Source of the DNA: a virus | Taxonomy: Duplodnaviria > Caudoviricetes | DNA: 64,000 nt | Virus record (IMG/VR): IMGVR_UViG_3300008107_000020 | Reading direction: 5' to 3' (one strand) | In this document: in pieces, positions 1 to 64,000 of the stretch | How positions within the stretch are numbered: the stretch's first letter is position 1 | Layout of the letters: each line of letters starts with the position of its first letter | Made by a program: the position numbers and the translations under genes | Notes under the pieces: generated by a model | The model's input: only the letters and a program-made list of their open reading frames with translations | What the model was told of the DNA's origin: nothing | The model's database searches: none

Positions 1-1
1 T

Positions 2-451
2 GGTAGTAATTATGGTGTTAATAAAAACGCTGATGCTTATATTGAATACCACCCAATGTTCATAAATAGGTTTTCTAAACCAGAACCAGAAAGCAATGAA
101 AAAGCGACAATTTTTTATGCGCCAAAAAAATGGGAAAAAATTGTTAAATTTAAAAAACCAGAAGAAATTGGTGACAAGCCGTACATACGTGGTTTTTATA
201 GCGGTTGGGATTCTTCGCCAAGAGCTAAGAATAGATCGGCTACTATTGATCTTTACAATGACCCAAAAACCTTTGAATTTTATTTAAAACAACAAATAGA
301 AAATGTTGTTGAAGATAACAACGAACCGTATAATTATTTATTTATTTTTGCCTGGAATGAGTGGGGTGAAGGTGCGGTAATTGAACCAAGTGATTTATAC
401 GGAAATCAATATTTACTTGCTATAAAAAATTCATTGAATGGCGTTAAATAA
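2..451 (+). CDS. WbsX-like glycosyltransferase / GH99-like domain protein, C-terminal part (5'-truncated by the window)
   Basis: Frame is open from position 2 (GSNYGVNKNADAYIEYHPMF...). Motifs GWDSSPR and FIFAWNEWGEGAVIEP match the WbsX-family C-terminus. Confidence 0.7.
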   Translation, partial: GSNYGVNKNADAYIEYHPMFINRFSKPEPESNEKATIFYAPKKWEKIVKFKKPEEIGDKPYIRGFYSGWDSSPRAKNRSATIDLYNDPKTFEFYLKQQIENVVEDNNEPYNYLFIFAWNEWGEGAVIEPSDLYGNQYLLAIKNSLNGVK

Positions 452-1079
452 AGTCTGCATAATATCATTAAAATATTTAGAACCGTATTGGGAGTCAACG
501 CAAAAAAATATAGTTGACTCGAAATTGCCAGTAATATACGTTGACAGGGGTGGTGTTGGCTCAATGACAACAGCTTTTAATAGTTGCATACCAAAATTAC
601 ACGAATTGTTTAATGATAATTTACCAGAATATTTGTTTTTTGTAACAAATAATAATTTTACATTAGATACTATTAATAGATTAGTTGAATCAATGGATAG
701 TACAGGTTTTGCTGCAATACACCCAACACATGATAGTGATCACCCATCTCATGTGAATAATAAATCTGGACAAGTTATTGAAACAAAATACATTGAGTGG
801 ACATCACCAATTGTTAGAACTGATTTGTTTTTAAAATATCCTTTAAATGAAAATTATCATTATTGGTTTTTTGATTTGGTTTGGAGTTTTGAAATCAAAA
901 AGCTTGGTTATAAAATTGGTGTCGATCATGGCGCTTTTGTTGATCACAGGTATCTTGTGAAAGATTTATCAAACCCAATATCCAAAAAAAGAAAAGAATT
1001 AAGAGACGCTAGAAATGCTATTGAATATCAAATACTAAATAAGGATTATGGTAATAATTGGCAATTAATTCTTATGTAA
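438..1079 (+). CDS. GT-A fold (GT2-like) glycosyltransferase
   Basis: C-terminal SPIVRTDLF..YPLNENYHYWFFDLVWSFEIKKLGYKIGVDHGAFVDH resembles the GT2 acceptor region; overlaps the upstream gene end. Confidence 0.55.
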   Translation: MALNKVCIISLKYLEPYWESTQKNIVDSKLPVIYVDRGGVGSMTTAFNSCIPKLHELFNDNLPEYLFFVTNNNFTLDTINRLVESMDSTGFAAIHPTHDSDHPSHVNNKSGQVIETKYIEWTSPIVRTDLFLKYPLNENYHYWFFDLVWSFEIKKLGYKIGVDHGAFVDHRYLVKDLSNPISKKRKELRDARNAIEYQILNKDYGNNWQLILM

Positions 1080-1089
1080 ATAAATTTAG

Positions 1090-1527
1090 ATGGAAGTAAC
1101 AAAAATATTAATTGATTTTGATGGTGTCTTAACGGATGGTAAGATATATTATACACACAATGGTGAACAGTTTAAAGGTACCAACACACGTGATGTTAGG
1201 GCTATTAGGGAATTAATATCATATGGATATGATGTTATTATATTAACTGCAAGTAGTTGGCCAGGTTCAGAAACTTTCGCCAAAAAAACGGGATCGGAGA
1301 TTGTTATATCAAAGGATAAAAAACTTTTTGCCGACCAGTTAAACGAAAAATTTATTGCTGTTGGTGATGATGTCTGGGATCTTGGTTTAATAGAAAAATC
1401 AGAAAGATTCTTCGCACCAAAAGATTGCGATAGGGCAATTCGTTATAGTAGTAATAAAATTGAAATACTTAACTGTAAAGGCGGTGAAGGCGTTATAGCC
1501 GAACTGGTATGGTTATTATGTAAATAA
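1090..1527 (+). CDS. KdsC/YrbI-like HAD phosphatase (Kdo-8-P / nonulosonate-9-P phosphatase family)
   Basis: HAD motif I LIDFDGVLTDG followed by GEQFKGTNTRD; motif IV AVGDDVWD; C-terminal KGGEGVIAEL typical of KdsC. Confidence 0.8.
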   Translation: MEVTKILIDFDGVLTDGKIYYTHNGEQFKGTNTRDVRAIRELISYGYDVIILTASSWPGSETFAKKTGSEIVISKDKKLFADQLNEKFIAVGDDVWDLGLIEKSERFFAPKDCDRAIRYSSNKIEILNCKGGEGVIAELVWLLCK

Positions 1528-1546
1528 ATAAAAACAAAAAAAATCT

Positions 1547-2311
1547 ATGAACACAAACAAAACAAAAACATCTTCTAGAAGAACAAGAAAAAAATTAACA
1601 CCTGAAGAGGAGTATGAAGCTTTTGAGGCTATTAACAGAGCGCATAGCGGCAACGTTCTTGATAAGATGAAAATTGACATCAAGTGTAAAACACAAAATC
1701 AAAAAAAATTAGTAACTGAAATAAAAAACAAAGAGATTGTTATTTGTTCTGGGTTACCAGGTACTGGTAAAACCTTCTTATCTTGCGCTGTAGCGCTAGA
1801 ACTCCTTAAGACTGACCCTAAATACCGAAAAATTGTTATCGTTAAATCTGTAACAACTTTGAAAGATGAGGAGATTGGGTTTTTAAAAGGTACTATGAAA
1901 GAAAAGATGGAACCATTTATGTACTCATTTATGCATAATTTTGAAAAAGTGGTTGGTAGACATAATGTCGAGCTTTTAAGGGCTAATAATATGATTGAGG
2001 AAATGCCTATTGCTTATATGAGAGGTATTAATATTGATAACTCAATCACAATTATTGACGAGGCCCAAAACATCTCAATTGATAATATTAGAACTATTAT
2101 GACCAGACTTGGTGAGAATTCTAAAATGATATTCTTGGGTGACGAGAATCAAATTGATATGAAAAAGAAGGGTGAAAGTTCTTTAAATTTCATTATCCAA
2201 AAATTTAGCGATTTTGACGAAGTTGGTACAATTACTTTGGGTGAGGATGATGTTGTTAGAAACCCGCTAATTAAAAAAATCGAAAAAATATTTAACGAAA
2301 GTAAAATGTAG
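1547..2311 (+). CDS. phoH: PhoH-family ATPase
   Basis: Walker A GLPGTGKT, EIGFLKGTMKEKMEP, YMRG, IIDEAQN, TRLGENSKMIFLGDENQID, DVVRNPLI. Confidence 0.92.
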   Translation: MNTNKTKTSSRRTRKKLTPEEEYEAFEAINRAHSGNVLDKMKIDIKCKTQNQKKLVTEIKNKEIVICSGLPGTGKTFLSCAVALELLKTDPKYRKIVIVKSVTTLKDEEIGFLKGTMKEKMEPFMYSFMHNFEKVVGRHNVELLRANNMIEEMPIAYMRGINIDNSITIIDEAQNISIDNIRTIMTRLGENSKMIFLGDENQIDMKKKGESSLNFIIQKFSDFDEVGTITLGEDDVVRNPLIKKIEKIFNESKM

Positions 2312-2363
2312 ACTTTATTTTAGGCTGAAACCATGTTATTTTTATACAAAAATAATCCATAAT

Positions 2364-2999
2364 ATGGTAATAGGTATTACGATAAATAACATTTTAAGAG
2401 AACACGTTAGTAAGTTAAAGGATTTATATGAATTTGAGTTTGAAAAAGAACCTATTTTACCTATAAATCCTTTTGACTTATCTAAATCATTCCCAGATAT
2501 TGAGGGTGAAACTGTTGACACAAATTTTGAAGTTGACAAAGAATTGGAGCTGTCCGAAAATAAAAAAGACACTTCTTTTAATTTAAGTAGATTCATGTAT
2601 GAAGATGCGTGTTTTGAAGTATTTGGCCGTGTTGAGGAGAGCCAACCTGGGATTATTAAACAGATATCCGATTTTTCAAATAAAAACAAAATAAAAATCG
2701 TTTTATTGAATAACGAGAGTCAAAGATCCAAATCAGCCACACTATTTTTTCTAAGTAAAAATTATTACAATCTTGAGCAAATAATCTTCCCAAGTAAGTG
2801 GAAAGATTTTTGGTCGCATTGCGATGTTTTGGTTACAGATAACCCTAAACTGTTAAAAACCAAACCAAAGGATAAAATATCGATAAAATACAAAAATGAT
2901 TTTAATGTTGACATTAAATCAGATTATACTATAATTAACATTGAAGAATTATTTAAAATCCTAAAAAAATTAAAGAAAGAACAAAATGGAAAAAACTAA
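2364..2999 (+). CDS. Hypothetical protein, degenerate HAD / 5'(3')-nucleotidase-like fold
   Basis: N-terminal VIGITINNILR and C-terminal DVLVTDNP line up with the HAD xIGIDIDGVL and DILIDDNP motifs, but the catalytic Asp residues are missing. Confidence 0.4.
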   Translation: MVIGITINNILREHVSKLKDLYEFEFEKEPILPINPFDLSKSFPDIEGETVDTNFEVDKELELSENKKDTSFNLSRFMYEDACFEVFGRVEESQPGIIKQISDFSNKNKIKIVLLNNESQRSKSATLFFLSKNYYNLEQIIFPSKWKDFWSHCDVLVTDNPKLLKTKPKDKISIKYKNDFNVDIKSDYTIINIEELFKILKKLKKEQNGKN

Positions 3000-4068
3000 C
3001 GAAATAGTTAAAAACATTGAATCAGCTATAAGTAAGATTCAAAACAAAGAACAAAAAATTGTTTTTTTGGTCCCAGACACTAAGGGTAATGCTAAATCAA
3101 GCGTTATTCACTTATATAAGCAAGCGTTAACACTTAAAAACTTAGGTTATAACGTTAGTATGCTACACGAAAAAAATGACTACATTAAAGTTGGGTCATG
3201 GTTAACGCCAGAATGCGATGAACTAGAGCATCTATCAATCGAAGATAACAATTTGGTTGTTGGTGCGTCAGATTTTATTATTGTACCAGAGGTGTACGGT
3301 AGTGTTTTTGAACAAATAAATAAAATGCCTTTAGAGAAAGTTATTTACGTACAATCATTTGATTACATGCTTGAAGCTTTTGCTCCTGGTAAATCTTGGG
3401 TTGATTTAGGTGCTGAGGAATGTATCACAACATCAAACACACTTAAAACAATGATTGAAGATACGGTTCCAGTTGAAGATGTTCAATTTATTGAACCAGC
3501 TATTTCAAACGAAACTTTCAATTTAAACGACAAACCGCAAAAACCTATTATTGCAATATATTGTCGTGAAGCTAGAAAAGCGGCTAAAATGATTAAGTCG
3601 TTTTACTTAAAATATCCAATCTACAGGTTTGTTTCTTTTAAAGATATGCACACAATGCCACAGGATACTTTTGCTAAGAACTTAAAGGAATGTTGTGTTT
3701 CTATATGGATTGATGATGACTCATCATTTGGTAGATACCCAGTTGAATCAATTAAATGTAATGTACCTGTTATCGGTAAAGTACCTAATATTATCCCAGA
3801 GTGGATGACAGATGAAAATGGGGTTTGGGTTTATGACGAAAATCAAATACCTGAAATTTTATCTAGTTACATTAAAAATTGGTTAGAAGATACTTTACCA
3901 GAAAATTTATTAAATGTGGCAAAAACTGTCGATGGTAGATATACTGAAGAGACTTTTGAAAAAAGTACTAAAGAGGTTTATGAATATCTTTTTAACAAGA
4001 AAATTTCAAAACTAGAAACAATAAAAGAAAATTTTAAAAAAGACCTAGAACAAAATGAACAAAACTAA
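2986..4068 (+). CDS. GT-B fold glycosyltransferase (GT4-like)
   Basis: C-terminal VSIWIDDDSSFGRYPVESIKCNVPVIG matches the E-x7-E-type GT-B motif; N-terminal Rossmann IVFLVP. Confidence 0.7.
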   Translation: MEKTNEIVKNIESAISKIQNKEQKIVFLVPDTKGNAKSSVIHLYKQALTLKNLGYNVSMLHEKNDYIKVGSWLTPECDELEHLSIEDNNLVVGASDFIIVPEVYGSVFEQINKMPLEKVIYVQSFDYMLEAFAPGKSWVDLGAEECITTSNTLKTMIEDTVPVEDVQFIEPAISNETFNLNDKPQKPIIAIYCREARKAAKMIKSFYLKYPIYRFVSFKDMHTMPQDTFAKNLKECCVSIWIDDDSSFGRYPVESIKCNVPVIGKVPNIIPEWMTDENGVWVYDENQIPEILSSYIKNWLEDTLPENLLNVAKTVDGRYTEETFEKSTKEVYEYLFNKKISKLETIKENFKKDLEQNEQN

Positions 4069-4885
4069 TTTAACCGTTATAATTCCCGTACACTCAGTTG
4101 CTGATATTGGGAAACAAAAATTTGATGATTTATTCGATATAGCTTTATCATCAATCAGTAGAAATGAAACCAAACCAGAAAAGGTATTAATTGTAAGATG
4201 TAATTGCGTTGAAGTTGACGCTAAGTTAGAATCAATGGATTTTTCAAAATACGATTTGAACGTTGAAGTCATAGCAAATGATGGGGATACCGACTATCAA
4301 AGTCAAATAAATTACGCAGCAAAGCATGTTGACACAGAATACATGTCGATCTTAGAGTTTGATGATGAGGTATCAAAAACATGGTATGGTAACGTTAAAA
4401 CACATATTGAAGCTTATCCAGAAGTTGATATGTTTTTACCTATTGTTAATGATGTTTCTGAAGATAACAGTTTTATAGGTTTATCAAATGAAGCTGTCTG
4501 GGCCTACAACTTTACCGAATCACTTGGTAATGTTGATTTAGAATGTTTATTGGAATACCCAAACATCAGTCTTTGTGGTATGGTTATTAAAACAGCTGTT
4601 TTTAACGAAATTAACGGGTTTAAACAAATTAAGTTAACATTTAATTATGAATTTTTGTTACGTTTTCATAAAAACGGACATAAATCAATGGTTATTCCAA
4701 AAATTGGTTACAAACATGTTAACATGAGACAAGAATCATTGTTCTGGTTATATAAAAACAGTGAAGCTGTTGAATATAAAATGGACCCTAAACAAGCTTT
4801 ATTTTGGATGGAAACCGCTAAAAAAGAATATTTGTTTAACGATGATAGGTATATAATATATGAGGAAAATGAAGTTAGTGAATAA
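4055..4885 (+). CDS. GT-A fold glycosyltransferase (GT2)
   Basis: LTVIIPVH start, YQSQINYAAKHVDTEYMSILEFDD (DxD-like), YEFLLR. Confidence 0.75.
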   Translation: MNKTNLTVIIPVHSVADIGKQKFDDLFDIALSSISRNETKPEKVLIVRCNCVEVDAKLESMDFSKYDLNVEVIANDGDTDYQSQINYAAKHVDTEYMSILEFDDEVSKTWYGNVKTHIEAYPEVDMFLPIVNDVSEDNSFIGLSNEAVWAYNFTESLGNVDLECLLEYPNISLCGMVIKTAVFNEINGFKQIKLTFNYEFLLRFHKNGHKSMVIPKIGYKHVNMRQESLFWLYKNSEAVEYKMDPKQALFWMETAKKEYLFNDDRYIIYEENEVSE

Positions 4886-5598
4886 TGGCAAGACAGAAAA
4901 AAGATCGCAACTACTATGGTGTAGACCAGGAAAAAGCGGTGATCATGTTTCTGGAAGCTAAAACGGTTGGTGAAAGAGAAAAAATTTATAGAGAATACTT
5001 ACAAGAACCTATCAATACCATGATAGAAAGTATTATCAGAACTTATAAATTATATAGACAATCATACGAATTCCACGATTTACATGCTGACACGCTGTCA
5101 TTCTTGATGACAAAATTTGATAAATTTAAACCTGAAAAGGGTAAAAGATCATTTTCGTACTTCGGTACAATATGTAAAAATTACCTTTTTGGTGAAATGG
5201 TCAAAGAATATAAGAAAAATACATCTATCGTTGACATTGATCAATCAGAGGGTGATATTTTAAAAAGAGATGAATTATTATATCGTATTGATAATGAAGA
5301 TCTTGACCTAACACTTTTTATTGAAACTTTAGCCAGCAATATAAAAGATGAATTGAAATCGGATGATTTAAGTGAGAACGAATTTAAAGTCGGCCATTCA
5401 CTGGTTAAAATACTTGAGGAGTGGCGTGAGCTATTTTCACAAGTTAATGACGGTAAAAACTCACCAAAATTCAATAAAAACCTAATATTATTATACATTC
5501 GTAATATGACTGGCCTAAATACTAAGGAAATTAGGAACAGTATGAAAAGATTTAAGTCATTATACCGTATTTTTAAGGATAATTATTTAGATGGTTGA
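4885..5598 (+). CDS. gp55: T4 gp55-like late-transcription sigma factor
   Basis: Region-2-like DTLSFLMTKFDKFKPEKGKRSFSYFGTICKNYL resembles the gp55 F.PEK...F.YFT.I motif; size 237 aa; start overlaps the upstream stop (TAATG). Confidence 0.7.
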   Translation: MARQKKDRNYYGVDQEKAVIMFLEAKTVGEREKIYREYLQEPINTMIESIIRTYKLYRQSYEFHDLHADTLSFLMTKFDKFKPEKGKRSFSYFGTICKNYLFGEMVKEYKKNTSIVDIDQSEGDILKRDELLYRIDNEDLDLTLFIETLASNIKDELKSDDLSENEFKVGHSLVKILEEWRELFSQVNDGKNSPKFNKNLILLYIRNMTGLNTKEIRNSMKRFKSLYRIFKDNYLDG

Positions 5599-5606
5599 TA
5601 TTTATA
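5599..5606 (+). promoter_or_regulatory. Candidate late promoter TATTTATA
   Basis: 16 nt before the ATG at 5623; same motif and spacing at five other genes. Confidence 0.6.
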
Positions 5607-5622
5607 TGAAATAACATTTATT

Positions 5623-6009
5623 ATGGTACCAAAAAAGAAAAAAGTTGACGTTTCAGAGGATAGCATGAAAGAGCTCATGCAAGAGACTTATAATGAAATT
5701 GTTGACGAAAGAAATAGAGCCTTAACAGCTTACAAAAAGTTTACAAAGGATATCAATGAAAATTCTGATATTGCTTTAGTTGGTAAAATTACGAATGATT
5801 TATTAAAAATAATCGATTCATCAATTGAAAAAAAACTAAGGTTAATCAAAATCCAAGGTGACATACTTTATAAATCTGGTAAACCATCCGATGCCGCTGG
5901 TGTTGGAAATATGACAATTACCGATGAGGATAGGAAATGGGCTGAGGATTTTATCAAAAAACAAGCAACTACAAGTGAATCGGATACGAACGAAAAAGAG
6001 TATGAATAA
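5623..6009 (+). CDS. Hypothetical helical protein (possible terminase small subunit)
   Basis: 128 aa, amphipathic helices, acidic tail, preceded by TATTTATA. The TerS idea rests only on size and character. Confidence 0.5.
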   Translation: MVPKKKKVDVSEDSMKELMQETYNEIVDERNRALTAYKKFTKDINENSDIALVGKITNDLLKIIDSSIEKKLRLIKIQGDILYKSGKPSDAAGVGNMTITDEDRKWAEDFIKKQATTSESDTNEKEYE

Positions 6010-6011
6010 TA

Positions 6012-7916
6012 ATGGGTTCACAAAGCGAAATATTCTCAAGATATAGATCATTAGTGGTTTCTAATAAACAGAAACCATACGCTACCGATGCGCAAAAAAA
6101 ATTAGATAAATTAGAATTTGTTGATTTTTTAATTGAACTAATCAAATCAACCAGGGGTCAAAAAGAATTTAAAAGTTTAATTCTAAAAGGTAGTTTATCC
6201 CAATTAAAAAAATTTGATGAAATCAACAAGGTTATTGTTGATAGTTTTATAGCAGCATTTGGTTGTGACAGTAATTTAATTATACCGCAAAAATATACAA
6301 CATTAGCGGTTGGTGGTATAGAAATAACCAAACAAGAAATTGACTCTTTTGGTTTATTGAATATTGATCCTGACACAAAAACAGGTAAATTAATGTATGA
6401 GGGTAATGATATTACCAAACATGCAAATTACTTTTTCAGTAAAGCACAAAATGCTATAAGTGACGCACCTTTAGTTTTAAAAAAGGGTAGTAGGGTTTTA
6501 TTCACACTATACGCAAAAGATTCATCAACGTTTGTTTTTAAATTTGGTGAATTTTACTCTAAAAAACAATTTTCAATTTTTTTAGAAGATTATTTATCCG
6601 TTGCAACACCAGTTTTTAATTTCCCTAATTTTATGGCCATATTAATGGACATATTAACTGGTTCATTATCAGTTAAAGCTAAACTAAATAAAAAAATAAT
6701 AGTTAAACAAAGTGCTTTAATTAAAGGTTTAAAAAAAATGTTTGGGTTCTGTAATGAGGATGATAATGAAAATCCTGATTCCTCAAACAAATCTTTTTTA
6801 GATAAAGAGTTTAATCCAGCTGACGCACAAAAAAATGGCGAAGATGGCGGTGTTTTAAATAATGACGCTGATTTTGATAACGTATTTAACTTTAATAAAA
6901 AGGAGTTAGACGATATAGAGAATACTGGTAATCTTAGAGCCAATGGGTTTTTAAGATTTTCATCTTGTGGTAATCTTGATATTGCTATAAACCCAGATGA
7001 CATTATAAACTCATTAGAGGAGTTATTTAATAATAGTCAGGGTAATAAACTATTATTTCCTGATGAAAACCCACAAAATGTTGTACCGCAAGAAAATAAT
7101 CCTTTAATTGATAACTCAAAAAAAATACCAAATTTAGATCAAGCATCCGATGTTTTGGACAAAGCTTTAAAAAATGGTATCAATGATGTTGTTAATTCTG
7201 GTGAAATAGGTGTGTCACTTAATTTACCTAATATAAATGCCGAGATTCAATTAAATATATTAAAAGCAATACCATATGCGTTAATGCAAATGATTGCAAC
7301 ACCTAAATTACTGCTGGTGCCTAAACTATTTTTAGTTTTAAAAGGTGATAACACGAAAAAAACACCAGAAGAAATGATTTCTTTTATAAAACCATTAATT
7401 AAAAAAATTGGTAGCTTTATAACAGATTTATTAATTAAGAATATATTTAATTTAATAAAAAAGGATTTAATTGGTTTAGCTAAAAAAATCAGCGCTGATT
7501 TCTTAAAACAAAGAGGTCTTGATTATATATCATCACTAAAAAGTTTATTATCATTATTAAAAGCTTTAAAAGGTTTTAAAGTTGGTGGTTGCCAATCAAT
7601 AATAGAACAAATACTTCGTTTGTTAAAATTATTAAATGTGGCACCAATGCCACCAATGCCACCACCATTGGTATTATTGGGTGGTGCACTAAAACCTGGT
7701 TTAAATCAAATTGCTATGATTAATGATCTTAAATCTAATTTAAGTGAAAAAGGTATTGAAACAGCCGCAACTTTTCCAGACGGAACACCAAACCATCTTA
7801 TGATTGCTTTGGAAGAAAGTATGAAAGTTATGATTGGACATATAAAAACAAACGCAAAAATTGAAGTAACTACAGTTGGTGCTGGTTTTACAACAGGATT
7901 CGGACAAATACAGTAA
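6012..7916 (+). CDS. Hypothetical 634-aa protein, probably structural
   Basis: Long ORF tightly coupled in the late operon upstream of the baseplate-hub-like gene; no motif recognised. Confidence 0.6.
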   Translation: MGSQSEIFSRYRSLVVSNKQKPYATDAQKKLDKLEFVDFLIELIKSTRGQKEFKSLILKGSLSQLKKFDEINKVIVDSFIAAFGCDSNLIIPQKYTTLAVGGIEITKQEIDSFGLLNIDPDTKTGKLMYEGNDITKHANYFFSKAQNAISDAPLVLKKGSRVLFTLYAKDSSTFVFKFGEFYSKKQFSIFLEDYLSVATPVFNFPNFMAILMDILTGSLSVKAKLNKKIIVKQSALIKGLKKMFGFCNEDDNENPDSSNKSFLDKEFNPADAQKNGEDGGVLNNDADFDNVFNFNKKELDDIENTGNLRANGFLRFSSCGNLDIAINPDDIINSLEELFNNSQGNKLLFPDENPQNVVPQENNPLIDNSKKIPNLDQASDVLDKALKNGINDVVNSGEIGVSLNLPNINAEIQLNILKAIPYALMQMIATPKLLLVPKLFLVLKGDNTKKTPEEMISFIKPLIKKIGSFITDLLIKNIFNLIKKDLIGLAKKISADFLKQRGLDYISSLKSLLSLLKALKGFKVGGCQSIIEQILRLLKLLNVAPMPPMPPPLVLLGGALKPGLNQIAMINDLKSNLSEKGIETAATFPDGTPNHLMIALEESMKVMIGHIKTNAKIEVTTVGAGFTTGFGQIQ

Positions 7917-7919
7917 TAT

Positions 7920-8138
7920 ATGAATAACCCAAAACTAAAAGAAATTTTTGAAAACGTTGATAAAAAATCAAATAAAGATTTAGCAACATTATTAGTTGCC
8001 TTAAAAAATGATTTTGAGGACGTTAAAGAAACTGTTTTAAAATTAACAGCAACCATGGAAGAACTTGAGATTACATATGACAAAGTTTACAATGAATTAA
8101 AACAAAGATTAAAATTCGAAGATAAAAATGAAGGGTGA
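7920..8138 (+). CDS. Small coiled-coil hypothetical protein
   Basis: 72 aa heptad-like pattern; coupled to both neighbours. Confidence 0.6.
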   Translation: MNNPKLKEIFENVDKKSNKDLATLLVALKNDFEDVKETVLKLTATMEELEITYDKVYNELKQRLKFEDKNEG

Positions 8139-9801
8139 ATTTAGTTTAGGTATTTGTTTTAACAACAACGATCCATTGAATCATGGTAGAATTCTTGTGG
8201 CTCCGTATGAAGAATACAAGGGGCAAGTCTCGTACACGTCTATTGAGAATGCTATTGATCGTTTAAACATAGGGTCAACCAAATATACAAAATGGTCCGA
8301 TAGGGGTTCAGCTAACAATAAAACAGCCGATCCTTATATCGCCACCCCATTTTTACCTAACCAAATATCAGTAATACCAAAACCTGGTCAAGTTGTTAGA
8401 TTAATTAAATACGATGACGGTACTTTAAATTATATTGGGCCAGTAACGCAAAACCCAGTAACATTAAACACAACTTATTTCGAAGAAAATAGTAGACGAA
8501 AATTCCCAGTATCGGATGACATATCAAATAGTGTCAATGACGCTGTTTTTTCTGGTTACAATAATGAACAACTTTCTTTAGGTAACAATAGAATTTTATT
8601 AAGGTTAGACCATTTATCAAATCGTTCTAGAAAAAAAACTTACCCAATATTTCAAATATCAAAATTTACAAAAACCATAAACTATTCTGTTAAAGATGTT
8701 ACTGAAACTGTTAAACCAGACGTTTTTTTGGATTATATAGTAGAAATAACCTTTGATTATAAAAGAAAAGATGATTTTAATAGTAAAAACATTGTTTGTA
8801 GTATTAATTTATACAATACTTTAGAAATTGTAACTAGTAAGCAAAGTAATCAATCGACAGTTGTTAGAGGTTTAATGAAAAAAGATTATAACAGATTCCA
8901 AGATTACACATCAGGTTTAAATTATAACCAATATACTGTTAGTCATACATTAGAATTCAATGATATCGAATCAATGGATAAAGCTATCGAAGATATAATA
9001 TCTTCGTACAAGACAAAAAAAATTAAATATTACAACCCACAATTAGTTGGTACTCAAAAAATTGAAACCGCAGCTAATACAATTGTTTTAAGTAATAGAA
9101 TACCATCTAAAGCCAATAATTCTGGTGCTAATCACGACACACCAGATGAGGTTGCTGATTTAAAAAACTTTGTTATTAGAATAAACCCAACGAGCAGGGA
9201 TTTATACACTAATCCAAGCGCTGACTTACAGAATAAACTTAACATACCAGCAACTCAGCCAGTTGATACAACATCATTGAATTATATTAGGTTTAATGAA
9301 TTTAACAATTTTATACGTAAAATTAAAAAATATAACAATGAAAGATTTTTGGGTGATCAGGAACTACAAACACCTATTACAACAACAAGCAAAAAAACTC
9401 AACAAAATTTAAATGATAAAGAAGTTACTGTAAATGTTAACTATTCCGATAAATTTTTGTTTTTAAGCAGTATTAACTCAGTAGATTATCTTGAAAATGC
9501 CAGGGAAGGGATGAGTAATGAAACCGTTTCAAAATTTTTATCAAATTTAACTGTAGATGATTCAGGTAGAAGTTACCAAACATATGGCTTCATTAGGGGA
9601 GAAAAAGTTCTCGAGCTTTTAGACCAGATACTGTCTATTTTCTTGTCTCACGGACATTCTATTGGGCAATCTGAGGGTTCTTTAAGTAAAAACGCTGTTG
9701 AATTAATCAAAAATTTGAGGGGTGATATTGCTCAAGAAATAAACGGAAATACAACAAATTCAACAACAAAGATAATTAATCATAACTTACGTCTTAATTA
9801 A
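8128..9801 (+). CDS. Baseplate hub/spike protein with gp5/VgrG-like N-terminal OB fold
   Basis: N-terminal GICFNNNDPLNHGRILV...ATPFLP...IPKPGQVV matches the gp5 OB pattern; C-terminal GEKVLELLDQILSIFLSHGH resembles spike-type H-x-H ends. Confidence 0.6.
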   Translation: MKGEFSLGICFNNNDPLNHGRILVAPYEEYKGQVSYTSIENAIDRLNIGSTKYTKWSDRGSANNKTADPYIATPFLPNQISVIPKPGQVVRLIKYDDGTLNYIGPVTQNPVTLNTTYFEENSRRKFPVSDDISNSVNDAVFSGYNNEQLSLGNNRILLRLDHLSNRSRKKTYPIFQISKFTKTINYSVKDVTETVKPDVFLDYIVEITFDYKRKDDFNSKNIVCSINLYNTLEIVTSKQSNQSTVVRGLMKKDYNRFQDYTSGLNYNQYTVSHTLEFNDIESMDKAIEDIISSYKTKKIKYYNPQLVGTQKIETAANTIVLSNRIPSKANNSGANHDTPDEVADLKNFVIRINPTSRDLYTNPSADLQNKLNIPATQPVDTTSLNYIRFNEFNNFIRKIKKYNNERFLGDQELQTPITTTSKKTQQNLNDKEVTVNVNYSDKFLFLSSINSVDYLENAREGMSNETVSKFLSNLTVDDSGRSYQTYGFIRGEKVLELLDQILSIFLSHGHSIGQSEGSLSKNAVELIKNLRGDIAQEINGNTTNSTTKIINHNLRLN

Positions 9802-9814
9802 AATATTTATTACT

Positions 9815-11188
9815 ATGGGCATATACAGAACATATTTTGATAAAAACAACACTATTGTTAGAGATAGTGATGTTAATACTGGCAGAAACCAAGTGTCAGA
9901 GCTATATTTTGGTAATCTCATCAGTAGATTTTTGTTCTATTGCTCATTTGATGAGATTAGAAACCTTGTAAATTCTGGTGTTATAAATCCAAGCGGTAAT
10001 ATAAAACATATCTTAACGATTAAAAATACAAGTAATTTTAATATTAAGGATATATTGAGTATCGATAATAATTTAATGTTTGGTGATTATTTCAGACCAA
10101 CCTCATTTGACCTTGAATTACACGGAGTCAACCAATTTTGGGATGAGGGTAATGGGTATGATTTTGCCACTGGAATTCAATCATTTCCACAAAATATTGA
10201 ATATGTTTTAGGGCCATCAAACTGGACTAAAGCAACAAATACGACAAATTTTTCAACACCTGGTGTTGTCCCTAATAATTCAATACCAATTGCAACCCAA
10301 CATTTGGATCTAGGTAATGAAGATATTAAAATGGACATAACCAATTTTGTTAATGCTATTATAACTGGAACCACAAATGGTACGCACAATGGATTTTGTT
10401 TAAAATATTCAAACGCCATTGAATCTTTGACATTTCCAGATAGTAGAGTTTGTGCACTTGGTTTGTTCACAAGACACACACAAACCTTTTTTGAACCGTA
10501 TATTGAAACAGTATATGATGATCATATTGATGATGAGAGAGTTACTTTTTATTTAGGTAAAGACAATAAAATTTTCTTTTACTCAGTAATTAATGGTAAG
10601 CTAGAAAATTTAGATCAATTACCAACATGCACAATTAATGGTACTGGATATACTGTCAACCAAAAAACAAAGGGTGTTTATTATGTAACGGTTAATGGTG
10701 ACGAATCAAATTTTGTGAGTTATACAGAGTATAATGACATTTGGAGTGATATTGTTTATAATGGTAATACTAGACCAGACGTAAAATTAAGATTTGTTCC
10801 AATTGATGCTGATAAGTATTATAATTTTAACATAGATGCTTTGGATGATACGAGATATGGTTTATCTTTGAGCGGTATTAAAGTTGGTGAGGGTTTGCAA
10901 CAAGGTGAACAAAGAAAGGTTAACATTCTTTTAAGAAAGCCTTACACCGTATCAGAATACTATGTAAGTAATAGTGTTTATTATAAACTTTACGTTAAAC
11001 AAGGGCCAGCTATTATTGATATTTTTGATTGGCAGCCAGCTAATAAAGCCTTAAATAATAACTATTTTACAATAGATACAACTTGGATGGTACCACAAAG
11101 ATATTTTGTTGACATCAAGATCGAAACCAACGGTGAAACAACATTACATAGTAATGAATTGCATTTTGACGTTGTAAATAAAGCTTAA
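9815..11188 (+). CDS. Putative virion structural protein (beta-rich, DNRLRE-like N-terminal domain)
   Basis: NTG...SRFLFYCSFD pattern; Asn/Thr/Tyr-rich beta-sandwich character; late-operon position. Confidence 0.45.
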   Translation: MGIYRTYFDKNNTIVRDSDVNTGRNQVSELYFGNLISRFLFYCSFDEIRNLVNSGVINPSGNIKHILTIKNTSNFNIKDILSIDNNLMFGDYFRPTSFDLELHGVNQFWDEGNGYDFATGIQSFPQNIEYVLGPSNWTKATNTTNFSTPGVVPNNSIPIATQHLDLGNEDIKMDITNFVNAIITGTTNGTHNGFCLKYSNAIESLTFPDSRVCALGLFTRHTQTFFEPYIETVYDDHIDDERVTFYLGKDNKIFFYSVINGKLENLDQLPTCTINGTGYTVNQKTKGVYYVTVNGDESNFVSYTEYNDIWSDIVYNGNTRPDVKLRFVPIDADKYYNFNIDALDDTRYGLSLSGIKVGEGLQQGEQRKVNILLRKPYTVSEYYVSNSVYYKLYVKQGPAIIDIFDWQPANKALNNNYFTIDTTWMVPQRYFVDIKIETNGETTLHSNELHFDVVNKA

Positions 11189-11192
11189 CAAC

Positions 11193-11597
11193 ATGTATTT
11201 AATTTATATAAACCCACTTAATAAGAATTTTAAAGGTCAATACACCTACGAGTTTATCTTTACAAAGCGTTTAGATAATGTCGAGTATGGTGATGATTGG
11301 GATGTTCAACCAGCTTCAAGCGGAACACCAACACCACCAAGTGTTAGACAGATCGAATCAATTGGTATGTTAAAATCAGATGATATTGAATTGGATCTCG
11401 CAATGAATTCGGACACATTTTCAATGTATGACTGTGTTGAAGGTATTATCGCACTTGGTTGGGAATCAGAATCACCTGAAATCGAAGATAGACTAGTGTT
11501 CAGATATGGGGAAACCATTGAATCGATAAAAGAAAAAATATATAGTAGAGATAAGCTACTAACAATAATAAATAAAGAAGAAATAGATAAATTCTAA
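11193..11597 (+). CDS. Hypothetical protein
   Basis: 134-aa ORF with typical codon usage and tight spacing. Confidence 0.6.
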   Translation: MYLIYINPLNKNFKGQYTYEFIFTKRLDNVEYGDDWDVQPASSGTPTPPSVRQIESIGMLKSDDIELDLAMNSDTFSMYDCVEGIIALGWESESPEIEDRLVFRYGETIESIKEKIYSRDKLLTIINKEEIDKF

Positions 11598-11605
11598 CGG
11601 AAAAT

Positions 11606-12442
11606 ATGGAAACAAATAACAATGATGATGTAATGGGTAAAGCAGCTGCCTCAGCAATTGAAAACCCAGAGGGTATGGCGCAAAGTTTGGATAATTTAAA
11701 AAATACATTACAACAACTTGCGGATAAAGCTAAAGAAGTAAAAGCTACTGCTGGTGTACAAGATACAAACACTGGGGTACAAACAGAAGGTGAATCGGGA
11801 AGTCCTTGGACTGAAGAGGATACTATAGATGAGTTAATGTCTAAAGTTTTAGGTTATACCTATTACGACTCACCATGGAACCAAAGAAATAGATTAAAAT
11901 CTAGCAGTGAAAGGTATAATATTAATGATGAATCTGGTAAGACAGTTAAAGCAAACGCTTCCGAAGAAGACGTTATTGAATACGCTAACACCGTTTATCA
12001 TTACGATATGGTTGATAACGATGGCGAGGAAATTAAAAGCTTTGAGGACGCTAAAAACGCTTTAGAGAATGAAGGTAGTTTTAAACTTGTTAATGTTAAA
12101 GACACTAAACAAATGAGTTTGTTCCCAGCAGAGAAAAAACAAGAAGTGGAAAAACCAAATACCGTTATTAGTAAAATGGACGATGCTTCATACCAACGCT
12201 TTCTTGATGGTATTAGTAATGCTTTTGTACGTAACAGAGTTAGTGAAGTGATTGAAATGTTAAAAGCTGGGGATAAAAAAGGTGCCTACGTTAAATTAAG
12301 AAGTTTGGTTGATTCATTAAAAGAATCAAAAGAAAATTTGGTTAATTCAGAAACATTTCGTATTATTGCAGAGTCAGAAAGACCAAAATTGACAAAATCA
12401 GATATTTTGGAATTTGTTAAACAACGTAAAAATACACTATAA
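11606..12442 (+). CDS. Acidic hypothetical protein, candidate internal head protein
   Basis: Acidic; carries LKES and IIAES motifs like those in the scaffold and capsid proteins. Confidence 0.55.
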   Translation: METNNNDDVMGKAAASAIENPEGMAQSLDNLKNTLQQLADKAKEVKATAGVQDTNTGVQTEGESGSPWTEEDTIDELMSKVLGYTYYDSPWNQRNRLKSSSERYNINDESGKTVKANASEEDVIEYANTVYHYDMVDNDGEEIKSFEDAKNALENEGSFKLVNVKDTKQMSLFPAEKKQEVEKPNTVISKMDDASYQRFLDGISNAFVRNRVSEVIEMLKAGDKKGAYVKLRSLVDSLKESKENLVNSETFRIIAESERPKLTKSDILEFVKQRKNTL

Positions 12443-12443
12443 A

Positions 12444-12575
12444 ATGAAAAATAATCAAATGCCACTACCGACAGAAACGCCTGTTGAAACACCAGTAAAA
12501 ACACCTAACCCAGTTAAGGACCCGTCAAAAATTGACATACCAAAACCAAAAGCTGATCCGAAACCAAAAGCATAA
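12444..12575 (+). CDS. Small Pro-rich ORF, 43 aa (missing from the ORF track)
   Basis: My translation: MKNNQMPLPTETPVETPVKTPNPVKDPSKIDIPKPKADPKPKA*. Starts 1 nt after the upstream stop. Confidence 0.5.
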   Translation: MKNNQMPLPTETPVETPVKTPNPVKDPSKIDIPKPKADPKPKA

Positions 12576-12578
12576 AAA

Positions 12579-12610
12579 TTTGGTTATTTAAAAAGTTTTA
12601 CTTATATTTG
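12579..12610 (+). promoter_or_regulatory. Bacteroidota-type housekeeping promoter (TTTG-N20-TAnnTTTG)
   Basis: TTTG at 12579-82 and TATATTTG at 12603-10, 20-nt spacer, upstream of the ORF at 12642. Confidence 0.65.
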
Positions 12611-12641
12611 CCTTGTTAATAATAAACAAGGCATTTTTTTT

Positions 12642-13778
12642 ATGAGAAAATCAGGACTACAATTGGGTGATTACCCAAACTACATCGCTAAATCAACGGT
12701 TGATAAACTATCTAAGCGAACTCACCCATTGGCTAAAATGCCATACTATGACCAATCTACTCATCCAGAAACGTGGAGAGAAGAAGTTATTGCATCAGAT
12801 CGTTATAAAGAATTGGTTGATTCTTATTGTAACACATTTGGTATGGACAAATCCCAGTTAAACCCAATGGATGTTATGATGTCCGCTGGCTCAGCTAATT
12901 ATATTGCTGTTAGTAAAGAAAATGGTAAGAGACCAGCGCTTTGCAATTTAGCCGAAAAAATCATTAGAGATGAATGGTTTATTGGTAAAGATGAGGTTAT
13001 TTTTGACCTTGAGATACTAGAACCAGGTAAAATTAAACTACCTGAAAACATGAGTATGGAATCACCTTTAAACGAAGAAGAGAAAGAGGAGATTGAAAAT
13101 GAGATGGGTGATGAGGTTGTGAAAAGAAGAACAATTAATGCGCTTGCACAAGGTGCTTCATTAAGGGGTCATTACTTATTCCATTTATATCGTACTGAAA
13201 TTGAAGAAATTGTACCCGATATTACAAGCTATTACCAAAAAGCTTTAATTGCAAATGATTTATTTTATTACTTGATTAGTGACGAAATGTTCCAAAAGCA
13301 AATTGAGGCTGACGATTCAAATAACGCTGGTTACGTTAAGCTTGACTTTAGCGGAGAAATACCTAAAATTATAGCAAAAGCGATTAATTTGCCGATATTA
13401 ATCCATGAAATGATAAAAGGTATTATCTCTTTGTTATCTGTAGCTGGTTTACCAGAAGAAGATGCGGATAAAGTGATTGAATATACTGATACTATCATTG
13501 CTGAATTGTGGGATATTCGTTTATTTCCTGTTGTATGGGCTAATTTTCACGCTTTAATTGATGACGAAGATTATGACATTAAAAAATTAATCTTAATTGA
13601 TCTCTTTAAACGAGATGCTGAAGATTTTATTGATTTTATGTCATTGTTGGAACATCGACCTGATTATGCAAGAAAAGAGATAAAAGATATTGTTAAGGAA
13701 AAAAGAATGGAAATTATGGAATATAATTTTATTAAAGATGACCTTGATAATCTTGATTTAAGCGATTTAGGACTATAA
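12642..13778 (+). CDS. Hypothetical 378-aa helical protein
   Basis: Long ORF immediately upstream of the terminase; no motif recognised. Confidence 0.65.
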   Translation: MRKSGLQLGDYPNYIAKSTVDKLSKRTHPLAKMPYYDQSTHPETWREEVIASDRYKELVDSYCNTFGMDKSQLNPMDVMMSAGSANYIAVSKENGKRPALCNLAEKIIRDEWFIGKDEVIFDLEILEPGKIKLPENMSMESPLNEEEKEEIENEMGDEVVKRRTINALAQGASLRGHYLFHLYRTEIEEIVPDITSYYQKALIANDLFYYLISDEMFQKQIEADDSNNAGYVKLDFSGEIPKIIAKAINLPILIHEMIKGIISLLSVAGLPEEDADKVIEYTDTIIAELWDIRLFPVVWANFHALIDDEDYDIKKLILIDLFKRDAEDFIDFMSLLEHRPDYARKEIKDIVKEKRMEIMEYNFIKDDLDNLDLSDLGL

Positions 13779-13783
13779 TAAAC

Positions 13784-13791
13784 TATTTATA
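13784..13791 (+). promoter_or_regulatory. Candidate late promoter TATTTATA (terminase)
   Basis: 15 nt before the TTG at 13807. Confidence 0.6.
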
Positions 13792-13806
13792 TGGAAACAA
13801 TAGGCC

Positions 13807-15615
13807 TTGGCAAAACAAATTACCGATAAAAAAGAATTACTTTTAGAGTTCGCAAAATGTTCTCAAGACCCTTGCTATGTCATAGAAAGTTATTTTGAAA
13901 CTTTTGATAAGACTAGAGAGGGTTATGTACCTTTCGAACTTTTTGATGGTCAAAAAAAGCTTGTTTCCAATTATAGAAAACATAGGTTTAACCTAGTTCT
14001 AAAATATCGCCAGGCTGGTATCTCAACAGTAACAGCGGCATATTCTGCTGTACTTACAGCTTTTGCTAGCCCAGATCGACCTGAAAAAGTTTTGATCTTA
14101 GCAAACAAGCAGGAAACAGCAATTGAATTCCAAAACAAAATCATTAACTTTATTAAACAATTACCTGACTGGGTAAATGTTTCGTTTGATAAATCATCAC
14201 AAAAACACGTTAGATTATCTAACGGTTCAGAAATTAAAGCCGTTGCAACATCACAAGATGCTTTGCGTGGTTATACACCTACTGTCCTATTAATTGATGA
14301 GGCTGCCTTCGTTGAAGGTGGACAAGAACTATGGACAGCGTGTTTGGCTTCAATTGGTACTGGTGGTAAAGCTGTATTAATTTCAACACCTAACGGTTTA
14401 GATCCTATCTACTACGCCTCATATGAAGGTGCTATTAAAGGTGATAATAGTTTCTGTGTAACACACTTAAAATGGTGGCAAGATCCACGATTCAACAAAG
14501 ATTTACGTTTAATTAAAACTAAAGATATTGTAGACTGGATTCAAAAACCAAATACAGAAAAACACGAAGAGGTTGTTGAATCTGTAATCGATCTACACCC
14601 TGATGTTATAGCTAAATTTATTAGCGATGGCTATAAACCACACTCTACATGGTATGAAAACATGTGTAGAGACATGAACTTTAACAAACGTATGATCAAC
14701 CAGGAGTTGGAATGTGCGTTTATTGGTTCTGGTGATAACGTTATTGAGGGTGAGGTAATTAGAAAACAAGAACAAGAGAATGTTATTGACCCAATTGTTA
14801 AAGACAAAGCTTGGGATAGTAATTTATGGATATGGAAACTACCTGAAAAGGGTCATAGGTATATCTTAGCACTTGACGTATCTCGTGGTGACTCTGAGGA
14901 TGCCACTGGTATGTGTATTATTGATTATGATACATTCGAACAGGTTTTAGAGTATCATGGTAAAGTTCCACCAGACGTTGCAGCGCTAATAGTTGATCAG
15001 TATGGAAGAATGTACGATGCGTTATCAACTTTTGATATCACTGGTGGTATGGGCATAGCGTCAACACAAAAACTTAAAGAACTAGGGTTCCCTAAAAAAC
15101 TATTACACTATGATAATGATGGTGATAGTAACAGCATGTATTACATGCCAGATGAAAATGCTATACCAGGTATAAATTTTGCGTCTAAAAATAGAAGAAG
15201 TCAAATTGTGGCGGCTTTAGAAGAAGCTGTTGCTAGAGGTGGCTTTAAAATACGTAGCGAAAGATTGACAGCTGAGCTAAAAAAATTCGTTTATAAAAAC
15301 GGTAAACCAGACCACATGAAGGGCTCACATGATGACCTTATCATGGCTCTTGGTATGTGTTTGTTTGTTGCCAATACATCATTTAAAAGATTACAAGAAT
15401 CTGATAATATGACTAGGGCTATGTTAGATAGTTGGAAAATAACAACTAGTAACACAAAAACAGATGCAGACTATTTATTAAAAGACGTGACTAGTTCACC
15501 AAATCCAGATAAATCATATTATAATTCGGATGAATTTGCCACCAATAATAATATGATGAACACAAAAGAATTTGGTTGGCTATTTGGCGTAACTAAACCT
15601 AAACCTAATAATTAA
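13807..15615 (+). CDS. terL: Terminase large subunit (T4 gp17-like)
   Basis: LKYRQAGIST (Walker A), LLIDEAAFV (Walker B), ISTPNG, QELECAFIGSG, RNase-H nuclease ALDVSRGDSED and HDDLIMAL; TTG start. Confidence 0.95.
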   Translation: MAKQITDKKELLLEFAKCSQDPCYVIESYFETFDKTREGYVPFELFDGQKKLVSNYRKHRFNLVLKYRQAGISTVTAAYSAVLTAFASPDRPEKVLILANKQETAIEFQNKIINFIKQLPDWVNVSFDKSSQKHVRLSNGSEIKAVATSQDALRGYTPTVLLIDEAAFVEGGQELWTACLASIGTGGKAVLISTPNGLDPIYYASYEGAIKGDNSFCVTHLKWWQDPRFNKDLRLIKTKDIVDWIQKPNTEKHEEVVESVIDLHPDVIAKFISDGYKPHSTWYENMCRDMNFNKRMINQELECAFIGSGDNVIEGEVIRKQEQENVIDPIVKDKAWDSNLWIWKLPEKGHRYILALDVSRGDSEDATGMCIIDYDTFEQVLEYHGKVPPDVAALIVDQYGRMYDALSTFDITGGMGIASTQKLKELGFPKKLLHYDNDGDSNSMYYMPDENAIPGINFASKNRRSQIVAALEEAVARGGFKIRSERLTAELKKFVYKNGKPDHMKGSHDDLIMALGMCLFVANTSFKRLQESDNMTRAMLDSWKITTSNTKTDADYLLKDVTSSPNPDKSYYNSDEFATNNNMMNTKEFGWLFGVTKPKPNN

Positions 15616-15630
15616 AAACAATTAAACAAA

Positions 15631-15870
15631 ATGGCAAACATAATTAAACAAGGTAGAAGCACTGGTCCTGGATCAACATCAATCGTTAGAGGTATTGACC
15701 CAAAAAATTTAGATAAAAGAGATGGTAGAGCGTTGCAAAGAAATGTTGACGCTATCAAATGTTCTATAGAATCTGATGGTACAACAACTTATGTGCAAAA
15801 AAAAGAATGGGATGAAGCTGTAGAAAACTACAAGTTTCCACCATATGTAGAATGTGAATACGTAAATTAA
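15631..15870 (+). CDS. Hypothetical protein between terminase and portal
   Basis: 79-aa ORF with A-rich leader, tightly spaced. Confidence 0.55.
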   Translation: MANIIKQGRSTGPGSTSIVRGIDPKNLDKRDGRALQRNVDAIKCSIESDGTTTYVQKKEWDEAVENYKFPPYVECEYVN

Positions 15871-15876
15871 AAATAT

Positions 15877-17733
15877 ATGGCAGATAATAGATTAACAATA
15901 TTCCAAAGGTTAAATAAGGTTCTTGGCAATGAAGTCGATGGGCCAAAATATGTCATTGACCCTAGTTCGTTTAATGGGTTAAGTGGTGACGATTTGGAAC
16001 AAAAAAAGTTAGAGGCGCAACAAACGCTATATCTACAAAATCAATGGAAAAAAATTGATAATGAGCTTTATCAAAAAGCTGTTTATTACGAACCAACAAG
16101 AATTGCATCGTATTATGATTACGAAGCTATGGAATATACGCCAGAAATTTCTGTTGCATTGGATATTTTTGCTGAAGAGGCTACAACAGCAAATGAAAAC
16201 GGTAAAGTTTTAACAATTTATTCTGATAGTACCAGAATAAAAAAAGAATTAACAGATTTATTTGAAAATGTGTTAGATATTAACGCTAACCTAACATCTT
16301 GGGCTAGAAACGTATGTAAATATGGTGATAACTTTGTTTACAACAAGATTGTACCTAACCAAGGTATCGTGGGTGTTACCCAATTACCAAATATTGAAAT
16401 GACAAGATCTGAACCTGGTTTTTCAAAGATTACCAGTTTAGATGATCAACAAAAAGAAAAGAACATTAAGTTTTTCTGGAAAGATAAAAACGTTGAATTT
16501 AATTCATTTGAAATTTCTCACTTTAGATTACTTGGTGATGATAGAAGATTACCTTACGGTACATCAATGCTTGAAAAAGTAAGAAGAATTTGGAAACAAT
16601 TGTTGTTATCTGAAGATGCGATGTTAGTTTATCGTGTTACCAGAGCACCAGAAAGACGTGTTTACAAAGTATTCGTTGGTAACATGGATGATAAAGATGT
16701 TGATGCTTATGTTGACAAAATCGCAAATAACTTTAAAAGAGTTAATATGGTTGATAAGAGCAACGGACAACAAGACACACGTTATAACGCACTAGCTGTT
16801 GACCAAGACTACTTTATACCTGTTAGAGACCCAAGCCTTGCAATGCCAATTGAAACGCTTCCTGGGGCTCAAAACCTATCAGAAATAGCCGATATCGAAT
16901 ATATCCAAAAGAAAATGCTTGCCGCACTTAGAGTACCTAAAGCTTTTATTGGTTTTGAAGAAACTACTGGTGACGGTAAAAACTTGGCCATTCTTGATGT
17001 TCGTTTTGCAAGAGCGGTACATAGGATACAAAAAGCTCTTATCCAAGAGTTAAATAAAATGGCTATTATCCATTTATACACCAAAGGATTTACTGATGAT
17101 TTGGAAAACTTTACATTAACGTTAACAAGCCCATCAACACAGGCTGAAATGCTTAAGATCCAAAACTGGAAAGAGAAAGTTACTTTATATCGTGATGCGG
17201 TTTCTGACGCTGGTAACGGATTCTCAGCTATGTCAATGACTTATGCTAAGAAAGAAATCTTAAATATGAGCGATGATGAGATTAAACTTGATATCCAAAG
17301 ACAAGCTGTTGAAAAAGCTGGTGGTGAGGAAATTAAAGCTCTTGGTGAAACGATTAAACAAACTGGTATATTCAGAGACATTTATAAGATTTATAAAATT
17401 GACCCTAACAACATGACGCTTGGTGCTTCTGGAACTGGTAGTGATATGGGTGCTGCTGGTGGTGGCGGTGGTGGTAGTATGTCTGACATGGGTGGTGGTG
17501 ATACCGCTGGTGGAACCGATTTTACAGCACCATTGGAAGTTCCTGGGGCTGAAGCTGGAGCTGAAATACCTGGTCCTGAAACAGGTGGTGAAACACCCGA
17601 AGCTGGAGCTGAAATACCTGGTACTGAGGAACCTTTGGCTGAAATAACCAAAAGAAAATTAGAGGCTAAAAATAGATTAATCAACGAAGCTCTTAAAAAA
17701 ACAATTGACGAAATTGATGATTTATTAGTATAA
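15877..17733 (+). CDS. gp20: Portal protein (T4 gp20-like)
   Basis: YGTSMLEKVRRIWKQLLLSEDAMLVYRVTRAPERRVYKVFVGN, QDYFIPVR, IETLPGAQNL, DIEYIQKKMLAALRVPK, DVRFARAVHRIQ. Confidence 0.95.
   Translation: MADNRLTIFQRLNKVLGNEVDGPKYVIDPSSFNGLSGDDLEQKKLEAQQTLYLQNQWKKIDNELYQKAVYYEPTRIASYYDYEAMEYTPEISVALDIFAEEATTANENGKVLTIYSDSTRIKKELTDLFENVLDINANLTSWARNVCKYGDNFVYNKIVPNQGIVGVTQLPNIEMTRSEPGFSKITSLDDQQKEKNIKFFWKDKNVEFNSFEISHFRLLGDDRRLPYGTSMLEKVRRIWKQLLLSEDAMLVYRVTRAPERRVYKVFVGNMDDKDVDAYVDKIANNFKRVNMVDKSNGQQDTRYNALAVDQDYFIPVRDPSLAMPIETLPGAQNLSEIADIEYIQKKMLAALRVPKAFIGFEETTGDGKNLAILDVRFARAVHRIQKALIQELNKMAIIHLYTKGFTDDLENFTLTLTSPSTQAEMLKIQNWKEKVTLYRDAVSDAGNGFSAMSMTYAKKEILNMSDDEIKLDIQRQAVEKAGGEEIKALGETIKQTGIFRDIYKIYKIDPNNMTLGASGTGSDMGAAGGGGGGSMSDMGGGDTAGGTDFTAPLEVPGAEAGAEIPGPETGGETPEAGAEIPGTEEPLAEITKRKLEAKNRLINEALKKTIDEIDDLLV
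17551..17622 (+). repeat. 24-nt direct repeat (EAGAEIPG x2) in the acidic portal tail
   Basis: gaagctggagctgaaatacctggt at 17551-17574 and 17599-17622. Confidence 0.9.
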
Positions 17734-17748
17734 TAAAAAAATAACGGA

Positions 17749-17756
17749 TATTTATA
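17749..17756 (+). promoter_or_regulatory. Candidate late promoter TATTTATA
   Basis: 16 nt before the ATG at 17773. Confidence 0.6.
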
Positions 17757-17772
17757 TAAAAATATTAAACAA

Positions 17773-18486
17773 ATGTTTGGACAATTAAAAGAAAGTATTC
17801 TTTCAGATTTAGAAAAAACTTACCAAGAAAAGGGTGAAAAAGATTTTAAAAAATCTTTTGCTAAGTATGTTAAAGTATTAAAAGAAAATAATGTGTTGAG
17901 AGAATTTAATGAGGTTTACAACTTATTAAATACAATGAGATTTGAAAACGAAGATATAGCAAAAGAGTTTGTTGAAGAATCAATTGCACACTTAAAATCT
18001 TTTGATTTAACAAAAGTTGATGCGTTAAAAACTTTAACCGAAAATATTACCATTGTTAATAATGTTGTTAATGAGAGCATCGACCAATTAATCTTTAATA
18101 AAAAATTATCGCTTATTGATAAGGTTAAATATAAAACAAACTTAATTAAGCATTTAACTAGAGTTGATGAGAATATTGTTTCAATAAAAGAATCAATTGA
18201 CAAGATCAATGAAAGTTTATCTGATAAAATTTCAAAATTAAATGAGGAGCAAGTTAAAGTTTTAAATTTATTCGCTGAAAACGATGAATCGGCTATTAAT
18301 AGCTATTACGCAACATTGATCGAAAGCACACAAAACGTGGTTGAGGAAACAATAAATAAATCTGATGATATTATTGTTGTTAAAAAACTGTTAGAAGTCA
18401 GATCAAAGTTAAATGAGATGAAAAATCAAAAACCATCTTTAGATGTTATTGATAATGTTCTTGATTTAAAGAAAAGTTTCGAATAA
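17773..18486 (+). CDS. Hypothetical helical protein, candidate head component
   Basis: Preceded by TATTTATA; several VNES/IKES/INES motifs; follows the portal gene. Confidence 0.6.
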   Translation: MFGQLKESILSDLEKTYQEKGEKDFKKSFAKYVKVLKENNVLREFNEVYNLLNTMRFENEDIAKEFVEESIAHLKSFDLTKVDALKTLTENITIVNNVVNESIDQLIFNKKLSLIDKVKYKTNLIKHLTRVDENIVSIKESIDKINESLSDKISKLNEEQVKVLNLFAENDESAINSYYATLIESTQNVVEETINKSDDIIVVKKLLEVRSKLNEMKNQKPSLDVIDNVLDLKKSFE

Positions 18487-18510
18487 AAAACACATTTTAC
18501 CATAAAAAGT

Positions 18511-18541
18511 AAAGCCAGGGTAGCGAATCCTGGCTTTTTTT
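18511..18541. terminator. Bidirectional rho-independent terminator
   Basis: AAAGCCAGG-gtagcgaat-CCTGGCTTT followed by a T-run, between convergent genes. Confidence 0.8.
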
Positions 18542-18588
18542 GTTCCATAACTGGAACGGTCCTAAAACACCGCTTATAGCGGAATATC

Positions 18589-18900
18589 TTATTTGGTTTC
18601 CTCAACCGTAGTATCAACCTCATTAGCCGAAGCTTCAGCATTTGATTTTGCTATTGATACTTTGTGACCCGTATAGTTTTTATAACCGATTAAAGCAGCG
18701 CCAATCATGGTAAAAGCCACCGCTTGGTTAATTACGTCCATACTTTTGTCAATGAACATTTTATCAATCACCCCCAATAAGAATGATAAGCAGCCAATCA
18801 TAACGATGATAAAGCCTGATGTTGATGTTACAGATGTTTTTCCGTCTGGGTTCGATGTCATTTCACCGAAAGACCATTTTTTGATGTCTCCTATTTTCAT
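18589..18900 (-). CDS. Small membrane protein with two TM segments, holin-like candidate
   Basis: Hydrophobic GFIIVMIGCLSFLLGVI and AVAFTMIGAALIGY, charged C-terminus; own TATTTATA motif 16 nt upstream. Confidence 0.55.
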   Translation of the reverse strand: MKIGDIKKWSFGEMTSNPDGKTSVTSTSGFIIVMIGCLSFLLGVIDKMFIDKSMDVINQAVAFTMIGAALIGYKNYTGHKVSIAKSNAEASANEVDTTVEETK

Positions 18901-18916
18901 AATATGTGTGTTTAAT

Positions 18917-18924
18917 TATAAATA
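18917..18924 (-). promoter_or_regulatory. Candidate late promoter TATTTATA (holin-like gene)
   Basis: 16 nt before the ATG at 18900 on the - strand. Confidence 0.6.
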
Positions 18925-19006
18925 TCTGAAATTTGCTTTAATGAACATTTTTTCTTATTATTATAATAAGAAAAAAATAAAATATACTAAAACATGAAGA
19001 AACAAA

Positions 19007-19456
19007 ATGCAATGCAAATTTGGGAAAGAAAAGAAACTCTTTACAGACGAGAGATTTCGAGTTAAATACGGTACAATTGATGCTGTTAAATTAAACGCTG
19101 TGTATCTAAATGTTGAATCATGGGTCCAACCCAAAGAGATAGACAACTACGATTCATACATTAGAATAATGAGAAGACAGATTATTGTCAAAATAAAGGA
19201 TAATATTGACGTAACAACGTTTAACGAAAATTTTATTGTTGATCTAGACTTAAGAGCATCTGGTATGTCATCAGATAAAAAAAGTTTTATGTTCATTGAA
19301 TTAACAGTATACCCTAAAGAAAAATTAAAATTTAATTCTACTTTAATGTTTAAAAAAATGCAAGAACTATCTAATCTTATAGTGGAATCTTTAGAACAGA
19401 ATAAACTAAATTACTTTTCAAAAAAATCAAATGCTAGATCAAGAAGAATTATATGA
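19007..19456 (+). CDS. Hypothetical protein
   Basis: 149-aa ORF overlapping the AAA gene start. Confidence 0.6.
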   Translation: MQCKFGKEKKLFTDERFRVKYGTIDAVKLNAVYLNVESWVQPKEIDNYDSYIRIMRRQIIVKIKDNIDVTTFNENFIVDLDLRASGMSSDKKSFMFIELTVYPKEKLKFNSTLMFKKMQELSNLIVESLEQNKLNYFSKKSNARSRRII

Positions 19457-20354
19457 GATGTCACCAGAAGAGGGACAAGAAATGCTTAAAGACCACTTAG
19501 AGAAGATATACCCATCAATCGAATCGTGGTACACAATAAACAATACTGATTTCTTTTTTAATTTTAAGACAGTCGCTACTGTTGAATCTGGGTTATATAG
19601 CATGATATATAACGATGGTAATGGTTTTGGTGTTTCTAAACTAAGTTATAAGAGTGATGAATTCTTTCACCTACCTTCTTTACCACACAATGAGATCATT
19701 AATGATTTAATTAATTTTTGGGACAATGTTGATAGGTTTAAAAAATATAACTTAACACCAAAGAGAGGTATTATCTTACACGGTGATCCAGGTTGTGGTA
19801 AAACATCATTAATTTACCTTTTGGTCGATAAATTAAAAGAATATAATGGTTTATCGATTTATTTTGATAACCCTTTTAATTGGGTTGAATTGGCTAAATT
19901 GGTTAGGAAAGTTGAAAAAACCAGACCGTTACTTTGTATTATTGAAGATATTGATCTTGTGATCGAAAAGTTTGGTGAAGAAGTTTTCTTAAACTTTCTT
20001 GACGGTTTAAACTCAATTGATAATGTTGTTTATGTGGCAACCACAAACAATCTGGAAAAAATACCAGCTAGGATTAAAGATAGACCATCTAGATTTGATA
20101 AGAAATATAAAATAGAAAAACCAACAACTGAGGATAGAAAGATTTACTTTACTGGGATATTAGATAAAGAGGATCAAAAGCTTTATGATATTGATAAATT
20201 AGTTAAAGACACCAATGGTTATACTATGGCCCATCTTAAAGAAACTTTTATTTCGTTGTATATCCTTAAAAATCCATATGATGAAACCATTAAGCGATTA
20301 AAAAACAAAAAAATTGCTGATGAAAGAATGGGATTTAATCTTTCTGAGGATTAA
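19431..20354 (+). CDS. AAA+ ATPase (single module)
   Basis: Walker A GDPGCGKT, Walker B IIEDID, NFLDGL, sensor ATTNN, SRH RIKDRPSRFD. Confidence 0.88.
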   Translation: MLDQEELYEMSPEEGQEMLKDHLEKIYPSIESWYTINNTDFFFNFKTVATVESGLYSMIYNDGNGFGVSKLSYKSDEFFHLPSLPHNEIINDLINFWDNVDRFKKYNLTPKRGIILHGDPGCGKTSLIYLLVDKLKEYNGLSIYFDNPFNWVELAKLVRKVEKTRPLLCIIEDIDLVIEKFGEEVFLNFLDGLNSIDNVVYVATTNNLEKIPARIKDRPSRFDKKYKIEKPTTEDRKIYFTGILDKEDQKLYDIDKLVKDTNGYTMAHLKETFISLYILKNPYDETIKRLKNKKIADERMGFNLSED

Positions 20355-20379
20355 GTCGACACTTAACTTGTTTTCATTA

Positions 20380-20387
20380 TATTTATG
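20380..20387 (+). promoter_or_regulatory. Candidate late promoter TATTTATG (protease)
   Basis: 17 nt before the ATG at 20405. Confidence 0.55.
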
Positions 20388-20404
20388 TAATATAATCTAT
20401 TAAA

Positions 20405-21118
20405 ATGGGTATAAAAATATTAAAAGAAAACGAAGAAGGTTTTGGTATCTTAATTGAAGGTGATGCTGGTTCAGTATCTGAGGTATTACAAGGACAAATT
20501 ATAAATGAAGAAATTAGTAGGGGTCCAATAGATTTATCTGGACCCATATACTATTACGCTACATTACAAAAATATGGTGTTGAGAATAGAAATGGCCGAG
20601 TGTATCCAGAAGACATTTTGAGAAGAGAAGTTGAAAGATATAGAGAAGTTATTGCTCGCAATTCTAGTTTTCATGAATTGGATCACCCACAAGAATCTGT
20701 TATTTCGTTAAAAGGTGGTTCGCCACACAGAATAGTTGATATGTTCTGGAAAGATAATGTTCTTATTGGTAAACTAGAGATATTAGTATCTGAAGGCTTT
20801 AGGAGAGGTGGTATTATATCTTGTAATGGTGATTTAGTCGCACATTACCTAAGTTATGGTATGACATTAGGCATCTCTTCAAGAGGTGTTGGTAGTCTTA
20901 AAAAAGTTGGTGGTAAAAATGTTGTACAAAGTGACTTCGAATTAATCTGTTGGGATATCGTTTCATCCCCATCTACACCAGGCTCCTATCTTTATAAAGA
21001 TCCACAAGACTTTAAAAAATATGATGAGGTTTTAAATGAGCCAAAGGAAATTGAGGAGAGTACCGCACCAGAAGAGAACGATTTTTTGGCAAATCTTAAT
21101 AAATTTTTGAAATTTTAA
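20405..21118 (+). CDS. gp21: Prohead core protease (T4 gp21-like)
   Basis: NRNGRVYP, ELDHP (His), GISSRGVGSL (Ser), WDIVSSPSTPGSY. Confidence 0.93.
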   Translation: MGIKILKENEEGFGILIEGDAGSVSEVLQGQIINEEISRGPIDLSGPIYYYATLQKYGVENRNGRVYPEDILRREVERYREVIARNSSFHELDHPQESVISLKGGSPHRIVDMFWKDNVLIGKLEILVSEGFRRGGIISCNGDLVAHYLSYGMTLGISSRGVGSLKKVGGKNVVQSDFELICWDIVSSPSTPGSYLYKDPQDFKKYDEVLNEPKEIEESTAPEENDFLANLNKFLKF

Positions 21119-21172
21119 GTTGCTTTTATAAAAAATTTTTACTACTATTATAACAGTTAAAAAATATTTTTT

Positions 21173-21412
21173 ATGAAAACTTACTATTGGTACACAGTTA
21201 CAATTCAATTCGTTGTTGAAGACGAGCAAACGGGTAAAATCAAAAAGATTAAAGAAAATTATCTTACCAAAGCAATCTCAGTTACTGATGCAGAAGCCTC
21301 TGTAATCAAGGATCTTGAGGGAACAATGGGTGATTTTAGAATCTTAAAAATCGATGAATCTAAAATTGTTAGAGTTATCCTTCCACAAGGAGTTGACATC
21401 AACGCTGAATAA
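21173..21412 (+). CDS. DUF4494-like small protein
   Basis: W/Y...G.IKKIKENYL.KA.S.T.AEA.V...L...F.I..I.ESKI pattern recalled from the Bacteroidota DUF4494 family. Confidence 0.6.
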   Translation: MKTYYWYTVTIQFVVEDEQTGKIKKIKENYLTKAISVTDAEASVIKDLEGTMGDFRILKIDESKIVRVILPQGVDINAE

Positions 21413-21433
21413 AAACTAAGAAAAAAAGACGTT

Positions 21434-21463
21434 AAAAACCATCCATATCGGGTGGTTTTTTTT
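21434..21463 (+). terminator. Rho-independent terminator
   Basis: AAAAACCATCC-atatc-GGGTGGTTTTT (one G-U pair) followed by a T-run. Confidence 0.75.
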
Positions 21464-21536
21464 GTTTAGGCCCAGTACAATATAGCGTATTGGGAATATT
21501 TTTTTAAATTTTTTTGCTCTTTCGATATTTTCATAG

Positions 21537-21544
21537 TATTTATT
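21537..21544 (+). promoter_or_regulatory. Candidate late promoter TATTTATT (scaffold-MCP operon)
   Basis: Follows a terminator; 42 nt before the ATG at 21587. Confidence 0.55.
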
Positions 21545-21586
21545 ACTAAGATAATATATCATAATAATTTTTTAATAAATTAAAAC

Positions 21587-22909
21587 ATGAGCAAAACAAA
21601 TATTTTAGCAGAAACTCTAGCTGAAATTCAAGAACTAAGAGAAGCCGTTTCTAAAAACGCTAATCATGCGTTGAAAAGCACTCTTAAAGAAGAATTAGAA
21701 GAAATTGTCAAAAACAACCTAGAGGAAGTTAATGACGAAGAGTTAACAGATGACATGCCTGGTGATAATCTACCAGGTGATCAAACAGCAAATAATGATG
21801 CAGACGGTATGGGTGATATGCCTACTGAGCCACAAGATGGTGAAGAGGTTATCGACTTAACCGACAAGTCAGATGAGGACGTTATTAAACATTTCGACCT
21901 TATGGAACCTGCTGACGAGATCGAAATCGTACAAACCCCAGAAGGCGGAGTACAAATCAACATTCAACCAGCTAAAGGTGAAGAAGGTTCTGAGGAAAAT
22001 CCAGAAGAAACACCAGCAGCTACTGAAATTGATGAGTATAAAGACGAGCAGCCTATTACAACTAGTGCTGCACTTGACAAACAATTTGGGAAAGTTGTCG
22101 ATGAAATGGTTGACTTAGAAGAAGAGCCAGTGTATGAGGTTGAAATCTCAGAAGAGGATCTTAACGAAGTTGCTAAGGAAGCTACAGCTCACATCGTAAA
22201 CAAAGGTGGATCAGTTCCAACAGGTGAAAGTAAACTCGAAGAACCCGCTAAAGAAAATGGTGTGATTAAAAATGCGGCTACCAAACACATGTCTACTAAA
22301 GGTGGATCAGTTCCAACAGGTGAGAAAAAACTTGAGGAACCAGCTAAAGAAAACGGTGTTATTAAAAATGCGGCTACGAAAGATATCCACGAAAGTACAC
22401 AAGATACGGCTGGAAACAAAAACAAAGAAAAAGAGTTACATGAAAGCTTGGTGGTAATGAGAAAAAAATACCAAGAAGCAGTGGCTGAAAATAATAAAAA
22501 GACAAAAGAGTTGGATAGCTTCAAAACTTTAGCAGAAGAATTTAAAGGTTCTGAAACTGAATATAAATCAGCTATTAAAAATCTTAAGTCGCAATTACAA
22601 GAAGTTGCTTTGTTCTCATCAAACTTAACTTATGCAATCAAATTGATTACTGAAAACTCTACAACTAAGGACGAGAAATTAAACATCCTTAAAAGATTCG
22701 ATTCAGCTAAAAACTTAAACGAATCAAGAGAAATCTTTAACAGTTTGCAAGATCAGTTAGTTTCTGGCAAAACAGCAACAAAACAGGTGATTGAAGACAA
22801 AATTATGGAAACACCAAAAGCGAGTGGTTCTTCAAAATTAAATGAATCAACCGCTTATCAGAATCCACAATTATCAAGAATGTTGGATATCATCGGAAAA
22901 ATTAAATAA
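21587..22909 (+). CDS. Prohead core / scaffold protein (gp22-like)
   Basis: Between protease and MCP; very acidic N-terminus, coiled-coil C-terminus (EVALFSSNLTYAIKLITENSTTKDEKLNILKRFD); many L/I-x-E-S motifs. Confidence 0.75.
   Translation: MSKTNILAETLAEIQELREAVSKNANHALKSTLKEELEEIVKNNLEEVNDEELTDDMPGDNLPGDQTANNDADGMGDMPTEPQDGEEVIDLTDKSDEDVIKHFDLMEPADEIEIVQTPEGGVQINIQPAKGEEGSEENPEETPAATEIDEYKDEQPITTSAALDKQFGKVVDEMVDLEEEPVYEVEISEEDLNEVAKEATAHIVNKGGSVPTGESKLEEPAKENGVIKNAATKHMSTKGGSVPTGEKKLEEPAKENGVIKNAATKDIHESTQDTAGNKNKEKELHESLVVMRKKYQEAVAENNKKTKELDSFKTLAEEFKGSETEYKSAIKNLKSQLQEVALFSSNLTYAIKLITENSTTKDEKLNILKRFDSAKNLNESREIFNSLQDQLVSGKTATKQVIEDKIMETPKASGSSKLNESTAYQNPQLSRMLDIIGKIK
22202..22380 (+). 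repeat. 96-nt tandem duplication in the scaffold gene
   Basis: KGGSVPTGE(S/K)KLEEPAKENGVIKNAATK occurs twice, with copies starting at 22202 and 22298. Confidence 0.9.
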
Positions 22910-22941
22910 TAAAATTAAAAACAAACTTAAAAAATACTAAA

Positions 22942-24525
22942 ATGGGAGCATTATTAGAATCAGGAAAAGTTGGTAACGTAAGCTTAAATCACTTAAAGGC
23001 TGTACGTACTGACGTAATTAACAGATGGGACAGCTTAGGACTATTAGAAGGTCTTGCTGGTCACAGAAAAGAGAATATCGCACAATTATTTGAAAACCAA
23101 GCATCACACATGCTTAACGAATCAGTTGCTTTAGGTAACGAAGGTTCTTTCGAAACTGTGGTATTCCCAATCGTGAGAAGAGTATTCTCAAAATTATTAG
23201 CTAACGAAATCGTTTCGGTTCAAGCATTAAACTTACCTATTGGTAAATTGTTCTATTTCATTCCGAAATTGGATAATTCAGCGTTTGACGCTACTTATGC
23301 GGGTATTCCAAAAACCGCTCAAAGTAACGTAAGTGCTAACCTTTATGATTCTTTCTACGGAGAGAACGGTCTTTATGACAAATCTAAAGGTGCTGCTACT
23401 ACTTTAACTGGAGCTACAACTACAGCTAACTTGTATCAATTTGACTCAGCTTCTGCTAGTGGTTACGCTACTTTGGCTGGTACATCTTGTGCAACTGGCG
23501 CAACTTCAATCATCAAGGTTGATTTCGCTGCATCAATCACTAACTGGGAAAATGCTGAAGAAGTTATGTCTACATTGGCAATCGCTTCAGTTACTTCTGG
23601 TGCTGATTTCGATTTCTATTTACCAGCTCAAAAATATGGTAAATCAATCATGGATTCAAGTGGTGTTGTTTACATTGCCGTTGTTAACAACAGTGCAACA
23701 GTAGCATTACCTTTGACTGGTTTAACCGTAACAGCTAAAGAATACGAATCTTTAGAGTACAATGATCAAATGGGTGAAGTAAGCTTCGAACTTCAATCTG
23801 TAACAGTTTCTGTTATTGAAAGAAAGTTAAGAGCTCAATGGTCTCCAGAATTAGCTCAAGACGTATCAGCGTTCCATAACATTGATGCAGAAGCTGAATT
23901 GACAGCTTTATTGTCTGAGCAAGTTGCTGCTGAGATTGACCGTGAAATTTTACGTGACTTACGTAGAGGTGCTGCATGGAGAATGACTTGGGATTACTCT
24001 GGTTCAAGAGTTAACACAGGTGGTTTATCTGCAACAAACGGTTTCTATACTCAAAAAGATTGGAACCAAACTTTGATCACTGCGATCAACCAAGTTTCTG
24101 CACAAATCCACAAAGCTACTTTAAGAGGTGGTGCTAACTGGATCGTAGTTTCTGCTGAGGTTTCAGCTATCTTGGACGACTTAGAATACTTCCACGTATC
24201 TAACGCTGCTCCAGAGCAAGACAAATATAACATGGGTATTGAAAGAATCGGTTCATTGGGTGGAAGATACCAAGTTTACCGTGATCCTTACTTCCCAGCT
24301 GATACAATCTTGATGGGTCACAAAGGTACATCTTTGTTGGATACAGGTTACATCTACGCACCATACGTGCCAATGCAATTAACTCCTACAATGTACAACC
24401 CATTCACCTTTGCACCAGTTAAAGGTATCATGACTCGTTACGCTAAGAAAATGGTTAACAACCGTTTCTATGGTGTAATCAAGTGTCAGAATATCGTTAG
24501 CTTCGGTATCACAGGTTTAAGATAA
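22942..24525 (+). CDS. gp23: Major capsid protein (T4 gp23-like)
   Basis: FPIVRRVFSKLLANEIVSVQ, RKLRAQWSPELAQDVSAFHNIDAEAELTALLSEQVAAEIDREI, YIYAPYVP, F.PVKGIMTRYA. Confidence 0.97.
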   Translation: MGALLESGKVGNVSLNHLKAVRTDVINRWDSLGLLEGLAGHRKENIAQLFENQASHMLNESVALGNEGSFETVVFPIVRRVFSKLLANEIVSVQALNLPIGKLFYFIPKLDNSAFDATYAGIPKTAQSNVSANLYDSFYGENGLYDKSKGAATTLTGATTTANLYQFDSASASGYATLAGTSCATGATSIIKVDFAASITNWENAEEVMSTLAIASVTSGADFDFYLPAQKYGKSIMDSSGVVYIAVVNNSATVALPLTGLTVTAKEYESLEYNDQMGEVSFELQSVTVSVIERKLRAQWSPELAQDVSAFHNIDAEAELTALLSEQVAAEIDREILRDLRRGAAWRMTWDYSGSRVNTGGLSATNGFYTQKDWNQTLITAINQVSAQIHKATLRGGANWIVVSAEVSAILDDLEYFHVSNAAPEQDKYNMGIERIGSLGGRYQVYRDPYFPADTILMGHKGTSLLDTGYIYAPYVPMQLTPTMYNPFTFAPVKGIMTRYAKKMVNNRFYGVIKCQNIVSFGITGLR

Positions 24526-24546
24526 TCTTAGGGTTACATTAAAAAT

Positions 24547-24577
24547 TAAAAGGGTGGATTTTTTCCACCCTTTTTTT
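24547..24577 (+). terminator. Rho-independent terminator after the MCP gene
   Basis: AAAAGGGTGGA-tttt-TCCACCCTTTT plus T-run. Confidence 0.88.
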
Positions 24578-24630
24578 GTTTATATTTGTTTGTTTTTTTA
24601 CTATATTTGTATGGTTAATTAGAAACATTT

Positions 24631-27384
24631 ATGAAAAAATTATTATACATCGCCCCACACCTTTCCACAGGCGGTTTACCACAGTACTTAACTAAAAAAA
24701 TTGAATTACTTAGAGATTCATTTGACATTTATGTTGTTGAATGGTCTAACCACACTGGTGGTGTGTTGGTTGTACAAAGAGATAAAATAACTTCAATGGT
24801 CGCCCCAGATAAATTTTTTACTCTGGAAGAAAATAAAATTCAACTAATTGATATTATTAATAGGGTATCACCAGATATTGTACACTTAGAAGAAATTCCT
24901 GAATATTTCATGGATTTTGAGGTTGCAAAAGAAATTTACAAAAAAGATCGTAACTATGTTATTGTAGAAACTTCTCACGATTCATCATACGATGCCACAC
25001 AAAAGAAATTTTTCCCAGATAAATTTATGTTTGTATCTGATTGGCAAATTAAATTATTTGAATCAATCGATATCCCAAAAGTTTTGGTTGAATACCCTAT
25101 TGAATATAAACAAAGGCCAAATAGAGAAGATGCATTAAAAGACCTTGGTTTAGATCCTAGTAAAAAACACGTATTACACGTTGGTTTATTTACACCAAGA
25201 AAAAATCAAAAAGAATTTTTTGATTACGCAAGATCTTTACCTGAATATGTTTTCCATTCTGTTGGTAATCAAGCTGGCAACTTTGCTCATTACTGGGAAC
25301 CTTTGATGAAAGATAAACCAGAAAATGTTGTTTGGCATGGTGAAAGAAAAGATGTTGACAGGTTTTATCAGGCGATGGATTTATTCCTATTCACATCTAG
25401 AGGTACAGATAATGATAAGGAAACAATGCCTTTGGTTATCCGTGAAGCGATTTCCTGGAATTTACCAATTTTAATTTACAACCTTGGCGTTTATCTTAAT
25501 TATTTCGATAAGTTTGATAATATCAAGTACTTAGATTTTTCTGATTTTAACAAAAATTGTTCTTTAATCAAAGAAGTTTTAGAAAATGGTATTGAATTTC
25601 AACCAAAAGTTAAAGAAATTAACAAAGAAAAAGAAGCTATCATTATTTCAACATATCCAACAACAAAAAGTGTTTTTGATACAACAGTTGAATGTATTTT
25701 AGCGGCTAAAAGAACGGGTAGAAAAGTTATTTTAACATCACATTTACCAGTTTCACCAGATTTACAAAATTTGGTAGATTATTATATCTACGATAAAAAC
25801 AATATTTTAACAAAACATACATTCTACTCCCAAAGTAGATATAGTGAAGCTGATTTCTTTGCTTTTGTTAACTTAAGAGGTGAAGGTAACGATGTTTATC
25901 ACGGCCCAACTTGCTACACAAATTATTATAATGGCGCTGCGTTGGCAAACGAATTGGGTATGGAAAAAGTTTATTTCCTTAACTACGATTATGTTCTAAA
26001 AAATGATGCGTATCTAGATAACATTTCAAATATATTAGATACAAAATCCGCTTATTTTGGTGATATGCCAAACAATCCAGAAGGTCATTCAGTTACCACA
26101 TTTTTTATGGGTATTAGACCGTCTTTTTATTTAAATTCCGTAGAGCCAATATCTTGCGCACAAGATTATGAAAATTTAAGAACAAAATGGGGTTCATTTA
26201 GTAATGGGTACGAAAATATGATGTTTTTTGCCTTCAAAGATAAAATGAACCAAATCGAATTGGTTGGTGAAGAACAGTTTAAAAATGAAGTGGCGACTAA
26301 TTTCCACCATAGAGATTATTCTAGGGTTGAATATTTCACAGTTTTGCCAACAACAGTACCTAACTCGTTTGCTGTTTATTTCCAGGTATCAAATTCAATT
26401 GACAGTAGAATTGTTAATATTAAAATTAATAAGAATGGGTCTTTACTTAAAGAGGAACAAATTACTGTAACAGGTAGAGGTGCTTGGTATAACATGGTTG
26501 GTTATAATTTAGATGAAAACGCTGAATATACCGTTGATTATCAGTCCTTTGATAAGGATACCCAACAATTTATTGAAAGTAAGTTTTTAAGAATTAACAA
26601 TGATTATATCACAAATGTCTTACCGAATAACGGAATGTTTGAATATAAAGGTGATATTAACGGCATCAATTTATTGAGTGATAATGATAGTTCAAAACCT
26701 AAAATTAGAATTGTACATTTAGTTACTGAACCATCAACCAACCCTAAAGAGTTACGTTCAGCTTTTTCTTTAAAAGATTTTGCTAGTAACTTCGACAATG
26801 TTGAATACTATGAAAAAATCAACGAGATCTACAAAGAGTTACCACCAGTTGATACGTGTAATAGACCACATGATGTTGCACCTGAACCAGGGTACTTCAA
26901 ACTATCCCCAGGGCATTACGGCTGTTTCTTGGCACATAAAAACGGTATAACTTTACCAGATAACAACAAATATGATTTCATCTTAGTGTTTGAGGGTGAT
27001 GTCATAATTGATGCACCTTACCAGGAATTGTATGATAATTTAATTAGATGGTCACAACTGGCTAAAGAAGAAAATGTTGATATGGTCGGTTTTGGTAACT
27101 ACTGCGCTGAGAGATATAGTGGTGAGCGTGAGGATTTAATGCTTAATTTAAGTATTTTTGCACCAGCGCAATCTTACTTGATTAATAGAGAAAAATTACC
27201 TACTTTTGTAGAAAGATTTGAAACGTGTAAATGGGATGCGTTTGACTTGTGGATGACCAAAGTTGCCAAACTACACGGTGCAATGGCAAACAAGATTTAT
27301 ACTAAACATTTACCAGGATATTCTATTGTAGATAGAAAAGATAAAAATAAAGACAACGACTACGCAGCAATTTTCACTAATTAA
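24631..27384 (+). CDS. Multi-domain glycosyltransferase (N-terminal GT4, central unknown GT-A-like domain, C-terminal GT25-like domain)
   Basis: N: APHLSTGGLPQY, VGLFTPRKNQ, MDLFLFTS...ETMPLVIREA. Middle: IIISTYP...YFLNYDYV. C: GHYGCFLAH...FILVFEGDV (GT25 G.xGC.xSH...ED-like). Confidence 0.8.
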   Translation: MKKLLYIAPHLSTGGLPQYLTKKIELLRDSFDIYVVEWSNHTGGVLVVQRDKITSMVAPDKFFTLEENKIQLIDIINRVSPDIVHLEEIPEYFMDFEVAKEIYKKDRNYVIVETSHDSSYDATQKKFFPDKFMFVSDWQIKLFESIDIPKVLVEYPIEYKQRPNREDALKDLGLDPSKKHVLHVGLFTPRKNQKEFFDYARSLPEYVFHSVGNQAGNFAHYWEPLMKDKPENVVWHGERKDVDRFYQAMDLFLFTSRGTDNDKETMPLVIREAISWNLPILIYNLGVYLNYFDKFDNIKYLDFSDFNKNCSLIKEVLENGIEFQPKVKEINKEKEAIIISTYPTTKSVFDTTVECILAAKRTGRKVILTSHLPVSPDLQNLVDYYIYDKNNILTKHTFYSQSRYSEADFFAFVNLRGEGNDVYHGPTCYTNYYNGAALANELGMEKVYFLNYDYVLKNDAYLDNISNILDTKSAYFGDMPNNPEGHSVTTFFMGIRPSFYLNSVEPISCAQDYENLRTKWGSFSNGYENMMFFAFKDKMNQIELVGEEQFKNEVATNFHHRDYSRVEYFTVLPTTVPNSFAVYFQVSNSIDSRIVNIKINKNGSLLKEEQITVTGRGAWYNMVGYNLDENAEYTVDYQSFDKDTQQFIESKFLRINNDYITNVLPNNGMFEYKGDINGINLLSDNDSSKPKIRIVHLVTEPSTNPKELRSAFSLKDFASNFDNVEYYEKINEIYKELPPVDTCNRPHDVAPEPGYFKLSPGHYGCFLAHKNGITLPDNNKYDFILVFEGDVIIDAPYQELYDNLIRWSQLAKEENVDMVGFGNYCAERYSGEREDLMLNLSIFAPAQSYLINREKLPTFVERFETCKWDAFDLWMTKVAKLHGAMANKIYTKHLPGYSIVDRKDKNKDNDYAAIFTN

Positions 27385-27977
27385 TGTATTTACACGGGCA
27401 TAAATTAAACACTAAACACCCAGATTTTAGTCTTGGGTGGTGTGAATCGGTATTTAAAGAAATTTGGTTAGATCACGAATACTCAAGATATGGTGTTGAA
27501 GTTGAAAAAGGGGATATTGTTGTTGACTGTGGTGCTAATGTTGGTTTTTTTACTAACTACGCACTAAATTATCGTAAAGCAAAACATGTTTACTCATTTG
27601 AGTGTGATGAAACTTATGTGGAATGTTTAAGACAAAATACAAATGAAAATGTTACCATAACACAAGCATTTGTTTCGGATAGAGATGAAATTGGTCACTA
27701 TAACATAGAGAGAATGTTACATGATTTTGGTTTAACCCACATCGATTTTATTAAAGTTGACATTGAGTGGTGGGAATACCCATTATTAATTAACATGTCA
27801 AATGATACGATGAAAAGAGCGAACAAATGGGTAGTAGAACTACATAGTATATATGATAATTATGATAAAATATTAGATATAATTGAAAAATTTACATTAA
27901 ATGGGTTTGATGTAAATTATGAACAAGTACACAAAGAAACAAACCTAGCATTATTATACGCAAAAAAGAGAATATGA
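27384..27977 (+). CDS. FkbM-family SAM-dependent methyltransferase
   Basis: VVDCGANVGFFT, VYSFEC, IDFIKVDIEWWE, VVELH. Confidence 0.88.
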   Translation: MYLHGHKLNTKHPDFSLGWCESVFKEIWLDHEYSRYGVEVEKGDIVVDCGANVGFFTNYALNYRKAKHVYSFECDETYVECLRQNTNENVTITQAFVSDRDEIGHYNIERMLHDFGLTHIDFIKVDIEWWEYPLLINMSNDTMKRANKWVVELHSIYDNYDKILDIIEKFTLNGFDVNYEQVHKETNLALLYAKKRI

Positions 27978-28924
27978 AAATTTGTCAAGTACATCCTGGA
28001 TGTGGAATACCAGTGCCACCACCTAATTGGGGTGCTGTAGAAAAAATAGTATGGGAATTTACCCAGAATTTAAGATTATTAGGGCATGAGGTTGACATCA
28101 AATATGCAAATGAAATTCAACCAGGTGAATATGATGTTGTTCACGTGCACATGGCCAATTTATGCCATTTTTTACACGATAGAGGTATACCATACATTTA
28201 TCAATTACATGATCACCACGCTTATTACTATGGTAAGGGGTCTTATGTGTTCAACCAAAATAATAGGGCTATTCTCGAGTCACAGGTTTCATTAATGCCA
28301 GGTAGATTTTTAGTACCTTACTTTGAAACAGAAAAAGCTATTTATTTTTCACATGGTGTGAATACCGATTTTTATCACCCTTCAGACATCAGACCTAAAG
28401 AGCATAAACTATTATGTTTAGCTAATAACGGATTAGCTGGTATGGATGGGTACGATAGAAAAGGTTTTGGCTTTGCAATTCAAGCCGCAATGGCAAGAAA
28501 TCTACCGATCACAATTGCTGGTCCAAGAAATAACCAAAATTTCTTTAATGAGAATCCGTGGGTTAATGGGTACGCAAAATTATCAATTGAGTGGGAACCT
28601 AATCAAGATGAATTAGTTAATCTATACCATAGACATACAATTTTTATGCACCCTTCTGAATTAGAAGCTGGCCACCCTAATTTAACTATATTAGAGGCCG
28701 CTGCATGTGGCTTACCAATTAACGGTGCCATTGAGATGGAAACTGATTTTAACGGTATGTGGAGAGCACCTAGAAAGGTTACAGATATTGTACGTGGGTT
28801 AGATGATATTATAGCTAATTACGATTCATACCGTGAAAGAGCTATTCAACACGCTGAGTCTTTATCATGGTACAATAGATCAAAAGAATTATTAGAAGTT
28901 TATAAACAATACGCACAACAATGA
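27974..28924 (+). CDS. GT4-family glycosyltransferase
   Basis: PPPNWGAVEKIV, HGVNTDFY, RKGFGFAI, IFMHPSELEAGHPNLTILEAAACGLP. Confidence 0.88.
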   Translation: MKICQVHPGCGIPVPPPNWGAVEKIVWEFTQNLRLLGHEVDIKYANEIQPGEYDVVHVHMANLCHFLHDRGIPYIYQLHDHHAYYYGKGSYVFNQNNRAILESQVSLMPGRFLVPYFETEKAIYFSHGVNTDFYHPSDIRPKEHKLLCLANNGLAGMDGYDRKGFGFAIQAAMARNLPITIAGPRNNQNFFNENPWVNGYAKLSIEWEPNQDELVNLYHRHTIFMHPSELEAGHPNLTILEAAACGLPINGAIEMETDFNGMWRAPRKVTDIVRGLDDIIANYDSYRERAIQHAESLSWYNRSKELLEVYKQYAQQ

Positions 28925-30546
28925 GGATATTAGGGCTTTCAGCTGGATCACATTCTTGTGGTATAAGCTTAATAGAGAACGGTAAGATAATCTTTTCTTT
29001 AGAAGAAGAAAGGCATACAAGAATAAAAGTTTACAAAGATTTTTATGGCGGTTATTTTAGATACCCACAGTTATCAATGTATGAAGCGGTTAAAAGATTT
29101 AACCTAGATCCAAACTCAGTTGATTATATAACGAGTTATTACCCCAAACATGAGGTTAAAGTATTTTGGGAAAGCTTAGGGTTAGGTCTATTCCCTGAAC
29201 AGAAATTCATATTCATTGATCATCATGATTCACATGCTGGGACCGCTTATTATATGAGCGGTTTTGATGATGACACACTTGTTGTTACCATGGATGCCAG
29301 CGGTGGACAGTATAGTGCAAAATATTTCGTAGGTTCTAATGGTGATTTAGATTATATCGATGGTTTGGATTTAACAAGAAAATCTTTTGGTCATTATTAT
29401 GCCATGTTAACAGAATTTTTAGGTTTTAGAAGACTTAAAGATGAAGGTAAAGTTGTTGGTATGGCCGCACACGGTAGACATGATAGCCTATCATACCAAG
29501 CCTTTAATGAGTGTATTAAAATTGAGGGTATACACACCGATAAAGACCAATCAGACGTACTATTAGGTCAAATTTATGTTGATTTTTATACCAGATATTA
29601 TAAATCATTAGGTTCTAAAGTGTTTTTTGGGACAAAAGCTGACTTAGCATATACAGGGCAATTTGTTTTTGAGGAAAAAATATTACAAGTTTTTAATAAC
29701 TTACATAACATGTACCCAAACATTAAAAAAGTTGCTGTAGCTGGTGGAGTTTTTGCTAATGTAAAATTAAATAAACGCATCAATGAATTATATTGGGTTA
29801 ATGAAATGTTTGTCGCACCCCCAATGGGTGATGAAGGTTGTCCGCTTGGTTGTGCTTTATTGGTACATAAAATGTTTACACCAGGGTTCAAACCATTTAG
29901 ATTAGAAAACATGTTTATGGGTACGGAGTATACTGATACTGAAGTTGGTGAACATTTTTGGGACCAAAATAAATTTTCAAGGGAGATATTCACCCCAGAA
30001 TTGGCAGCAAAATACTTGGCTGAAGGTAAAATTATCGGTATGTTCAACGGAAGGTATGAGCACGGCCCAAGGGCTTTAGGTAATCGTAGTATTATTGGTG
30101 AGGTAACTAACCCAGATACATATGATAAAATTAATAACAAACTACAAAGAAATGATTTCATGCCATTTGCGCCAGCTGTAATGGAAGAACATGCTGATAC
30201 AATTTTTAATGTCACAAAATCAAGATATACAGCTGAGTTTATGACGATGTTATATGATACAAGACCTGAGTGGGCCAATAGAATACCAACAGTTGTTCAT
30301 CCTAAGGATAAAACGGCTAGGATACAAATAGTAACTAAAACAAGCAATCCAACATTCTATAAAGTTTTGGATGAATATAATAAAATAACTGGCGTACCTG
30401 TTCTTTTAAATACATCATTTAATGTACACGAAGAACCAATCGTATGTCACCCAAACGAAGCGTTTAATCATTTACAGAATGACGTTGTTGACTTATTAAT
30501 AATAAATAATTTTATCTACAAAAAATATGAAGGACATCTTAATTAA
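28921..30546 (+). CDS. O-carbamoyltransferase (NodU/CmcH/TobZ family)
   Basis: EEERHTRIK, HHDSHA, DEGKVVGMAAHG, AGGVFANVKLN, PPMGDEG, GPRALGNRS, FMPFAP, ARIQIV, LLNTSFNVHEEPIV. Confidence 0.93.
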   Translation: MRILGLSAGSHSCGISLIENGKIIFSLEEERHTRIKVYKDFYGGYFRYPQLSMYEAVKRFNLDPNSVDYITSYYPKHEVKVFWESLGLGLFPEQKFIFIDHHDSHAGTAYYMSGFDDDTLVVTMDASGGQYSAKYFVGSNGDLDYIDGLDLTRKSFGHYYAMLTEFLGFRRLKDEGKVVGMAAHGRHDSLSYQAFNECIKIEGIHTDKDQSDVLLGQIYVDFYTRYYKSLGSKVFFGTKADLAYTGQFVFEEKILQVFNNLHNMYPNIKKVAVAGGVFANVKLNKRINELYWVNEMFVAPPMGDEGCPLGCALLVHKMFTPGFKPFRLENMFMGTEYTDTEVGEHFWDQNKFSREIFTPELAAKYLAEGKIIGMFNGRYEHGPRALGNRSIIGEVTNPDTYDKINNKLQRNDFMPFAPAVMEEHADTIFNVTKSRYTAEFMTMLYDTRPEWANRIPTVVHPKDKTARIQIVTKTSNPTFYKVLDEYNKITGVPVLLNTSFNVHEEPIVCHPNEAFNHLQNDVVDLLIINNFIYKKYEGHLN

Positions 30547-31798
30547 CGAATACAATAATACTGAAATCTTAGCAAAAGATTACAAACAACCAGCAAACTC
30601 ATTTATAGTACATTTTGTAAATGGTGCTTTATGTGAAATTAAAGGACCGATATCAAAAAAATACAAGGTTGTTTTTTCTGATAATAAAACTGGGCACGTT
30701 CATCACGTATCTGAGATTACAAATAACATGTGGACTAAAAGTGCCATTGAATATTTTATCGAATGGAATATTAAAGTATATGAGTTAGAAACGGAAGAGT
30801 TAGTTTTTGAACACACATACGATTGTAAAGATAAAAGGGTTTACATCCATTTAGATAGCTCTGCTGTTGGTGATACAATGGCTTGGTTTCCGTATGCGGA
30901 TGAGTTCAGAAAAAAACACGGGTGTAAAGTTTTGTGCTCAACATTCCATAATGAATGGTTTGAGGGTATGTATCCAGAAATTGAATTTGTTAAACCTGGT
31001 ACACCTGTTATTGATTTATACGCAATGTATAAGATTGGTTGGTTTTACGATAATAAAGAAGTTGTTAAAACCAAAATCCCGATTGATTTTAAACAGCACC
31101 CTTTACAAGAAACTAGTTCATGTATTCTAGGGTTGGATTATGAAGAGGTTAAACCAAAGGTTTTTGTACCAGAAGAGCCTAGTAGAATTGAAGGTAAATA
31201 TGTTATTATTGCACCTCACGCATCTGCACACGCTAAATATTGGAATCATCCAGGCGGATGGCAAGGTGTTATTGATCACTTAAATGCTAGTGGTTATAAG
31301 GTTGTTATGATTACATCAGAAAAACTGGGTGATGCTTGGCATGATTCAAAACTTGGTGGTACATTAAGAAATGTTATTGATAAAACTGGTGGTCATATTG
31401 ATCTGGTTGACAGAATGATTGACATTAAACACGCATCGGCTTTTATTGGTTTAGGTAGTGGTTTAAGTTGGTTATCTTGGGCTATCGGAACACCTACAGT
31501 TCTTATCTCTGGATTTAGTTACCCTTTATCTGAGTTTGCTGACTGTGAAAGGATTTTTAACCCAAATGTTTGTAACGGATGTTTTAATAGACATTGGTTA
31601 AACCCAGGGGATTGGGAATGGTGCCCAGATCACAAAGATACACCAAGACACTTTGAATGTTCTAAAACTATTGAAACTCAAACTGTTATAGACGCTGTTA
31701 ATAGACTTTTAACCAAAAAAGAAGAGCCAGTTCAAGAGGTCATTGAAGAAAATTTAGAAAAAAAAGATAAAAAAAGTTTTTTTGGTAAGTTTTTTTAG
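30527..31798 (+). CDS. Aah/TibC-type autotransporter O-heptosyltransferase homolog (BAHT family; protein Ser O-glycosylation)
   Basis: N-terminal beta-barrel F.NGA..I.G; SSAVGDTMAWFPYADEFRKKH; FIGLGSGLSWLSWAIGTPTVLISGFS; iron-finger C-x2-C-x13-C-x11-C (CNGC...WCP...FEC). Confidence 0.88.
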   Translation: MKDILINEYNNTEILAKDYKQPANSFIVHFVNGALCEIKGPISKKYKVVFSDNKTGHVHHVSEITNNMWTKSAIEYFIEWNIKVYELETEELVFEHTYDCKDKRVYIHLDSSAVGDTMAWFPYADEFRKKHGCKVLCSTFHNEWFEGMYPEIEFVKPGTPVIDLYAMYKIGWFYDNKEVVKTKIPIDFKQHPLQETSSCILGLDYEEVKPKVFVPEEPSRIEGKYVIIAPHASAHAKYWNHPGGWQGVIDHLNASGYKVVMITSEKLGDAWHDSKLGGTLRNVIDKTGGHIDLVDRMIDIKHASAFIGLGSGLSWLSWAIGTPTVLISGFSYPLSEFADCERIFNPNVCNGCFNRHWLNPGDWEWCPDHKDTPRHFECSKTIETQTVIDAVNRLLTKKEEPVQEVIEENLEKKDKKSFFGKFF

Positions 31799-31834
31799 GT
31801 ATATTTGTTGCTATAACATATAATAGCAACAACT

Positions 31835-32410
31835 ATGTTTTATAAATATGACGAAAAACAACTCAAATTTGTTAAGAACAAATTGGGTATAAGGATAGCA
31901 TTAGGAACCACCATTTTATTGATGGTTGGTTCCTTTTTTATTGGTAGGTATACCAGCGGTACACTCACTAAATATGAAAAAGAGTATATTCATATTAATT
32001 GGGAAAAAGAACGTAACGCTATTAATAAAGAAAAACTAGCTAAAGAACTAAAAGAATCTGGTATTAAATTCCCACACATTATAATGGCCCAGGCTATTAT
32101 TGAATCTGGTAATTTTAAGAGCGAACTTTATAAATCAAATAATAATCTATTTGGTATGACAATACCTGGTTCAAGAAATACCACCAATATTGCTGTTGAT
32201 GGTAAATATGCTAAATATAACACATGGCAAAGGTGTGTGCTTGATATGGCTTATCTGCAACAATATAATTTAAAGGGTATTAGATTAGGTAATGATGAGG
32301 ATTACTTTATATATTTGAAAAATAGTAATTACGCTGAAGCTCCGAATTATATAGCCGCTTTAAAAAACGTAATAGATAAAGAAAATTTAAAATCTTATTT
32401 TAATGAGTAA
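31835..32410 (+). CDS. GH73 glucosaminidase-like peptidoglycan hydrolase with N-terminal membrane anchor
   Basis: TM segment IALGTTILLMVGSFFIG; MAQAIIESG, NNLFGM, YAKY, YAEAPNY. Confidence 0.75.
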   Translation: MFYKYDEKQLKFVKNKLGIRIALGTTILLMVGSFFIGRYTSGTLTKYEKEYIHINWEKERNAINKEKLAKELKESGIKFPHIIMAQAIIESGNFKSELYKSNNNLFGMTIPGSRNTTNIAVDGKYAKYNTWQRCVLDMAYLQQYNLKGIRLGNDEDYFIYLKNSNYAEAPNYIAALKNVIDKENLKSYFNE

Positions 32411-33236
32411 AGAAAAATTAAAAGATATTCTTTCAACACCAACTTATTGTGGGCAAGAACAATATCTTATAGCAAAAATAACCAAATATCTTAGTGAAAG
32501 TAATCTGGATTATGTTATTGATGAACACGGTAATATCTTCGTAACAAAGGGTATTGCCGAACATTATCCATGTGTTGTTGCACACACTGATTCTGTGCAT
32601 AGAATTGTTGATATGGATATCTTACATCACCCAGATGAAGAAGACATTATATATGCGGTTGAAAAAGGCACAAATAAGCCCACTGGCTGCGGTGGGGATA
32701 ATAAAGCGGGTGTTTATGTATGTTTGGAGTTACTTGAGCGTGTAGAGGTCTTAAAAGCGGCTTTTTTCGTATCTGAGGAATATGGTTGTTTCGGGTCAAC
32801 ACTAGCAGATGAAGTTTTTTTTCAGGATGTTGGTTATGCTTTACAATTTGATGCACCTGAAAACGATTGGGTTACACACTATTGTAATGGTGTTAAGTTA
32901 TTTGACGAAAATGGTGATTTTTATAAAACAATAAAGCCAATATTGGAAGATTACATGGGTGATTATTCTTTAGGTAGACACCCATATACTGATGTTAGTA
33001 TTCTTGGTGCGTTTTATGATTTTTCATGCATCAACTATTCAGTAGGTTATTATAACATGCATTCAAAGATGGAGTATGTTAGTATTAGTTTTGCACAACA
33101 AGCCAGAAATATCGCTTTAGAGATCATTACATCCCTGGGTAATATAAAGTACACATTTGTTGATGAAAACGTCAGAATTGATAAGGAAAAGGCTAAAGAA
33201 AGGGCTTTAAAATCACTTAACGGTTTAAGGAAATAA
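32403..33236 (+). CDS. Zn-metallopeptidase (M20/M28/M42 clan MH)
   Basis: VAHTDSVH, GGDNKAG, SEEYGCFGS, QFDAP, GYYNMHS. Confidence 0.82.
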   Translation: MSKEKLKDILSTPTYCGQEQYLIAKITKYLSESNLDYVIDEHGNIFVTKGIAEHYPCVVAHTDSVHRIVDMDILHHPDEEDIIYAVEKGTNKPTGCGGDNKAGVYVCLELLERVEVLKAAFFVSEEYGCFGSTLADEVFFQDVGYALQFDAPENDWVTHYCNGVKLFDENGDFYKTIKPILEDYMGDYSLGRHPYTDVSILGAFYDFSCINYSVGYYNMHSKMEYVSISFAQQARNIALEIITSLGNIKYTFVDENVRIDKEKAKERALKSLNGLRK

Positions 33237-33262
33237 AAAAAGGGGCGCTAGGCCCCTTTCTT
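33236..33262. terminator. Bidirectional terminator between the peptidase and fibre genes
   Basis: AAAGGGGC-gctag-GCCCCTTT with A/T flanks. Confidence 0.8.
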
Positions 33263-33268
33263 ATTTTA

Positions 33269-33541
33269 TTATTTCTTTAAATCTTGGATCTCTTTATCAA
33301 GATCTTTTATCGCCTCGATAAGTAAACCAACCAAGTTTGAGTAAGCTACCGCTAAGTGTCCATCGGATTCCCTTGTCGAGATAACTTCTGGGACAACTTT
33401 TTGAACTTCCTGTGCAATAACACCCATTTTCAAAGATTTATCTTCAATATCATTTCTTGTATAGTTAACACCTCTCATATTTCTTACTTTATTTAAGGCA
33501 TCACTAATTGTAACAACATTGTCCTTAACTCTTTGATCTGA
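33269..33541 (-). other. Peptidase S74 intramolecular chaperone domain (C-terminus of the fibre)
   Basis: Y|SDQRVKDNV...ALNKVRNMRGVNY...MGVIAQEVQKVVPEVI...VAYSNLVGLLIEAIKDL plus terminal coiled coil. Confidence 0.92.
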
Positions 33542-36500
33542 GTATGCAATAACATCAGCAGATGCGTAGATAGTACCAGTAACATCTAATGTATATGCTG
33601 GAGTAGCGTTGTTAATACCTAATCTTGTATTAGCTATATCCGCTTTCAAGAAGCTAACGCTTTGTACTTGTGTTGTACTCACAGTTCTAACTAAGTAGTC
33701 AGGTTGGTTTGTGAATGAACCACCGCTGATACCTGATGTACCGCTAATTGATTGTCCACTTGTTCCAGCAACACCTGATGTACCGTTTGAACCATTAATA
33801 CCTGAAGTACCACCAGCTCCATTTGCACCTGAGTTACCAGCAGCTCCAGCGGTACCATTTGTACCATTTGCACCAGATGTACCATTTGTACCAGATGTAC
33901 CTGAAGAAGCTGACAATCTACCAGTACCAGCCGTACCGCCAGCACCTGAAGTACCAGATGTACCTGAAGTACCAGAAGATCCGTTAGCACCCGAAGTACC
34001 GTTAGCACCAACACCTGATGTACCAGCACCTGATGTACCTGAAGTACCAGCTGTTGCTGAAGTACCAGAAGAACCAGCTGTACGAGAAAGACCCGATACA
34101 CCACCAGTACCAGTTGTACCACCTGTTGCAGAAGAACCTGATAAACCACTAATACCTGAGTTACCGTTGTTACCAGACGTACCGTTTGTACCAGTTGATC
34201 CTGAAGAACCAGAAGTACGAGATAAACCACTAGCCCCAGCGTTACCATTATTACCAACAGTACCGTTTGTACCAGTTGATCCTGAACTACCTGATGTACC
34301 ACTTGCCTGTGTTACGCCAAAACCTGCGCTTAATGCATTAGCACCCACAGTACCATTTGTACCGCTTGATCCTGAAGAACCAGAAGAGCCAGAGTTTGCA
34401 GAAGCACCAATGTTACCAGCATTACCTGAAGTACCATTTGTACCAGTTGATCCAGATGAGCCACTTAATGCTGACGCACCTATGTTACCCGCAGCACCGT
34501 TTGTACCATTAGACCCTGAAGAACCAGATGAACCAGAGGCTCCTGAGTTAGCAACTAAACCTATTGTACCGCTTGTACCTGAAGAACCACTTGATCCTGA
34601 AGCACCTGATATTCTATCATTACCACTTGTACCCTGAGTACCAGTTGATCCAGAAGATCCAGATGAACCAGAGTTTGCCGATAATCCGTTAGCACCAGCA
34701 TTACCTGAGGTACCGTTTGTACCTGTAGATCCAGACGAACCACTCAATGCTGATGCACCAATGTTACCCGCAGCACCATTTGTACCATTTGTTCCCGAAG
34801 AACCAGATGTACCTGAAAGTGTACTTGTACCAGAAGGAACAACCAAACCATTTGTACCAGCCGTACCTGTAGATCCAGATGAACCACTATTACCTGAGTT
34901 ACCGTTAGCGCCATTGTTACCGTTAGTACCGTTTGTACCATTTGAACCCGATAAACCACTATTACCTGAGTTACCGTTAGCGCCATTGTTACCGTTAGTA
35001 CCAGTAGAACCATTTGTACCACTTAAGCCAGAGTTACCGCTGTTACCATTCACACCGATAGTACCATTTGTTCCTGAAGAACCACTTGATCCAGAAGAAC
35101 CAGATAATCTTGATAAACCTGAAACACCATCTGTACCTGAAGTACCAGTTGATCCAGCTGAACCTGAAGAACCTGAGCTTCTGCTTAAACCCGATTGACC
35201 ATCTGTACCTGAGGTACCTGATGTTCCAGCTGTTGCAGAAGAACCAGCTAATCTACTTAAACCTGATGTACCAACCGTACCGTTTGTTCCTGAAGAACCA
35301 CTTGATCCAGACGAACCTGAAGCACCTGAGTTAGCCATTAAACCGACTGTACCGTTTGTACCGTTTGAACCACTTGAACCAGATGCACCACTTACAGCGT
35401 TGTTACCATTGTTACCTGAGGTACCGTTTGTACCTGTAGATCCAGACGAACCACTCAATGCTGATGCACCATTACCACCGTTTATACCGTTTGTACCAGT
35501 TGACCCTGAAGAACCGCTAGAGCCAGAGTTAGCACTCAATCCGTTGTTACCCGCAGCACCATTTGTACCAAACGTACCTGATGATCCTGAAGAACCTGAA
35601 AGTGTACTTGTGCCAGAAGGAACGGCTAAACCATTTGTACCAGCCGTACCTGTAGATCCAGATGAACCAGAAGATGCTGAAGAACCACTTAATTGTGATA
35701 AACCTGAGTTACCAGTTGTACCTGAAGTACCAGTTGAACCACTGGTACCTGAAGAACCAGAGTTTCTTGATAACCCTGACGCACCATCAGTACCCGCAGT
35801 ACCAGTTGTACCAGAAGAACCTGAAGTTGCAGAAGAACCAGCTAATCTACTTAAACCTGATGTACCATTTGTACCATTTGTTCCTGAAGAACCAGATGAC
35901 CCTGAGGAACCAGAAGCACCTGAGTTAGCCATTAAACCAACAGTACCGTTTGTACCATTAGATCCTGAAGAGCCTGAAGCGCCACTTACCGCATTGTTAC
36001 CATTATTACCGTTAGTACCGTTTGTACCTGTAGATCCAGACGAACCTGAGTTTGCAGAGGCACCACTATTACCAGCAGCTCCAGCAGTACCATTTGTACC
36101 AGTTGTTCCTGAAGAACCTGAAGAACCCGACAATTGTGATAAACCACTATTACCAGCAACACCCGCAGTACCAGTTGTACCAGAAGTTCCTGAAGAACCA
36201 CTTATCGCAGAAAAAGTACTTTGACCTGAAGTTGCGTTAAGACCGTTTGTACCAGACGTACCTGATGAACCAGCTGTTGCTGAAGAACCAGACAACCTAC
36301 TTAAACCAGAAACACCATCTGTACCTGAAGTACCTGTTGAACCAGCTGATCCAGAAGAACCTGATGTATCACTTGCAGCGGATATACCATCTGTACCTGA
36401 AGTACCTGATGTACCAGCTGTTGCTGAAGAACCAGACAATCTTGATAAACCTGATGTACCAACTGTACCATTTGTTCCTGAAGAACCAGATGAAGCAGAT

Positions 36501-39500
36501 GAGCCACTTAATGCGCTTAAACCGTTATTACCAGCATTACCTGAAGTACCATTTGTACCAGTTGATCCAGATGAACCACTTAATGCTGACGCACCTATGT
36601 TACCTGCCACACCATTTGTACCATTTGAACCTGAGGTTGCAGATGAACCACTTAATTGTGATAAACCTGAAGCGCCAGCTGTACCTGAAGTACCAGTTGT
36701 ACCTGATGTCGCTGATGAACCGCTATTTAAGCTTAATCCTGAAGCACCCGCAGTACCATTTGTTCCTGAAGAACCTGAAGTTGCTGAAGAACCAGAACTA
36801 CCACTTAAACCACTATTACCTGAATTACCCGCAGTACCATTTGTACCTGTTGATCCTGAAGAACCTGAGGTCCCTGAAGATCTACTCAATGCCGATGCAC
36901 CGTCTGTACCAGCGGTACCAGTTGTTCCAGAAGTACCTGAAGTACCAGCAGAGCCAGATAATCTTGACAATCCTGATGTACCAACTGTACCGTTTGTTCC
37001 TGAAGAACCTGAAGAAGCGCTTGATCCGCTTAATTGAGACAATCCTGAATTACCAGCTGTTCCGTTTGATCCGCTCGTACCTGAAGTTGCGGATGAACCA
37101 GATGAACCTGCGCTACCACTTAATTGTGATAAACCGTTTGTACCCGCAGTACCTGTTGATCCAGAAGATGCTGAAGAACCAGCTGTTGCACTCAATCCTG
37201 AGTTACCAGCCGCACCTGAAGTACCGTTTGAACCTGTACTACCTGAGCTACCAGATGTACCAGAAGATCTACTCAAACCAGATTGGCCATTAGTACCTGA
37301 AGTACCAGTTGAACCAGCTGAACCTGAGCTACCACTTAATTGTGATAGACCATTTGTACCTGCTGTACCTGAAGTAGCTGAAGTACCAGCTGATCCTGAA
37401 GAACCGCTATTTGCACTAGCACCATTTGTACCGTTTGTACCAGTTGATCCACTTGATCCAGATGTTCCACTTGATTTACTTAATGATGATTGACCATCTG
37501 TTCCATTTGTTCCAGAAGAACCACTTGTTCCTGAAGAACCTGAAGATCTACTTAAACCTGATTGAAGTACCAGCTGTTCCGCTTGTTGCAGAAGAAGCCG
37601 AAGTTCCAGAGGATGCTGAAGCACCTGATACACCCGCAGTACCGTCAGTACCTTTAGAACCACTAGAACCAGAAGTTCCTGAAGTTCCTGAAGTTACACT
37701 TAAACCACTATTTGCAGCTAAACCTGAAGTACCAACCGTACCTGAAGTTGCTGAAGACCCTGAAGTTCCAGCTGAGCCACTATTATTACTTGAACCAATT
37801 GTACCAGCAGTACCAGTTGAACCTGAAGAACCTGAAGTTCCAGAACTTCTACTTAATGCTGAAGCACCATCTGTACCATTTGTTCCTGAAGACCCAGACG
37901 TTCCTGAAGATCCTGAAGATCTACTTAAACCTGAAGTACCATTTGTACCACTTGAACCAGAAGAAGCAGAAGATCCACTTAATTGTGACAACCCTGAAGC
38001 ACCTGCTGTACCGCTTGAACCAGAAGTACCTGAAGTTGCTGAAGAACCACTAGAACCAGACAATCTTGATAAACCTGATGTACCAACTGTTCCTGAGGTG
38101 GCTGAAGAACCAGCAGACCCTGAAGAACCACTGTTTGCTGATTGACCACTCGTACCGTTTGTACCAGTTGATCCTGAAGAACCAGAAGTTGCTGAAGAAC
38201 CCGAGTTGGCACTCAATCCTGAAGTAGCCGCTGAACCTGAACTACCTGAAGTTCCTGAAGTCGCAGATGTACCCGCAGAACCACTTGAACCTGATAATTG
38301 AGATAAACCATTTGTACCAGCTGTACCTGTAGTACCAGAAGATGCACTTGTACCTGATGAACCCGCATTTGCAGATGCACCATTTGTACCATTTGTACCT
38401 GTAGACCCACTAGAACCTGAAGTTCCAGCTGAGCCACTATTATTTGAAGAACCTGAGGTTCCAGCTGTACCTGAAGTTGCTGAAGAACCACTAGAACCTG
38501 ATGAACCCGCATTTGCAGAAGCACCATTTGTACCATTTGTTCCAGTTGTACCACTTGTTGCCGAAGAACCTGAGGTTGAACTTAAACCACTATTACCAGC
38601 ATTACCTGAAGTACCATTTGTACCCGTAGACCCAGACGAACCTGAAGTTCCTGAAGAACCTGAGCTTCTACTTAAACCTGATTGACCATCTGTACCTGAA
38701 GTACCAGTTGAACCAGCTGATCCCGATGTACCTGAAGTATCACTTGTAGCAGACACACCATCCGTACCTGAAGTACCAGACGTTCCAGCTGTTGCTGAAG
38801 AACCAGACAGTCTTGATAAACCGTTTGTACCAGCGGTACCAGTTGTTCCAGAAGAACCACTTGATGCGCTTGATCCACTTAATTGTGATAAACCAGAAAG
38901 ACCCGCAGTACCATTTGTACCAGTAGATCCTGAAGATGCTGAAGTACCGCTTGAACCACTATTTGCCGATTGACCACTTGTACCAGCGCTACCTGAAGAT
39001 GCTGATGATCCTGAAGAACCAGATGTTCCAGAAGTTGCACTTGATCCAGCACTACCTGAAGATCCGCTTAATTGAGACAATCCTGAGGTTCCAACCGTTC
39101 CAGAAGTTGCTGAAGAACCTGATGTAGCGGAGCTACCACTATTCGCACTCGCACCATTAGTACCATTTGTACCCGTAGAACCTGAAGAACCTGATGTTCC
39201 ACTTGATCTACTTAATGATGATTGACCATCTGTTCCAGAAGTTCCTGTAGAACCTGAAGAACCACTTGTTCCAGAAGTATCACTTGTAGCAGACACACCA
39301 TCTGTACCTGAAGTACCTGATGTACCAGCTGTTGCTGAAGAACCACTTAATCTACCCAATCCTGAAGTACCAGCGGTACCACTTGTAGCAGATGAACCAG
39401 AAGTTGCTGAAGAACCACTATTTGCACTCGCACCCGAAGTTCCATTAGAACCAGTTGAACCTGATGTTCCAGAAGTTGCTGAAGAACCAGCAGAACCACT

Positions 39501-42500
39501 TAAACCTGAGGATCCAGCTGTTCCTGAAGTTGCACTAGACCCTGAAGAACCTGAACTACCAGATGAACTACTTAAAGCTGAAGAACCAACTGTACCAGTA
39601 GTACCTGATGTACCACTTGATGCGGATGTTCCTGAAGAACCACTATTTGCAGCTAAACCTGAAGTACCATTTGTACCAGTTGATCCGCTTGATCCTGAAG
39701 AACCTGATGTTCCCGAAGATTTACTTAATGCAGAAGCACCGTCTGTACCAGCTGAACCACTTGATCCTGAAGAACCAGAAGTTCCTGAAGTTGCTGATGT
39801 TCCCGCTGAACCTGAGCTACCGCTTAACTGAGATAATCCAGATGTACCGACCGTACCTGAGGTCGCTGAAGAACCACTTGTAGCTGAACTACCTGAGTTA
39901 GCTGAAGCACCATTTGTACCGTTTGAACCAGTCGATCCAGATGAACCTGATGTTCCAGAACTTCTGCTTAAACCAGACTGGCCATCCGTACCTGAAGTAC
40001 CAGTTGAACCACTTGATCCAGATGTACCTGAAGTATCACTTAAAGCAGATTGACCATCCGTACCTGAAGTACCTGATGTACCAGCCGTTGCTGAAGAACC
40101 TGATAATCTACTTAAACCTGAGGTTCCAACCGTACCTGAAGTAGCTGAAGAACCTGAAGTAGCTGAGCTACCACTATTCGCTGATTGGCCACTTGTACCA
40201 GCAGAACCAGAAGACCCACTTGTACCAGATGTTGCTGAAGAGCCAGCTGAACCCGCACTACCACTTAATTGTGATAAACCACTTGTACCAGCTGTACCTG
40301 AAGTTGCTGAACTACCAGAAGTAGCTGAAGAACCTGAGTTTGCTGATGCACCGTTTGTACCGTTTGTACCAGTTGAACCTGAAGAACCTGAAGTTCCAGA
40401 ACTTCTACTTAATGCTGAAGCACCATCTGTACCAGAAGAACCTGAACTACCAGAAGAACCTGAAGTTCCACTTGTAGCCGAAGTACCCGCACTACCTGAA
40501 GATCCAGATAATTGAGATAAACCGTTTGTACCAGCGGTTCCTGAAGTAGCGGAGCTACCTGATGTTGCTGAAGAACCACTATTTGCGCTTAAACCAGATG
40601 TACCGTTTGTTCCTGTACTACCTGAAGATGCTGATGTACCAGCCGATCCTGAAGACGCTGATAAACCAGATGACCCTGAAGTTCCTGAGGTTGCAGAAGA
40701 ACCTGCACTACCAGCTGAACCGCTTAACGCTGAACTACCTGATGTTCCAGAAGTTGCTGAAGAACCCGAACTACCAGCAGAACCCGAAAGTTGACTTAAA
40801 CCTGATGTACCAGCTGTTCCTGATGTAGCTGAAGTCCCAGCAGAACCTGAGCTACCACTATTTGCACTTGCACCATTTGTACCGTTTGTACCTGTAGACC
40901 CACTAGAACCTGATGTACCCGAAGATCTACTCAAAGCAGACGCACCGTCCGTACCATTTGTTCCAGAAGAACCTGATGTACCCGATGAACCTGAAGATCT
41001 ACTTAAACCCGATGTACCGTTTGTTCCTGAAGAACCGCTTGATGCACTCGATCCGCTTAATTGTGATAAACCTGAGTTACCAGCGGTACCTGAAGTACCA
41101 GTTGTACCTGAGCTAGCTGAAGAACCAGCAGACCCTGAAGAACCGCTTAATTGTGACAAACCTGATGTACCTGCGGTACCGCTTGTTGCGGAACTACCAG
41201 AAGTTGCTGAAGAACCTGAATTTGCGGATGCACCATTTGTACCGTTTGTACCTGTAGACCCACTAGAACCTGATGTACCCGAAGATCTACTCAATGCCGA
41301 TGCCCCATCAGTACCTGCTGATCCTGAACTACCTGAACTACCTGAAGTTCCAGAAGTTGCTGAAGTTCCAGCCGATCCTGAAGAACCTGATAATTGAGAT
41401 AAACCATTTGTACCAGCTGTACCTGAAGTTGCAGAAGAACCACTTGATCCTGAAGATCCAGAGTTTGCAGAAGCACCAACAGTACCGCTTGTACCACTTG
41501 ATCCTGAAGAACCTGAAGTTCCAGCAGAACCACTATTATTTGAAGAACCTGAAGTTCCAGTTGTACCAGTTGTACCTGAAGAAGCGCTTGTACCAGATGA
41601 ACCAGAGTTAGCTGAAGCACCATTTGTACCGCTTGTACCAGTTGTACCGCTTGTTGCAGAAGAACCTGAAGTTGCGCTTAAACCACTATTACCTGCATTA
41701 CCTGAAGTACCGTTTGTACCAGTTGATCCGCTTGATCCTGAAGAACCAGAAGTTCCTGAAGATTTACTTAATGCAGAAGCACCGTCTGTACCAGCTGAAC
41801 CTGAAGATCCACTTGATCCAGATGTACCTGAAGTAGCTGAAGTTCCAGCAGAACCCGATGAACCACTCAATTGAGACAAACCAGAAGTACCAGCTGTGCC
41901 TGAGGTTGCGGATGAACCAGAAGTTGCTGAAGACCCTGAATTTGCGGATGCACCATTTGTACCAGCTGATCCTGAAGATCCACTTGAACCTGATGTACCA
42001 CTTGATTTACTTAATGCCGATTGACCATCTGTACCTGATGTACCAGTTGAACCGCTTGAACCAGACGTTCCTGAAGTATCTGATGTAGCTGATTGTCCAT
42101 CCGTACCTGAAGTACCAGACGTTCCAGCTGTTGCTGAAGAACCAGACAATCTTGATAAACCTGATGTACCAACTGTTCCTGAAGTTGCAGATGAACCTGA
42201 AGTTGCTGAAGAACCACTATTTGCTGATTGACCACTTGTACCAGCAGAACCTGAAGATCCTGAAGATCCTGATGTACCACTAGTTGCTGAAGAACCAGCG
42301 GATCCAGCACTACCGCTTAATTGTGATAAACCACTTGTACCAGCTGTACCTGAAGTAGCGGAAGAACCTGATGTTGCTGAACTACCAGAGTTTGCAGAAG
42401 CACCATTTGTACCCGCAGTTCCAGTTGATCCTGATGAACCAGAGGTACCACTTGATTTACTTAAAGCGGATGCTCCATCAGTACCAGCCGATCCTGAAGA

Positions 42501-45500
42501 CCCGCTTGATCCAGAAGTTCCTGAAGTTGCTGATGTACCAGCGGATCCACTTGACCCACTCAATTGTGACAACCCTGATGTACCAGCGGTTCCTGAGGTA
42601 GCTGAACTACCTGAAGTTGCGGATGAACCACTATTTGCGGCTAAACCTGAAGTACCATTAGAACCTGTAGAACCAGAAGATGCTGATGTACCAGAAGATG
42701 CTGATAATGCACTTAAACCTGAAGAACCTGCGGTTCCTGACGTTGCTGAAGAACCTGAACTACCAGCAGAACTGCTTAACGCTGAACTACCAGAGGTACC
42801 TGTTGTACCACTTGTTGCGGAACTACCGCTTGTCGCAGAAGAACCGCTATTTGCAGCTAAACCTGAAGTACCATTTGTACCAGTAGAACCTGAAGATCCA
42901 CTTGAACCAGATGTACCTGAAGATTTACTTAATGCTGACGCACCATCAGTACCCGCACTACCTGAAGAACCAGAAGAACCTGATGTTCCTGAAGTCGCAG
43001 ATGTACCCGCTGAACCAGAAGAACCACTTAATTGAGACAATCCTGATGTACCAACTGTACCTGAAGTTGCGGATGAACCAGAAGAAGCTGAAGTTCCTGA
43101 AGAAGCTGAAGCCCCACTAGAACCAGCTGAACCAGTTGACCCACTTGTTCCTGAGGTTGCGGATGAACCCGCAGAACCTGAAGAACCACTATTAGCTGAA
43201 GAACCAACTGTACCAGTAGTACCTGATGTACCACTTGATGCGCTTGTTCCTGATGAACCTGAATTTGAACTTAATCCTGAAGTACCATTTGTACCTGAAG
43301 TTGCTGAAGATCCGCTTGACGCTGATGTCCCTGAAGACGCTGATGCTCCCGAAGAACCGTTAGAACCTGTAGAACCAGAGGTACCACTTGTTGCTGAACT
43401 ACCAGAAGACGCTGATAAACCAGATGAACCTGCGGTTCCTGAAGTTGCTGAAGATCCTGATGAAGCTGAACTACCAGAATTAGCTGATAAACCTGAGGTA
43501 CCATTTGTACCTGAAGTTGCTGAAGAACCAGCTGTACCACTTGTTGCTGAAGACGCTGAAGCTCCTGATGAACCACTTGTTCCTGTAGAACCAGCTGTAC
43601 CGCTTGTTGCTGAACTACCAGAAGATGCTGACAACCCACTTGAACCAGCTGAGCCAGAAGTTGCGGATGATCCTGATGTAGCAGAGCTACCACTATTTGC
43701 ACTCAACCCTGATGTACCATTTGTTCCACTTGTAGCTGAACTACCAGAAGAAGCGGATGTACCTGAAGAAGCTGAAGCACCTGAAGCACCAGCTGTACCG
43801 CTTGAACCAGAGGTACCTGAAGTTGCAGAAGAACCACTTGAAGCACTTAAACCTGAAGAACCAGCTGTACCTGAAGTAGCGGAGCTACCTGAAGTCGCTG
43901 AGGATCCGCTTAATGCGCTTAAACCACTTGTACCATTTGTTCCTGAAGTTGCGGATGAACCAGAAGATGCTGATGTACCTGAAGAAGCTGAAGCTCCTGA
44001 TGACCCTACTGAACCTGAAGAACCTGATGTTCCTGACGTAGCAGAACTACCAGAACTTGCACTCAATCCTGAAGAACCTGCGGTTCCTGAAGTTGCTGAG
44101 GATCCTGATGTGGCAGAGCTACCACTATTTGAAGATAGACCTGACGTACCAGCTGTTCCTGAAGTAGCGGAGCTACCTGAAGAACCTGATGAACCAGAAC
44201 TATTACTATTTCCACTCGAACCTGCGGTTCCTGAAGAAGCTGAACTTCCTGAAGAACCCGATGTACCACTAGTTGCAGATGACCCACTTGTAGCGGATGA
44301 TCCAGAATTAGCAGCTAAACCTGAAGTACCATTTGTACCTGAAGTTGCTGAAGATCCGCTTGACGCTGATGTCCCTGAAGATGCGCTTAAACCTGAAGAA
44401 CCAGCTGATCCAGCTGAACCTGATGTTCCTGACGTAGCAGAACTACCAGAAGATGCGCTTAAACCTGAACTACCTGATGTACCGCTTGTAGCAGAGCTAC
44501 CTGAGGTTGCAGAAGAACCTGAATTAGAACTCAACCCTGATGTACCATTTGTTCCTGAAGTTGCGGATGAACCAGAAGATGCTGATGTACCTGAAGAAGC
44601 TGAAGCTCCTGATGAACCAGCGGAACCACTTGTTCCCGAAGTACCAGAAGATGCTGAACTACCAGAAGATGCACTTAAACCTGAAGAACCAGCTGTACCT
44701 GAAGTTGCAGAAGAACCAGAGGAAGCTGATGACCCACTATTTGAGGCTAAACCTGAAGTACCATTTGTTCCACTTGTAGCTGAACTACCAGAAGAAGCTG
44801 ATGTACCAGAAGAAGCTGAAGCCCCTGAAGAACCTGATGTACCAGATGATCCTGAAGTAGCGGAAGTTCCTGAAGAACCCGCTGAACCAGAGCTACCACT
44901 ATTTGCGGCTAAACCAGAAGTACCATTTGTACCTGAAGTTGCGGAAGAACCAGAAGAAGCTGAAGTTCCTGAAGAAGCTGATGCTCCCGAAGAACCGTTA
45001 GAACCTGTAGAACCAGATGTTCCACTTGTTGCTGAAGATCCAGAAGAAGAACTTAAACCTGAAGAACCAACTGTTCCTGAGGTTGCGGATGAACCTGATG
45101 TTCCTGAAGAACCAGAGTTACTAGATAAACCGCCAGTACCATTTGTACCCGTAGAACCGCTTGAACCAGATGTTGCTGAAATAGCAGAAATACCATCAGC
45201 ACCATCAACACCGCTTGAACCAGATGTACCTGAAGAACCCGAAGAACCTGATGTTTTACTTGAACCAGCTAAACCGCTTGTACCTGTCGTACCTGAAGTC
45301 GCAGATGTACCTGAAGTTGCAGAAGAACCACTATTTGAAGATAATCCTGAAGTACCGTTTGTTCCTGAAGTTGCTGAAGATCCGCTTGATGCAGATGTTC
45401 CTGATGTTGAAGAAACACCGCTTGATCCAGCTGTACCAGAAGTTGCTGAAGAACCTGAGGTTGCTGAACTACCAGAAGATGCAGATAAACCCGAAGATCC

Positions 45501-48500
45501 TGATGTACCACTTGTAGCAGAACTACCTGAGGTTGCAGAAGAACCACTATTTGAAGATAAACCCGAAGTACCGTTTGTTCCTGAAGTTGCAGAAGAACCA
45601 GATGATGCAGACGTACCTGAAGTTGCTGAAGCACCTGAAGAACCAGCGCTACCTGTTGATCCTGATGTTCCTGATGTAGCACTTGATCCAGCTGAACCAG
45701 AAGACGCACTTAAACCAGAAGTACCAACTGTACCAGAAGTTGCTGAAGAACCTGAAGAAGCTGAAGCGCCAGAATTACCACCAGTTCCTGAAGTTCCTGA
45801 AGAACCACTTGAACCAGATGAGAATGATAATCTACTTTGACCAGCAACACCAGTTGTACCATTTGTACCAGAAGAACCAGAAGAACCTGAAGTTTCACTT
45901 AAACCACTGTTTGAACTAGCACCATTTGTACCGCTAGAACCTGAGGTTGCAGAAGAACCTGAGGTTGCGCTTGAACCACTATTTGCGGCTAAACCAGAAG
46001 TACCGATTGTACCTGAAGTTGCAGACGAACCTGAAGATGCTGCTGAACCTGATGACCCACTTTCACCACTTGAACCATTAGAACCTGATGTTCCTGAAGA
46101 ACCAGCTGTTCCTGAAGAGGCTGAGTCGCCAGAACTTCCTGATGTTCCAGTAGAGCCTGAAGCACCACTTGAACCAGATGTTCCAGTAGAACCGTTATCA
46201 CCAGAAGAACCGTTTGTTCCTGAAGAACCAGAAGCGCCTGATTCACCATTTAAACCATTTATACCTGAAGAACCTGAAGATCCAGTTGACCCTGAAGACC
46301 CACTTTCACCACTTTCACCTGAAGTACCAAAACTACCACCATCACCAGATGTACCATCGCTACCTGTAGAACCAGATTCACCCGATTGACCAGATGTCCC
46401 AAATGAGCCATCATTACCCGAAGATCCATCGCTACCTGTAGAACCAGATTCACCACTTATTCCTGAAGTTCCTGAAGAACCGTTATCACCGCTTGTACCA
46501 TCCGATCCTGTACTACCACTTTCACCGCTTATTCCTGATGTACCGTTAGAACCTTCGTTTCCTGATGTACCATCTGATCCAGTTGAACCTGATTCACCAC
46601 TTATTCCTGAAGTTCCTGAAGAACCGTTATCACCGCTTGTACCATTTGAACCAGTTGACCCAGAGTCGCCACTTACACCCGATGTACCATTAGAACCATC
46701 ATTACCTGATGTACCATCTGAACCAGTTGAACCGCTTTCACCTGATAAACCACTTGTACCGTTAGATCCGTTATTACCTGATGTGCCATCACTACCCGTG
46801 CTACCACTTTCACCTGATACACCAGAAGTTCCACTTGAACCATTATCACCAGAAGAACCATCTGAACCAGTTGATCCCGATTCTCCACTTATACCAGAGG
46901 TTCCGTTGGAGCCATCATCACCTGAAGAACCGTTAGTTCCTGAAGAACCTGAAGCTCCGCTTTCACCATTTAAACCATTTATACCTGAAGAACCTGAAGA
47001 TCCAGTTGATCCCGAAGACCCACTTTCGCCAGATTGGCCAGATGTTCCAAATGAACCATCATTACCTGAAGAACCATCTGATCCAGAGGATCCAGACTCA
47101 CCTGATATACCAGATGTTCCAAATGAACCATCATTACCTGAAGATCCATCGCTACCTGTGGAACCAGATTCACCCGATTGACCAGATGTACCGTAAGACC
47201 CATCAGCCCCACTTGATCCATCTGACCCAGTTGATCCAGACTCACCACTTATTCCCGAAGTCCCTGAAGATCCGTCATTACCTGATGTGCCATCACTACC
47301 AGTTGAACCTGATTCTCCACTTATTCCTGAAGTTCCATTTGAACCATTATCACCGCTACTACCATCACTACCAGTTGATCCAGACTCACCACTTATTCCT
47401 GAAGTCCCATTAGATCCGTCATTACCTGAAGATCCGTCTGAACCAGTTGAACCACTTTCACCTGATTGACCTGAAGTTCCGTTGGAACCATCGTTACCTG
47501 AAGACCCATCTGAACCAGTAGACCCAGATTCACCACTTATACCAGAGGTTCCAAAACTACCGTTAGCTCCTGAAGAACCGTCTGAACCAGTTGAACCTGA
47601 TTCACCACTTATACCAGAGGTTCCGTTAGAACCGTTATCACCAGAAGAACCGTTAGTTCCTGAAGAACCTGAAGCTCCGCTTTCACCATTTAAACCATTT
47701 ATACCTGAAGAACCTGAAGATCCAGTTGATCCTGAGGATCCCGATTCACCACTTTCACCTGAAGTACCAAAACTACCGTCAGCTCCTGAAGAACCATCAC
47801 TACCCGTGCTACCACTTTCACCTGATTGACCAGATGTTCCTGAAGAACCGTCATTACCTGAAGATCCGTCTGAACCTGTGCTACCACTTTCACCGCTTAT
47901 CCCTGATGTTCCAAATGAACCATCCGCTCCTGAAGAACCATCTGACCCAGTTGATCCAGACTCACCACTTATTCCTGAAGTACCATTAGATCCGTCATTA
48001 CCAGATGTACCATCTGATCCAGTAGACCCAGATTCACCTGATTGGCCAGAGGTTCCAAATGAACCGTCAGCCCCACTTGATCCATCGGATCCTGAAGACC
48101 CAGATTCACCTGATTGGCCAGAGGTTCCAAATGAACCGTCAGCCCCACTTGATCCATCGGATCCTGTAGAACCAGATTCACCTGATTGGCCAGAAGTACC
48201 AAAAGATCCATCATTACCTGAAGAACCTGAAGATCCAGTTGATCCCGATTCTCCACTTATTCCTGAAGTTCCATTAGATCCGTCATTACCTGAAGATCCG
48301 TCTGAACCTGTGCTACCACTTTCACCACTTATTCCTGAAGTCCCATTTGAGCCATTATCGCCTGATGTACCATCTGAACCAGTTGATCCTGACTCGCCAG
48401 ATTGGCCAGAAGTACCAAAAGATCCATCATTACCTGAAGACCCATCTGATCCAGTAGACCCAGATTCACCCGATTGACCAGAGGTTCCAAATGAACCATC

Positions 48501-50597
48501 ATTACCTGAAGACCCATCTGAACCTGTGCTACCGCTTTCACCCGATTGACCAGAAGTACCATTTGATCCGTCATTACCTGAAGAACCATTGGATCCGTTT
48601 GATCCCGATTCACCACTTATTCCTGAAGTTCCATCAACACCATCAACACCATCAACACCATTTGTACCAGAAGTACCACTTTCACCTGATGTACCAGATT
48701 CACCCGATGAACCACTTTCACCAGATTGGCCAGATGTACCGTTAGAACCATCCGCTCCTGAAGAACCATCTGAACCAGTAGACCCAGATTCACCACTTAT
48801 ACCAGAGGTTCCTGAAGAACCGTCATTACCACTACTACCATCACTACCAGTTGAACCAGATTCCCCTGAAGTCCCGTTAACGCCTGTTGTACCAGAATCA
48901 CCGTCCGAACCGTTAGTTCCTGAAGAACCTGAAGCTCCGCTTTCACCATTTAAACCATTTATACCTGAAGAACCTGAAGACCCAGTTGATCCTGAAGACC
49001 CACTTTCGCCAGATTCACCTGAAGTTCCATTTGAACCATTATCACCACTACTACCATCACTACCTGTACTACCACTTTCTCCACTTACCCCTGAAGTTCC
49101 TGAAGAACCATCATTACCTGATGATCCATCTGATCCTGTACTACCGCTTTCACCACTTATACCTGAAGTTCCGTTGGAACCATCGTTACCGCTTTCACCT
49201 GATGTACCATTACTGCCTGATTCACCAGAAATACCTGAAGTACCAAAACTACCATCATTACCACTTGACCCATCTGATCCTGTTGATCCCGATTCACCAC
49301 TTATACCAGAGGTTCCGTTAGAACCACTTTCTCCACTTATTCCTGAAGTTCCTGAAGAACCATCATTACCACTAGATCCGTCAGACCCTGTTGAACCTGA
49401 TTCACCAGAAATACCTGAAGTACCAAAACTACCGTCAGCTCCTGAAGAACCATCTGATCCTGTTGACCCAGATTCACCAGAAATACCAGAAGTTCCATTG
49501 GAACCATCGGCACCACTTTCACCTGAAGTACCAGTTGACCCTGATTCACCTGAAACACCTGAAGTACCATTAGAACCATCGTTACCGCTTATCCCACTTG
49601 TGCCATCAACACCATCAACACCATCAATACCATTTGTACCAGAAGTACCAGATTGACCACTCGTACCATCATTTCCTGTGCTACCAGATTCACCTGATAT
49701 ACCTGATGTTCCATTTGAACCATCCGCTCCTGAAGAACCATCTGAACCAGTACTACCAGATTCACCACTTACTCCTGAAGTCCCTGAAGATCCGTCATTA
49801 CCTGATGTGCCATCACTACCAGTTGAACCTGATTCACCACTTATACCAGAGGTTCCGTTGGAACCATCTGCTCCTGAAGAACCGTCAGAGCCAGTTGAAC
49901 CACTTTCTCCACTTATTCCTGAAGTTCCTGAAGAACCATCATTACCACTTTCACCTGATGTGCCATTACTACCACTTTCTCCACTTAAACCTGAGGTTCC
50001 GTTACTACCATCATTACCCGATGTACCATCTGATCCTGTTGACCCAGATTCGCCAGACATCCCCGAAGTTCCGTTGGAGCCATCGGCACCGCTTTCACCT
50101 GAAGTACCAGTGCTACCTGATTCACCACTTATCCCTGAAGTTCCTGAAGAACCATCATTACCACTACTACCATCACTACCATTACTACCTGATTCTCCAG
50201 AAACACCAGATGTACCATCAGAACCACTCAAACCCGAATAACCTGAAGTACCAGCTGTACCAGAAGTACCTGTTAATAAAGGTGAATATGAATATTCACC
50301 AGTAGCTGCATTAAACGACACAAAATAGTTCGGTGAACTATTTTCGGTCATTCCTGTAACAAATAACTCATTTAAAATATAAACACCCTTAAGATCTTGG
50401 GTGTTTTCCCACTGTCCAGTGGTATCGTTCCAAACTAAAATGTCCCCTTCATTGGGGCCACTAATTACAACGTCAGATAGATCATCTATTCCAAGATTTT
50501 CTATAACGTCTTTTATATTTTGGAAGTTAGCATCTAATTCCGCATAGGATAGTGCCCTTCCTAGATCGTCTCTAAGATAAATTGTTACTGTTGCCAT
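33269..50597 (-). CDS. Giant Ser/Thr-rich Gly-X-X repeat virion fibre, about 5,780 aa if repaired; present here as 37548..50597 plus a +1-frame continuation to 33269
   Basis: Fibre-type N-terminus (LR...G.AL.Y.ELD.NF; DDLSDVVI...GDILVWN...W.N), over 5,400 aa of triplet repeats, C-terminal S74 chaperone. Repeat register is continuous across the break at 37563-65. Confidence 0.85.
33700..50270 (-). repeat. Degenerate 9-nt (triplet-residue) tandem repeat array with higher-order 72-nt and 720-nt units
   Basis: G-X-X periodicity. The GINGLNGES marker recurs at + positions 46251, 46971, 47691 (exact 720-nt spacing) and 48951. Confidence 0.95.
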
Positions 50598-50664
50598 TTA
50601 TATATGTTAGTTTAAACTACTAACATATAAATAGTATCAAATACTAATAAGGCAACAGTAACAA
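50582..50664 (-). promoter_or_regulatory. Structured leader of the fibre gene with an embedded late-promoter-like TATTTATA
   Basis: Perfect inverted repeats: 14 bp (50582-95/50651-64), 11 bp (50601-11/50619-29), 6 bp (50632-37/50641-46). TATTTATA on the - strand at 50626-33. Confidence 0.7.
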
Positions 50665-50684
50665 CGTTTTTTTTTACTATTTTT

Positions 50685-53150
50685 TTATTCTGTGATGTTA
50701 ACGTTTATTTTTTCACTCTTAATATTATAAGTTAAACTTATTTTACCAGATTTAGGCATTTGTTTACGTAACATTTCGTCTGAAATCGGGTCCTCTACAT
50801 ATTTCTGTATGGTTCTTTGGATTTCCCTAGCCCCGTATAGTTTATTAAAACCTTTTTCCAAAATAAATTCTTTAGATTTTTTATCAATTTTAAATGTAAA
50901 CCCAACATTTTTTAAGTGATTTTCAAAATCCTTTAATTGTAAATCAATAATTTTAACAACATCATCTTGTGTTAGATAATTAAAATAAACAATTTCATCC
51001 AAACGATTAATAAATTCTGGTTTAAAAGTTTTCTTAAGGTTTTTTTCAATAATACTTTTTGAGTTTACAATCGCATCCGCTTCAGAATCATTAAAACCGA
51101 TTTTAGTACCAAAATCTTGAACCTCTTTCAAACCGATATTTGATGTCATGATGATAATGGTATTTTTGAAATTAATTTTTCTACCGTTAGCATCGGTTAA
51201 ATAACCCTCATCAAGTAATTGAAGCATAACATTGAAAATATCTGGGTGAGCCTTTTCAATCTCATCAAATAAAACCAAAGAATATGGTTTATTTTTAACT
51301 TTCTCCGTTAATTGACCACCTTCGTTATACCCAACATAACCTGGGGGTGCCCCAATTAACTTACTAATATTAAATTTTTCGGAGTATTCGGACATATCGA
51401 CACGGATAATAGCATCTTGAGAACCAAAAACTTTTTCAGCTAAACATTTTGCTAATTCTGTTTTACCAACACCAGTTGGTCCAATAAATAAGAATGAACC
51501 GATTGGTTTAGATTGTTTTCTAATACCAGTTCTATTTCTTTTGATTGATGAAACAACTTTATCGATTGCATCTGATTGACCAATAACACAATTAGCCAAT
51601 TCACCATCCATTGATAATAATCTTGTTACCTCATTCTCAGAGACTTTACTAACAGGTATACCCGTCATCATTGATACTACTTCGGAGATCATATCATCCG
51701 TCACAATATTTCTTTTATCATTAATCGATAACTTCCACATTGAATTTTCTTTATCTAACTCGGTAAGAATTTTTTTCTCTTGATCACGAAGCTGCGCTGC
51801 CTGCTCAAAATTTTGGGTTTTAACAACTTGTTGTTTTTGATCCTTAATCTCTTTTAACTTAAGTTCAAGATCCTTTATTTTTTGTGGTGCCTTAACCGCC
51901 ACCTGAGTTCTTGAACCAGCCTCATCCATGATATCGATAGCCTTATCAGGGAATTCCCTGTTTGTGATATAACGATCAGCCAATGCGATAATTTCATCAA
52001 TAGCCTCTTCAGTGTATGTTACTTTATGGAAATCTTCGTATTTCTCTTTAATATTCATAAGGATTTCTTTAGTCTCACTTAAGATTGGTGGGTTAACCAT
52101 AACTTTTTGGAATCTTCTATCTAAAGCACCATCCTTTTCAATATGCTCACGATATTCATCAAGAGTTGTTGCACCAATACATTGGAGTTCTCCACGGGCT
52201 AATGCGGGTTTAAATACGTTTGCAGCGTCTAACGAACCCGATGAATTACCAGCACCAACAATTGTATGTAATTCATCAATGAAAAGAATCACATTTGGGT
52301 TATCTTTAGCCTCATCAACAATAGCTTTAATTCTCTCCTCAAACTGACCACGATATTTTGTACCAGCAACCAACGATGTCATATCTAATGTTACAACACG
52401 TTTGTTCATTAGAGGCCTTGGGCAATCACCGTTCGCAATTTTAATTGCTAAACTTTCAGCGATAGCTGTCTTACCAACACCTGGATCACCAATAAGAATC
52501 GGGTTATTTTTCTTTCTTCTTGTTAAAATTTGACAAACCCTCTCAACCTCAGATGCACGACCTATTACAGGATCTAATTTACCTTCTTGTGCTAAAACAG
52601 TTAAATCACGACCAAAATTATCTAATGTCGGTGTTTTTGATTTAATATTTTTATTTGCCTCGTTTAATGGTTTCCTATCTCTAGGTAACTCATCATCATT
52701 AGAGAATACGCTGGCTTGTGGTGTTGATAATTGTTTAATTTTCTTAGCGATAAAAGTTTTTGTTAAACCATATTCCTTAAAAAGTTTAACAATCGCATTA
52801 TCTTTTTCCATTGAGATTAGAAAGAAAAGCTCAACAGTGATGTAGTCGGTTGGCTTTTTCCTTACGATACACTCTTTAATTATTTCTTGAAGATCTGACT
52901 CAAAAGGTAAGATACCATCTTGTTTACCATTAGATGAATCGGAAAGCCTCTTATTAATGTCATTTAAGTCATTAACCATCACATCAAAATCCAATACTTT
53001 GTTTTTGACAACCTCATAAATCATATTCTCAGTAGTAAGGATACCGAATATAACATGTTGTAACCTAAGCATCGAGTCATCATACTTAATTGCCACGGAT
53101 TGCCCCCTAGTAAAGGCGCTTCTTAACTCATTTGTCATTCTTTCTTTCAT
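50685..53150 (-). CDS. clpC: ClpC-type Hsp100 ATPase
   Basis: Clp N-domain; NBD1 [15 protein letters not shown]; UVR coiled coil ([15 protein letters not shown]); NBD2 [17 protein letters not shown]; IGF loop; [11 protein letters not shown]. Confidence 0.93.
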
Positions 53151-53170
53151 GTGCGAATATATATTTTATG

Positions 53171-53218
53171 CAAAGATAGTAATAATCTTGACATAACCAA
53201 ACTTTTTTCCTACTTTTG
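53171..53218. promoter_or_regulatory. Divergent Bacteroidota-type promoters
   Basis: - strand: TTTG (53198-201)-N19-TATCTTTG (53171-78) before clpC. + strand: TACTTTTG (53211-18) before the ORF at 53234. Confidence 0.65.
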
Positions 53219-53233
53219 TTAAAAATAAATATT

Positions 53234-53485
53234 ATGGGGAAAACAACAATCTATTTTAAGGACGGTAATTTTATCGAATACTCCGATCAGGATGTAAACA
53301 ATGTTGTATCTATGATAAGTGGTAACCATTTAATTGTAACAACAAAGTCAACAGAAGAAACTGATAATGGGCCAGTTATCATTAATAATACAATTGTATA
53401 TGAGTTGGATAAGATAAAAAACTTTGTAAAAATAACACCAACAATAAAATTTAACATCGAAGAAGATCATGTCAGTAACAAGTAA
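53234..53485 (+). CDS. Hypothetical protein (ATG at 53234 preferred to TTG at 53216)
   Basis: The TTG at 53216 lies inside the -7 promoter motif; the ATG has an A-rich leader. Confidence 0.55.
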   Translation: MGKTTIYFKDGNFIEYSDQDVNNVVSMISGNHLIVTTKSTEETDNGPVIINNTIVYELDKIKNFVKITPTIKFNIEEDHVSNK

Positions 53486-53711
53486 ACAGTATTTGGGTGA
53501 AAACGTAGTAGTTTCGTATGAAAGCTCAAATATCAAAGAAGGTAAGTACAATACAAACACTAAAAAACTACAAGTAACATTTAATAATGGTGCAATTTAT
53601 GAGTATGATGATGTGCCCCATGAAACATTTGCCGCAATGAATTTAGCTGAAAGTCAGGGTAAATATTTTAACGCTAATATAGCAAAAGCATACACCTATA
53701 GAAAAATTTAA
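53469..53711 (+). CDS. KTSC domain protein
   Basis: SSNIKEGKY.....LQVTFNNGAIYEYDDVP......AESQGKYFNANI. Confidence 0.9.
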   Translation: MSVTSKQYLGENVVVSYESSNIKEGKYNTNTKKLQVTFNNGAIYEYDDVPHETFAAMNLAESQGKYFNANIAKAYTYRKI

Positions 53712-53714
53712 CCT

Positions 53715-54179
53715 ATGTACGTTGATATAAGATATGAGTCAAGAGCCAACATAACCTTTCATAACATGGCTAAGGTTTCCATACGTGGTAACCAAAATTA
53801 CCTTGTTAAATGGTATTATAATGATGAGTTTTTTGGTGAAATGTTTTTAAACGGTGGAACCTGGGGAGCCTATCCGATGAATGAAATAGGGCATTGGAAA
53901 ATTGAATTTTGGCAAGAGGGTAGATTAGTCTACACTTACACCAACATGCTAGAAAAAAACAATATCTTAATATTGTTTGAAAATGACGGTAACGATTTTG
54001 GCGAATTTGCTAAAAAAGTTAAAGAATATTCAGATGACCTATCCGATAGATACGGTTGTAATACGTTTGTTTTTTTTAAAAATTCAGAATTATGTGATTT
54101 TAGTGAGCATAAAGGTATTCCATTAAGATTAAACGATGATATTAACAGTTTTAAAATTATTTATAACAAAAAATTATGA
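53715..54179 (+). CDS. Truncated paralog of the N-terminal ~150 aa of the Aah/TibC-like transferase at 30527
   Basis: By-eye alignment: F.N.A...I.G, Y.V, W, W.I, LV, Y(A/S)D.....GC shared in the same order and spacing. Confidence 0.55.
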   Translation: MYVDIRYESRANITFHNMAKVSIRGNQNYLVKWYYNDEFFGEMFLNGGTWGAYPMNEIGHWKIEFWQEGRLVYTYTNMLEKNNILILFENDGNDFGEFAKKVKEYSDDLSDRYGCNTFVFFKNSELCDFSEHKGIPLRLNDDINSFKIIYNKKL

Positions 54180-54844
54180 CGGATAATTTAATTAAAATAT
54201 ACGAAAAAGCCATCCCAAAAGAAGTTTGTGAGTTTATAATAAATGAGTTTGAAACTTCTAAAAATCAAATGGAAGGTATTAGTGGGGCTGGTGTAAATAA
54301 GTTGGTAAAATCCTCAACAGATTTGATGATCCATTTAAATTTAGACAACCCAAATTGGTTATACATTTATGATTACTTGAGAGAAAATTTATTAGGTAAT
54401 TTGGTTGATTACATTGAATGTAACAGTTTCATGACAATGACAGGTGGTTTTGCCACTAAAGCTTCTGCCGTTAGGACGGCCCAATCTTGTTACATGGCTG
54501 GTAGTAACGGCCAACCCCACATGCAAATGCAGAGGTACATTGACGACCAAGGTTATTACGCTTGGCACCACGAAAATGAGGGTGGAACAACATCAAAAAG
54601 GGAGTTGTTTTTTATCTACTATTTAAATGATGTTGATAGTGGTGGTGAGACCGAATTCAAGTTCAACCCACTTAAAGTCAACCCAGAAGTTGGTAAATTA
54701 GTTATAGCACCAGCTTTATGGACACATAAACATCGTGGTAACCCACCGCAAAATGGTCAGTATAAATATATCATCACTGGTTGGATTGAAAAAAAGGATG
54801 AACACTATATTTCTGAAGAATTTGAGGAAGATTACCTAATTTAA
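54176..54844 (+). CDS. 2OG-Fe(II) oxygenase (prolyl-4-hydroxylase-like)
   Basis: QRY...GYYAWHHE, IYYLNDVDSGGETEF, THKHRGNPP, KYIITGW. Confidence 0.88.
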   Translation: MTDNLIKIYEKAIPKEVCEFIINEFETSKNQMEGISGAGVNKLVKSSTDLMIHLNLDNPNWLYIYDYLRENLLGNLVDYIECNSFMTMTGGFATKASAVRTAQSCYMAGSNGQPHMQMQRYIDDQGYYAWHHENEGGTTSKRELFFIYYLNDVDSGGETEFKFNPLKVNPEVGKLVIAPALWTHKHRGNPPQNGQYKYIITGWIEKKDEHYISEEFEEDYLI

Positions 54845-54869
54845 CCGAAAATACAGATATTTATCTGAT

Positions 54870-55613
54870 ATGGACAATATTTTAAAAAGTTTTACTGTTC
54901 GACCTAGCTTATATTCAGATATTTGGGAAAACCCGTCATCTGATAATTTTAAGGAAATAAAACTTAAAAAAGAGATTAGAGAACGTTTAATTGCGATAGC
55001 AAAAGATTTTATTGAAAGTTTTGGTATTGATAGTTTTGCTATTGAAGATATTTTGTTTGTTGGTAGTTTAGCTAATTACAATTGGTCAGAGTATTCTGAT
55101 ATTGATTTACACATTGTTGTAGATAAAAAAGCTGTTAACGATGATAATATTTTAGTTGATGAATTTTTTACGGCTAAAAAAGAGTTATATAACCTAAAAC
55201 ATGATATAAAAATCAAGGGGTTTGATGTTGAGTTATATGTCCAGGATGTTGAAGAGGTTTTGGATGCAGCCGATGGTATATATAGCATACTTTATAGTAA
55301 ATGGAGAAAAGAACCCAGTAAACAAAAACCAGAGATAAATAAAAAAGATATTGTTAAAAAGGTAAAAGAATTTGATAAAAAATTAAACGACATCGCCAAT
55401 GAAAAAGATGCGGATGCTAAGATTTTAAAATTAAAAAAATTAAAAGAAAAGATTAGAGCATATAGAAAAAGCGGTTTAAACTCAACGGGTGAGTTCAGTA
55501 CTGAGAATTTGGTTTTTAAATATTTAAGAAGATCTGGGTATATGGATAAATTAGCTGATATGGGTATTGATGTCAAAGATGAATTTTTATCCCTAGAAAA
55601 TCTGGAATATTGA
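54870..55613 (+). CDS. Pol-beta superfamily nucleotidyltransferase
   Basis: GSLANYNWSEYSDIDLHI (GS...DxD) and third acid in DVELYVQD. Confidence 0.8.
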   Translation: MDNILKSFTVRPSLYSDIWENPSSDNFKEIKLKKEIRERLIAIAKDFIESFGIDSFAIEDILFVGSLANYNWSEYSDIDLHIVVDKKAVNDDNILVDEFFTAKKELYNLKHDIKIKGFDVELYVQDVEEVLDAADGIYSILYSKWRKEPSKQKPEINKKDIVKKVKEFDKKLNDIANEKDADAKILKLKKLKEKIRAYRKSGLNSTGEFSTENLVFKYLRRSGYMDKLADMGIDVKDEFLSLENLEY

Positions 55614-55633
55614 TATTTTCCTCTTTTTGCTTA

Positions 55634-55641
55634 TATTTATA
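55634..55641 (+). promoter_or_regulatory. Candidate late promoter TATTTATA
   Basis: 30 nt before the ATG at 55672. Confidence 0.55.
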
Positions 55642-55671
55642 AGAAGAATAATTATTTTAAATAACTAAGAT

Positions 55672-56618
55672 ATGAAACCAATAGGTTCTGAAAAAATAGA
55701 AAACGTAGACGATAAATTAGCTAGGATCTTAGAGATTGCTGGTATTAAAAAAGAATTGGTTACTGAAAGTGCGCCAGTTCTTGGTCATTTGTCTAATGTA
55801 TTACACGAAGCCGTAGCGGCTAACGGTACCGAATATGGTATTGTACAAGAAGAAAAACACGTTTACATTAAAACTAAAAATGAAAACGGTGAATATGATT
55901 ATTTAACAGGTGTTCAAAACATTCATGAGCATTCTTACAAATCATACGCTGATGCTTTAAAACACTTAAATATGATGTTTAGAGAAATTAACGAATCTGT
56001 TGATTTTAAAGAAAACATCGATGTTTTAAAAAAAAAAGTATAACTGAGCGTTATATCCTAAAACTTAAGAATACTGGTACCGCACCAGCAACCGATACAA
56101 CGGTTGATTCGGGCATTGATACCACAGCTGCACCATCGGAAGAACCTGCGGATTTAGCCACAGATTTCTCAACTGAAACACCAGCTGATACAGCTGTCGA
56201 TACAACTACAGACCCAGCATTAGATCCAGCCGCTGCAACCGCAGAAGAACCAGCTCAAGAAACTGGGGCTGAAAACACTGATGAACCAATTTTAAAAACG
56301 GTTCAAAAACTCACTGGTAAATTAACCCAAAAAATGAGAGATGGTTCTCAGGAATTAGAATCAAAAGATTATAAATACGTTGTTAATTCAATCTTATCTG
56401 CAATCGATATGACAAAGATAACAGAAGAAGATATGAATGATATGTTAAATAAACTTCAAAATAAAGATTCTGAAGATACAACAGAAGCCGAACCAACAGC
56501 TGAACCAGGTGCTGAAGAAATGGCACCAGAACAACCAGTTCAAGAACAACCAAAAGATTATTTAAGAAGAATACATAAATCAGTTGTGGACGAATTTCTA
56601 AATGAAATAAATAAATAA
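55672..56618 (+). CDS. Acidic putative internal head protein spanning a -1 frameshift at A10 (123-aa short form; ~315-aa long form)
   Basis: 0-frame ends TTA AAA AAA AAA GTA TAA. The -1 frame from 56037 (SITERYILKLKNTGTAPATD...) is open for 193 codons and runs through the listed 56334 ORF. Confidence 0.7.
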
Positions 56619-56620
56619 TA

Positions 56621-56648
56621 AAATCCCCGAAAGGGGATTTGTTTTTTT
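56621..56648 (+). terminator. Rho-independent terminator with GNRA loop
   Basis: AAATCCCC-GAAA-GGGGATTT then gttttttt. Confidence 0.85.
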
Positions 56649-56684
56649 AAAACGTTTTTACTATTATTGTACAAATAAGTTAAT

Positions 56685-57254
56685 ATGATAATAGGTGTTT
56701 TAGGAAAAAAACGTTCAGGTAAAGATACAACAGGTGATTACCTAGTCGCAAGTAAAAATTTTGTAAAATATAGTTTTGCTAACCCGATCAAACGTGGGGC
56801 TATGGAATTGTTTGGTTTTACGGAAGATCAGGTTTTTGGTGATGCTAAAGATGAGATTGACCCAACCTGGGGGATAACCCCAAGATTAGTGCTACAGATA
56901 ATGGGTACTGAGGTTTTTCAATACGACATGCCAAAATATATACCAGAATTACAAGTATTTGGTAGAAGTTTCTGGGTTAAGCGTTTTGAACAATGGTATA
57001 ACCAAAATAAAGATCTAGATGTTGTTATTTGCGATGTTAGATTTCAACACGAAGTTGATGCAATATTAAAGATGGGTGGTACGATATTGTCAGTGCAAAG
57101 ACCAAACCTAAGTACTGGTGATGAGCATGCATCTGAAAAAGAAATGGACTCTATTGTTGGTATTACAACCGAAATAATAAATGATCGTACTTTACATGAT
57201 TTGTACGATAAGATAGATAATTTGGTAAATGATTTACGAAAACCCCTTAGCTGA
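56685..57254 (+). CDS. Deoxynucleoside monophosphate kinase (T4 gp1-like)
   Basis: IIGVLGKKRSGKDT, SFANPIK, TPRLVLQIMGTE, VICDVRFQHE. Confidence 0.88.
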   Translation: MIIGVLGKKRSGKDTTGDYLVASKNFVKYSFANPIKRGAMELFGFTEDQVFGDAKDEIDPTWGITPRLVLQIMGTEVFQYDMPKYIPELQVFGRSFWVKRFEQWYNQNKDLDVVICDVRFQHEVDAILKMGGTILSVQRPNLSTGDEHASEKEMDSIVGITTEIINDRTLHDLYDKIDNLVNDLRKPLS

Positions 57255-57609
57255 AATATTATCAGTACATAAATTTAAAGTTGATACAGCTACAGCTGAA
57301 ATGTTATGCTACACCTTTAACAGGGAAATAAAGTGTGATAGAAAGATTAACATCGAGTTGTTTAGAAGATTTGCCAAATACAATCCTTTATACATTTTTA
57401 GTTGGGGTGGTATCATAAATTATGGGGTAAAAGATCAACCCGTACAATTAAATGGTGTTGAAATCGTTATCCAACCTGGAAAAGAGGAAGAGTTTATGGA
57501 TGAAAATTCTAATTTTATATTCTATGGTGGGGCAAATTCAGGTCTTCAGTGGTTAGATCAAGAAGATGGTTATGAGGGTGTTTACGGAACTTGTAGAATT
57601 AACTTTTAG
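57229..57609 (+). CDS. Hypothetical protein
   Basis: 126-aa ORF overlapping the kinase end. Confidence 0.55.
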   Translation: MIYENPLAEILSVHKFKVDTATAEMLCYTFNREIKCDRKINIELFRRFAKYNPLYIFSWGGIINYGVKDQPVQLNGVEIVIQPGKEEEFMDENSNFIFYGGANSGLQWLDQEDGYEGVYGTCRINF

Positions 57610-57877
57610 TTATTTTTAACCTAAGATTACCAGTACCCTTTATAACTCTATGCCAGTCATGTCTTGCTATTTTTAGTGAGACATTTTCTTTTAATGGAAT
57701 GGGTAATTGATTATCATATTGAAATTTCCAGTCAGTTGTGTTTAACACCTCAATAACACGATCTTCATTATCTCTATGCCACATAAGTTCAATGGGATCA
57801 ATCTTTTCGTCAAATTCTCTTATGACATAATTGTCACCAACCTCAATGTCTTTGTATGGTTTACCAGTATCCACCAA
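57599..57877 (-). CDS. Small cupin-like hypothetical protein
   Basis: WHRD.EDR and I....WHRVIKG His pattern of a cupin barrel. Confidence 0.5.
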   Translation of the reverse strand: MVDTGKPYKDIEVGDNYVIREFDEKIDPIELMWHRDNEDRVIEVLNTTDWKFQYDNQLPIPLKENVSLKIARHDWHRVIKGTGNLRLKITKS

Positions 57878-58823
57878 ATTTAGATTTTAAACCGAGTAAA
57901 CTAGCATATCTAGGTAATCTACATGACCAGTAGGATGCTTTAGTCCTATCTTTTTTATTCGCACAATCATGTCTAGAAGCAAACGCTTTACGTGCCGCTG
58001 GGTTATTTAATTTAACAGATAAACCAGTTGTATCACCAAAAGAAACTTTCTTAATACCACCACCTGGTTTTCTAACATAAACATAAAACTTTTTAGAACC
58101 ACCTCTTTTAGGTTTACCAAGCTCAACTTCCTTACCCTGATACTTTGCTTCAGCTATAAGTTCGTCTTCTGGCATATCTTCAGTAAATGGTAAATCCAAT
58201 GGAACCATCTGACCCTCAAATAAATCAAATCTACCTAAATCTGTGTTTTCAAATAACTTTGTGTCTAAAGCGGATAACCTAATTACCTTCTTTTCCCAAA
58301 GCTCCCTAGCTTCTTTAATTAGGAAAGCGTGTTTTTCACTACCAGGTCTATATTCATTTTCTAATAAAGGTATGCTATTACTCAAATGGTATTTTACGTC
58401 TTCAGAAACCAGATCTTTTAATATCCAAGAGTCAAAATTTTCCATTAATTTTTTTTCAATGGATAACTCAAAACACTCCTCACAAATAACCTCTGATTCA
58501 GAAATTAACGGTTCAAACTCTTTGTTTTCATACATATCATTAATAACTTCAAAAACAAAAGAAAGATCCTTATACTCTGGGTTAACAACAACATGATAAC
58601 AATCATCAGATTTTTCCATCATGGGTTTACCAAAATTATCTTTATTTTTTGAGATGTAAAACGCTGGGTTTTCAGCTTCCTCATGAATTGAGAACAATTC
58701 CGAAATCACATCAAGACTCAAACCCTCATCTTTGGGGGATGATAAAGTGTTATTTTTTGAACCTCTTTCATTCAAAATTTTAGCCATTTGGCTTTCGGTC
58801 ATTTTGTATATTTTTTTACCCAT
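57861..58823 (-). CDS. Hypothetical protein with acidic N-part and basic C-terminal domain (..VSFG..RKAFASRHDC..ASYWSC); candidate processed head protein
   Basis: TATTTATA 17 nt upstream; several L/I-x-E motifs; conserved-looking His/Cys C-terminal domain. Confidence 0.6.
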   Translation of the reverse strand: MGKKIYKMTESQMAKILNERGSKNNTLSSPKDEGLSLDVISELFSIHEEAENPAFYISKNKDNFGKPMMEKSDDCYHVVVNPEYKDLSFVFEVINDMYENKEFEPLISESEVICEECFELSIEKKLMENFDSWILKDLVSEDVKYHLSNSIPLLENEYRPGSEKHAFLIKEARELWEKKVIRLSALDTKLFENTDLGRFDLFEGQMVPLDLPFTEDMPEDELIAEAKYQGKEVELGKPKRGGSKKFYVYVRKPGGGIKKVSFGDTTGLSVKLNNPAARKAFASRHDCANKKDRTKASYWSCRLPRYASLLGLKSKFGGYW

Positions 58824-58840
58824 TACTAATGATATTATAA

Positions 58841-58848
58841 TATAAATA
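58841..58848 (-). promoter_or_regulatory. Candidate late promoter TATTTATA
   Basis: 17 nt before the ATG at 58823 on the - strand. Confidence 0.6.
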
Positions 58849-58853
58849 TCTCT

Positions 58854-59408
58854 TTAAATGAATAAATTCTTAAAATCATATACATTATTTGGTATTGGGC
58901 TTAAACGATCAAAACCGTAAAAAGCACTCATATTTGATTGTTCTCTTATTGTTTGATTATTAACTAACATCTTAGAGTGAAAACTATCAATTAATCTTGG
59001 TGTTGCGTAACCACACACAATAAACTCAGTATCACTAACTTTGCAAACAAAAATAGCTTTTTTATACATTGGTCTGTAAAAAATCGGAAACTCATTGTAA
59101 TTAAACATAATAACATCAACCCACTTTTCAAATGAGTTTCTTAATTGCTGTAAGGGTTCAACATTAACATTGTTGTAATCCATAATCGGATGTTTTATAC
59201 GTTTTGAAATCGCTGTTATTGCGCATGTTAACGTGAACATATCTTTGTATTTCTCATTATTTTTATTTAGTTTTGTTGTGTTGTGTTTGTGTTTAACAAC
59301 AGCCCTAATGTATGAAACGCAATTATGGATGTCCCTTTCATCCAACTTAATTCTACTGAATTTTTTTATGTGCGTATCGAACGCACCTTTAAATGTTATA
59401 ATGCTCAT
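58854..59408 (-). CDS. Hypothetical protein (start likely 59408, MSIITFK)
   Basis: ATG lies 4 nt after a TACTTTTG promoter motif; the longer start would overlap uvrD. Confidence 0.55.
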   Translation of the reverse strand: MSIITFKGAFDTHIKKFSRIKLDERDIHNCVSYIRAVVKHKHNTTKLNKNNEKYKDMFTLTCAITAISKRIKHPIMDYNNVNVEPLQQLRNSFEKWVDVIMFNYNEFPIFYRPMYKKAIFVCKVSDTEFIVCGYATPRLIDSFHSKMLVNNQTIREQSNMSAFYGFDRLSPIPNNVYDFKNLFI

Positions 59409-59412
59409 GACA

Positions 59413-59460
59413 CAAAAGTAAAAAAAAATTTGTTTATAACCAAATAAATTCCTAATTTTG
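59413..59460. promoter_or_regulatory. Divergent Bacteroidota-type promoters
   Basis: + strand: TTTG 59429-32, N20, TAATTTTG 59453-60. - strand: TTTG 59441-44, N20, TACTTTTG 59413-20. Confidence 0.72.
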
Positions 59461-59465
59461 TAAAC

Positions 59466-60863
59466 ATGAAAGGATATACTAAAGAACAACTTGAGTTTAT
59501 TGAGTTTAGCGGACCAGAATCCGTAATATTGTCAGCAACAGCTGGTAGTGGTAAAACCCATTCCACGGTGGGTAGGTTAAATCACCTATTGGATAACGGG
59601 GTTGACCCAAACAGAATAATCTTTTTCTCATTTACTAATGATGCTGTAAATGAATTAAGACACCGTATTAACAGTGATGTTAAGATTACAACCATACATA
59701 GTTTTACCAGTGGTACGTTGGCAAAACTAGGTAAGTTTAAACCCATTGTCACATTTTACGATTTTATAAATTGGTACCGTGATAAAAAGAAGCCGTCTTT
59801 TAAAGACCCAAGAAAAATAAGAGAGGAATATTACGCTACTATTGAAAGGTTTTATGAAGAGGGTGCCAGTATATCATCATCTTTTTCGGCATATAAACTA
59901 CAATTTTACGATGGTGTTAAATCACCAAAACCAAATTTTTATGACCACTACATTGCCTTTTTAAAGGAGACTAATAGCCGTGATTTCTCTGACATGTTAA
60001 TTGACACAGAAAAATTAACAAGAGACCCTAAACATAAAGAATTTTTTGACGGTATGTATGATTATATCTTTATTGATGAGTATCAAGATACATCGACACT
60101 CCAAATGAAAATCTTATCCGCAATTAACGCAAAACAATATTACCTTATTGGTGACAAGAACCAATCAATCTATGGTTTTTCTGGAGCTAATTGCGAAAAA
60201 ATTGAATCGTTGTTAAAACAAAAGAAAACTGTTGTTGAGTTAACCTTAACAAAAAACTTTAGGTCTCATAAAAAAATTGTTGAGAACGCAAACAAATTTA
60301 GCTCGTTAATGGCTATACCTGAATCGGAACATGAGGGTTTTGTTGATGAAAAATTCATAACAAAAAAGAGATTATTTGAGATGATGTTAGACGGTAAACC
60401 CTTAACCGTTCTTGTTAGAACAAACAATATTATCAAAGAGATTGAAAAGCAAGCTCTTAAGAAAAAAGTCCCAATGCGTTATTTTAACTACATAACAAAA
60501 ACGGATCTTGATAACATTAAAAAATCAAACATAACAGATAGCCTTAAAAAGAAATTAAATGATGTATTACCCTACTTCTTAAATAACCAAGACTTCATAG
60601 ATTTTATTGAATCTAATATCGACTCCGATGTATTTGTAACATCAATACATAAAAGTAAAGGTAGGGAATTCCCAAGATGTGTTGTTATTAATTCAGCCGA
60701 TCCAGATATGTTAATAAAACATGGTAGTTTAACACATAGTTTGGCAGAATATTCATTTATAACAGACGATGGTGATATTGATGAAGAAGGTAGAAACATA
60801 CATTATGTTGCGGTTACCAGACCAAAAGAAGAATTATACTTCATGATTTACGATGATTTGTAA
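59466..60863 (+). CDS. Compact UvrD/Rep/PcrA-like SF1 helicase
   Basis: ATAGSGKT, FSFTNDA, IDEYQDT, GDKNQSIYGF, NFRS, SIHKSKGREF, YVAVTR. Confidence 0.92.
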   Translation: MKGYTKEQLEFIEFSGPESVILSATAGSGKTHSTVGRLNHLLDNGVDPNRIIFFSFTNDAVNELRHRINSDVKITTIHSFTSGTLAKLGKFKPIVTFYDFINWYRDKKKPSFKDPRKIREEYYATIERFYEEGASISSSFSAYKLQFYDGVKSPKPNFYDHYIAFLKETNSRDFSDMLIDTEKLTRDPKHKEFFDGMYDYIFIDEYQDTSTLQMKILSAINAKQYYLIGDKNQSIYGFSGANCEKIESLLKQKKTVVELTLTKNFRSHKKIVENANKFSSLMAIPESEHEGFVDEKFITKKRLFEMMLDGKPLTVLVRTNNIIKEIEKQALKKKVPMRYFNYITKTDLDNIKKSNITDSLKKKLNDVLPYFLNNQDFIDFIESNIDSDVFVTSIHKSKGREFPRCVVINSADPDMLIKHGSLTHSLAEYSFITDDGDIDEEGRNIHYVAVTRPKEELYFMIYDDL

Positions 60864-60868
60864 AATAT

Positions 60869-60897
60869 AAAAAGCCACCGTAATAGGTGGCTTTTTT
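60869..60897. terminator. Bidirectional terminator
   Basis: AAAAAGCCACC-gtaata-GGTGGCTTTTT. Confidence 0.85.
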
Positions 60898-61007
60898 ATA
60901 GAGGTTGTTTAAATTTTTGACTTTACGTTACCATAAGTATTGGTTCAAGGGTAATCATAATTAACTCATAATTAACCCTTTACCTGAATTTGATTTTTTT
61001 TCTAAAG

Positions 61008-61169
61008 TTATCTTCTACCCTGTCCTCTATATGGTTTCTTGTAGTTTTTACTCTGTTTACCCTTACTTGTTTTATTCTTAGAATGGATACCCTTTCTATT
61101 CTTTTTGATTTTACGTCTAAACTCCTTAATACCTGATGAGGAAGTTTTCTTTTTACCTGGTGCTGCCAT
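61008..61169 (-). CDS. Small very basic protein, 53 aa (missing from the ORF track)
   Basis: MAAPGKKKTSSSGIKEFRRKIKKNRKGIHSKNKTSKGKQSKNYKKPYRGQGRR*; 21 K/R, one acidic residue; TATTTATT upstream on the - strand. Confidence 0.7.
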   Translation of the reverse strand: MAAPGKKKTSSSGIKEFRRKIKKNRKGIHSKNKTSKGKQSKNYKKPYRGQGRR

Positions 61170-61267
61170 AGTTAGTTTGTTTTAGTAGTTGTTTAGTTTT
61201 TTCAATAAATATATTGATAAAAATGAAAATTATCCTATAATCTTAAATATTTATTAAAAACAAACAT

Positions 61268-61426
61268 ATGATTATTTTTTACAATAGATTCGACAAAACA
61301 AAAGAGCCAATCGGCAGAACTAACAAACACGCTTCAAGGTTAGAGGCCGCAAAATTTTTTGCTGAAATTAAAAAAATGAGTCTTAAGGATTTTTTGAAAG
61401 TATTTACTGTTAGTATAATAAAATAA
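61268..61426 (+). CDS. Small hypothetical protein, 52 aa (missing from the ORF track)
   Basis: MIIFYNRFDKTKEPIGRTNKHASRLEAAKFFAEIKKMSLKDFLKVFTVSIIK*; TATTTATT 12 nt upstream. Confidence 0.6.
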   Translation: MIIFYNRFDKTKEPIGRTNKHASRLEAAKFFAEIKKMSLKDFLKVFTVSIIK

Positions 61427-61444
61427 AAAATCAAAAAAAGAATT

Positions 61445-62281
61445 ATGTTATTAAAAGTAGGTTCAAAAGGAGATGATGTAAAAAAACTCCAAGCGAAACT
61501 GGGTACGACAGCTGATGGCGCTTTCGGTCCAGGTACAGAAAAATTAGTTAAAGAATGGCAAGCTGCCAATGGTTTAACAGCTGATGGTATTGTTGGTGAT
61601 GCGACTTGGGCAAAAATGGGTTTAAATGAGGGCGCTGCCCCAGCTAAACCAGCTGCCGCTCCAGTAGCTATCCCACCATCTAGCTTCAAATTAGAAGCAT
61701 TAAAAGGTCATATCCCTGATGCGGTTATTGCTCAGATCCCTGACACAGCAGCTAAATTCAACATTACAAACGTATTAAGATTAGCACATTTCTTGGCACA
61801 GTGTGGTCATGAATCTGGTGGTTTTAAAGCTGTTAGCGAAAACTTAAATTACAGCGCTGATGGTCTTAAAAAAATATTCCCTAAATATTTTCCTGGTAAT
61901 TTAAATGAGTCTTATTCTCGTCAGCCAGAAAAAATTGCTAACCGTGTATATTCATCTCGTATGGGTAATGGTGATGAAGCTTCTGGTGAAGGTTTTAAAT
62001 TCAGAGGCCGTGGATACATTCAATTAACTGGTAAATCAAACTACACAGCGTTTGACAAAATGGTTGAGGAGAATATAATTGAAACGCCAGATCTTGTTGC
62101 AACAAAATATCCTTTAATGTCAGCGGCATTTTTCTTTGATTCAAATAAACTTTGGTCTATATGTGACAAGGGTGCTGATGATGCAACGGTAACAGCTGTT
62201 ACAAAAAGAGTTAATGGTGGTACAATCGGTTTAGCTGATAGAATCAAACATTTTAAAGAATATTACAATTTACTAAAATAA
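61445..62281 (+). CDS. Endolysin: PG_binding_1 domain + GH19 chitinase/lysozyme-like domain
   Basis: LKVGSKGDDVKKLQ..DGAFGPGT..WQ..GL.ADGIVG; AHFLAQCGHESGGF, FRGRGYIQLTGKSNY, VTKRVNGGTIGLADR. Confidence 0.92.
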   Translation: MLLKVGSKGDDVKKLQAKLGTTADGAFGPGTEKLVKEWQAANGLTADGIVGDATWAKMGLNEGAAPAKPAAAPVAIPPSSFKLEALKGHIPDAVIAQIPDTAAKFNITNVLRLAHFLAQCGHESGGFKAVSENLNYSADGLKKIFPKYFPGNLNESYSRQPEKIANRVYSSRMGNGDEASGEGFKFRGRGYIQLTGKSNYTAFDKMVEENIIETPDLVATKYPLMSAAFFFDSNKLWSICDKGADDATVTAVTKRVNGGTIGLADRIKHFKEYYNLLK

Positions 62282-62304
62282 ATAAAAAACTAATAAAAAA
62301 AATT

Positions 62305-62544
62305 ATGGACGAAATTATGGGAATGGTAAAACTATTTGCTGGTACTTACGAAGTTAACGGCTTTATGTTTTGCGATGGTAGAAAATTACCAATTAATGGT
62401 AACGAGGCGCTTTTTAGTATAATCGGTACTATATACGGTGGTGATGGTATCACAACATTTGAGATACCAGATTTAAAAGATAAAGCACCTGAGGGTATGC
62501 ATTATATGATTTGCGTGCAAGGTATTTATCCACCAAGATATTAA
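62305..62544 (+). CDS. Stand-alone phage tail collar domain protein
   Basis: MG.VKLFAG....GFMFCDGR.L.I...ALFSIIGTIYGGDG.TTF.IPDL. Confidence 0.85.
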   Translation: MDEIMGMVKLFAGTYEVNGFMFCDGRKLPINGNEALFSIIGTIYGGDGITTFEIPDLKDKAPEGMHYMICVQGIYPPRY

Positions 62545-62581
62545 TATAATAAAATAAACATAAAACTAAAAAACAATTAAA

Positions 62582-62836
62582 ATGGCATTTGTAAAAAATT
62601 TAAATGGAAAGGCTGTAGAATGTGAGTACGAAGATGGTGCTTTATTGGTACCCGCATCTGGTTATGTAGCTGCTATTGTACAATCCAACGAAATTCATTT
62701 CTTTGGTGCTGCTGATGATGAAGGTGTTATCGCCATCGGTTCAACAGCTAATGGAAGTTCAGTTGAAACATTAACTGAAGCTAAAGCGGCTATTGCTACT
62801 TTAGGTACTTTATTCTTAGATGGTGTTGCTGTCTAA
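62582..62836 (+). CDS. Hypothetical protein
   Basis: 84-aa Ala/Gly-rich ORF with highly-expressed-type codon usage (GCT, GGT), followed by a terminator. Confidence 0.6.
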   Translation: MAFVKNLNGKAVECEYEDGALLVPASGYVAAIVQSNEIHFFGAADDEGVIAIGSTANGSSVETLTEAKAAIATLGTLFLDGVAV

Positions 62837-62855
62837 TTAAAATTAAACAAAAAAT

Positions 62856-62884
62856 AAAGGCTTGGTTTTTACCAGGCCTTTTTT
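62856..62884 (+). terminator. Rho-independent terminator
   Basis: AAAGGCTTGGT-ttt-(t)ACCAGGCCTTT plus T-run. Confidence 0.75.
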
Positions 62885-62895
62885 ATTATTGTACT

Positions 62896-63096
62896 ATGAG
62901 TTTTAACAAAAGATATGTTGACAGTCGTAAAATTTTAATATATAAAGATAGGTTAGAAGACCTCTTTACTAATAAAATTGACGCATTTATATTTAATGAT
63001 AATTTCTCAAAAGAGATATTTGATTTATATGAGGAAAAAAAATTTGATTTAATTAGGGATCGAATACTTGAATATGAGACTAAATCGCTGATCTAA
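62896..63096 (+). CDS. Hypothetical protein
   Basis: 66-aa ORF whose 3' end overlaps the convergent gene. Confidence 0.5.
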   Translation: MSFNKRYVDSRKILIYKDRLEDLFTNKIDAFIFNDNFSKEIFDLYEEKKFDLIRDRILEYETKSLI

Positions 63097-63786
63097 CGGC
63101 TTTACATTTTTATTTAATTCTGAACTAATTGTCGATAAATAACCCTCATAAACAAAACCAATAGACGTTGTTTTTTTAATCGCCTTTGTTATCGATAGAT
63201 TGTAATTACCGACAGTGTTTCTTACCCATATTAAATCATTAGTCGATACAACAGCTGGTTGTAATAATAAATTATGCTCAACGGTGTAATCAGTCACTTT
63301 ATATTTAAACGTATGTCTATAAGAAACTCTTTTACTACCAAACCAGAGTTTTGATATTTCTGATCTGTCATACACATATGCAAGTGAAACACTGCCACCT
63401 AATTTATTAGTCTTAAAAGATTTTTTAAGACCCATACCACCAGAAACACTTAAATCTAAATTTTTAACTAAAGAATGCTCAACAGTTGAAAATAGTATCA
63501 CACTGTAATTGTTTTTAACTTCTTTCCAGGAAAATATATTTAACCTAGCATCCTCAGACTGTTTAATAAATTCGTTATTCTTTTGCCCATAAAATAAAAA
63601 ATAATATGGGTTTAAACTAACCCCAATGTCCTTTTTTTTATTATTAAGTTCATAACTCATTTTAGACGTTATCTGAACATTTTTATTGTTTCCAGTAAGT
63701 AACACCCCACCTAGGTCGAAACTCTTTATTTGGGCCTCTAAATGACCAAAAAAACATACTAATAATACTGTTATAAAATACTTCAT
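63049..63786 (-). CDS. Secreted outer-membrane beta-barrel protein, DUF481/YdiY-like
   Basis: Signal peptide MKYFITVLLVCFFGHLEA|Q; G.LLTGN early; alternating amphipathic strands (SYRHTFKYK, NYNLSITK, SIGFVYE); terminal FSLIFKY strand. Confidence 0.6.
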   Translation of the reverse strand: MKYFITVLLVCFFGHLEAQIKSFDLGGVLLTGNNKNVQITSKMSYELNNKKKDIGVSLNPYYFLFYGQKNNEFIKQSEDARLNIFSWKEVKNNYSVILFSTVEHSLVKNLDLSVSGGMGLKKSFKTNKLGGSVSLAYVYDRSEISKLWFGSKRVSYRHTFKYKVTDYTVEHNLLLQPAVVSTNDLIWVRNTVGNYNLSITKAIKKTTSIGFVYEGYLSTISSELNKNVKPLDQRFSLIFKYSIPN

Positions 63787-63787
63787 A

Positions 63788-64000
63788 TTATAGTTTACTA
63801 ACTGCATCAATTATACCTTTTTTCATAGCAATACCTATTGATGATTTGCTAAATGGCACTTTACCTTCTTTTAGTTCAATAAAAGCGTAGCTAGCTGTTG
63901 TAGCTGACTCGCCAATACCATCAACAACCGTTTCACCAAAATGAAGTTTCAATAATATTTGAGTTGTTTCTGTAGCGGCACCAACACCAGCGATTCTGAA
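63788..64000 (-). CDS. Partial ORF (C-terminal 70 aa), possibly CsgG/HfaB-like envelope protein
   Basis: FRIAGVGAATETTQILLKLHFGETVVDGIGESATTASYAFIELKEGKVPFSKSSIGIAMKKGIIDAVSKL*; family guess from recalled pattern only. Confidence 0.4.
   Translation of the reverse strand, partial: FRIAGVGAATETTQILLKLHFGETVVDGIGESATTASYAFIELKEGKVPFSKSSIGIAMKKGIIDAVSKL

Follow-up and report, generated by a model that had tools for sequence, protein, structure and literature searches.

A TibC/Aah-type glycosyltransferase module paired with a giant collagen-like fibre: a candidate virion-protein O-glycosylation system in a jumbo phage

The closest described systems are TibC-TibA and Aah-AIDA-I of E. coli, in which bacterial autotransporter heptosyltransferases (BAHT; TIGR04414; PDB 4RAP/4RB4; PMC4358343) add single heptoses to beta-helical autotransporters. 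TibC modifies Ser and not Thr, accepts plain peptides as substrate, and has mapped acceptor sites in which Ser is followed by Gly or Ala (QNSGG and NTSAA, modified at the Ser). Phages also decorate their own structural proteins: mycobacteriophage glycosyltransferases (GTs), which are not known to be BAHT-type, modify capsid and tail-tube subunits at their C-termini (Freeman et al, 2023, Cell Host Microbe, cited in PMC12619734).

We analysed 64,000 nucleotides of DNA (the window) from a freshwater T4-like jumbo phage. Its operon at 24631-31798 is likely to be a virion-protein O-glycosylation module whose substrate is the convergent, neighbouring collagen-like Gly-X-Y fibre at 33269-50597 (Table 1). 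In contrast to the mycobacteriophage targets, the candidate target would be a giant fibre with up to ~1,950 Ser; no published account of such a phage system was found in the literature. All genes named in the initial annotation were recovered in place, including the position of the operon directly 3' of the terminator of the major capsid protein (MCP) gene. From GT917 to BAHT, successive genes overlap by 1, 4, 4 and 20 nt, an arrangement that fits translational coupling.

In the proposed mechanism, BAHT would put the first sugar, probably heptose from ADP-heptose, on Ser hydroxyls of the G/A-S/T-S-G/A triplets of the fibre in the infected-cell cytoplasm. GT4 and the three-domain GT917 would then extend the glycan, and the FkbM methyltransferase and NodU-type carbamoyltransferase would cap sugar hydroxyls. 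The S74 chaperone would yield the fibre trimer, which we infer to be a triple helix, and the fibre would be mounted on the virion as a long, heavily glycosylated, mucin-like appendage.

Table 1. Features of the candidate glycosylation operon, the fibre gene and their surroundings.
Feature	Position	Strand	Evidence or remark
MCP	22942-24525		Pfam Gp23 E 1.7e-74
Strong hairpin and T-run 3' of MCP	24548..24574	+	11-bp stem with 5 GC pairs; upstream limit of glycosylation operon
GT917, three-domain glycosyltransferase, 917 aa	24631..27384	+	Pfam Glycos_transf_1
FkbM-family methyltransferase, candidate sugar O-methyltransferase	27384..27977	+	Pfam Methyltransf_21; TIGR01444
GT4-type glycosyltransferase, candidate glycan extender	27974..28924	+	Pfam Glycos_transf_1
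NodU/CmcH-family carbamoyltransferase, candidate sugar O-carbamoyltransferase	28921..30546	+	Pfam Carbam_trans_C, Carbam_trans_N
BAHT, TibC/Aah-type protein O-glycosyltransferase, candidate priming enzyme	30527..31798	+	TIGR04414, TibC 4RAP
Glucosaminidase-domain protein, probable cell-wall hydrolase	31835..32410	+	Pfam Glucosaminidase E 1.1e-18
Peptidase-like protein, 277 aa	32403..33236	+	PHROG phrog_4191 'peptidase' E 7.7e-39
Bidirectional hairpin terminator, between convergent operon and fibre gene	33236..33262	.	11-bp stem, read on both strands
Fibre C-terminal ORF, 1,464 aa	33269..37663	-	Pfam Collagen, Peptidase_S74
Frame break between fibre ORFs, probably assembly join	37536..37570	-	frame shift and contig ends
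Fibre N-terminal ORF, 4,349 aa	37548..50597	-	Pfam Collagen E 0
ClpB/ClpC-type double AAA+ ATPase	50685..53150	-	Pfam AAA_2 E 1.1e-66, AAA_lid_9, ClpB_D2-small

By its sequence, the window BAHT is a true TibC relative. Its TIGR04414 score is 326 bits, against a cut-off of 200, and it matches TibC (PDB 4RAP) with E 6e-61 over residues 66-397, with C-x2-C, WCP and FEC all aligned. Of the functional residues of TibC named in PMC4358343, it keeps the catalytic Asp (D110), the donor-binding K230, R286 and W305 and all four Cys of the iron finger (C339/342/358/370), in agreement with its first description as an Aah/TibC homologue; the T226 position is occupied by Ser. The catalytic Asp, Lys, Trp and four Cys are invariant in 17 clade members; a point against the reading is that the adenine-contacting Arg varies across the clade. 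The phage locus also resembles the E. coli systems in that the enzyme gene stands beside a long, repetitive, Ser-rich candidate substrate in which many Ser precede Gly or Ala, as the known TibC acceptors do. It differs in that the candidate acceptor is collagen-like and the enzyme is virus-encoded and accompanied by extending and tailoring enzymes.

The fibre had been described as a giant protein with repeats of Ser, Gly and Thr encoded by one gene. Its repeats proved to be collagen-like, with ~5,770 aa in total and an S74 domain, whereas the single gene did not hold, as two overlapping ORFs are separated by a frame break. The N-terminal ORF starts with a ~109-aa attachment domain (50271-50597), followed by 461 unbroken Gly-X-Y triplets (46122-50270), beyond which Ala takes 15-31% of the Gly positions with the register kept; Gly occupancy is 100% over aa 110-1492 and 67-77% afterwards. 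The C-terminal ORF (Pfam Collagen E 3.7e-111), whose first ~35 residues are out-of-frame read-in, continues with imperfect Gly/Ala-X-Ser triplets and closes with a globular, non-repeat domain from 33724 down, which carries the S74 intramolecular chaperone (33383-33541; Peptidase_S74 E 1.9e-13, aa 1375-1427). The switch of reading frame falls at about 37563-37570 ('ggt act tca a tca ggt tta'). Contigs from runs X1, X5 and X6 end at 37536/37543 and resume at 37563. Because no Logan contig of four runs spans 37536-37563 and the 51-base depth bin 37514-37564 has a very large repeat-word depth, the break most probably reflects a join made in assembly, and the ~5,770 aa are a provisional length. The DNA repeats of the fibre gene are only 60-84% identical, so the region is no trivially collapsed array.

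Fused across this probable join, the fibre contains 1,950 Ser, 748 Thr, 20 Lys, 8 Pro and no Cys, and 1,207 of the Ser are followed by Gly or Ala. The proposed priming of thousands of Ser/Thr is an upper bound, because TibC modifies Ser, not Thr. Gly-X-Thr collagen-like repeats with O-linked glycans occur in the exosporium glycoprotein BclA of Bacillus anthracis and in Riftia cuticle collagen, where a triple helix poor in hydroxyproline is stabilised by sugars attached to Thr; these involve other glycosyltransferases and organisms, and in the phage fibre Ser predominates and Pro is almost absent. Virus-encoded glycosylation of collagen-like or fibril surface proteins is likewise known from Mimivirus, for example by a hydroxylase/glucosyltransferase acting on Lys. 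The phage locus shares this combination of viral machinery and surface protein, but the giant virus infects eukaryotes and uses different enzymes, none of them known to be a BAHT.

The remaining enzymes of the operon are conserved to different extents. GT917 combines an N-terminal GT-B/GT4-like domain (Pfam Glycos_transf_1, aa 165-318, E 1.4e-11; matched by the GT4 enzymes BshA and WaaG in Foldseek), a middle alpha/beta domain with a beta-sandwich, and a C-terminal GT25-like domain (aa 700-917; weak GT25 match, E 1.4e-3, under cut-off). The best Foldseek match of its AlphaFold model (mean pLDDT 76.9; middle domain >90) is human COLGALT1 (GLT25D1; PDB 9EVK; E 3.6e-9 over ~620 alignment columns), at a TM of only 0.15-0.25 and ~10% identity. 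Both are linked to collagen-type substrates, but COLGALT1 acts on hydroxylysine, whereas the phage fibre has only 20 Lys, and GT917 has an additional GT-B domain. GT917 is kept beside BAHT in lineages A and B (see below), with a ~663-aa form that lacks the GT25-like end. GT4 (Pfam Glycos_transf_1 29.9 bits, cut-off 26.4) adjoins BAHT in all loci of both lineages, its copies being 57-97% identical. The FkbM methyltransferase (Methyltransf_21 E 6.8e-10; TIGR01444 51.5 bits, cut-off 37.7) has FkbM-like counterparts in lineages B and C, again within the module. The carbamoyltransferase (Carbam_trans_C E 3.3e-59; Carbam_trans_N E 1.7e-33), which reaches 137.7 bits on the NodU equivalog, far under its cut-off of 1000, is limited to lineage A (in L001-L012, not in group B).

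At least five phage lineages, which differ in gene order, have BAHT, GT4 and a GT917-like gene next to (Gly-Ser/Thr-Ser)n fibres, and over five lineages the fibre is the only constant neighbour of the module. Lineage A, that of the window, and another lineage of myophages, B, both keep module and fibre together although the genes around them are not the same (MCP in A but tail sheath in B); MCPs of lineage B are 35-46% identical, as against 63-67% for BAHT. A reverse search started from the S74 end of the fibre found a BAHT at most 10 kb away from every Pro-free Ser/Thr collagen fibre, including a third lineage, C (L182, L186), whose GT4-BAHT fusion is 35% identical. In this search no S74 fibre of non-collagen type had a BAHT, and in a relative with Pro-containing collagen its place is taken by a cassette of a P4H-like oxygenase and radical-SAM enzymes. 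GT4-BAHT fusions beside (G-S/T-S)n ORFs also occur in Mel-JY01, a cultured Microcystis phage, and in LR756501, a phage of 735 kb. Such fusions are present in four lineages (L182, Mel-JY01, LR756501 and L089).

The co-occurrence of BAHT with (G-S/T-S)n-S74 fibres, a check set in advance, was borne out. Among fetched loci of at least 12 kb, which are not phylogenetically independent samples, 57 had both BAHT and a GTS-motif ORF, 18 BAHT only, none the motif ORF only and 46 neither, and no BAHT-free control locus contained a GTS-type fibre. The converse check, for BAHT regularly present in related phages that lack such fibres, also favoured the proposal: most of the 18 BAHT-only loci are truncated on the fibre side, although there are real exceptions. 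In L035 and L049 the fibre is a beta-roll, L045 has a Pro/Gln/Tyr-rich collagen, and the huge phage LR756504 has a BAHT but no fibre within 15 kb on either side.

The genomic context also bears on whether the module glycosylates another virion protein (capsid, decoration protein, sheath or tube), with the fibre as a bystander in a structural block. The operon directly follows MCP in the window and directly precedes tail sheath and tube in lineage B, and the mycobacteriophage enzymes offer a precedent for capsid and tail tube. We regard this as quite unlikely, as MCP adjoins the module in A alone and the sheath does so in B alone. Neither was seen beside it in lineage C or LR756501, and in Mel-JY01 the capsid gene follows the fusion gene at a distance of ~17 kb. 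Moreover, no module follows MCP in relatives whose MCP is 54-67% identical, and within the 64-kb window the fibre alone has at least three [GA][ST]S[GA] motifs (651 + 129), no other ORF showing clusters of Ser-Gly/Ala motifs.

A tree of BAHT sequences separates an autotransporter-linked from a GTS-linked clade with full support (SH-aLRT 100). The former includes an Aah gene followed by AIDA-I (locus L283) and 17 loci with a giant G/S/T-rich autotransporter-like ORF near BAHT, mostly starting just downstream. Its sister, the GTS-linked clade, holds every phage BAHT, that of the window included, and its neighbours are either GTS fibres or secreted proteins of small size with a GTS tract. In bacteria, 18 loci of this clade have a small (G-T-S)n-tract ORF beside the enzyme, and the inspected examples start with signal peptides. 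A Ser-rich tract is common to all BAHT neighbours, phage and bacterial.

It is unlikely that the operon instead remodels the host cell envelope (lipopolysaccharide (LPS), capsule or some other glycan of the cell surface), for instance as a barrier to superinfection, with the fibre nearby because both belong to a hypervariable 'host-recognition' region. Such a role would suit GT4, GT9 and GT25 as classic LPS families, the secondary NCBIfam matches of BAHT to RfaQ and heptosyltransferases I and III, the activity of FkbM and NodU-type enzymes on free glycans, and the reading of pelagimyophage GT genes in a host-recognition cluster as O-chain modification (PMC7029224). However, BAHT exceeds the cut-off of the protein-glycosylating family and stays far under those of the LPS heptosyltransferases, bacterial members of its clade lie outside LPS clusters, the fibre stays adjacent while gene orders vary, and the enzyme cassette varies with fibre chemistry.

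Very unlikely in our view is a mobile cassette of fibre and GTs without an enzyme-substrate tie, in which the GTs make a soluble or cell-bound glycan bound by the fibre, or BAHT uses a non-heptose donor on a host GTS-tract protein. Between lineages the capsid is less well conserved than the module, which would suit horizontal transfer of the module as one unit. The heptose pathway is incomplete in records of related phages: neither gmhA nor an SIS gene was found in four of them, and the only heptose-pathway genes found were RfaE-like kinase and cytidylyltransferase-like genes, which counts against the main reading as well. Yet the GT4-BAHT fusions and the family-wide pattern of enzyme beside substrate favour direct modification, and it is the Ser-rich tract itself that the neighbours share. 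The earlier proposal that the phage sugar-coats its own fibre with an Aah/TibC-type system is supported, the support being comparative (pairing in at least five lineages, fusions, locus counts and tree).

The Glucosaminidase-domain protein is probably a variable neighbour outside the system, being 54-86% identical or missing in relatives whose flanking genes are ~90% identical. The ClpB/ClpC-type ATPase gene, on the fibre strand, lies directly upstream of the fibre gene, and L004 and L012 also have it next to the start of their fibre; speculatively, it might serve as a fibre-handling chaperone. The 277-aa peptidase-like protein is conserved in lineage A, where its gene separates BAHT from the end of the fibre (76-93% identical in L001-L010), and shows weak PepT/M42 similarity.

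[quoted passage not shown] Its first gene product, a glycosyltransferase of 917 amino acids (GT917), had been labelled a multi-glycosyltransferase in the initial annotation, which agrees with a Pfam GT-B/GT4-type domain, with an AlphaFold model (mean pLDDT 76.9, middle domain above 90) whose predicted fold shows three catalytic-looking domains and a beta-sandwich, and with Foldseek matches of the first domain to GT4 enzymes. In Foldseek, GT917 finds its top match in COLGALT1, the collagen galactosyltransferase of humans, with E = 3.6e-9 and a TM-score of just 0.15–0.25; the C-terminal 218 residues match the GT25 family PF01755 weakly, with 18.9 bits where the cut-off is 24 (E = 1.4e-3), and a profile search of PDB sequences returned a chance match only. 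The likeness to GT25/COLGALT1 is thus only a lead. On the NodU equivalog model, whose cut-off is 1,000 bits, the carbamoyltransferase reaches 137.7 and so does not qualify. Papers on related aquatic phages have ascribed glycosyltransferase genes to DNA or O-antigen modification; for this operon a role in DNA modification was rejected because no nucleotide- or DNA-modifying enzyme appears among its family matches. On its 3′ side follow a glucosaminidase-domain gene and a peptidase-like gene. The former is 54–86% identical between relatives, compared with about 90% for its neighbours, and is missing from L004, L010 and L012, three loci of the window's own lineage. Roughly 20 kb upstream of the module, an operon of genes with unknown function includes a separate GT2-family glycosyltransferase.

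Features of the window and of related loci (L-numbers; positions in nucleotides)
Feature	Position	Strand	Remark
GT2-family glycosyltransferase	4055-4885	+	
Large terminase	13807-15615		
Portal	15877-17733		
Prohead protease	20405-21118		
Gp23-type MCP	22942-24525		
Strong hairpin with T-run	24548-24574		After capsid gene
GT917	24631-27384		Pfam GT-B/GT4-type domain at aa 165-318
FkbM methyltransferase	27384-27977		TIGR01444, 51.5 bits (cut-off 37.7, passed)
GT4	27974-28924		Pfam Glycos_transf_1, narrowly above cut-off
NodU/CmcH-family carbamoyltransferase	28921-30546		Carbam_trans_N, E 1.7e-33; Carbam_trans_C, E 3.3e-59
BAHT	30527-31798		TIGR04414, 326.1 bits (cut-off 200), aa 36-394 on model positions 20-374
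Glucosaminidase-domain gene	31835-32410	+	Between BAHT and peptidase-like gene
Bidirectional terminator	33236-33262		Faces fibre gene
Fibre, C-terminal ORF	33269-37663	-	1,464 aa; Pfam collagen, E 3.7e-111; S74 domain (PF13884), E 1.9e-13, aa 1375-1427
Fibre, N-terminal ORF	37548-50597	-	4,349 aa; Pfam collagen, E 0
ClpB/ClpC-type double AAA+ ATPase	50685-53150	-	Ends 88 nt before fibre start
P4H-like 2OG-Fe(II) oxygenase (PF13640)	54176-54844	+	
P4H-like oxygenase, L045	6499-7092		Inside fibre cassette
P4H-like oxygenase, L195	11434-12042		Inside fibre cassette
Two fibre ORFs, L012	11406-14117, 14104-17415	-	Adjacent/overlapping
Two fibre ORFs, L027	3-2885, 2911-6336	+	Adjacent/overlapping
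Beta-roll fibre, L035	2-2293	+	
Beta-roll fibre, L049	1-4290	+	
303-aa ORF, L035	3351-4259		No Pfam match
303-aa ORF, L049	5348-6256		No Pfam match
Collagen-like ORF, Mel-JY01 (L200, PP395634.1)	2-3049	+	At least 1,016 aa
Small GTS-tract protein, L207	11220-11930	-	Beside clade-II BAHT
Small GTS-tract protein, L221	11172-12065	-	Beside clade-II BAHT
Small GTS-tract protein, L246	8548-8937	-	Beside clade-II BAHT
Small GTS-tract protein, L208	11214-11579	-	Beside clade-II BAHT

The window has a low GC content (about 31%) and derives from a T4-like phage. Its capsid protein is just 32–43% identical to the best matches in GenBank phages, which belong to Microcystis phage Mel-JY01 and to an uncultured phage of 484 kb. 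Since contigs of 253–259 kb encode near-identical BAHT proteins and completeness is put at 52% for a related contig of 154 kb, the source is probably a jumbo phage. Several structural gene starts, including those of the terminase and the fibre, are preceded by TATTTATA, which resembles a T4-type late promoter. Its sites (5599, 13784, 17749, 50626 on the minus strand, 54158, 55634 and 58841 on the minus strand) lie 18–38 nt 5′ of several gene starts; 11 matches against 7.8 expected amount to no overall enrichment in the window, and the motif was not found ahead of the glycosyltransferase operon.

BAHT aligns with TibC (4RAP) at E = 6e-61. Of the TibC residues named in the structure paper (PMC4358343), the catalytic base Asp110 and the donor-contacting Lys230, Arg286 and Trp305 are identical, and Thr226 is replaced by Ser. 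All four iron-finger cysteines (C339, C342, C358 and C370) are aligned; they are invariant in 17 clade members and retained even in a 35%-identical fusion protein of lineage C. The adenine-contacting Arg is variable across the wider clade, though kept in the window's enzyme. Because the donor-contact residues are retained, the donor is probably ADP-heptose. Searches of four related phage records returned no matches for gmhA and SIS genes and, for RfaE-like kinase and cytidylyltransferase-like genes, sub-threshold matches only. Both TibC and Aah work in the cytoplasm, where they glycosylate Ser, and accept plain peptides; their mapped sites are Ser residues followed by Gly or Ala. Such positions number 1,207 in the fibre, the sole protein in the window with clusters of this motif.

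The giant Ser/Gly/Thr repeats of the initial annotation were recovered, whereas its single fibre gene resolved into two ORFs of together about 5,770 amino acids (1,950 Ser, 1,536 Gly, 748 Thr, 8 Pro and no Cys). An N-terminal domain of 109 residues is followed by 461 consecutive, uninterrupted Gly-X-Y triplets (aa 110–1492); over the next roughly 4,000 residues the first position is Gly in 67–86% of cases and Ala in most of the remainder, and the triplet register is unbroken inside each ORF. With only eight prolines, the Pro/Hyp-rich X and Y positions typical of collagen (PF01391) are absent. A triple helix rises about 0.29 nm per residue, and the repeat region might, speculatively, extend to about 1.6 micrometres if it were wholly triple-helical.

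The reading frame changes between the two ORFs at about 37563–37570. As no short-read contig in four public runs spans 37536–37563 and the 51-base bin 37514–37564 is of extreme depth, an assembly join is the most likely origin of this break, and the exact fibre length is therefore provisional. Contigs from RNA libraries cover parts of the fibre, which is not evidence of transcription. That the fibre as such is a repeat artefact was rejected: its DNA repeats are just 60–84% identical to one another, relatives carry continuous ORFs of 2,721 (complete) and of at least 3,463 and 3,488 amino acids (both open-ended), and the stretch recurs in many metagenomes from lakes, rivers and other freshwater. 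A close relative (L004, BAHT 89% identical) has a fibre of just 495 amino acids with short (G-S/T-S)n stretches. Two adjacent or overlapping fibre ORFs also occur in L012 and L027 and may reflect assembly breaks that recur in repeats, a tandem pair of fibre genes, or frameshifts. The ClpB/ClpC-type ATPase gene upstream of the fibre on the same strand is retained in L004 and L012, even beside the 495-residue fibre, and may encode a fibre-handling chaperone.

The initial annotation had proposed looking for co-occurrence of BAHT with fibres carrying (Gly-Ser/Thr-Ser)n (GTS) tracts. Approached from BAHT, from the capsid and from the Peptidase_S74 chaperone domain (S74) that ends these fibres, the pairing was found in at least five lineages. 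In total, 234 IMG/VR loci encode BAHT relatives. Lineage A, the window's own (L001–L012), keeps the order of MCP, module and convergent fibre. Lineage B (L013–L080) has the fibre first, then a GT917-like gene, GT4, sometimes FkbM, and BAHT, followed by tail sheath, tube and baseplate hub. Its BAHT is 62–68% identical to that of the window and its capsid 35–46%, and the module is therefore better conserved than the capsid. In lineage C (L182, L183 and L186) the fibre, of at least 3,463 amino acids, is nearly pure (G-S/T-S)n, and BAHT is a GT4-BAHT fusion (35–38% identical) with an FkbM-like neighbour. Fusion of GT4 to BAHT occurs in four lineages. In LR756501, a phage of 735 kb, an ORF of 699 residues with (G-S/T-S)n stretches is accompanied by a GT4-BAHT fusion and a GT917-like gene.

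Starting from the capsid, the module was present in loci with an MCP identity of at least 83%, a GT4-BAHT fusion was seen in a single locus of 76%, and about 40 loci at 54–67% had neither module nor collagen ORF downstream of the MCP. Starting from the S74 domain, every Pro-free Ser/Thr collagen fibre had a BAHT gene within 10 kb, and for more than 12 S74 fibres lacking such repeats no BAHT was found. Among the examined loci of at least 12 kb, which are kin and not independent samples, 57 had both BAHT and an ORF with the motif, 18 BAHT only, none the motif ORF only and 46 neither; most of the 18 are truncated on the fibre side. The weight of the linkage rests on the five or more lineages and their differing gene orders.

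True exceptions to the pairing are L035, L049, L045 and LR756504. The last has a lone BAHT with no GTS neighbour. In L035 and L049, both of lineage B, a “GGGxxNTASGxxSTV” beta-roll fibre with UspA1_rep and LbR_Ice_bind matches and an S74 end replaces the collagen. Both loci contain an extra 303-residue ORF, and the L049 BAHT lies at branch lengths of 0.027 and 0.032 from the BAHT of L032, whose fibre is a GTS collagen. In L045 the fibre is a Pro/Gln/Tyr collagen with PA14, and the module includes a P4H-like gene. In L195, which is syntenic with L186, the collagen likewise contains Pro, and the place of the BAHT cassette is taken by a P4H-like 2OG oxygenase, an FkbM-like gene and a radical-SAM/SPASM gene. 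The P4H-like oxygenases of L045 and L195 sit inside the fibre cassette of a Pro-containing collagen; the window also encodes one near its almost Pro-free fibre.

Five large MCP-related contigs, all only 32–64% complete, had no BAHT match. Three of them (G005, G007 and G008) were scanned for GTS-coding DNA. G005, a 190-kb contig whose MCP is 66% identical, has a GTS fibre at its edge (0.1–4.9 kb) and no BAHT; it is uninformative because the fibre lies in the first 5 kb, so that the module may lie off the contig. In G007 and G008 neither GTS-coding DNA nor BAHT was found. A pattern scan for (G-S/T-S/T)4-coding DNA placed the fibre of the lineage B contig G001 at 66.7–76 kb, a span of about 9 kb.

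When one genome from each prokaryote species was scanned with a profile, 502 BAHT relatives were returned, 80 of which were examined. At 17 loci BAHT lies near a giant autotransporter-like ORF, rich in G/S/T and 1,400–3,300 amino acids long, which mostly starts directly downstream of it; these loci come from Bradyrhizobium, Paraburkholderia, Acetobacteraceae and Lentisphaerota. At 18 others (Methylomicrobium and other Methylococcales, Polaromonas/Burkholderiales and other Proteobacteria) the neighbour is a small ORF of 120–330 amino acids with a (G-T-S)n tract, mostly within about 80–160 bp of BAHT; inspected examples start with a signal peptide or lipoprotein signal, and the tracts in L207, L221, L246 and L208 have up to about 40 repeats. 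These small proteins are candidate substrates of the same chemistry. The two best “genome” matches, at 62 and 54% identity, come from short contigs placed in Flavobacteriales MAG bins; these contigs carry the whole phage module, a weak hint at the host.

In quick maximum-likelihood trees, the main one of 95 BAHT domains, the deepest split (SH-aLRT 100) separates a clade with 17 of 17 autotransporter-type neighbours and no GTS-type one from clade II, which holds all phage enzymes and 38 of 38 GTS-type neighbours (20 fibres and 18 small proteins). When the tree was rebuilt minus four long branches, the Aah found beside AIDA-I on a Salmonella plasmid fell in the autotransporter clade. The initial annotation had seen no autotransporter substrate, and indeed the window encodes no autotransporter, nor do any of the 38 clade II neighbours resemble one. 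By sequence the enzyme is a BAHT, yet one that lies in a sister clade and lacks the family's usual neighbour and substrate, an autotransporter adhesin with strand-loop-strand repeats.

The most likely reading, which we hold with reasonable confidence, is that BAHT primes Ser residues of the fibre. GT4, together with GT917, would then extend the glycan, which the FkbM and carbamoyltransferase enzymes would cap. More tentatively, and with considerable doubt, one may picture a distinct, widespread TibC/Aah branch specialised on (Gly-Ser/Thr-Ser)n tracts, which aquatic phages would combine with extending and capping enzymes to turn Pro-free collagen-like, possibly micrometre-long fibres into mucin-like glycoprotein appendages; the O-glycans might be required to keep the Pro-free triple helix stable and might govern host range or environmental stickiness, and in methanotrophs and Burkholderiales the same chemistry might act on small secreted proteins with GTS tracts.

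The proposed system is functionally akin to mycobacteriophage virion glycosylation and differs in enzyme, acceptor and scale. It likewise resembles, and differs in the same three respects from, bacterial collagen-like proteins that carry O-glycans, BclA among them, and the glycosylated fibrils of giant viruses. Our literature search returned no description of a phage BAHT/TibC or of phage collagen-like fibres that bear glycans. If the proposed reading holds, fibre glycosylation by the phage itself would be common among aquatic phages and would follow a dedicated modular pathway centred on an enzyme family otherwise known from pathogen adhesins only; of 4,992 clusters at 90% identity that match the window's BAHT (E ≤ 1e-10), at least the best 120 consist of relatives about 61% or more identical to it. 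It would also add a new acceptor class for protein O-heptosylation, and probably a new subfamily, would suggest a reason why proline-free collagen-like fibres can be stable and would make virion glycan coats a new variable of phage ecology (adsorption, host range, grazing and aggregation).

BAHT occurs in 4 of 50,697 GenBank phage records. One of these carriers, Microcystis phage Mel-JY01, has been cultured, which makes the system directly testable. Its 1,226-residue GT4-x-BAHT fusion, annotated as “methyltransferase FkbM”, is encoded directly after a Ser-rich “structural protein”, upstream of which we found a collagen-like ORF with (GTS-GSS-GTD/R)n repeats that runs off the start of the record. 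In GenBank the same stretch holds Pro-rich minus-strand “hypothetical proteins” (1–651 and 739–2298), and on the plus strand only the last 177 codons are annotated; this annotation is very probably on the wrong strand.

Follow-up and report, generated by a model that had tools for sequence, protein, structure and literature searches.

A freshwater phage gene that most likely encodes a collagen-like, S74-chaperoned fibre of about 5,800 amino acids

The window considered here, a 64,000-nt stretch of DNA, comes from a freshwater phage, and a fibre gene of ~17 kb lies on its minus strand. A sequence-only reading had described this gene as one open frame for a nearly proline-free, collagen-like fibre, ending in an S74 chaperone and potentially 1.5 micrometres long. 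We asked whether such a gene is real and intact, whether its product could form a collagen-type trimer along its whole length, and what could stabilise that trimer.

Gene structure and the frame break

The coordinates and strand given for the gene were correct, but the single open frame was not: ORF A stops at a TAG and ORF B takes over in the +1 frame, a break that had been missed. The parts concerned are as follows.

33269..50597, minus: fibre gene, ORF A and ORF B read through
37548..50597, minus: ORF A, 4,349 aa, ending in TAG at 37548-37550
33269..37561, minus: ORF B, +1 frame relative to ORF A, continuing the sense
37559..37571, minus: frame break, ...GGTACTTCA followed by ATCAGGTTTAAG..., after which ORF A enters the TAG at 37548-37550
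36782..37562, minus: segment that differs between three assemblies identical elsewhere (781 nt here, 745 nt in contig L152, a 51-nt gap in contig L153)

Read through, the two frames give a product of 5,774 aa. All of the paralogous repeats align with a 4-nt gap at the break, and two near-identical public contigs match its two sides at 100%, L152 to the left and L153 to the right of the junction between 37563 and 37562. Since both of these contigs cross the junction in frame and carry their own lesions at other places, the break is most likely a mis-join of repeats during assembly and not biology, and the true gene most likely has about 5,800 codons. If the gene were instead truly broken, by a recent frameshift or by a hypervariable or phase-variable segment, it would yield a 4,349-aa product without a chaperone. 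The break is indeed present in the window as given, and three assemblies with one lesion each in the same 0.8-kb segment could represent real population heterogeneity. However, every lesion is private to one assembly while the other two are in frame there, and at the window junction a left side like that of L152 meets a right side like that of L153, with 4 nt of overlap retained. Moreover, ORF B runs through its 4.3 kb without further stops, ORF B lacks an anchor and ORF A a C-terminal domain, unlike the true two-gene slots of relatives, and no known +1 slippery motif was found in the sequence at the break. We therefore regard a genuinely broken gene as quite improbable. The disputed segment also fell in the top bin of summed k-mer depth in public runs.

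The length of the gene is not an artefact, since there are no exact DNA repeats of 101 nt or more and long open frames recur in independent contigs: at least 4,334 aa starting from the anchor, and at least 4,989, up to 4,970, ~4,184 and 3,190 aa starting from the S74 end. Among relatives, the content of the slot spans 2,000 to 7,500 aa. Third codon positions had been said to vary between repeat copies, and this was confirmed over 9,693 pairs of identical 12-mer peptides, of which only 2% are encoded by identical DNA, with differences in 48% of the codons. The repeats are under purifying selection (dN/dS = 0.13 against the orthologues L001 and L005). Their codon choice is that of the flanks, with a GC rise in codon position 2 (0.83) and a GC3 of 0.13. 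Together, the flank-like codons, the low GC3, the synonymous divergence and the dN/dS value indicate a native, selected gene. The earlier view that the fibre gene is real and selected, and that its product combines an N-terminal anchor with triplet repeats and an S74 chaperone, is supported, and we conclude from the sequence comparisons that the gene family is real and conserved.

The triplet repeat

The read-through product can be divided as follows, from its N-terminus to its C-terminus.

50271..50597, minus: N-terminal anchor, aa 1-109, non-repeat (MATVTIYLR..LGRALSY.ELDANF.NIK)
46122..50270, minus: Zone 1, 461 consecutive strict Gly-X-Y triplets, aa 110-1492 (Pfam Collagen, 255 bits per 491 aa)
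37563..46121, minus: Zones 2-3, ORF A part, neutral Gly/Ala-X-Ser triplets (Pfam Collagen, 111-153 bits)
34040..36781, minus: Zone 3 continued in the ORF B frame, triplets richer in Asn and Leu (position 1 Gly 80-88%)
33725..34039, minus: register slip (GAG, GVG) and 29 tip-proximal triplets (Pfam Collagen, 42.6 bits)
33542..33724, minus: neck, ~60 aa non-repeat (GGSFTNQPDYLVRT...IYASADVIAY), 86-93% identical in relatives
33272..33541, minus: 90-aa S74 intramolecular chaperone, with the predicted cleavage Ser (SDQRVK) as its first residue

Where roughly 1,800 triplets had been claimed, we counted ~1,838, running from aa 110 to ~5624 in one register save for a single slip (GAG/GVG) near aa 5523. 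Of the 3,676 residues at positions 2 and 3, only 37 are Gly, mostly in the tip-proximal triplets past the slip, which places the triplet pattern far beyond chance. Tandem periods are all multiples of 9 nt, and indels among relatives are multiples of 3 aa. Proline is nearly absent, as had been noticed (8 of 5,774 residues, 0.14%), and Ser fills 67% of position 3. Every zone matched Pfam Collagen (PF01391) with 111-255 bits per ~500 aa, against a cut-off of 27.2 bits.

The earlier description of a small residue at position 1 holds for the register, but it hides the fact that Gly is strict only in the 461 basal triplets and the 29 at the tip. Overall, Gly takes 81% of position 1, and the 355 triplets with another first residue have Ala (240), Ser, Arg, Gln, Asn or Lys. 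In Zone 1 the figure is 100%, and in the last 29 triplets Gly also comes first, with one interruption (GRLSAS) and with Gly columns that are invariant across relatives. The ~4,000 aa in between break the defining glycine rule: Ala, Ser, Arg or Gln appears at position 1 every second to fourth triplet, and uninterrupted Gly runs are mostly 1-3 triplets long, with a maximum of 10. In the ORF A part of Zones 2-3, 68-80% of first positions are Gly and the rest Ala, Ser, Gln, Arg or Asn, with the register unbroken. A uniform collagen helix of 1.5 micrometres is not supported by the sequence, as only ~1,470 aa are strict Gly-X-Y; with a rise of 0.286 nm per residue, these would span ~0.4 micrometre.

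At X and Y, the repeats lack the imino acids or charge pairs by which collagens are stabilised. Apart from the scarcity of Pro, Zone 1, which has a higher-order period of 24 aa, is acidic (~12% Asp+Glu) with Lys and Arg absent, and the zones after it are nearly uncharged. Three features thus count against the collagen-type trimer that we prefer, namely the lack of Pro, the strong net negative charge of Zone 1 without basic partners, and the roughly one triplet in four of the middle zones without Gly at position 1. We know of no stable collagen that tolerates the latter.

These features raise the alternative that only the ends, and perhaps Zone 1, are ordered, and that the middle ~4,000 aa form an intrinsically disordered, mucin-like, heavily glycosylated tether or brush whose triplets reflect collagen descent and a Gly-X-Ser glycosylation sequon instead of a triple helix. 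Besides the 355 non-Gly triplets and the short Gly runs, this would account for the free swapping of Gly and Ala in distant relatives (186 Gly against 65 Ala at the window's non-Gly sites) and for a Ser/Thr-rich composition next door to a protein-Ser transferase gene. On the other hand, a disordered brush would hardly be expected to hold its register over 5,400 aa despite saturated synonymous divergence, to keep Gly away from positions 2 and 3, to gain and lose only multiples of 3 aa in its indels and repeat periods, to conserve its Ala sites in close relatives (80 of 93), or to be under purifying selection at the measured dN/dS. We consider it unlikely, though to be reckoned with. A compact polyglycine-II bundle or beta-solenoid, which would make the fibre much shorter than the extended estimate, seems hardly credible. 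A three-residue periodicity with small residues also occurs in polyglycine-II bundles, such as those of the snow-flea antifreeze protein and phage S16 gp38, but such bundles need Gly at two of three positions, whereas positions 2 and 3 here almost never have it, and Zone 2 has only Pfam Collagen clusters as its language-model neighbours.

The two ends of the fibre

A non-repeat N-terminal domain had been proposed and was found, with a length of ~109 aa. It is 50-94% identical in 24 IMG/VR loci, at a constant genomic position. Its residues 36-67 are one copy of a common phage-fibre repeat that matches repeats in 2,213 proteins, and the transition motif YFVSF..TGE.SYS follows them. As a candidate we considered the baseplate-attachment domain of T4 gp9/gp10 (PF07880), and rejected it because Pfam and PDB profiles gave no match at E values up to 10; the likeness is confined to language-model scores of 0.92-0.93. 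The AF2 model of the anchor had a pLDDT of 48.

At the other end, the proposed neck and S74 domain were both recovered. The last 90 aa matched Pfam Peptidase_S74 (PF13884; E 7e-15, 55 bits against a cut-off of 22), and PHROG tail-fibre C-termini matched the same region (E 1e-33). Autocleavage is predicted at the Ser of AY|SDQRVK, with Ser and Lys five apart, a pair that we take to be the counterpart of endosialidase Ser911/Lys916; S..RVK is invariant in 10 relatives. After cleavage, the neck would be the distal tip. Structure prediction, which had been suggested for trimeric segments, gave a trimer for the C-terminal 150 aa, with an ipSAE of 0.91 against 0.00 for the best of three controls, a partner pLDDT of at least 57, and at least 76% of contacts in agreement between runs. 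In calibration, the mark for a pass was reached by 20 of 30 pairs of solved structure and by 1 of 23 single chains. The high score of this segment may reflect its resemblance to S74 trimers that have been solved. The neck lies inside the confident interface, so that the model places a potentially register-setting trimerisation domain next to the repeats. The repeats themselves were left unplaced and a triple helix was not reproduced.

Neighbouring glycosylation genes and the proposed fibre

The neighbourhood of the fibre gene is as follows.

50685..53150, minus: Clp/Hsp100 two-ring AAA+ ATPase (Pfam AAA_2, AAA_lid_9, ClpB_D2-small, UVR)
31835..33236, plus: protein with a glucosaminidase domain, and a peptidase-like ORF of high conservation; convergent with the fibre gene end
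30527..31798, plus: homologue of TibC/AAH-type (BAHT) protein O-heptosyltransferases (E 6e-61 to TibC 4RAP/4RB4)
24631..30546, plus: glycan-building block of GT1/GT4 (917 aa), FkbM-type methyltransferase, GT1 (316 aa) and carbamoyltransferase (Pfam)

The Clp ATPase gene lies on the same strand, 87 nt upstream of the fibre gene, and directly precedes it in all 23 relatives with the anchor. The slot between the Clp gene and the glycosylation block is conserved (Clp -> fibre <- glycosylation block -> MCP); relatives also keep the synteny of the glycan-building block with the slot. In the BAHT family, Asp110 is the catalytic base and Lys230, Arg286, Trp305 and Thr226 bind the sugar (PMC4358343). 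Aligned to 4RAP, the window's transferase is identical at Asp110, Lys230, Arg286 and Trp305, and thus keeps the base and three of the four sugar-binding residues; Thr226 is Ser. All four iron-binding Cys are kept as well (vCngC...wC...feC, aligned to Cys 339, 342, 358 and 370). The stereo-selectivity position has Gly, versus Pro300 in TibC and Ser in AAH, and the thumb region differs from that of TibC.

TibC hyperglycosylates Ser, not Thr, of a repetitive protein in the cytoplasm, and the known BAHT substrates, such as those in the TibC/TibA and AAH/AIDA-I systems, are beta-helical autotransporter passengers of Proteobacteria (PMC4358343). No autotransporter substrate was found in the window or in related loci, where the only Ser-rich repetitive candidate is the phage fibre. 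Among 234 viral TibC-like stretches, 28 loci were 15 kb or longer, and 25 of these, which are not phylogenetically independent, have a Gly-X-Ser/Thr ORF. S74 loci of other phages have such an ORF only together with a TibC-like gene, plus two marginal ones. In two huge phages, no ORF of this kind lies within 20 kb of the TibC-like gene. The conserved protein-Ser heptosyltransferase gene adjoining the fibre gene lends independent support to the earlier idea of glycosylation, and the fibre is probably O-glycosylated, to judge from these genes.

Our preferred reading, which we consider somewhat probable, is that a single gene encodes a homotrimeric virion fibre of great length in a large, T4-like, uncultured freshwater phage. 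The S74 domain would trimerise, setting the register of the neck and the adjoining strict Gly-X-Y run, and would then cleave itself off. Folding would run N-ward over ~1,840 Gly-X-Ser triplets, and attachment to the particle would be through the N-terminal 109 aa. The base (1,383 aa) would be a strict acidic collagen repeat, and the middle and distal ~4,000 aa an imperfect, Ala-interrupted form, probably a looser and more flexible collagen-like/PPII trimer. While still in the cytoplasm, the Ser-rich surface would receive O-linked sugars from the adjacent TibC-type transferase, to be elaborated by the neighbouring GT1s, methyltransferase and carbamoyltransferase. Sugar would act as stabiliser in the role that hydroxyproline has in animal collagen. 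Length and repeat content would evolve fast between two fixed ends. In its boldest form, the idea is that a Gly-X-Ser triple helix of about a micron, fast-evolving in length, is hyperglycosylated at its Ser by a phage-encoded BAHT-type transferase, with sugar replacing hydroxyproline and even permitting Ala at Gly positions. Such a fibre would represent a new class of glycocollagen, and the BAHT family would have its first substrate other than an autotransporter; we put this forward tentatively, as possible but doubtful.

Parts of this arrangement are familiar. Known S74 fibres and tailspikes have a beta-helix or beta-rich stalk of hundreds of residues as their shaft. The window's fibre shares with K1F endosialidase and T5 pb1 the C-terminal S74 domain, the Ser and Lys five apart, the short beta-rich neck and the (here predicted) trimer, but its shaft consists of thousands of collagen-type triplets. 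Sugar can stabilise Pro-poor triple helices, and the BclA exosporium nap of Bacillus anthracis, vent-worm cuticle collagen and the glycosylated fibrils of Mimivirus likewise combine collagen-like GXT/GXS repeats or fibrils on a surface with O-linked sugars from dedicated neighbouring enzymes (for giant-virus glycans, see PMC9614988). They differ in organism, in their far shorter collagen regions, in their C1q-like or other nucleation domains and in their transferase families. Phage and prophage collagen-like tail fibres (Smith et al. 1998, 'Bacteriophage collagen'; EPclA-D of E. coli O157 prophages, PMC3368898; P-SSM2 orf28, PMC1079782) also have Gly-X-Y repeats, in their case rich in Ser, Thr and Pro, set between an N-terminal phage domain and a C-terminal trimerising domain. 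These are thought to be trimeric, and their triplets, which include Pro, number from tens to a few hundred (PMC3368898, PMC1079782), whereas the present fibre has ~1,840 triplets, hardly any Pro, Ser at most third positions and a stretch of ~4,000 aa interspersed with Ala or other residues in the place of Gly. Judged by its sequence, the gene is of a known kind, a collagen-like, S74-chaperoned phage fibre, and new in its length, its lack of Pro and its Ala-interrupted zone.

The closest cultured relative by MCP (32%) is the Microcystis phage Mel-JY01 (PP395634.1), in which 1.7 kb separate a TibC-like domain (42% identity) from an ORF with Gly-[Ser/Thr]-Ser repeats and a length of at least 1,016 aa. 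Its fibre differs in being shorter, with some Pro, globular nodes and a non-S74 end domain, and its transferase forms a fusion with an FkbM methyltransferase. In the record, the annotation is on the antisense strand. Mel-JY01 offers a cultured system for the glycosylation idea. If the present reading holds, such fibre genes are undercounted, as public assemblies systematically break them or place their annotation on the wrong strand.

If the fibre is as it appears, few phage filaments from a single gene would be as long; it would exceed the particle several times in size, and host encounter would have to be pictured differently for abundant freshwater phages. It would also be a natural test of the limits of collagen-type helices, without Pro and with Ala at Gly positions, and would give a new class of substrate to the TibC-type protein heptosyltransferases, which have so far been known only for modifying autotransporters, in association with virulence.

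Anatomy of the fibre gene and the frame break

The region 33269..50597 (-) had been described in the sequence-only reading as one gene of about 5,780 aa. This description is confirmed in part. The fibre gene is real and conserved, but under translation table 11 the region holds more than one open reading frame, being split here into ORF A and a +1-frame ORF B that carries on the sense of the repeat. For analysis only, we made a 5,774-aa product by reading through from ORF A into ORF B.

Features of the fibre gene and of the read-through product
37548..50597 (-): ORF A, ATG start, 4,349 aa, TAG end
Open from 37663, sensible from 37561, stop at 33269 (-): ORF B, +1 frame
Read-through N-terminus (anchor): 109 aa, non-repeat
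Read-through aa 110 to ~5624: repeat, 1,838 triplets
Read-through neck: ~60 aa
Read-through S74 domain: 90 aa, first residue the Ser of AY|SDQRVK

A Pfam profile search of the fibre C-terminus gave a clear S74 match, and the domain starts at the predicted cleavage Ser, which confirms a C-terminal S74 domain with Y|SDQRVK. At the other end, aa 36-67 of the anchor (window ~50397-50492) are one copy of GIDDLSDVVI..PN.GDILVWN..T.QWEN. In the representative library, 2,213 large proteins carry 4-26 copies of this sequence, apparently a repeat that is widespread in phage fibres. A gp9/gp10_N identity for the anchor, a lead from the protein atlas, was dropped for want of support from HMMs; the AF2 model of the anchor (pLDDT 48) was too low for a fold search. 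Exact look-up of ORF A returned no record, and a word-index search found no protein of 2,391-7,611 aa with the anchor.

At the break site all paralogous repeats span with a 4-nt gap, GGTAC[TTCA]ATCAGG, and a 14-nt loss also fits some paralogues. Either lesion, a 14-nt deletion or a 4-nt excess, was considered as primary, and contig comparison made both secondary to a mis-join. Through an identity look-up of the neighbouring 277-aa ORF we found two JGI contigs, L152 and L153, that are 100% identical to the window across many kilobases.

Sister assemblies of the break region
L152 (JGI 3300008110 Ga0114343_1000015, 171,895 bp): matches window 22403-36781 and 37563-43272
L153 (85,824 bp): matches window 22403-36980 and 37031-37562, then diverges up to the contig end

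L152 departs from the window only in 36782-37562. At the break it stays in frame (…GTAGTS|GLSQLSG…, with 63 residues absent from the window), and L153 comes in frame from the opposite side (…GTNGT|SGLSRSS…). Since both are in frame there, the window corresponds to an L152-like left part joined to an L153-like right part with four bases in excess. L152 and L153 have frame-breaking lesions of their own within the same 0.8-kb segment, at points where the other two assemblies are in frame, as mis-joined repeats would be expected to produce. Summed k-mer depth in public runs also peaked in the bin with the break segment. We regard the frame break of the window as most likely an assembly artefact; that it reflects real heterogeneity in a hypervariable segment is the distinctly less probable account. 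A programmed +1 frameshift at TCA-ATC-AGG was rejected because the site lacks any known slippery motif and such a product would have its Gly register shifted, and a two-gene reading, as in relatives whose slot holds two genes (G001, G002), because neither half has its missing terminal domain.

Logan contigs of four runs, placed on the gene, gave short pieces only, with hundreds of spurious joints, and none of the listed pieces spanned the break. Scans of viral and metagenome contigs for exact junction patterns with 2-9 free bases gave zero matches, and no break-site orthologue was found among the first 60 loci. The true product is probably slightly longer than 5,774 aa. Gene callers split the L152 fibre gene as well, into 4,425 + 139 + 1,113 aa. 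L152 differs from the window in 36782-37562 alone, which sets a minimum of 172 kb for the phage genome.

Repeat composition, selection and fold

The proposed run of roughly 1,800 triplets with a small residue first was recovered as 1,838 triplets, but Gly is strict in the first 461 and the last 29 only; between these strict ends Gly runs are mostly of 1-3 triplets, with a maximum of 10. Overall, position 1 is Gly in 1,483 triplets (81%) and Ala in 240, the remainder being Ser, Arg, Gln, Asn or Lys. Position 2 is Ser or Thr in 69% and position 3 is Ser in 67%, and Gly is nearly excluded from both (37/3,676). There is a single register slip (GAG, GVG near aa 5523). The near-absence of Pro from the repeats holds, with 8 Pro among the 5,774 residues of the read-through product. 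Every zone passed the threshold of the Pfam Collagen model, and the language-model neighbours of zone 2 were all Pfam Collagen clusters.

Composition along the fibre
Base: strict and acidic, ~12% Asp+Glu, no Lys/Arg
Middle: neutral and Ala-rich, Gly at position 1 in 68-71%
Distal part: richer in Leu and Asn, Gly at position 1 in 75-88%

The gene is real at this length. It contains no exact DNA repeats of at least 101 nt, and its tandem periods (72, 81, 90, 144, 162, 180 and 216 nt) are each a multiple of 9. Among identical 12-mer peptides 48% of codons differ, in agreement with the earlier remark that third codon positions vary between repeat copies. Over a gap-free stretch of 301 codons in zone 2, comparison with two relatives gave 96% and 95% identity for protein, 83% and 81% for DNA, and a dN/dS of 0.13. 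On an independent contig a frame that begins at the same anchor stays open for at least 4,334 aa and reaches the contig end, and S74-ended frames on independent contigs measure at least 4,989, up to 4,970, up to 3,685, ~4,184 and 3,190 aa. The GC content of the gene is 46% versus 31%, with the increase located in second codon positions (0.83). Neither GC3 (0.13) nor the choice of synonymous codons departs from that of the flanking phage genes, so the composition is due to Gly, Ser, Thr and Ala codons, and a horizontal origin of the GC-rich block was rejected.

Antisense open frames of up to 576 aa occur inside the gene (44110-45840 (+), 36247-37293 (+) and others), as the repeat is poor in stops. 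We discarded the long plus-strand ORFs, e.g. 44110..45840, as antisense artefacts of the repeat. Gene callers can select such frames, and this happened in the record of Microcystis phage Mel-JY01.

Modelled as three copies, the last 330 aa gave an ipSAE of 0.91, whereas the best of three controls scored 0.00, with partner pLDDT of at least 57 and contacts agreeing across runs in at least 76%. When the tool was calibrated, 20/30 solved pairs and 1/23 single chains reached the mark, counts that apply only roughly since we used our own alignment and three copies. The model supports a trimer, although resemblance to S74 trimers of solved structure may account for the score. Structure prediction of trimeric segments, suggested earlier as a check, thus yielded a confident interface for the neck and S74 only (segment residues 181-329), with the repeats not placed. 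An AF2 monomer of a zone-2 segment (13 rows) had pLDDT 27 and no secondary structure, which is compatible with disorder or with a trimer. Indirect evidence suggests that a period-3 structural constraint acts on the imperfect zones, because the register is unbroken despite saturated synonymous change, Gly is excluded from positions 2 and 3, indels come solely in multiples of three residues, and Ala positions are kept in 80/93 among close relatives. In distant relatives Gly/Ala exchange is frequent. The micron-scale collagen reading is supported in part. With 0.286 nm per residue, the strict base by itself would measure about 0.4 micrometre; all triplets would reach about 1.6 micrometres only if the imperfect zones also form an extended triple helix.

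The phage and its conserved fibre slot

The window is from a large T4-like phage and carries TerL, a T4-type portal, a prohead protease, a gp23-type major capsid protein (MCP) and PhoH. By MCP its closest cultured phage is Mel-JY01, at only 32% identity, and its DNA is present in lake, river and other freshwater metagenomes (14 studies). Its gene content resembles that of the freshwater 'moraphages', a recently named group with a core of glycosyltransferases, ClpA, PhoH and a peptidase, and with predicted Bacteroidota hosts (PMC12619734). That paper makes no mention of any collagen-like fibre.

Neighbours of the fibre gene
50685-53150 (-): two-ring Clp/Hsp100 ATPase with UVR motif, same strand, 87 nt upstream
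Downstream, convergent, in order: peptidase-like ORF; glucosaminidase-domain protein; GT9 enzyme; carbamoyltransferase; GT1; FkbM-type methyltransferase; 917-aa GT1/GT4; MCP

The Clp gene lies directly upstream of the fibre in 23/23 relatives with the N-terminal anchor, and its product may unfold or disaggregate the giant fibre polypeptide. The glycosylation block is present in every relative having the C-terminal end. The fibre ends are likewise conserved (anchor 50-94%, neck and S74 57-93% identity). Between them the slot holds about 2,000 aa across two genes in one relative (1,104 + 904), 7,200-7,600 aa across two genes in others, and a single fused gene in the window. In the 7,200-7,600-aa slots the first gene starts with the anchor and ends in a globular part, and the second extends from 'MANEHIIRSG' to S74.

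Globular nodes separate the repeat blocks in two-fibre-gene relatives (L062 = G002:C1:17500-19500, L061; also L007). The first, GANYYGSF...ITFNNTGVYEIGYSPQI, and another, a ~180-aa C-terminal domain ending ...YEIIYSVKLLLK, had no Pfam match. Just past Clp is a 2OG-Fe(II) oxygenase of prolyl-hydroxylase type (PF13640, E 2e-13; window 54176-54844 (+), 53715-54179 (+)), whose place is kept in all relatives, yet the fibre is nearly without Pro or Lys. A second sugar-gene cluster at window 2-5598 (+) has a WbsX-type GT, weak GT1 and GT2 matches and a small HAD-type hydrolase that weakly matches 'phosphoheptose isomerase' of PHROG; PhoH is among these genes.

A TibC-like transferase beside the fibre

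The GT9 enzyme (30527..31798 (+)) matches TibC at E 6e-61 (4RAP/4RB4). TibC belongs to the bacterial autotransporter heptosyltransferases; acting in the cytoplasm on TibA and AIDA-I, it hyperglycosylates Ser residues but not Thr (PMC4358343). In the alignment the catalytic base Asp110, Lys230, Arg286 and Trp305 of TibC are identical, as are 4/4 iron-binding Cys (339, 342, 358, 370); Thr226 is replaced by Ser, and Pro300, the donor stereo-selectivity residue, by Gly. No autotransporter is present beside the enzyme, and the fibre, which has 1,951 Ser, is the sole repetitive Ser-rich acceptor candidate.

A reverse search found relatives of the enzyme in 234 viral stretches. A Gly-X-Ser/Thr triplet ORF lay within 10 kb in 25/28 TibC-like loci having at least 15 kb of sequence, and in only 6/24 S74 loci of other phages, four of which also have a TibC-like gene; these counts are phylogenetically non-independent. 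Mel-JY01 has a TibC-like domain (42% identity, FkbM-fused) and, at a distance of 1.7 kb, an ORF with Gly-[Ser/Thr]-Ser repeats that spans at least 1,016 aa. This ORF (PP395634.1 positions 2-3052 (+); L144/L145) has globular nodes and runs off the record start, and the gene probably continues across the genome start, whose placement is arbitrary. The record annotates two antisense 'hypothetical proteins' there (1-651, 739-2298), on the wrong strand. Two uncultured 'huge phages' of 636-735 kb (L149, L150; LR756501.1, LR756504.1) encode TibC-like proteins (37-41% identity) with no Gly-X-Ser ORF within 20 kb, so the link between enzyme and fibre is strong, not universal.

Phage fibres with an S74 chaperone are already known. 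So are collagen-like phage fibres (Smith 1998; PMC3368898; PMC1079782). New here are the size of the fibre, its Pro-free chemistry of Gly-X-Ser type, the long zones interrupted by Ala with the register retained, and a conserved association with a protein-Ser transferase of TibC type and a block of glycan-tailoring genes. In the literature we found no paper that connects phage fibres with the TibC-type enzymes. That the fibre may be glycosylated by the neighbouring TibC-like enzyme is the new idea that lends itself best to testing.

Follow-up and report, generated by a model that had tools for sequence, protein, structure and literature searches.

A conserved structured leader between clpC and a giant phage fibre gene, and its predicted role in hiding the fibre start

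The fibre gene of the phage studied here lies downstream of clpC, and both genes, like all others in the analysed stretch of 64,000 nt (hereafter the window), are encoded on the minus strand. This order raises the question of whether the fibre start is translated on RNA that runs on from clpC or is kept closed until the gene is transcribed from a promoter of its own. The original prediction held that the leader RNA conceals the fibre start codon unless a late promoter embedded in it is used, and this reading was supported by every in silico test that we ran. We regard it as probable, at roughly 60%, that the spacer is a cis-acting RNA-level insulator, which would hide the fibre start on clpC read-through RNA and expose it on RNA started at the TATTTATA box within the spacer.

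The clpC–fibre locus and the fold of its leader

The genes and flanking elements of the locus are as follows.

53171–53201, minus strand: putative clpC promoter of host type (Bacteroidota sigma-A-like), consisting of TTTG, 19 nt and TATCTTTG, and ending 20 nt before the ATG
50685–53150, minus strand: clpC/ClpB-type AAA+ unfoldase gene, 821 aa (Pfam AAA_2 at 1e-66, AAA_lid_9, ClpB_D2-small and UVR)
50666–50684, minus strand: A-rich tract immediately 3' of the clpC stop codon, A-rich throughout the close clade and variable in sequence (column identity 0.77)
50595–50597, minus strand: fibre start codon; in all relatives the conserved N-terminus MATVTIYLR..LGR..ELD.NF begins at this ATG
37548–50597, minus strand: giant Ser/Gly/Thr-rich collagen-like fibre gene with collagen repeats, 4349 aa, 368 kDa

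The spacer (50598–50684) measures 87 nt rather than the 88 nt first given, and the computed mass of the fibre replaces an earlier figure of roughly 500 kDa. The order of the two genes is retained among relatives down to 68% identity. The gp23-family capsid protein, the T4-type terminase and the S77 protease point to a distant relative of T4, which makes the T4 analogy apt; the source is a giant freshwater phage, and its host is presumed to be a member of the Bacteroidota. A megablast search with 14 kb gave no match among cultured and deposited phages, and Rfam returned a sub-threshold chance match alone (SNORD70 at 28.8 bits, the gathering score being 50).

Promoters of Bacteroides and Flavobacterium follow the consensus TTTG at −33 and TAnnTTTG at −7. 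The sequence of the putative clpC promoter is kept in 12 of the 12 relatives displayed, and the same composite recurs upstream of the helicase gene 59466 and of gene 12642. Given this conserved host-type promoter and the lack of a compact terminator, clpC transcripts would probably continue into the fibre gene. Short, low-depth contigs from three river metatranscriptomes, which are unable to show RNA ends, include exact matches to the fibre 5' coding region 50227–50562 and none over 50564–51027.

The elements of the leader, in the order in which they would be transcribed, are the following.

50651–50665, minus strand: 5' arm of the outer stem (anti-start sequence), non-coding, 93–94% conserved against 77–83% in the neighbouring spacer
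50632–50646, minus strand: hairpin of 6 bp and a 3-nt loop, overlapping the box by 2 nt with its 3' arm
50626–50633, minus strand: TATTTATA box, candidate phage promoter of late type, judged from orientation bias, spacing and invariance in fibre leaders
50601–50629, minus strand: 11-bp inner hairpin, its 5' arm overlapping the last 4 nt of the box
50618–50622, minus strand: predicted transcription start zone, 5–8 nt after the box, placed from T4 late-promoter geometry and the clusters of box-to-ATG distances
50581–50595, minus strand: 3' arm of the outer stem, comprising the G of AUG, codons 2–5 and two bases of codon 6
50572–50580, minus strand: U-rich tail after the stem (codons 6–8), a possible terminator tail, invariant in the close clade

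The RNAfold analysis showed that the leader RNA forms a three-way junction of −34.6 kcal/mol (z = −7.12), and none of 200 dinucleotide shuffles was equally stable; this is exactly the multi-branch structure that had been claimed. The fold is unchanged with more flank (z = −6.65) and holds when 150 nt of upstream sequence are included. The outer stem proposed earlier, a perfect 14-nt inverted repeat, is present at 50582–50595 and 50651–50664, and a G.U pair between 50581 and 50665 lengthens it to 15 bp. It pairs the 15 nt that begin with the G of the start codon with a segment 55 nt upstream. Both shorter stems were likewise found where they had been placed, the 11-bp stem at 50601–11/50619–29 and the 6-bp stem at 50632–37/50641–46; the inner hairpin can be extended, CUAUUUAU then pairing with AUAAAUGG. 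Even with up to 2 mismatches allowed, the 14-mer occurs in the window only as the two arms of the outer stem, and there is a single other perfect 14-nt inverted pair within 150 nt in the 64 kb, an all-A/T palindrome.

The outer stem also bears on the termination of clpC transcripts. The original statement that no terminator is visible after clpC was borne out by a scan as far as a compact GC hairpin with a U-run is concerned. It does not extend to the outer stem itself, which is preceded by an A-run and followed by the U-rich tail UUUAUCUU, like the phage's own terminators. The leader could accordingly be read as a split intrinsic terminator, in which the outer stem and the tail end clpC transcripts just inside the fibre gene while RNA from the box passes through for want of the 5' arm; control would then be mainly transcriptional, and the pairing of the start a by-product or a second layer. 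The A-run, the 15-bp stem with 6 G-C pairs and the tail with 6 U in 8 share their layout with the clear terminators of the window at 24540–24582 and 18504–18544. Moreover, the tail codons are invariant and richer in U in the stem-bearing clade; clades lacking the stem use less U-rich synonymous codons there (ATA/ATC, TAC). Against this, the 'loop' would be a branched 55 nt instead of the ordinary 3–8 nt, the consensus scan makes no call, and the tail is much weaker than the T7–T9 runs of the phage's real terminators. A compact terminator would also serve better if placed upstream of the box, and the straddling position of the stem argues for start-region pairing as the selected feature. Farther clades retain helices that bury the start without the U-tail. 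On this balance we consider termination as the main function unlikely.

A terminator on the plus strand, with the stem followed by T9 on that strand, was rejected: no plus-strand gene faces it, the spacing between stem and T-run varies among relatives, and the G.U pairs favour the minus-strand RNA.

The TATTTATA box and the accessibility of the fibre start

The box was confirmed at 50626–50633, read on the strand of the gene and lying inside the fold. The counts of TATTTATA upstream of genes, in the sense and antisense orientation respectively, are 7 and 0 in the window, 30 and 4 in close relatives, and 104 and 20 in distant relatives; these statistics were drawn from the window and related loci and not from the whole genome to which the window belongs. 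The box precedes the genes of the large terminase (TerL) and the S77 prohead protease as well as the gene after the portal. Its distance to the ATG is usually 15–17 nt, with clusters at 3–6 and 13–18 nt in relatives, and ACTATTTATA is invariant across every fibre leader found. The box thus appears, from these sequence patterns, to behave as a promoter element, and we infer a late-promoter role for it. Our literature search found no account of TATTTATA as a phage promoter.

The late promoter of T4, TATAAATA, is read by gp55 together with gp33 and the gp45 clamp (PMC3014915). The two boxes are identical at 6 of 8 positions and have the same orientation, positions 4–5 being TT here and AA in T4; both are 8-bp A/T boxes upstream of virion genes with no evident −35 element. 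The TATAAATA box that marks the T4 class is replaced on the sense strand by TATTTATA, a 2-base variant, and in the window no start has the T4 word in sense orientation within 40 nt. Profiles of gp55-type sigma factors (phrog_234 and phrog_12791) gave no match in any of five related records, one of them a complete 298-kb genome (G001), and were also silent in the control genomes. A hairpin promoter like those of phage N4, made of the 6-bp stem with its 3-nt loop beside the box, was rejected, as the hairpin is absent at other box sites and its stem is lost in several relatives.

In T4 late promoters the box lies at −13 to −6. With this geometry, the phage-specific box would start RNA about 5–8 nt downstream. 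The expectation that such RNA lacks the 5' arms of both long helices agrees with the layout, since the box lies 3' of the outer 5' arm and shares nucleotides with that of the inner hairpin.

To compare the two RNAs, we calculated the opening energy of the region from −12 to +13 around the AUG. On read-through RNA, opening the fibre start region takes 21.4 kcal/mol, the highest value among 45 gene starts (median about 4.8), whereas RNA started 5–8 nt after the box takes 2.2–2.9 kcal/mol, a value that barely depends on the exact start chosen. The start is thus predicted to be buried on the long leader and open on the short one, as the original prediction anticipated for this comparison. In the centroid structure of the short RNA the first 43 nt, comprising the leader, the AUG and the first codons, are unpaired (z = −0.10). 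The validated case of T4 gene 49, run through the same script as a positive control, gave 15.4 for the long and 5.4–6.6 for the short RNA, and the effect predicted here is thus of similar size. In farther clades the opening energies are 8.6–15.5 on the long and 2.0–2.9 on the short RNA.

Conservation of the fold in related phages

The covariation analysis in related phages, suggested as a check, showed a conserved fold with one compensatory change in the outer stem and several in the inner hairpin. The outer stem has 12–17 bp in 12 of the 13 distinct leaders of the close clade (alignment A1), and it persists even where the fibre N-terminus is only 60–71% identical. In L091, L092 and L113 a C-G pair has become U-A; this outer-stem covariation is a single event in a shallow clade. 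The exception is L003, whose ClpC is 94% identical and whose fibre N-terminus is different: its outer stem has decayed to 4 G.U pairs and 4 mismatches, with a whole-leader z of −1.15, so the long stem is dispensable there. In the coding part, codons 2–8 of 11 distinct leaders show no synonymous variation, whereas among codons 9–34 most of those for conserved residues vary.

A hairpin at the inner position is present in 14 of 15 distinct leaders, with compensatory and G.U changes, and L015 keeps the basal box–AUG pairs only. As MAFFT misplaces the indels of the inner hairpin, pair counts from the alignment understate covariation, and folds of the individual sequences were used instead. The hairpin from box to AUG is more stable in sense than in antisense RNA in all 15 leaders (e.g., −13.6 against −2.8 in L091) because of its G.U pairs. 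The 6-bp hairpin is weakly conserved, with 79.5% of cells paired, and is lost in L081, L085 and L091. The basal pairing of the box with AUAAAUGG is invariant and might simply follow from the separate conservation of the two words.

The outer 5' arm is absent in farther clades, and the start is still buried. In L093, L097 and L101 the box pairs with AUAAAUGG in a hairpin. L015, L121 and L122 have the box at the tip of a hairpin of about 20 bp, which stops 2–3 nt short of the AUG; L119 and L123 have a shorter 14-bp hairpin of the same layout, to which L119 adds an outer CCAUUUA/UAAAUGG stem. The three related clades therefore have different helices, each embedding the box and closing on or beside the AUG.

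These comparisons bear on three further explanations. The first is that the spacer is a processing or stability element of the RNA, either a cleavage site of the RNase III type that parts the clpC and fibre messages or a protection of the clpC 3' end, with the internal box being no switch. A 15-bp intergenic helix specific to the sense RNA, together with the absence of a compact terminator, would suit such an element, but it explains neither why the 3' arm coincides with the fibre start region across three clades with different helices nor why the invariant box always lies inside the helix, and we find it quite improbable. The second, which we rate as very improbable, is that an AT-rich spacer folds by chance and is conserved through the youth of the clade. 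The close clade is indeed shallow, the pairing of the box with AUAAAUGG is of low complexity, and L003 does without the outer stem. Chance folding is nevertheless difficult to reconcile with z values of about −7 in three lineages, with arms that stay intact where the adjacent protein falls to 60% identity, with the lack of synonymous change in codons 2–8, and with independent helices of the same topology in farther clades.

The third is an element acting at the DNA level, the inverted 14-mers serving as half-sites for a regulator on either side of the promoter, or as a cruciform. A perfect inverted repeat does bracket the promoter-like box, and in the window the whole-leader folds of the sense and antisense strands are nearly equal (−34.6 and −33.9). 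The changes in relatives, on the other hand, keep G.U pairs that exist only in the sense RNA (CC to UU in the L003 arm; the hairpins of L087, L091 and L093), the compensatory change from C-G to U-A fits pairing better than protein half-sites, and farther clades have unrelated helices in place of the repeat. This explanation seems to us the least likely of those considered.

A proposed mechanism and its relation to known phage systems

The insulator reading may be put as follows. On read-through RNA, the segment 50651–50665 would pair with 50581–50595, the 15 nt beginning at the G of the fibre start codon, the two inner hairpins would draw the arms of the outer stem together, and the box sequence could additionally pair with AUAAAUGG. 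A start buried in this way would probably not be translated, because the presumed Bacteroidota host does without Shine-Dalgarno pairing and needs an open start region; in Flavobacterium, mRNA structure tunes translation and no such pairing is involved (PMC6847099). RNA started at the box, presumably late in infection, would have an unstructured leader of about 21–24 nt (start at 50618–50621) and so would be translated.

More tentatively, and with less confidence than in the insulator as such, we suggest that the design may have further layers. The box itself would act as the anti-start sequence throughout this family of T4-related Bacteroidota phages (CUAUUUAU with AUAAAUGG). Different helices would have been rebuilt around it in three clades or more, keeping the giant fibre gene silent on RNA from upstream, and in the clade of the window the long stem with its U-rich tail would be both occluder and terminator, bypassed by the internal promoter. 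To our knowledge, no two-level insulator of such design has been described.

The closest known cases are the T4 late genes e (lysozyme), soc, 49 and the intron endonuclease I-TevI, as well as segB and, in phage Aeh1, mobE, in which an inhibitory helix forms on early or middle read-through RNA and a late promoter lies in the DNA encoding its 5' strand (PMC3014915, PMC2988022). The leader described here shares with e, soc, 49 and I-TevI a start region that is (here by prediction) buried only on RNA from the upstream promoter, a box in or next to the 5' strand, so that RNA initiated there cannot fold, and a structural gene, here presumably late, that belongs to a longer transcription unit, in a phage distantly related to T4. 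Unlike in those genes, there is no Shine-Dalgarno sequence to hide, and the AUG and the first codons are paired; a three-way junction, whose long-range stem of 15 bp spans 55 nt, takes the place of a simple hairpin. The box is TATTTATA instead of TATAAATA, the target is a 368-kDa fibre, and the presumed host phylum is Bacteroidota.

A second comparison concerns the PeSL cassettes of T4-like phages, which are composites of a terminator and an early promoter (PMC2839356, PMC4122927). Both are short intergenic modules of T4-type genomes that unite a stem-loop with a promoter. PeSLs, however, are dispersed repeats with the early promoter beside the stem-loop, whereas here a box of late type lies inside the stem and the 14-mer is unique, with no multiple dispersed copies within the window.

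The leader would be a new instance of the T4-type mechanism, already known, in a new phage group, and it opens no new field, since the logic is textbook knowledge for T4. If the reading is true, the silencing of a late gene on read-through RNA, released by a promoter within the inhibitory helix, extends far beyond the T-even phages. Uncultured giant freshwater phages would then use the device, and as their presumed hosts initiate without Shine-Dalgarno pairing, the AUG itself would be the hidden element. It would also give the TATTTATA box a concrete, testable use and offer Flavobacterium genetics a natural module for promoter-dependent translation.

A TATTTAT word also precedes the clpC ATG by about 75–80 nt. 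Should this word be active, clpC too may be transcribed late, and a division into early against late would then be too simple.

Gene context and fold of the clpC-fibre leader

The window carries genes for a portal, a gp23-family major capsid protein, a T4-type large terminase and an S77 (gp21-like) prohead protease, with the capsid protein showing 26-32% identity to T4-like capsids; judged by sequence, the phage is a distant T4 relative. Its G + C content is 31%, and the sequencing runs containing the stretch are labelled lake, river, freshwater and 'fungus' metagenome. A megablast search with 14 kb of the window gave no close DNA-level match among deposited phages. The two genes and their spacer are listed below, followed by the leader elements in their order on the gene strand.

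Features of the clpC-fibre region
50685..53150, minus: ClpC/ClpB-type AAA+ gene, 821 aa (Pfam AAA_2, AAA_lid_9, ClpB_D2-small, UVR)
37548..50597, minus: Ser/Gly/Thr-rich collagen-repeat fibre gene, 4349 aa, 368 kDa (ORF and domain search)
50598-50684, minus: clpC-fibre spacer, 87 nt
Minus: clpC stop codon, then A-rich tract
50665-50651, minus: 15-nt segment
Minus: 6-bp hairpin, between the 15-nt segment and the box
50633-50626, minus: box TATTTATA
Minus: 11-bp hairpin, its 5' arm sharing the last four bases of the box
Minus: UAAAU, between the 11-bp hairpin and the G of AUG
50595-50581, minus: G of AUG and the next 14 nt, complementary to the 15-nt segment

The spacer is present as originally predicted, with a length of 87 nt instead of 88 nt, and the fibre, put at roughly 500 kDa, has a calculated mass of only 368 kDa. 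The perfect 14-nt complement of the fibre start region was recovered by an inverted-repeat search, and the multi-branch structure proposed for the leader was reproduced by RNAfold as exactly the same three-way junction. This fold has a free energy of -34.6 kcal/mol (z -7.12, no shuffle equally stable), and the junction was retained with longer flanks (z -6.65). The leader had no Rfam match. A PeSL cassette was rejected, since the window has no other copy of the 14-mer.

The order clpC then fibre is retained in IMG/VR and metagenome contigs at 68-96% ClpC identity. The persistence of this synteny (37548-53150; related loci L001-L019) at 68-72% ClpC identity may reflect a functional link, such as a need for the unfoldase in handling the giant Ser/Gly-rich fibre. 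A 1464-aa ORF in another frame (33269-37663, minus strand) shares 116 nt with the 3' end of the 4349-aa fibre ORF; this break could be a frameshift, a repeat assembly error or two separate genes. Exact matches to the fibre 5' coding region (50227-50562) and several other genes occur at low depth in river metatranscriptome contigs; the phage is present in RNA libraries, with carry-over DNA a possible source of the matches.

Accessibility of the fibre start and the embedded box

Accessibility was expressed as the free-energy cost of unpairing the stretch from -12 to +13 about the start codon; the long RNA (read-through from clpC) was taken with 150 nt of upstream sequence. In this RNA the fibre start required 21.4 kcal/mol, the highest value among 45 window genes (second highest 14.2, median about 4.8 kcal/mol). 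When the RNA began 5, 6, 7 or 8 nt past the box, 2.9-2.2 kcal/mol sufficed, which bears out the predicted difference between long and short leaders, and the short RNA centroid was unpaired from the leader through the AUG into the first codons (z -0.10). The long and short values were 19.6-25 versus 1.2-5.2 kcal/mol in close-clade relatives and 7-15.5 versus 1.8-2.9 kcal/mol in other relatives; within the close clade, L118, a locus with a shortened 5' arm, required 17.1 kcal/mol in the long RNA. The same script gave 15.4 versus 5.4-6.6 kcal/mol for the validated case of T4 gene 49.

The box sequence TATTTATA occurs 11 times in the window, counting both strands. Seven sense copies precede an ORF start by no more than 40 nt, the distance being 16-17 nt in four cases, and the reverse complement is never so placed in the window; the terminase copy, 15 nt before a TTG start, was picked up by just one of two window counts. 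Upstream of starts, sense copies outnumber reverse ones 30 to 4 in close relatives (116 kb of loci) and 104 to 20 in distant clpC-bearing phages (563 kb of loci), where box-to-start distances cluster at 3-6 and 13-18 nt. The box precedes the large terminase, the gene after portal and the prohead protease (the last as TATTTATG), and ACTATTTATA is unchanged in all fibre leaders found. Six of eight positions are identical to the T4 late box TATAAATA, in the same orientation. We infer a candidate late-type promoter box, 'late' being taken from the genes it accompanies. Two PHROG profiles for the gp55-type sigma factor gave no match in a complete 298-kb relative, nor in the control genomes.

Conservation of the fold in related leaders

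In the alignment of close-clade leaders (A1), an outer stem of 12-17 bp, formed by the 15-nt segment and the start region, was found in 12 of the 13 distinct sequences. These 12 have folding energies of -31 to -37 kcal/mol, with z near -7, and the stem is retained even beside fibre N-termini 60-71% identical. Conservation is 93-94% in the non-coding 5' arm versus 77-83% in the adjacent spacer; across 11 leaders codons 2-8 are free of synonymous changes, and most conserved-residue codons among 9-34 vary. A compensatory C-G to U-A change in L091, L092 and L113, accompanied by GTA to ATA at codon 4, provides limited covariation support, from one event in a shallow clade. The exception, L003 (ClpC 94% identical, different fibre N-terminus), has an outer stem degraded to G.U pairs with mismatches, and its leader is no stabler than shuffles (z -1.15), which makes it a useful natural 'stem-less' variant for comparison. 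At L003:6461-6575 the fibre N-terminus is replaced (MADITIYSRNE...), and the collagen-like repeats begin about 30 residues earlier.

Farther clades lack the 5' arm of the outer stem, and the start is still buried in their predicted folds. L093, L097 and L101 each form a single hairpin in which CUAUUUAU, part of the box, is paired with AUAAAUGG (z about -3); L015/L121 and L122 have a hairpin of ~20 bp with the box at its tip, ending 3 nt before AUG (z -5.4 in L015). The same kind of hairpin is shorter in L119 and L123 (14 bp, ending 2 nt before AUG), and L119 has an additional outer stem, CCAUUUA/UAAAUGG. An RNA processing or stability element is very unlikely, as it leaves unexplained that the 3' arm is the start region in every case.

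Folded alone, the box-to-AUG segment forms a hairpin in 15 of 15 distinct leaders, in L015 with just eight basal box-AUG pairs. In all 15 the hairpin is stabler as sense than as antisense RNA (-13.6 vs -2.8 kcal/mol in L091, -9.2 vs -3.2 in L093), because several pairs are G.U. In these models the bias argues for gene-strand RNA structure over a DNA element or plus-strand RNA. A DNA-level operator or cruciform is the least probable explanation, given the G.U pairs and the unrelated helices of other clades, and a chance fold is very unlikely in view of the z scores, the lack of synonymous change in the paired codons and the helices that arose independently.

Proposed read-through model and other structured starts

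Ahead of several genes, including clpC and a helicase, TTTG is followed after about 19 nt by TAnnTTTG, an arrangement that we take to be the Bacteroidota sigma-A promoter pattern; the clpC copy is conserved in relatives. The original prediction saw no terminator after clpC, and the terminator scan indeed found no compact one; the outer stem with tail UUUAUCUU is nevertheless terminator-like. As a split terminator, these would end clpC transcripts: the A-run, 15-bp stem and tail look like the window's true terminators, and in the stem-bearing clade the tail codons do not vary and contain more U. However, the interior spans 55 nt and is branched, the tail is a weak one, and the task would be better served by a compact terminator placed before the box, so that this explanation is unlikely, although termination and start occlusion could both be present together.

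The best reading, to which we give a probability of about 0.6, is the T4-type start-hiding logic originally proposed, i.e., a start-burying leader with an embedded promoter, for which the transcription start, timing, read-through and translation effect are all predicted. Read-through from the host-type clpC promoter, unstopped by a compact terminator, would extend into the fibre gene as RNA in which the fibre start is buried, and the box inside the fold would start an RNA unable to form either long helix. In T4 genes e, soc, 49 and I-TevI the start is likewise buried in read-through RNA and open in RNA from an internal promoter (PMC3014915, PMC2988022). As far as in-silico tests reach, the leader shares two defining features of these cases, here as predictions (a helix over the start in long RNA, and a promoter-like box placed such that its transcripts would lack the 5' strand), and would join this known device as a further case. 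It differs in hiding the AUG and first codons, not a Shine-Dalgarno sequence, in its three-way junction with a long-range stem, in a box that is a 2-base variant of the late box, and in its target, a giant fibre. No Shine-Dalgarno sequence precedes the window's start codons. Initiation in the presumed host group is tuned by mRNA structure, not Shine-Dalgarno pairing (PMC6847099), and the mechanism would fit such a group. A TATTTAT word lies some 75-80 nt before the ATG of clpC, which may also be transcribed late; 'early against late' would then be too simple, and insulation would still hold.

Other starts in the window combine promoters and hairpins. Gene 12642 has in front of it (12582-12641, plus strand) a host-type promoter, TTTG ... 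TATATTTG, then a GC-containing hairpin of 8 perfect base pairs, and a T8 run ending at the ATG; the order is promoter, terminator-like hairpin, start codon. The opening energy of this start, 14.2 kcal/mol, is the second highest in the window, and the hairpin may be a 5' attenuator or the preceding operon's terminator overlapped by the promoter. The window's longest inverted repeat (36 nt, 72%; 31779-31858, plus strand) surrounds the start of gene 31835, where a host-type box TATATTTG is followed by an 8-bp hairpin immediately before the ATG; this start ranks third (10.5 kcal/mol). At 53151-53240, divergent host-type promoters, both kept in all relatives, lie between clpC (minus) and a small plus-strand ORF from about 53237, whose start is overlapped by a TATTTAT word in clpC orientation.
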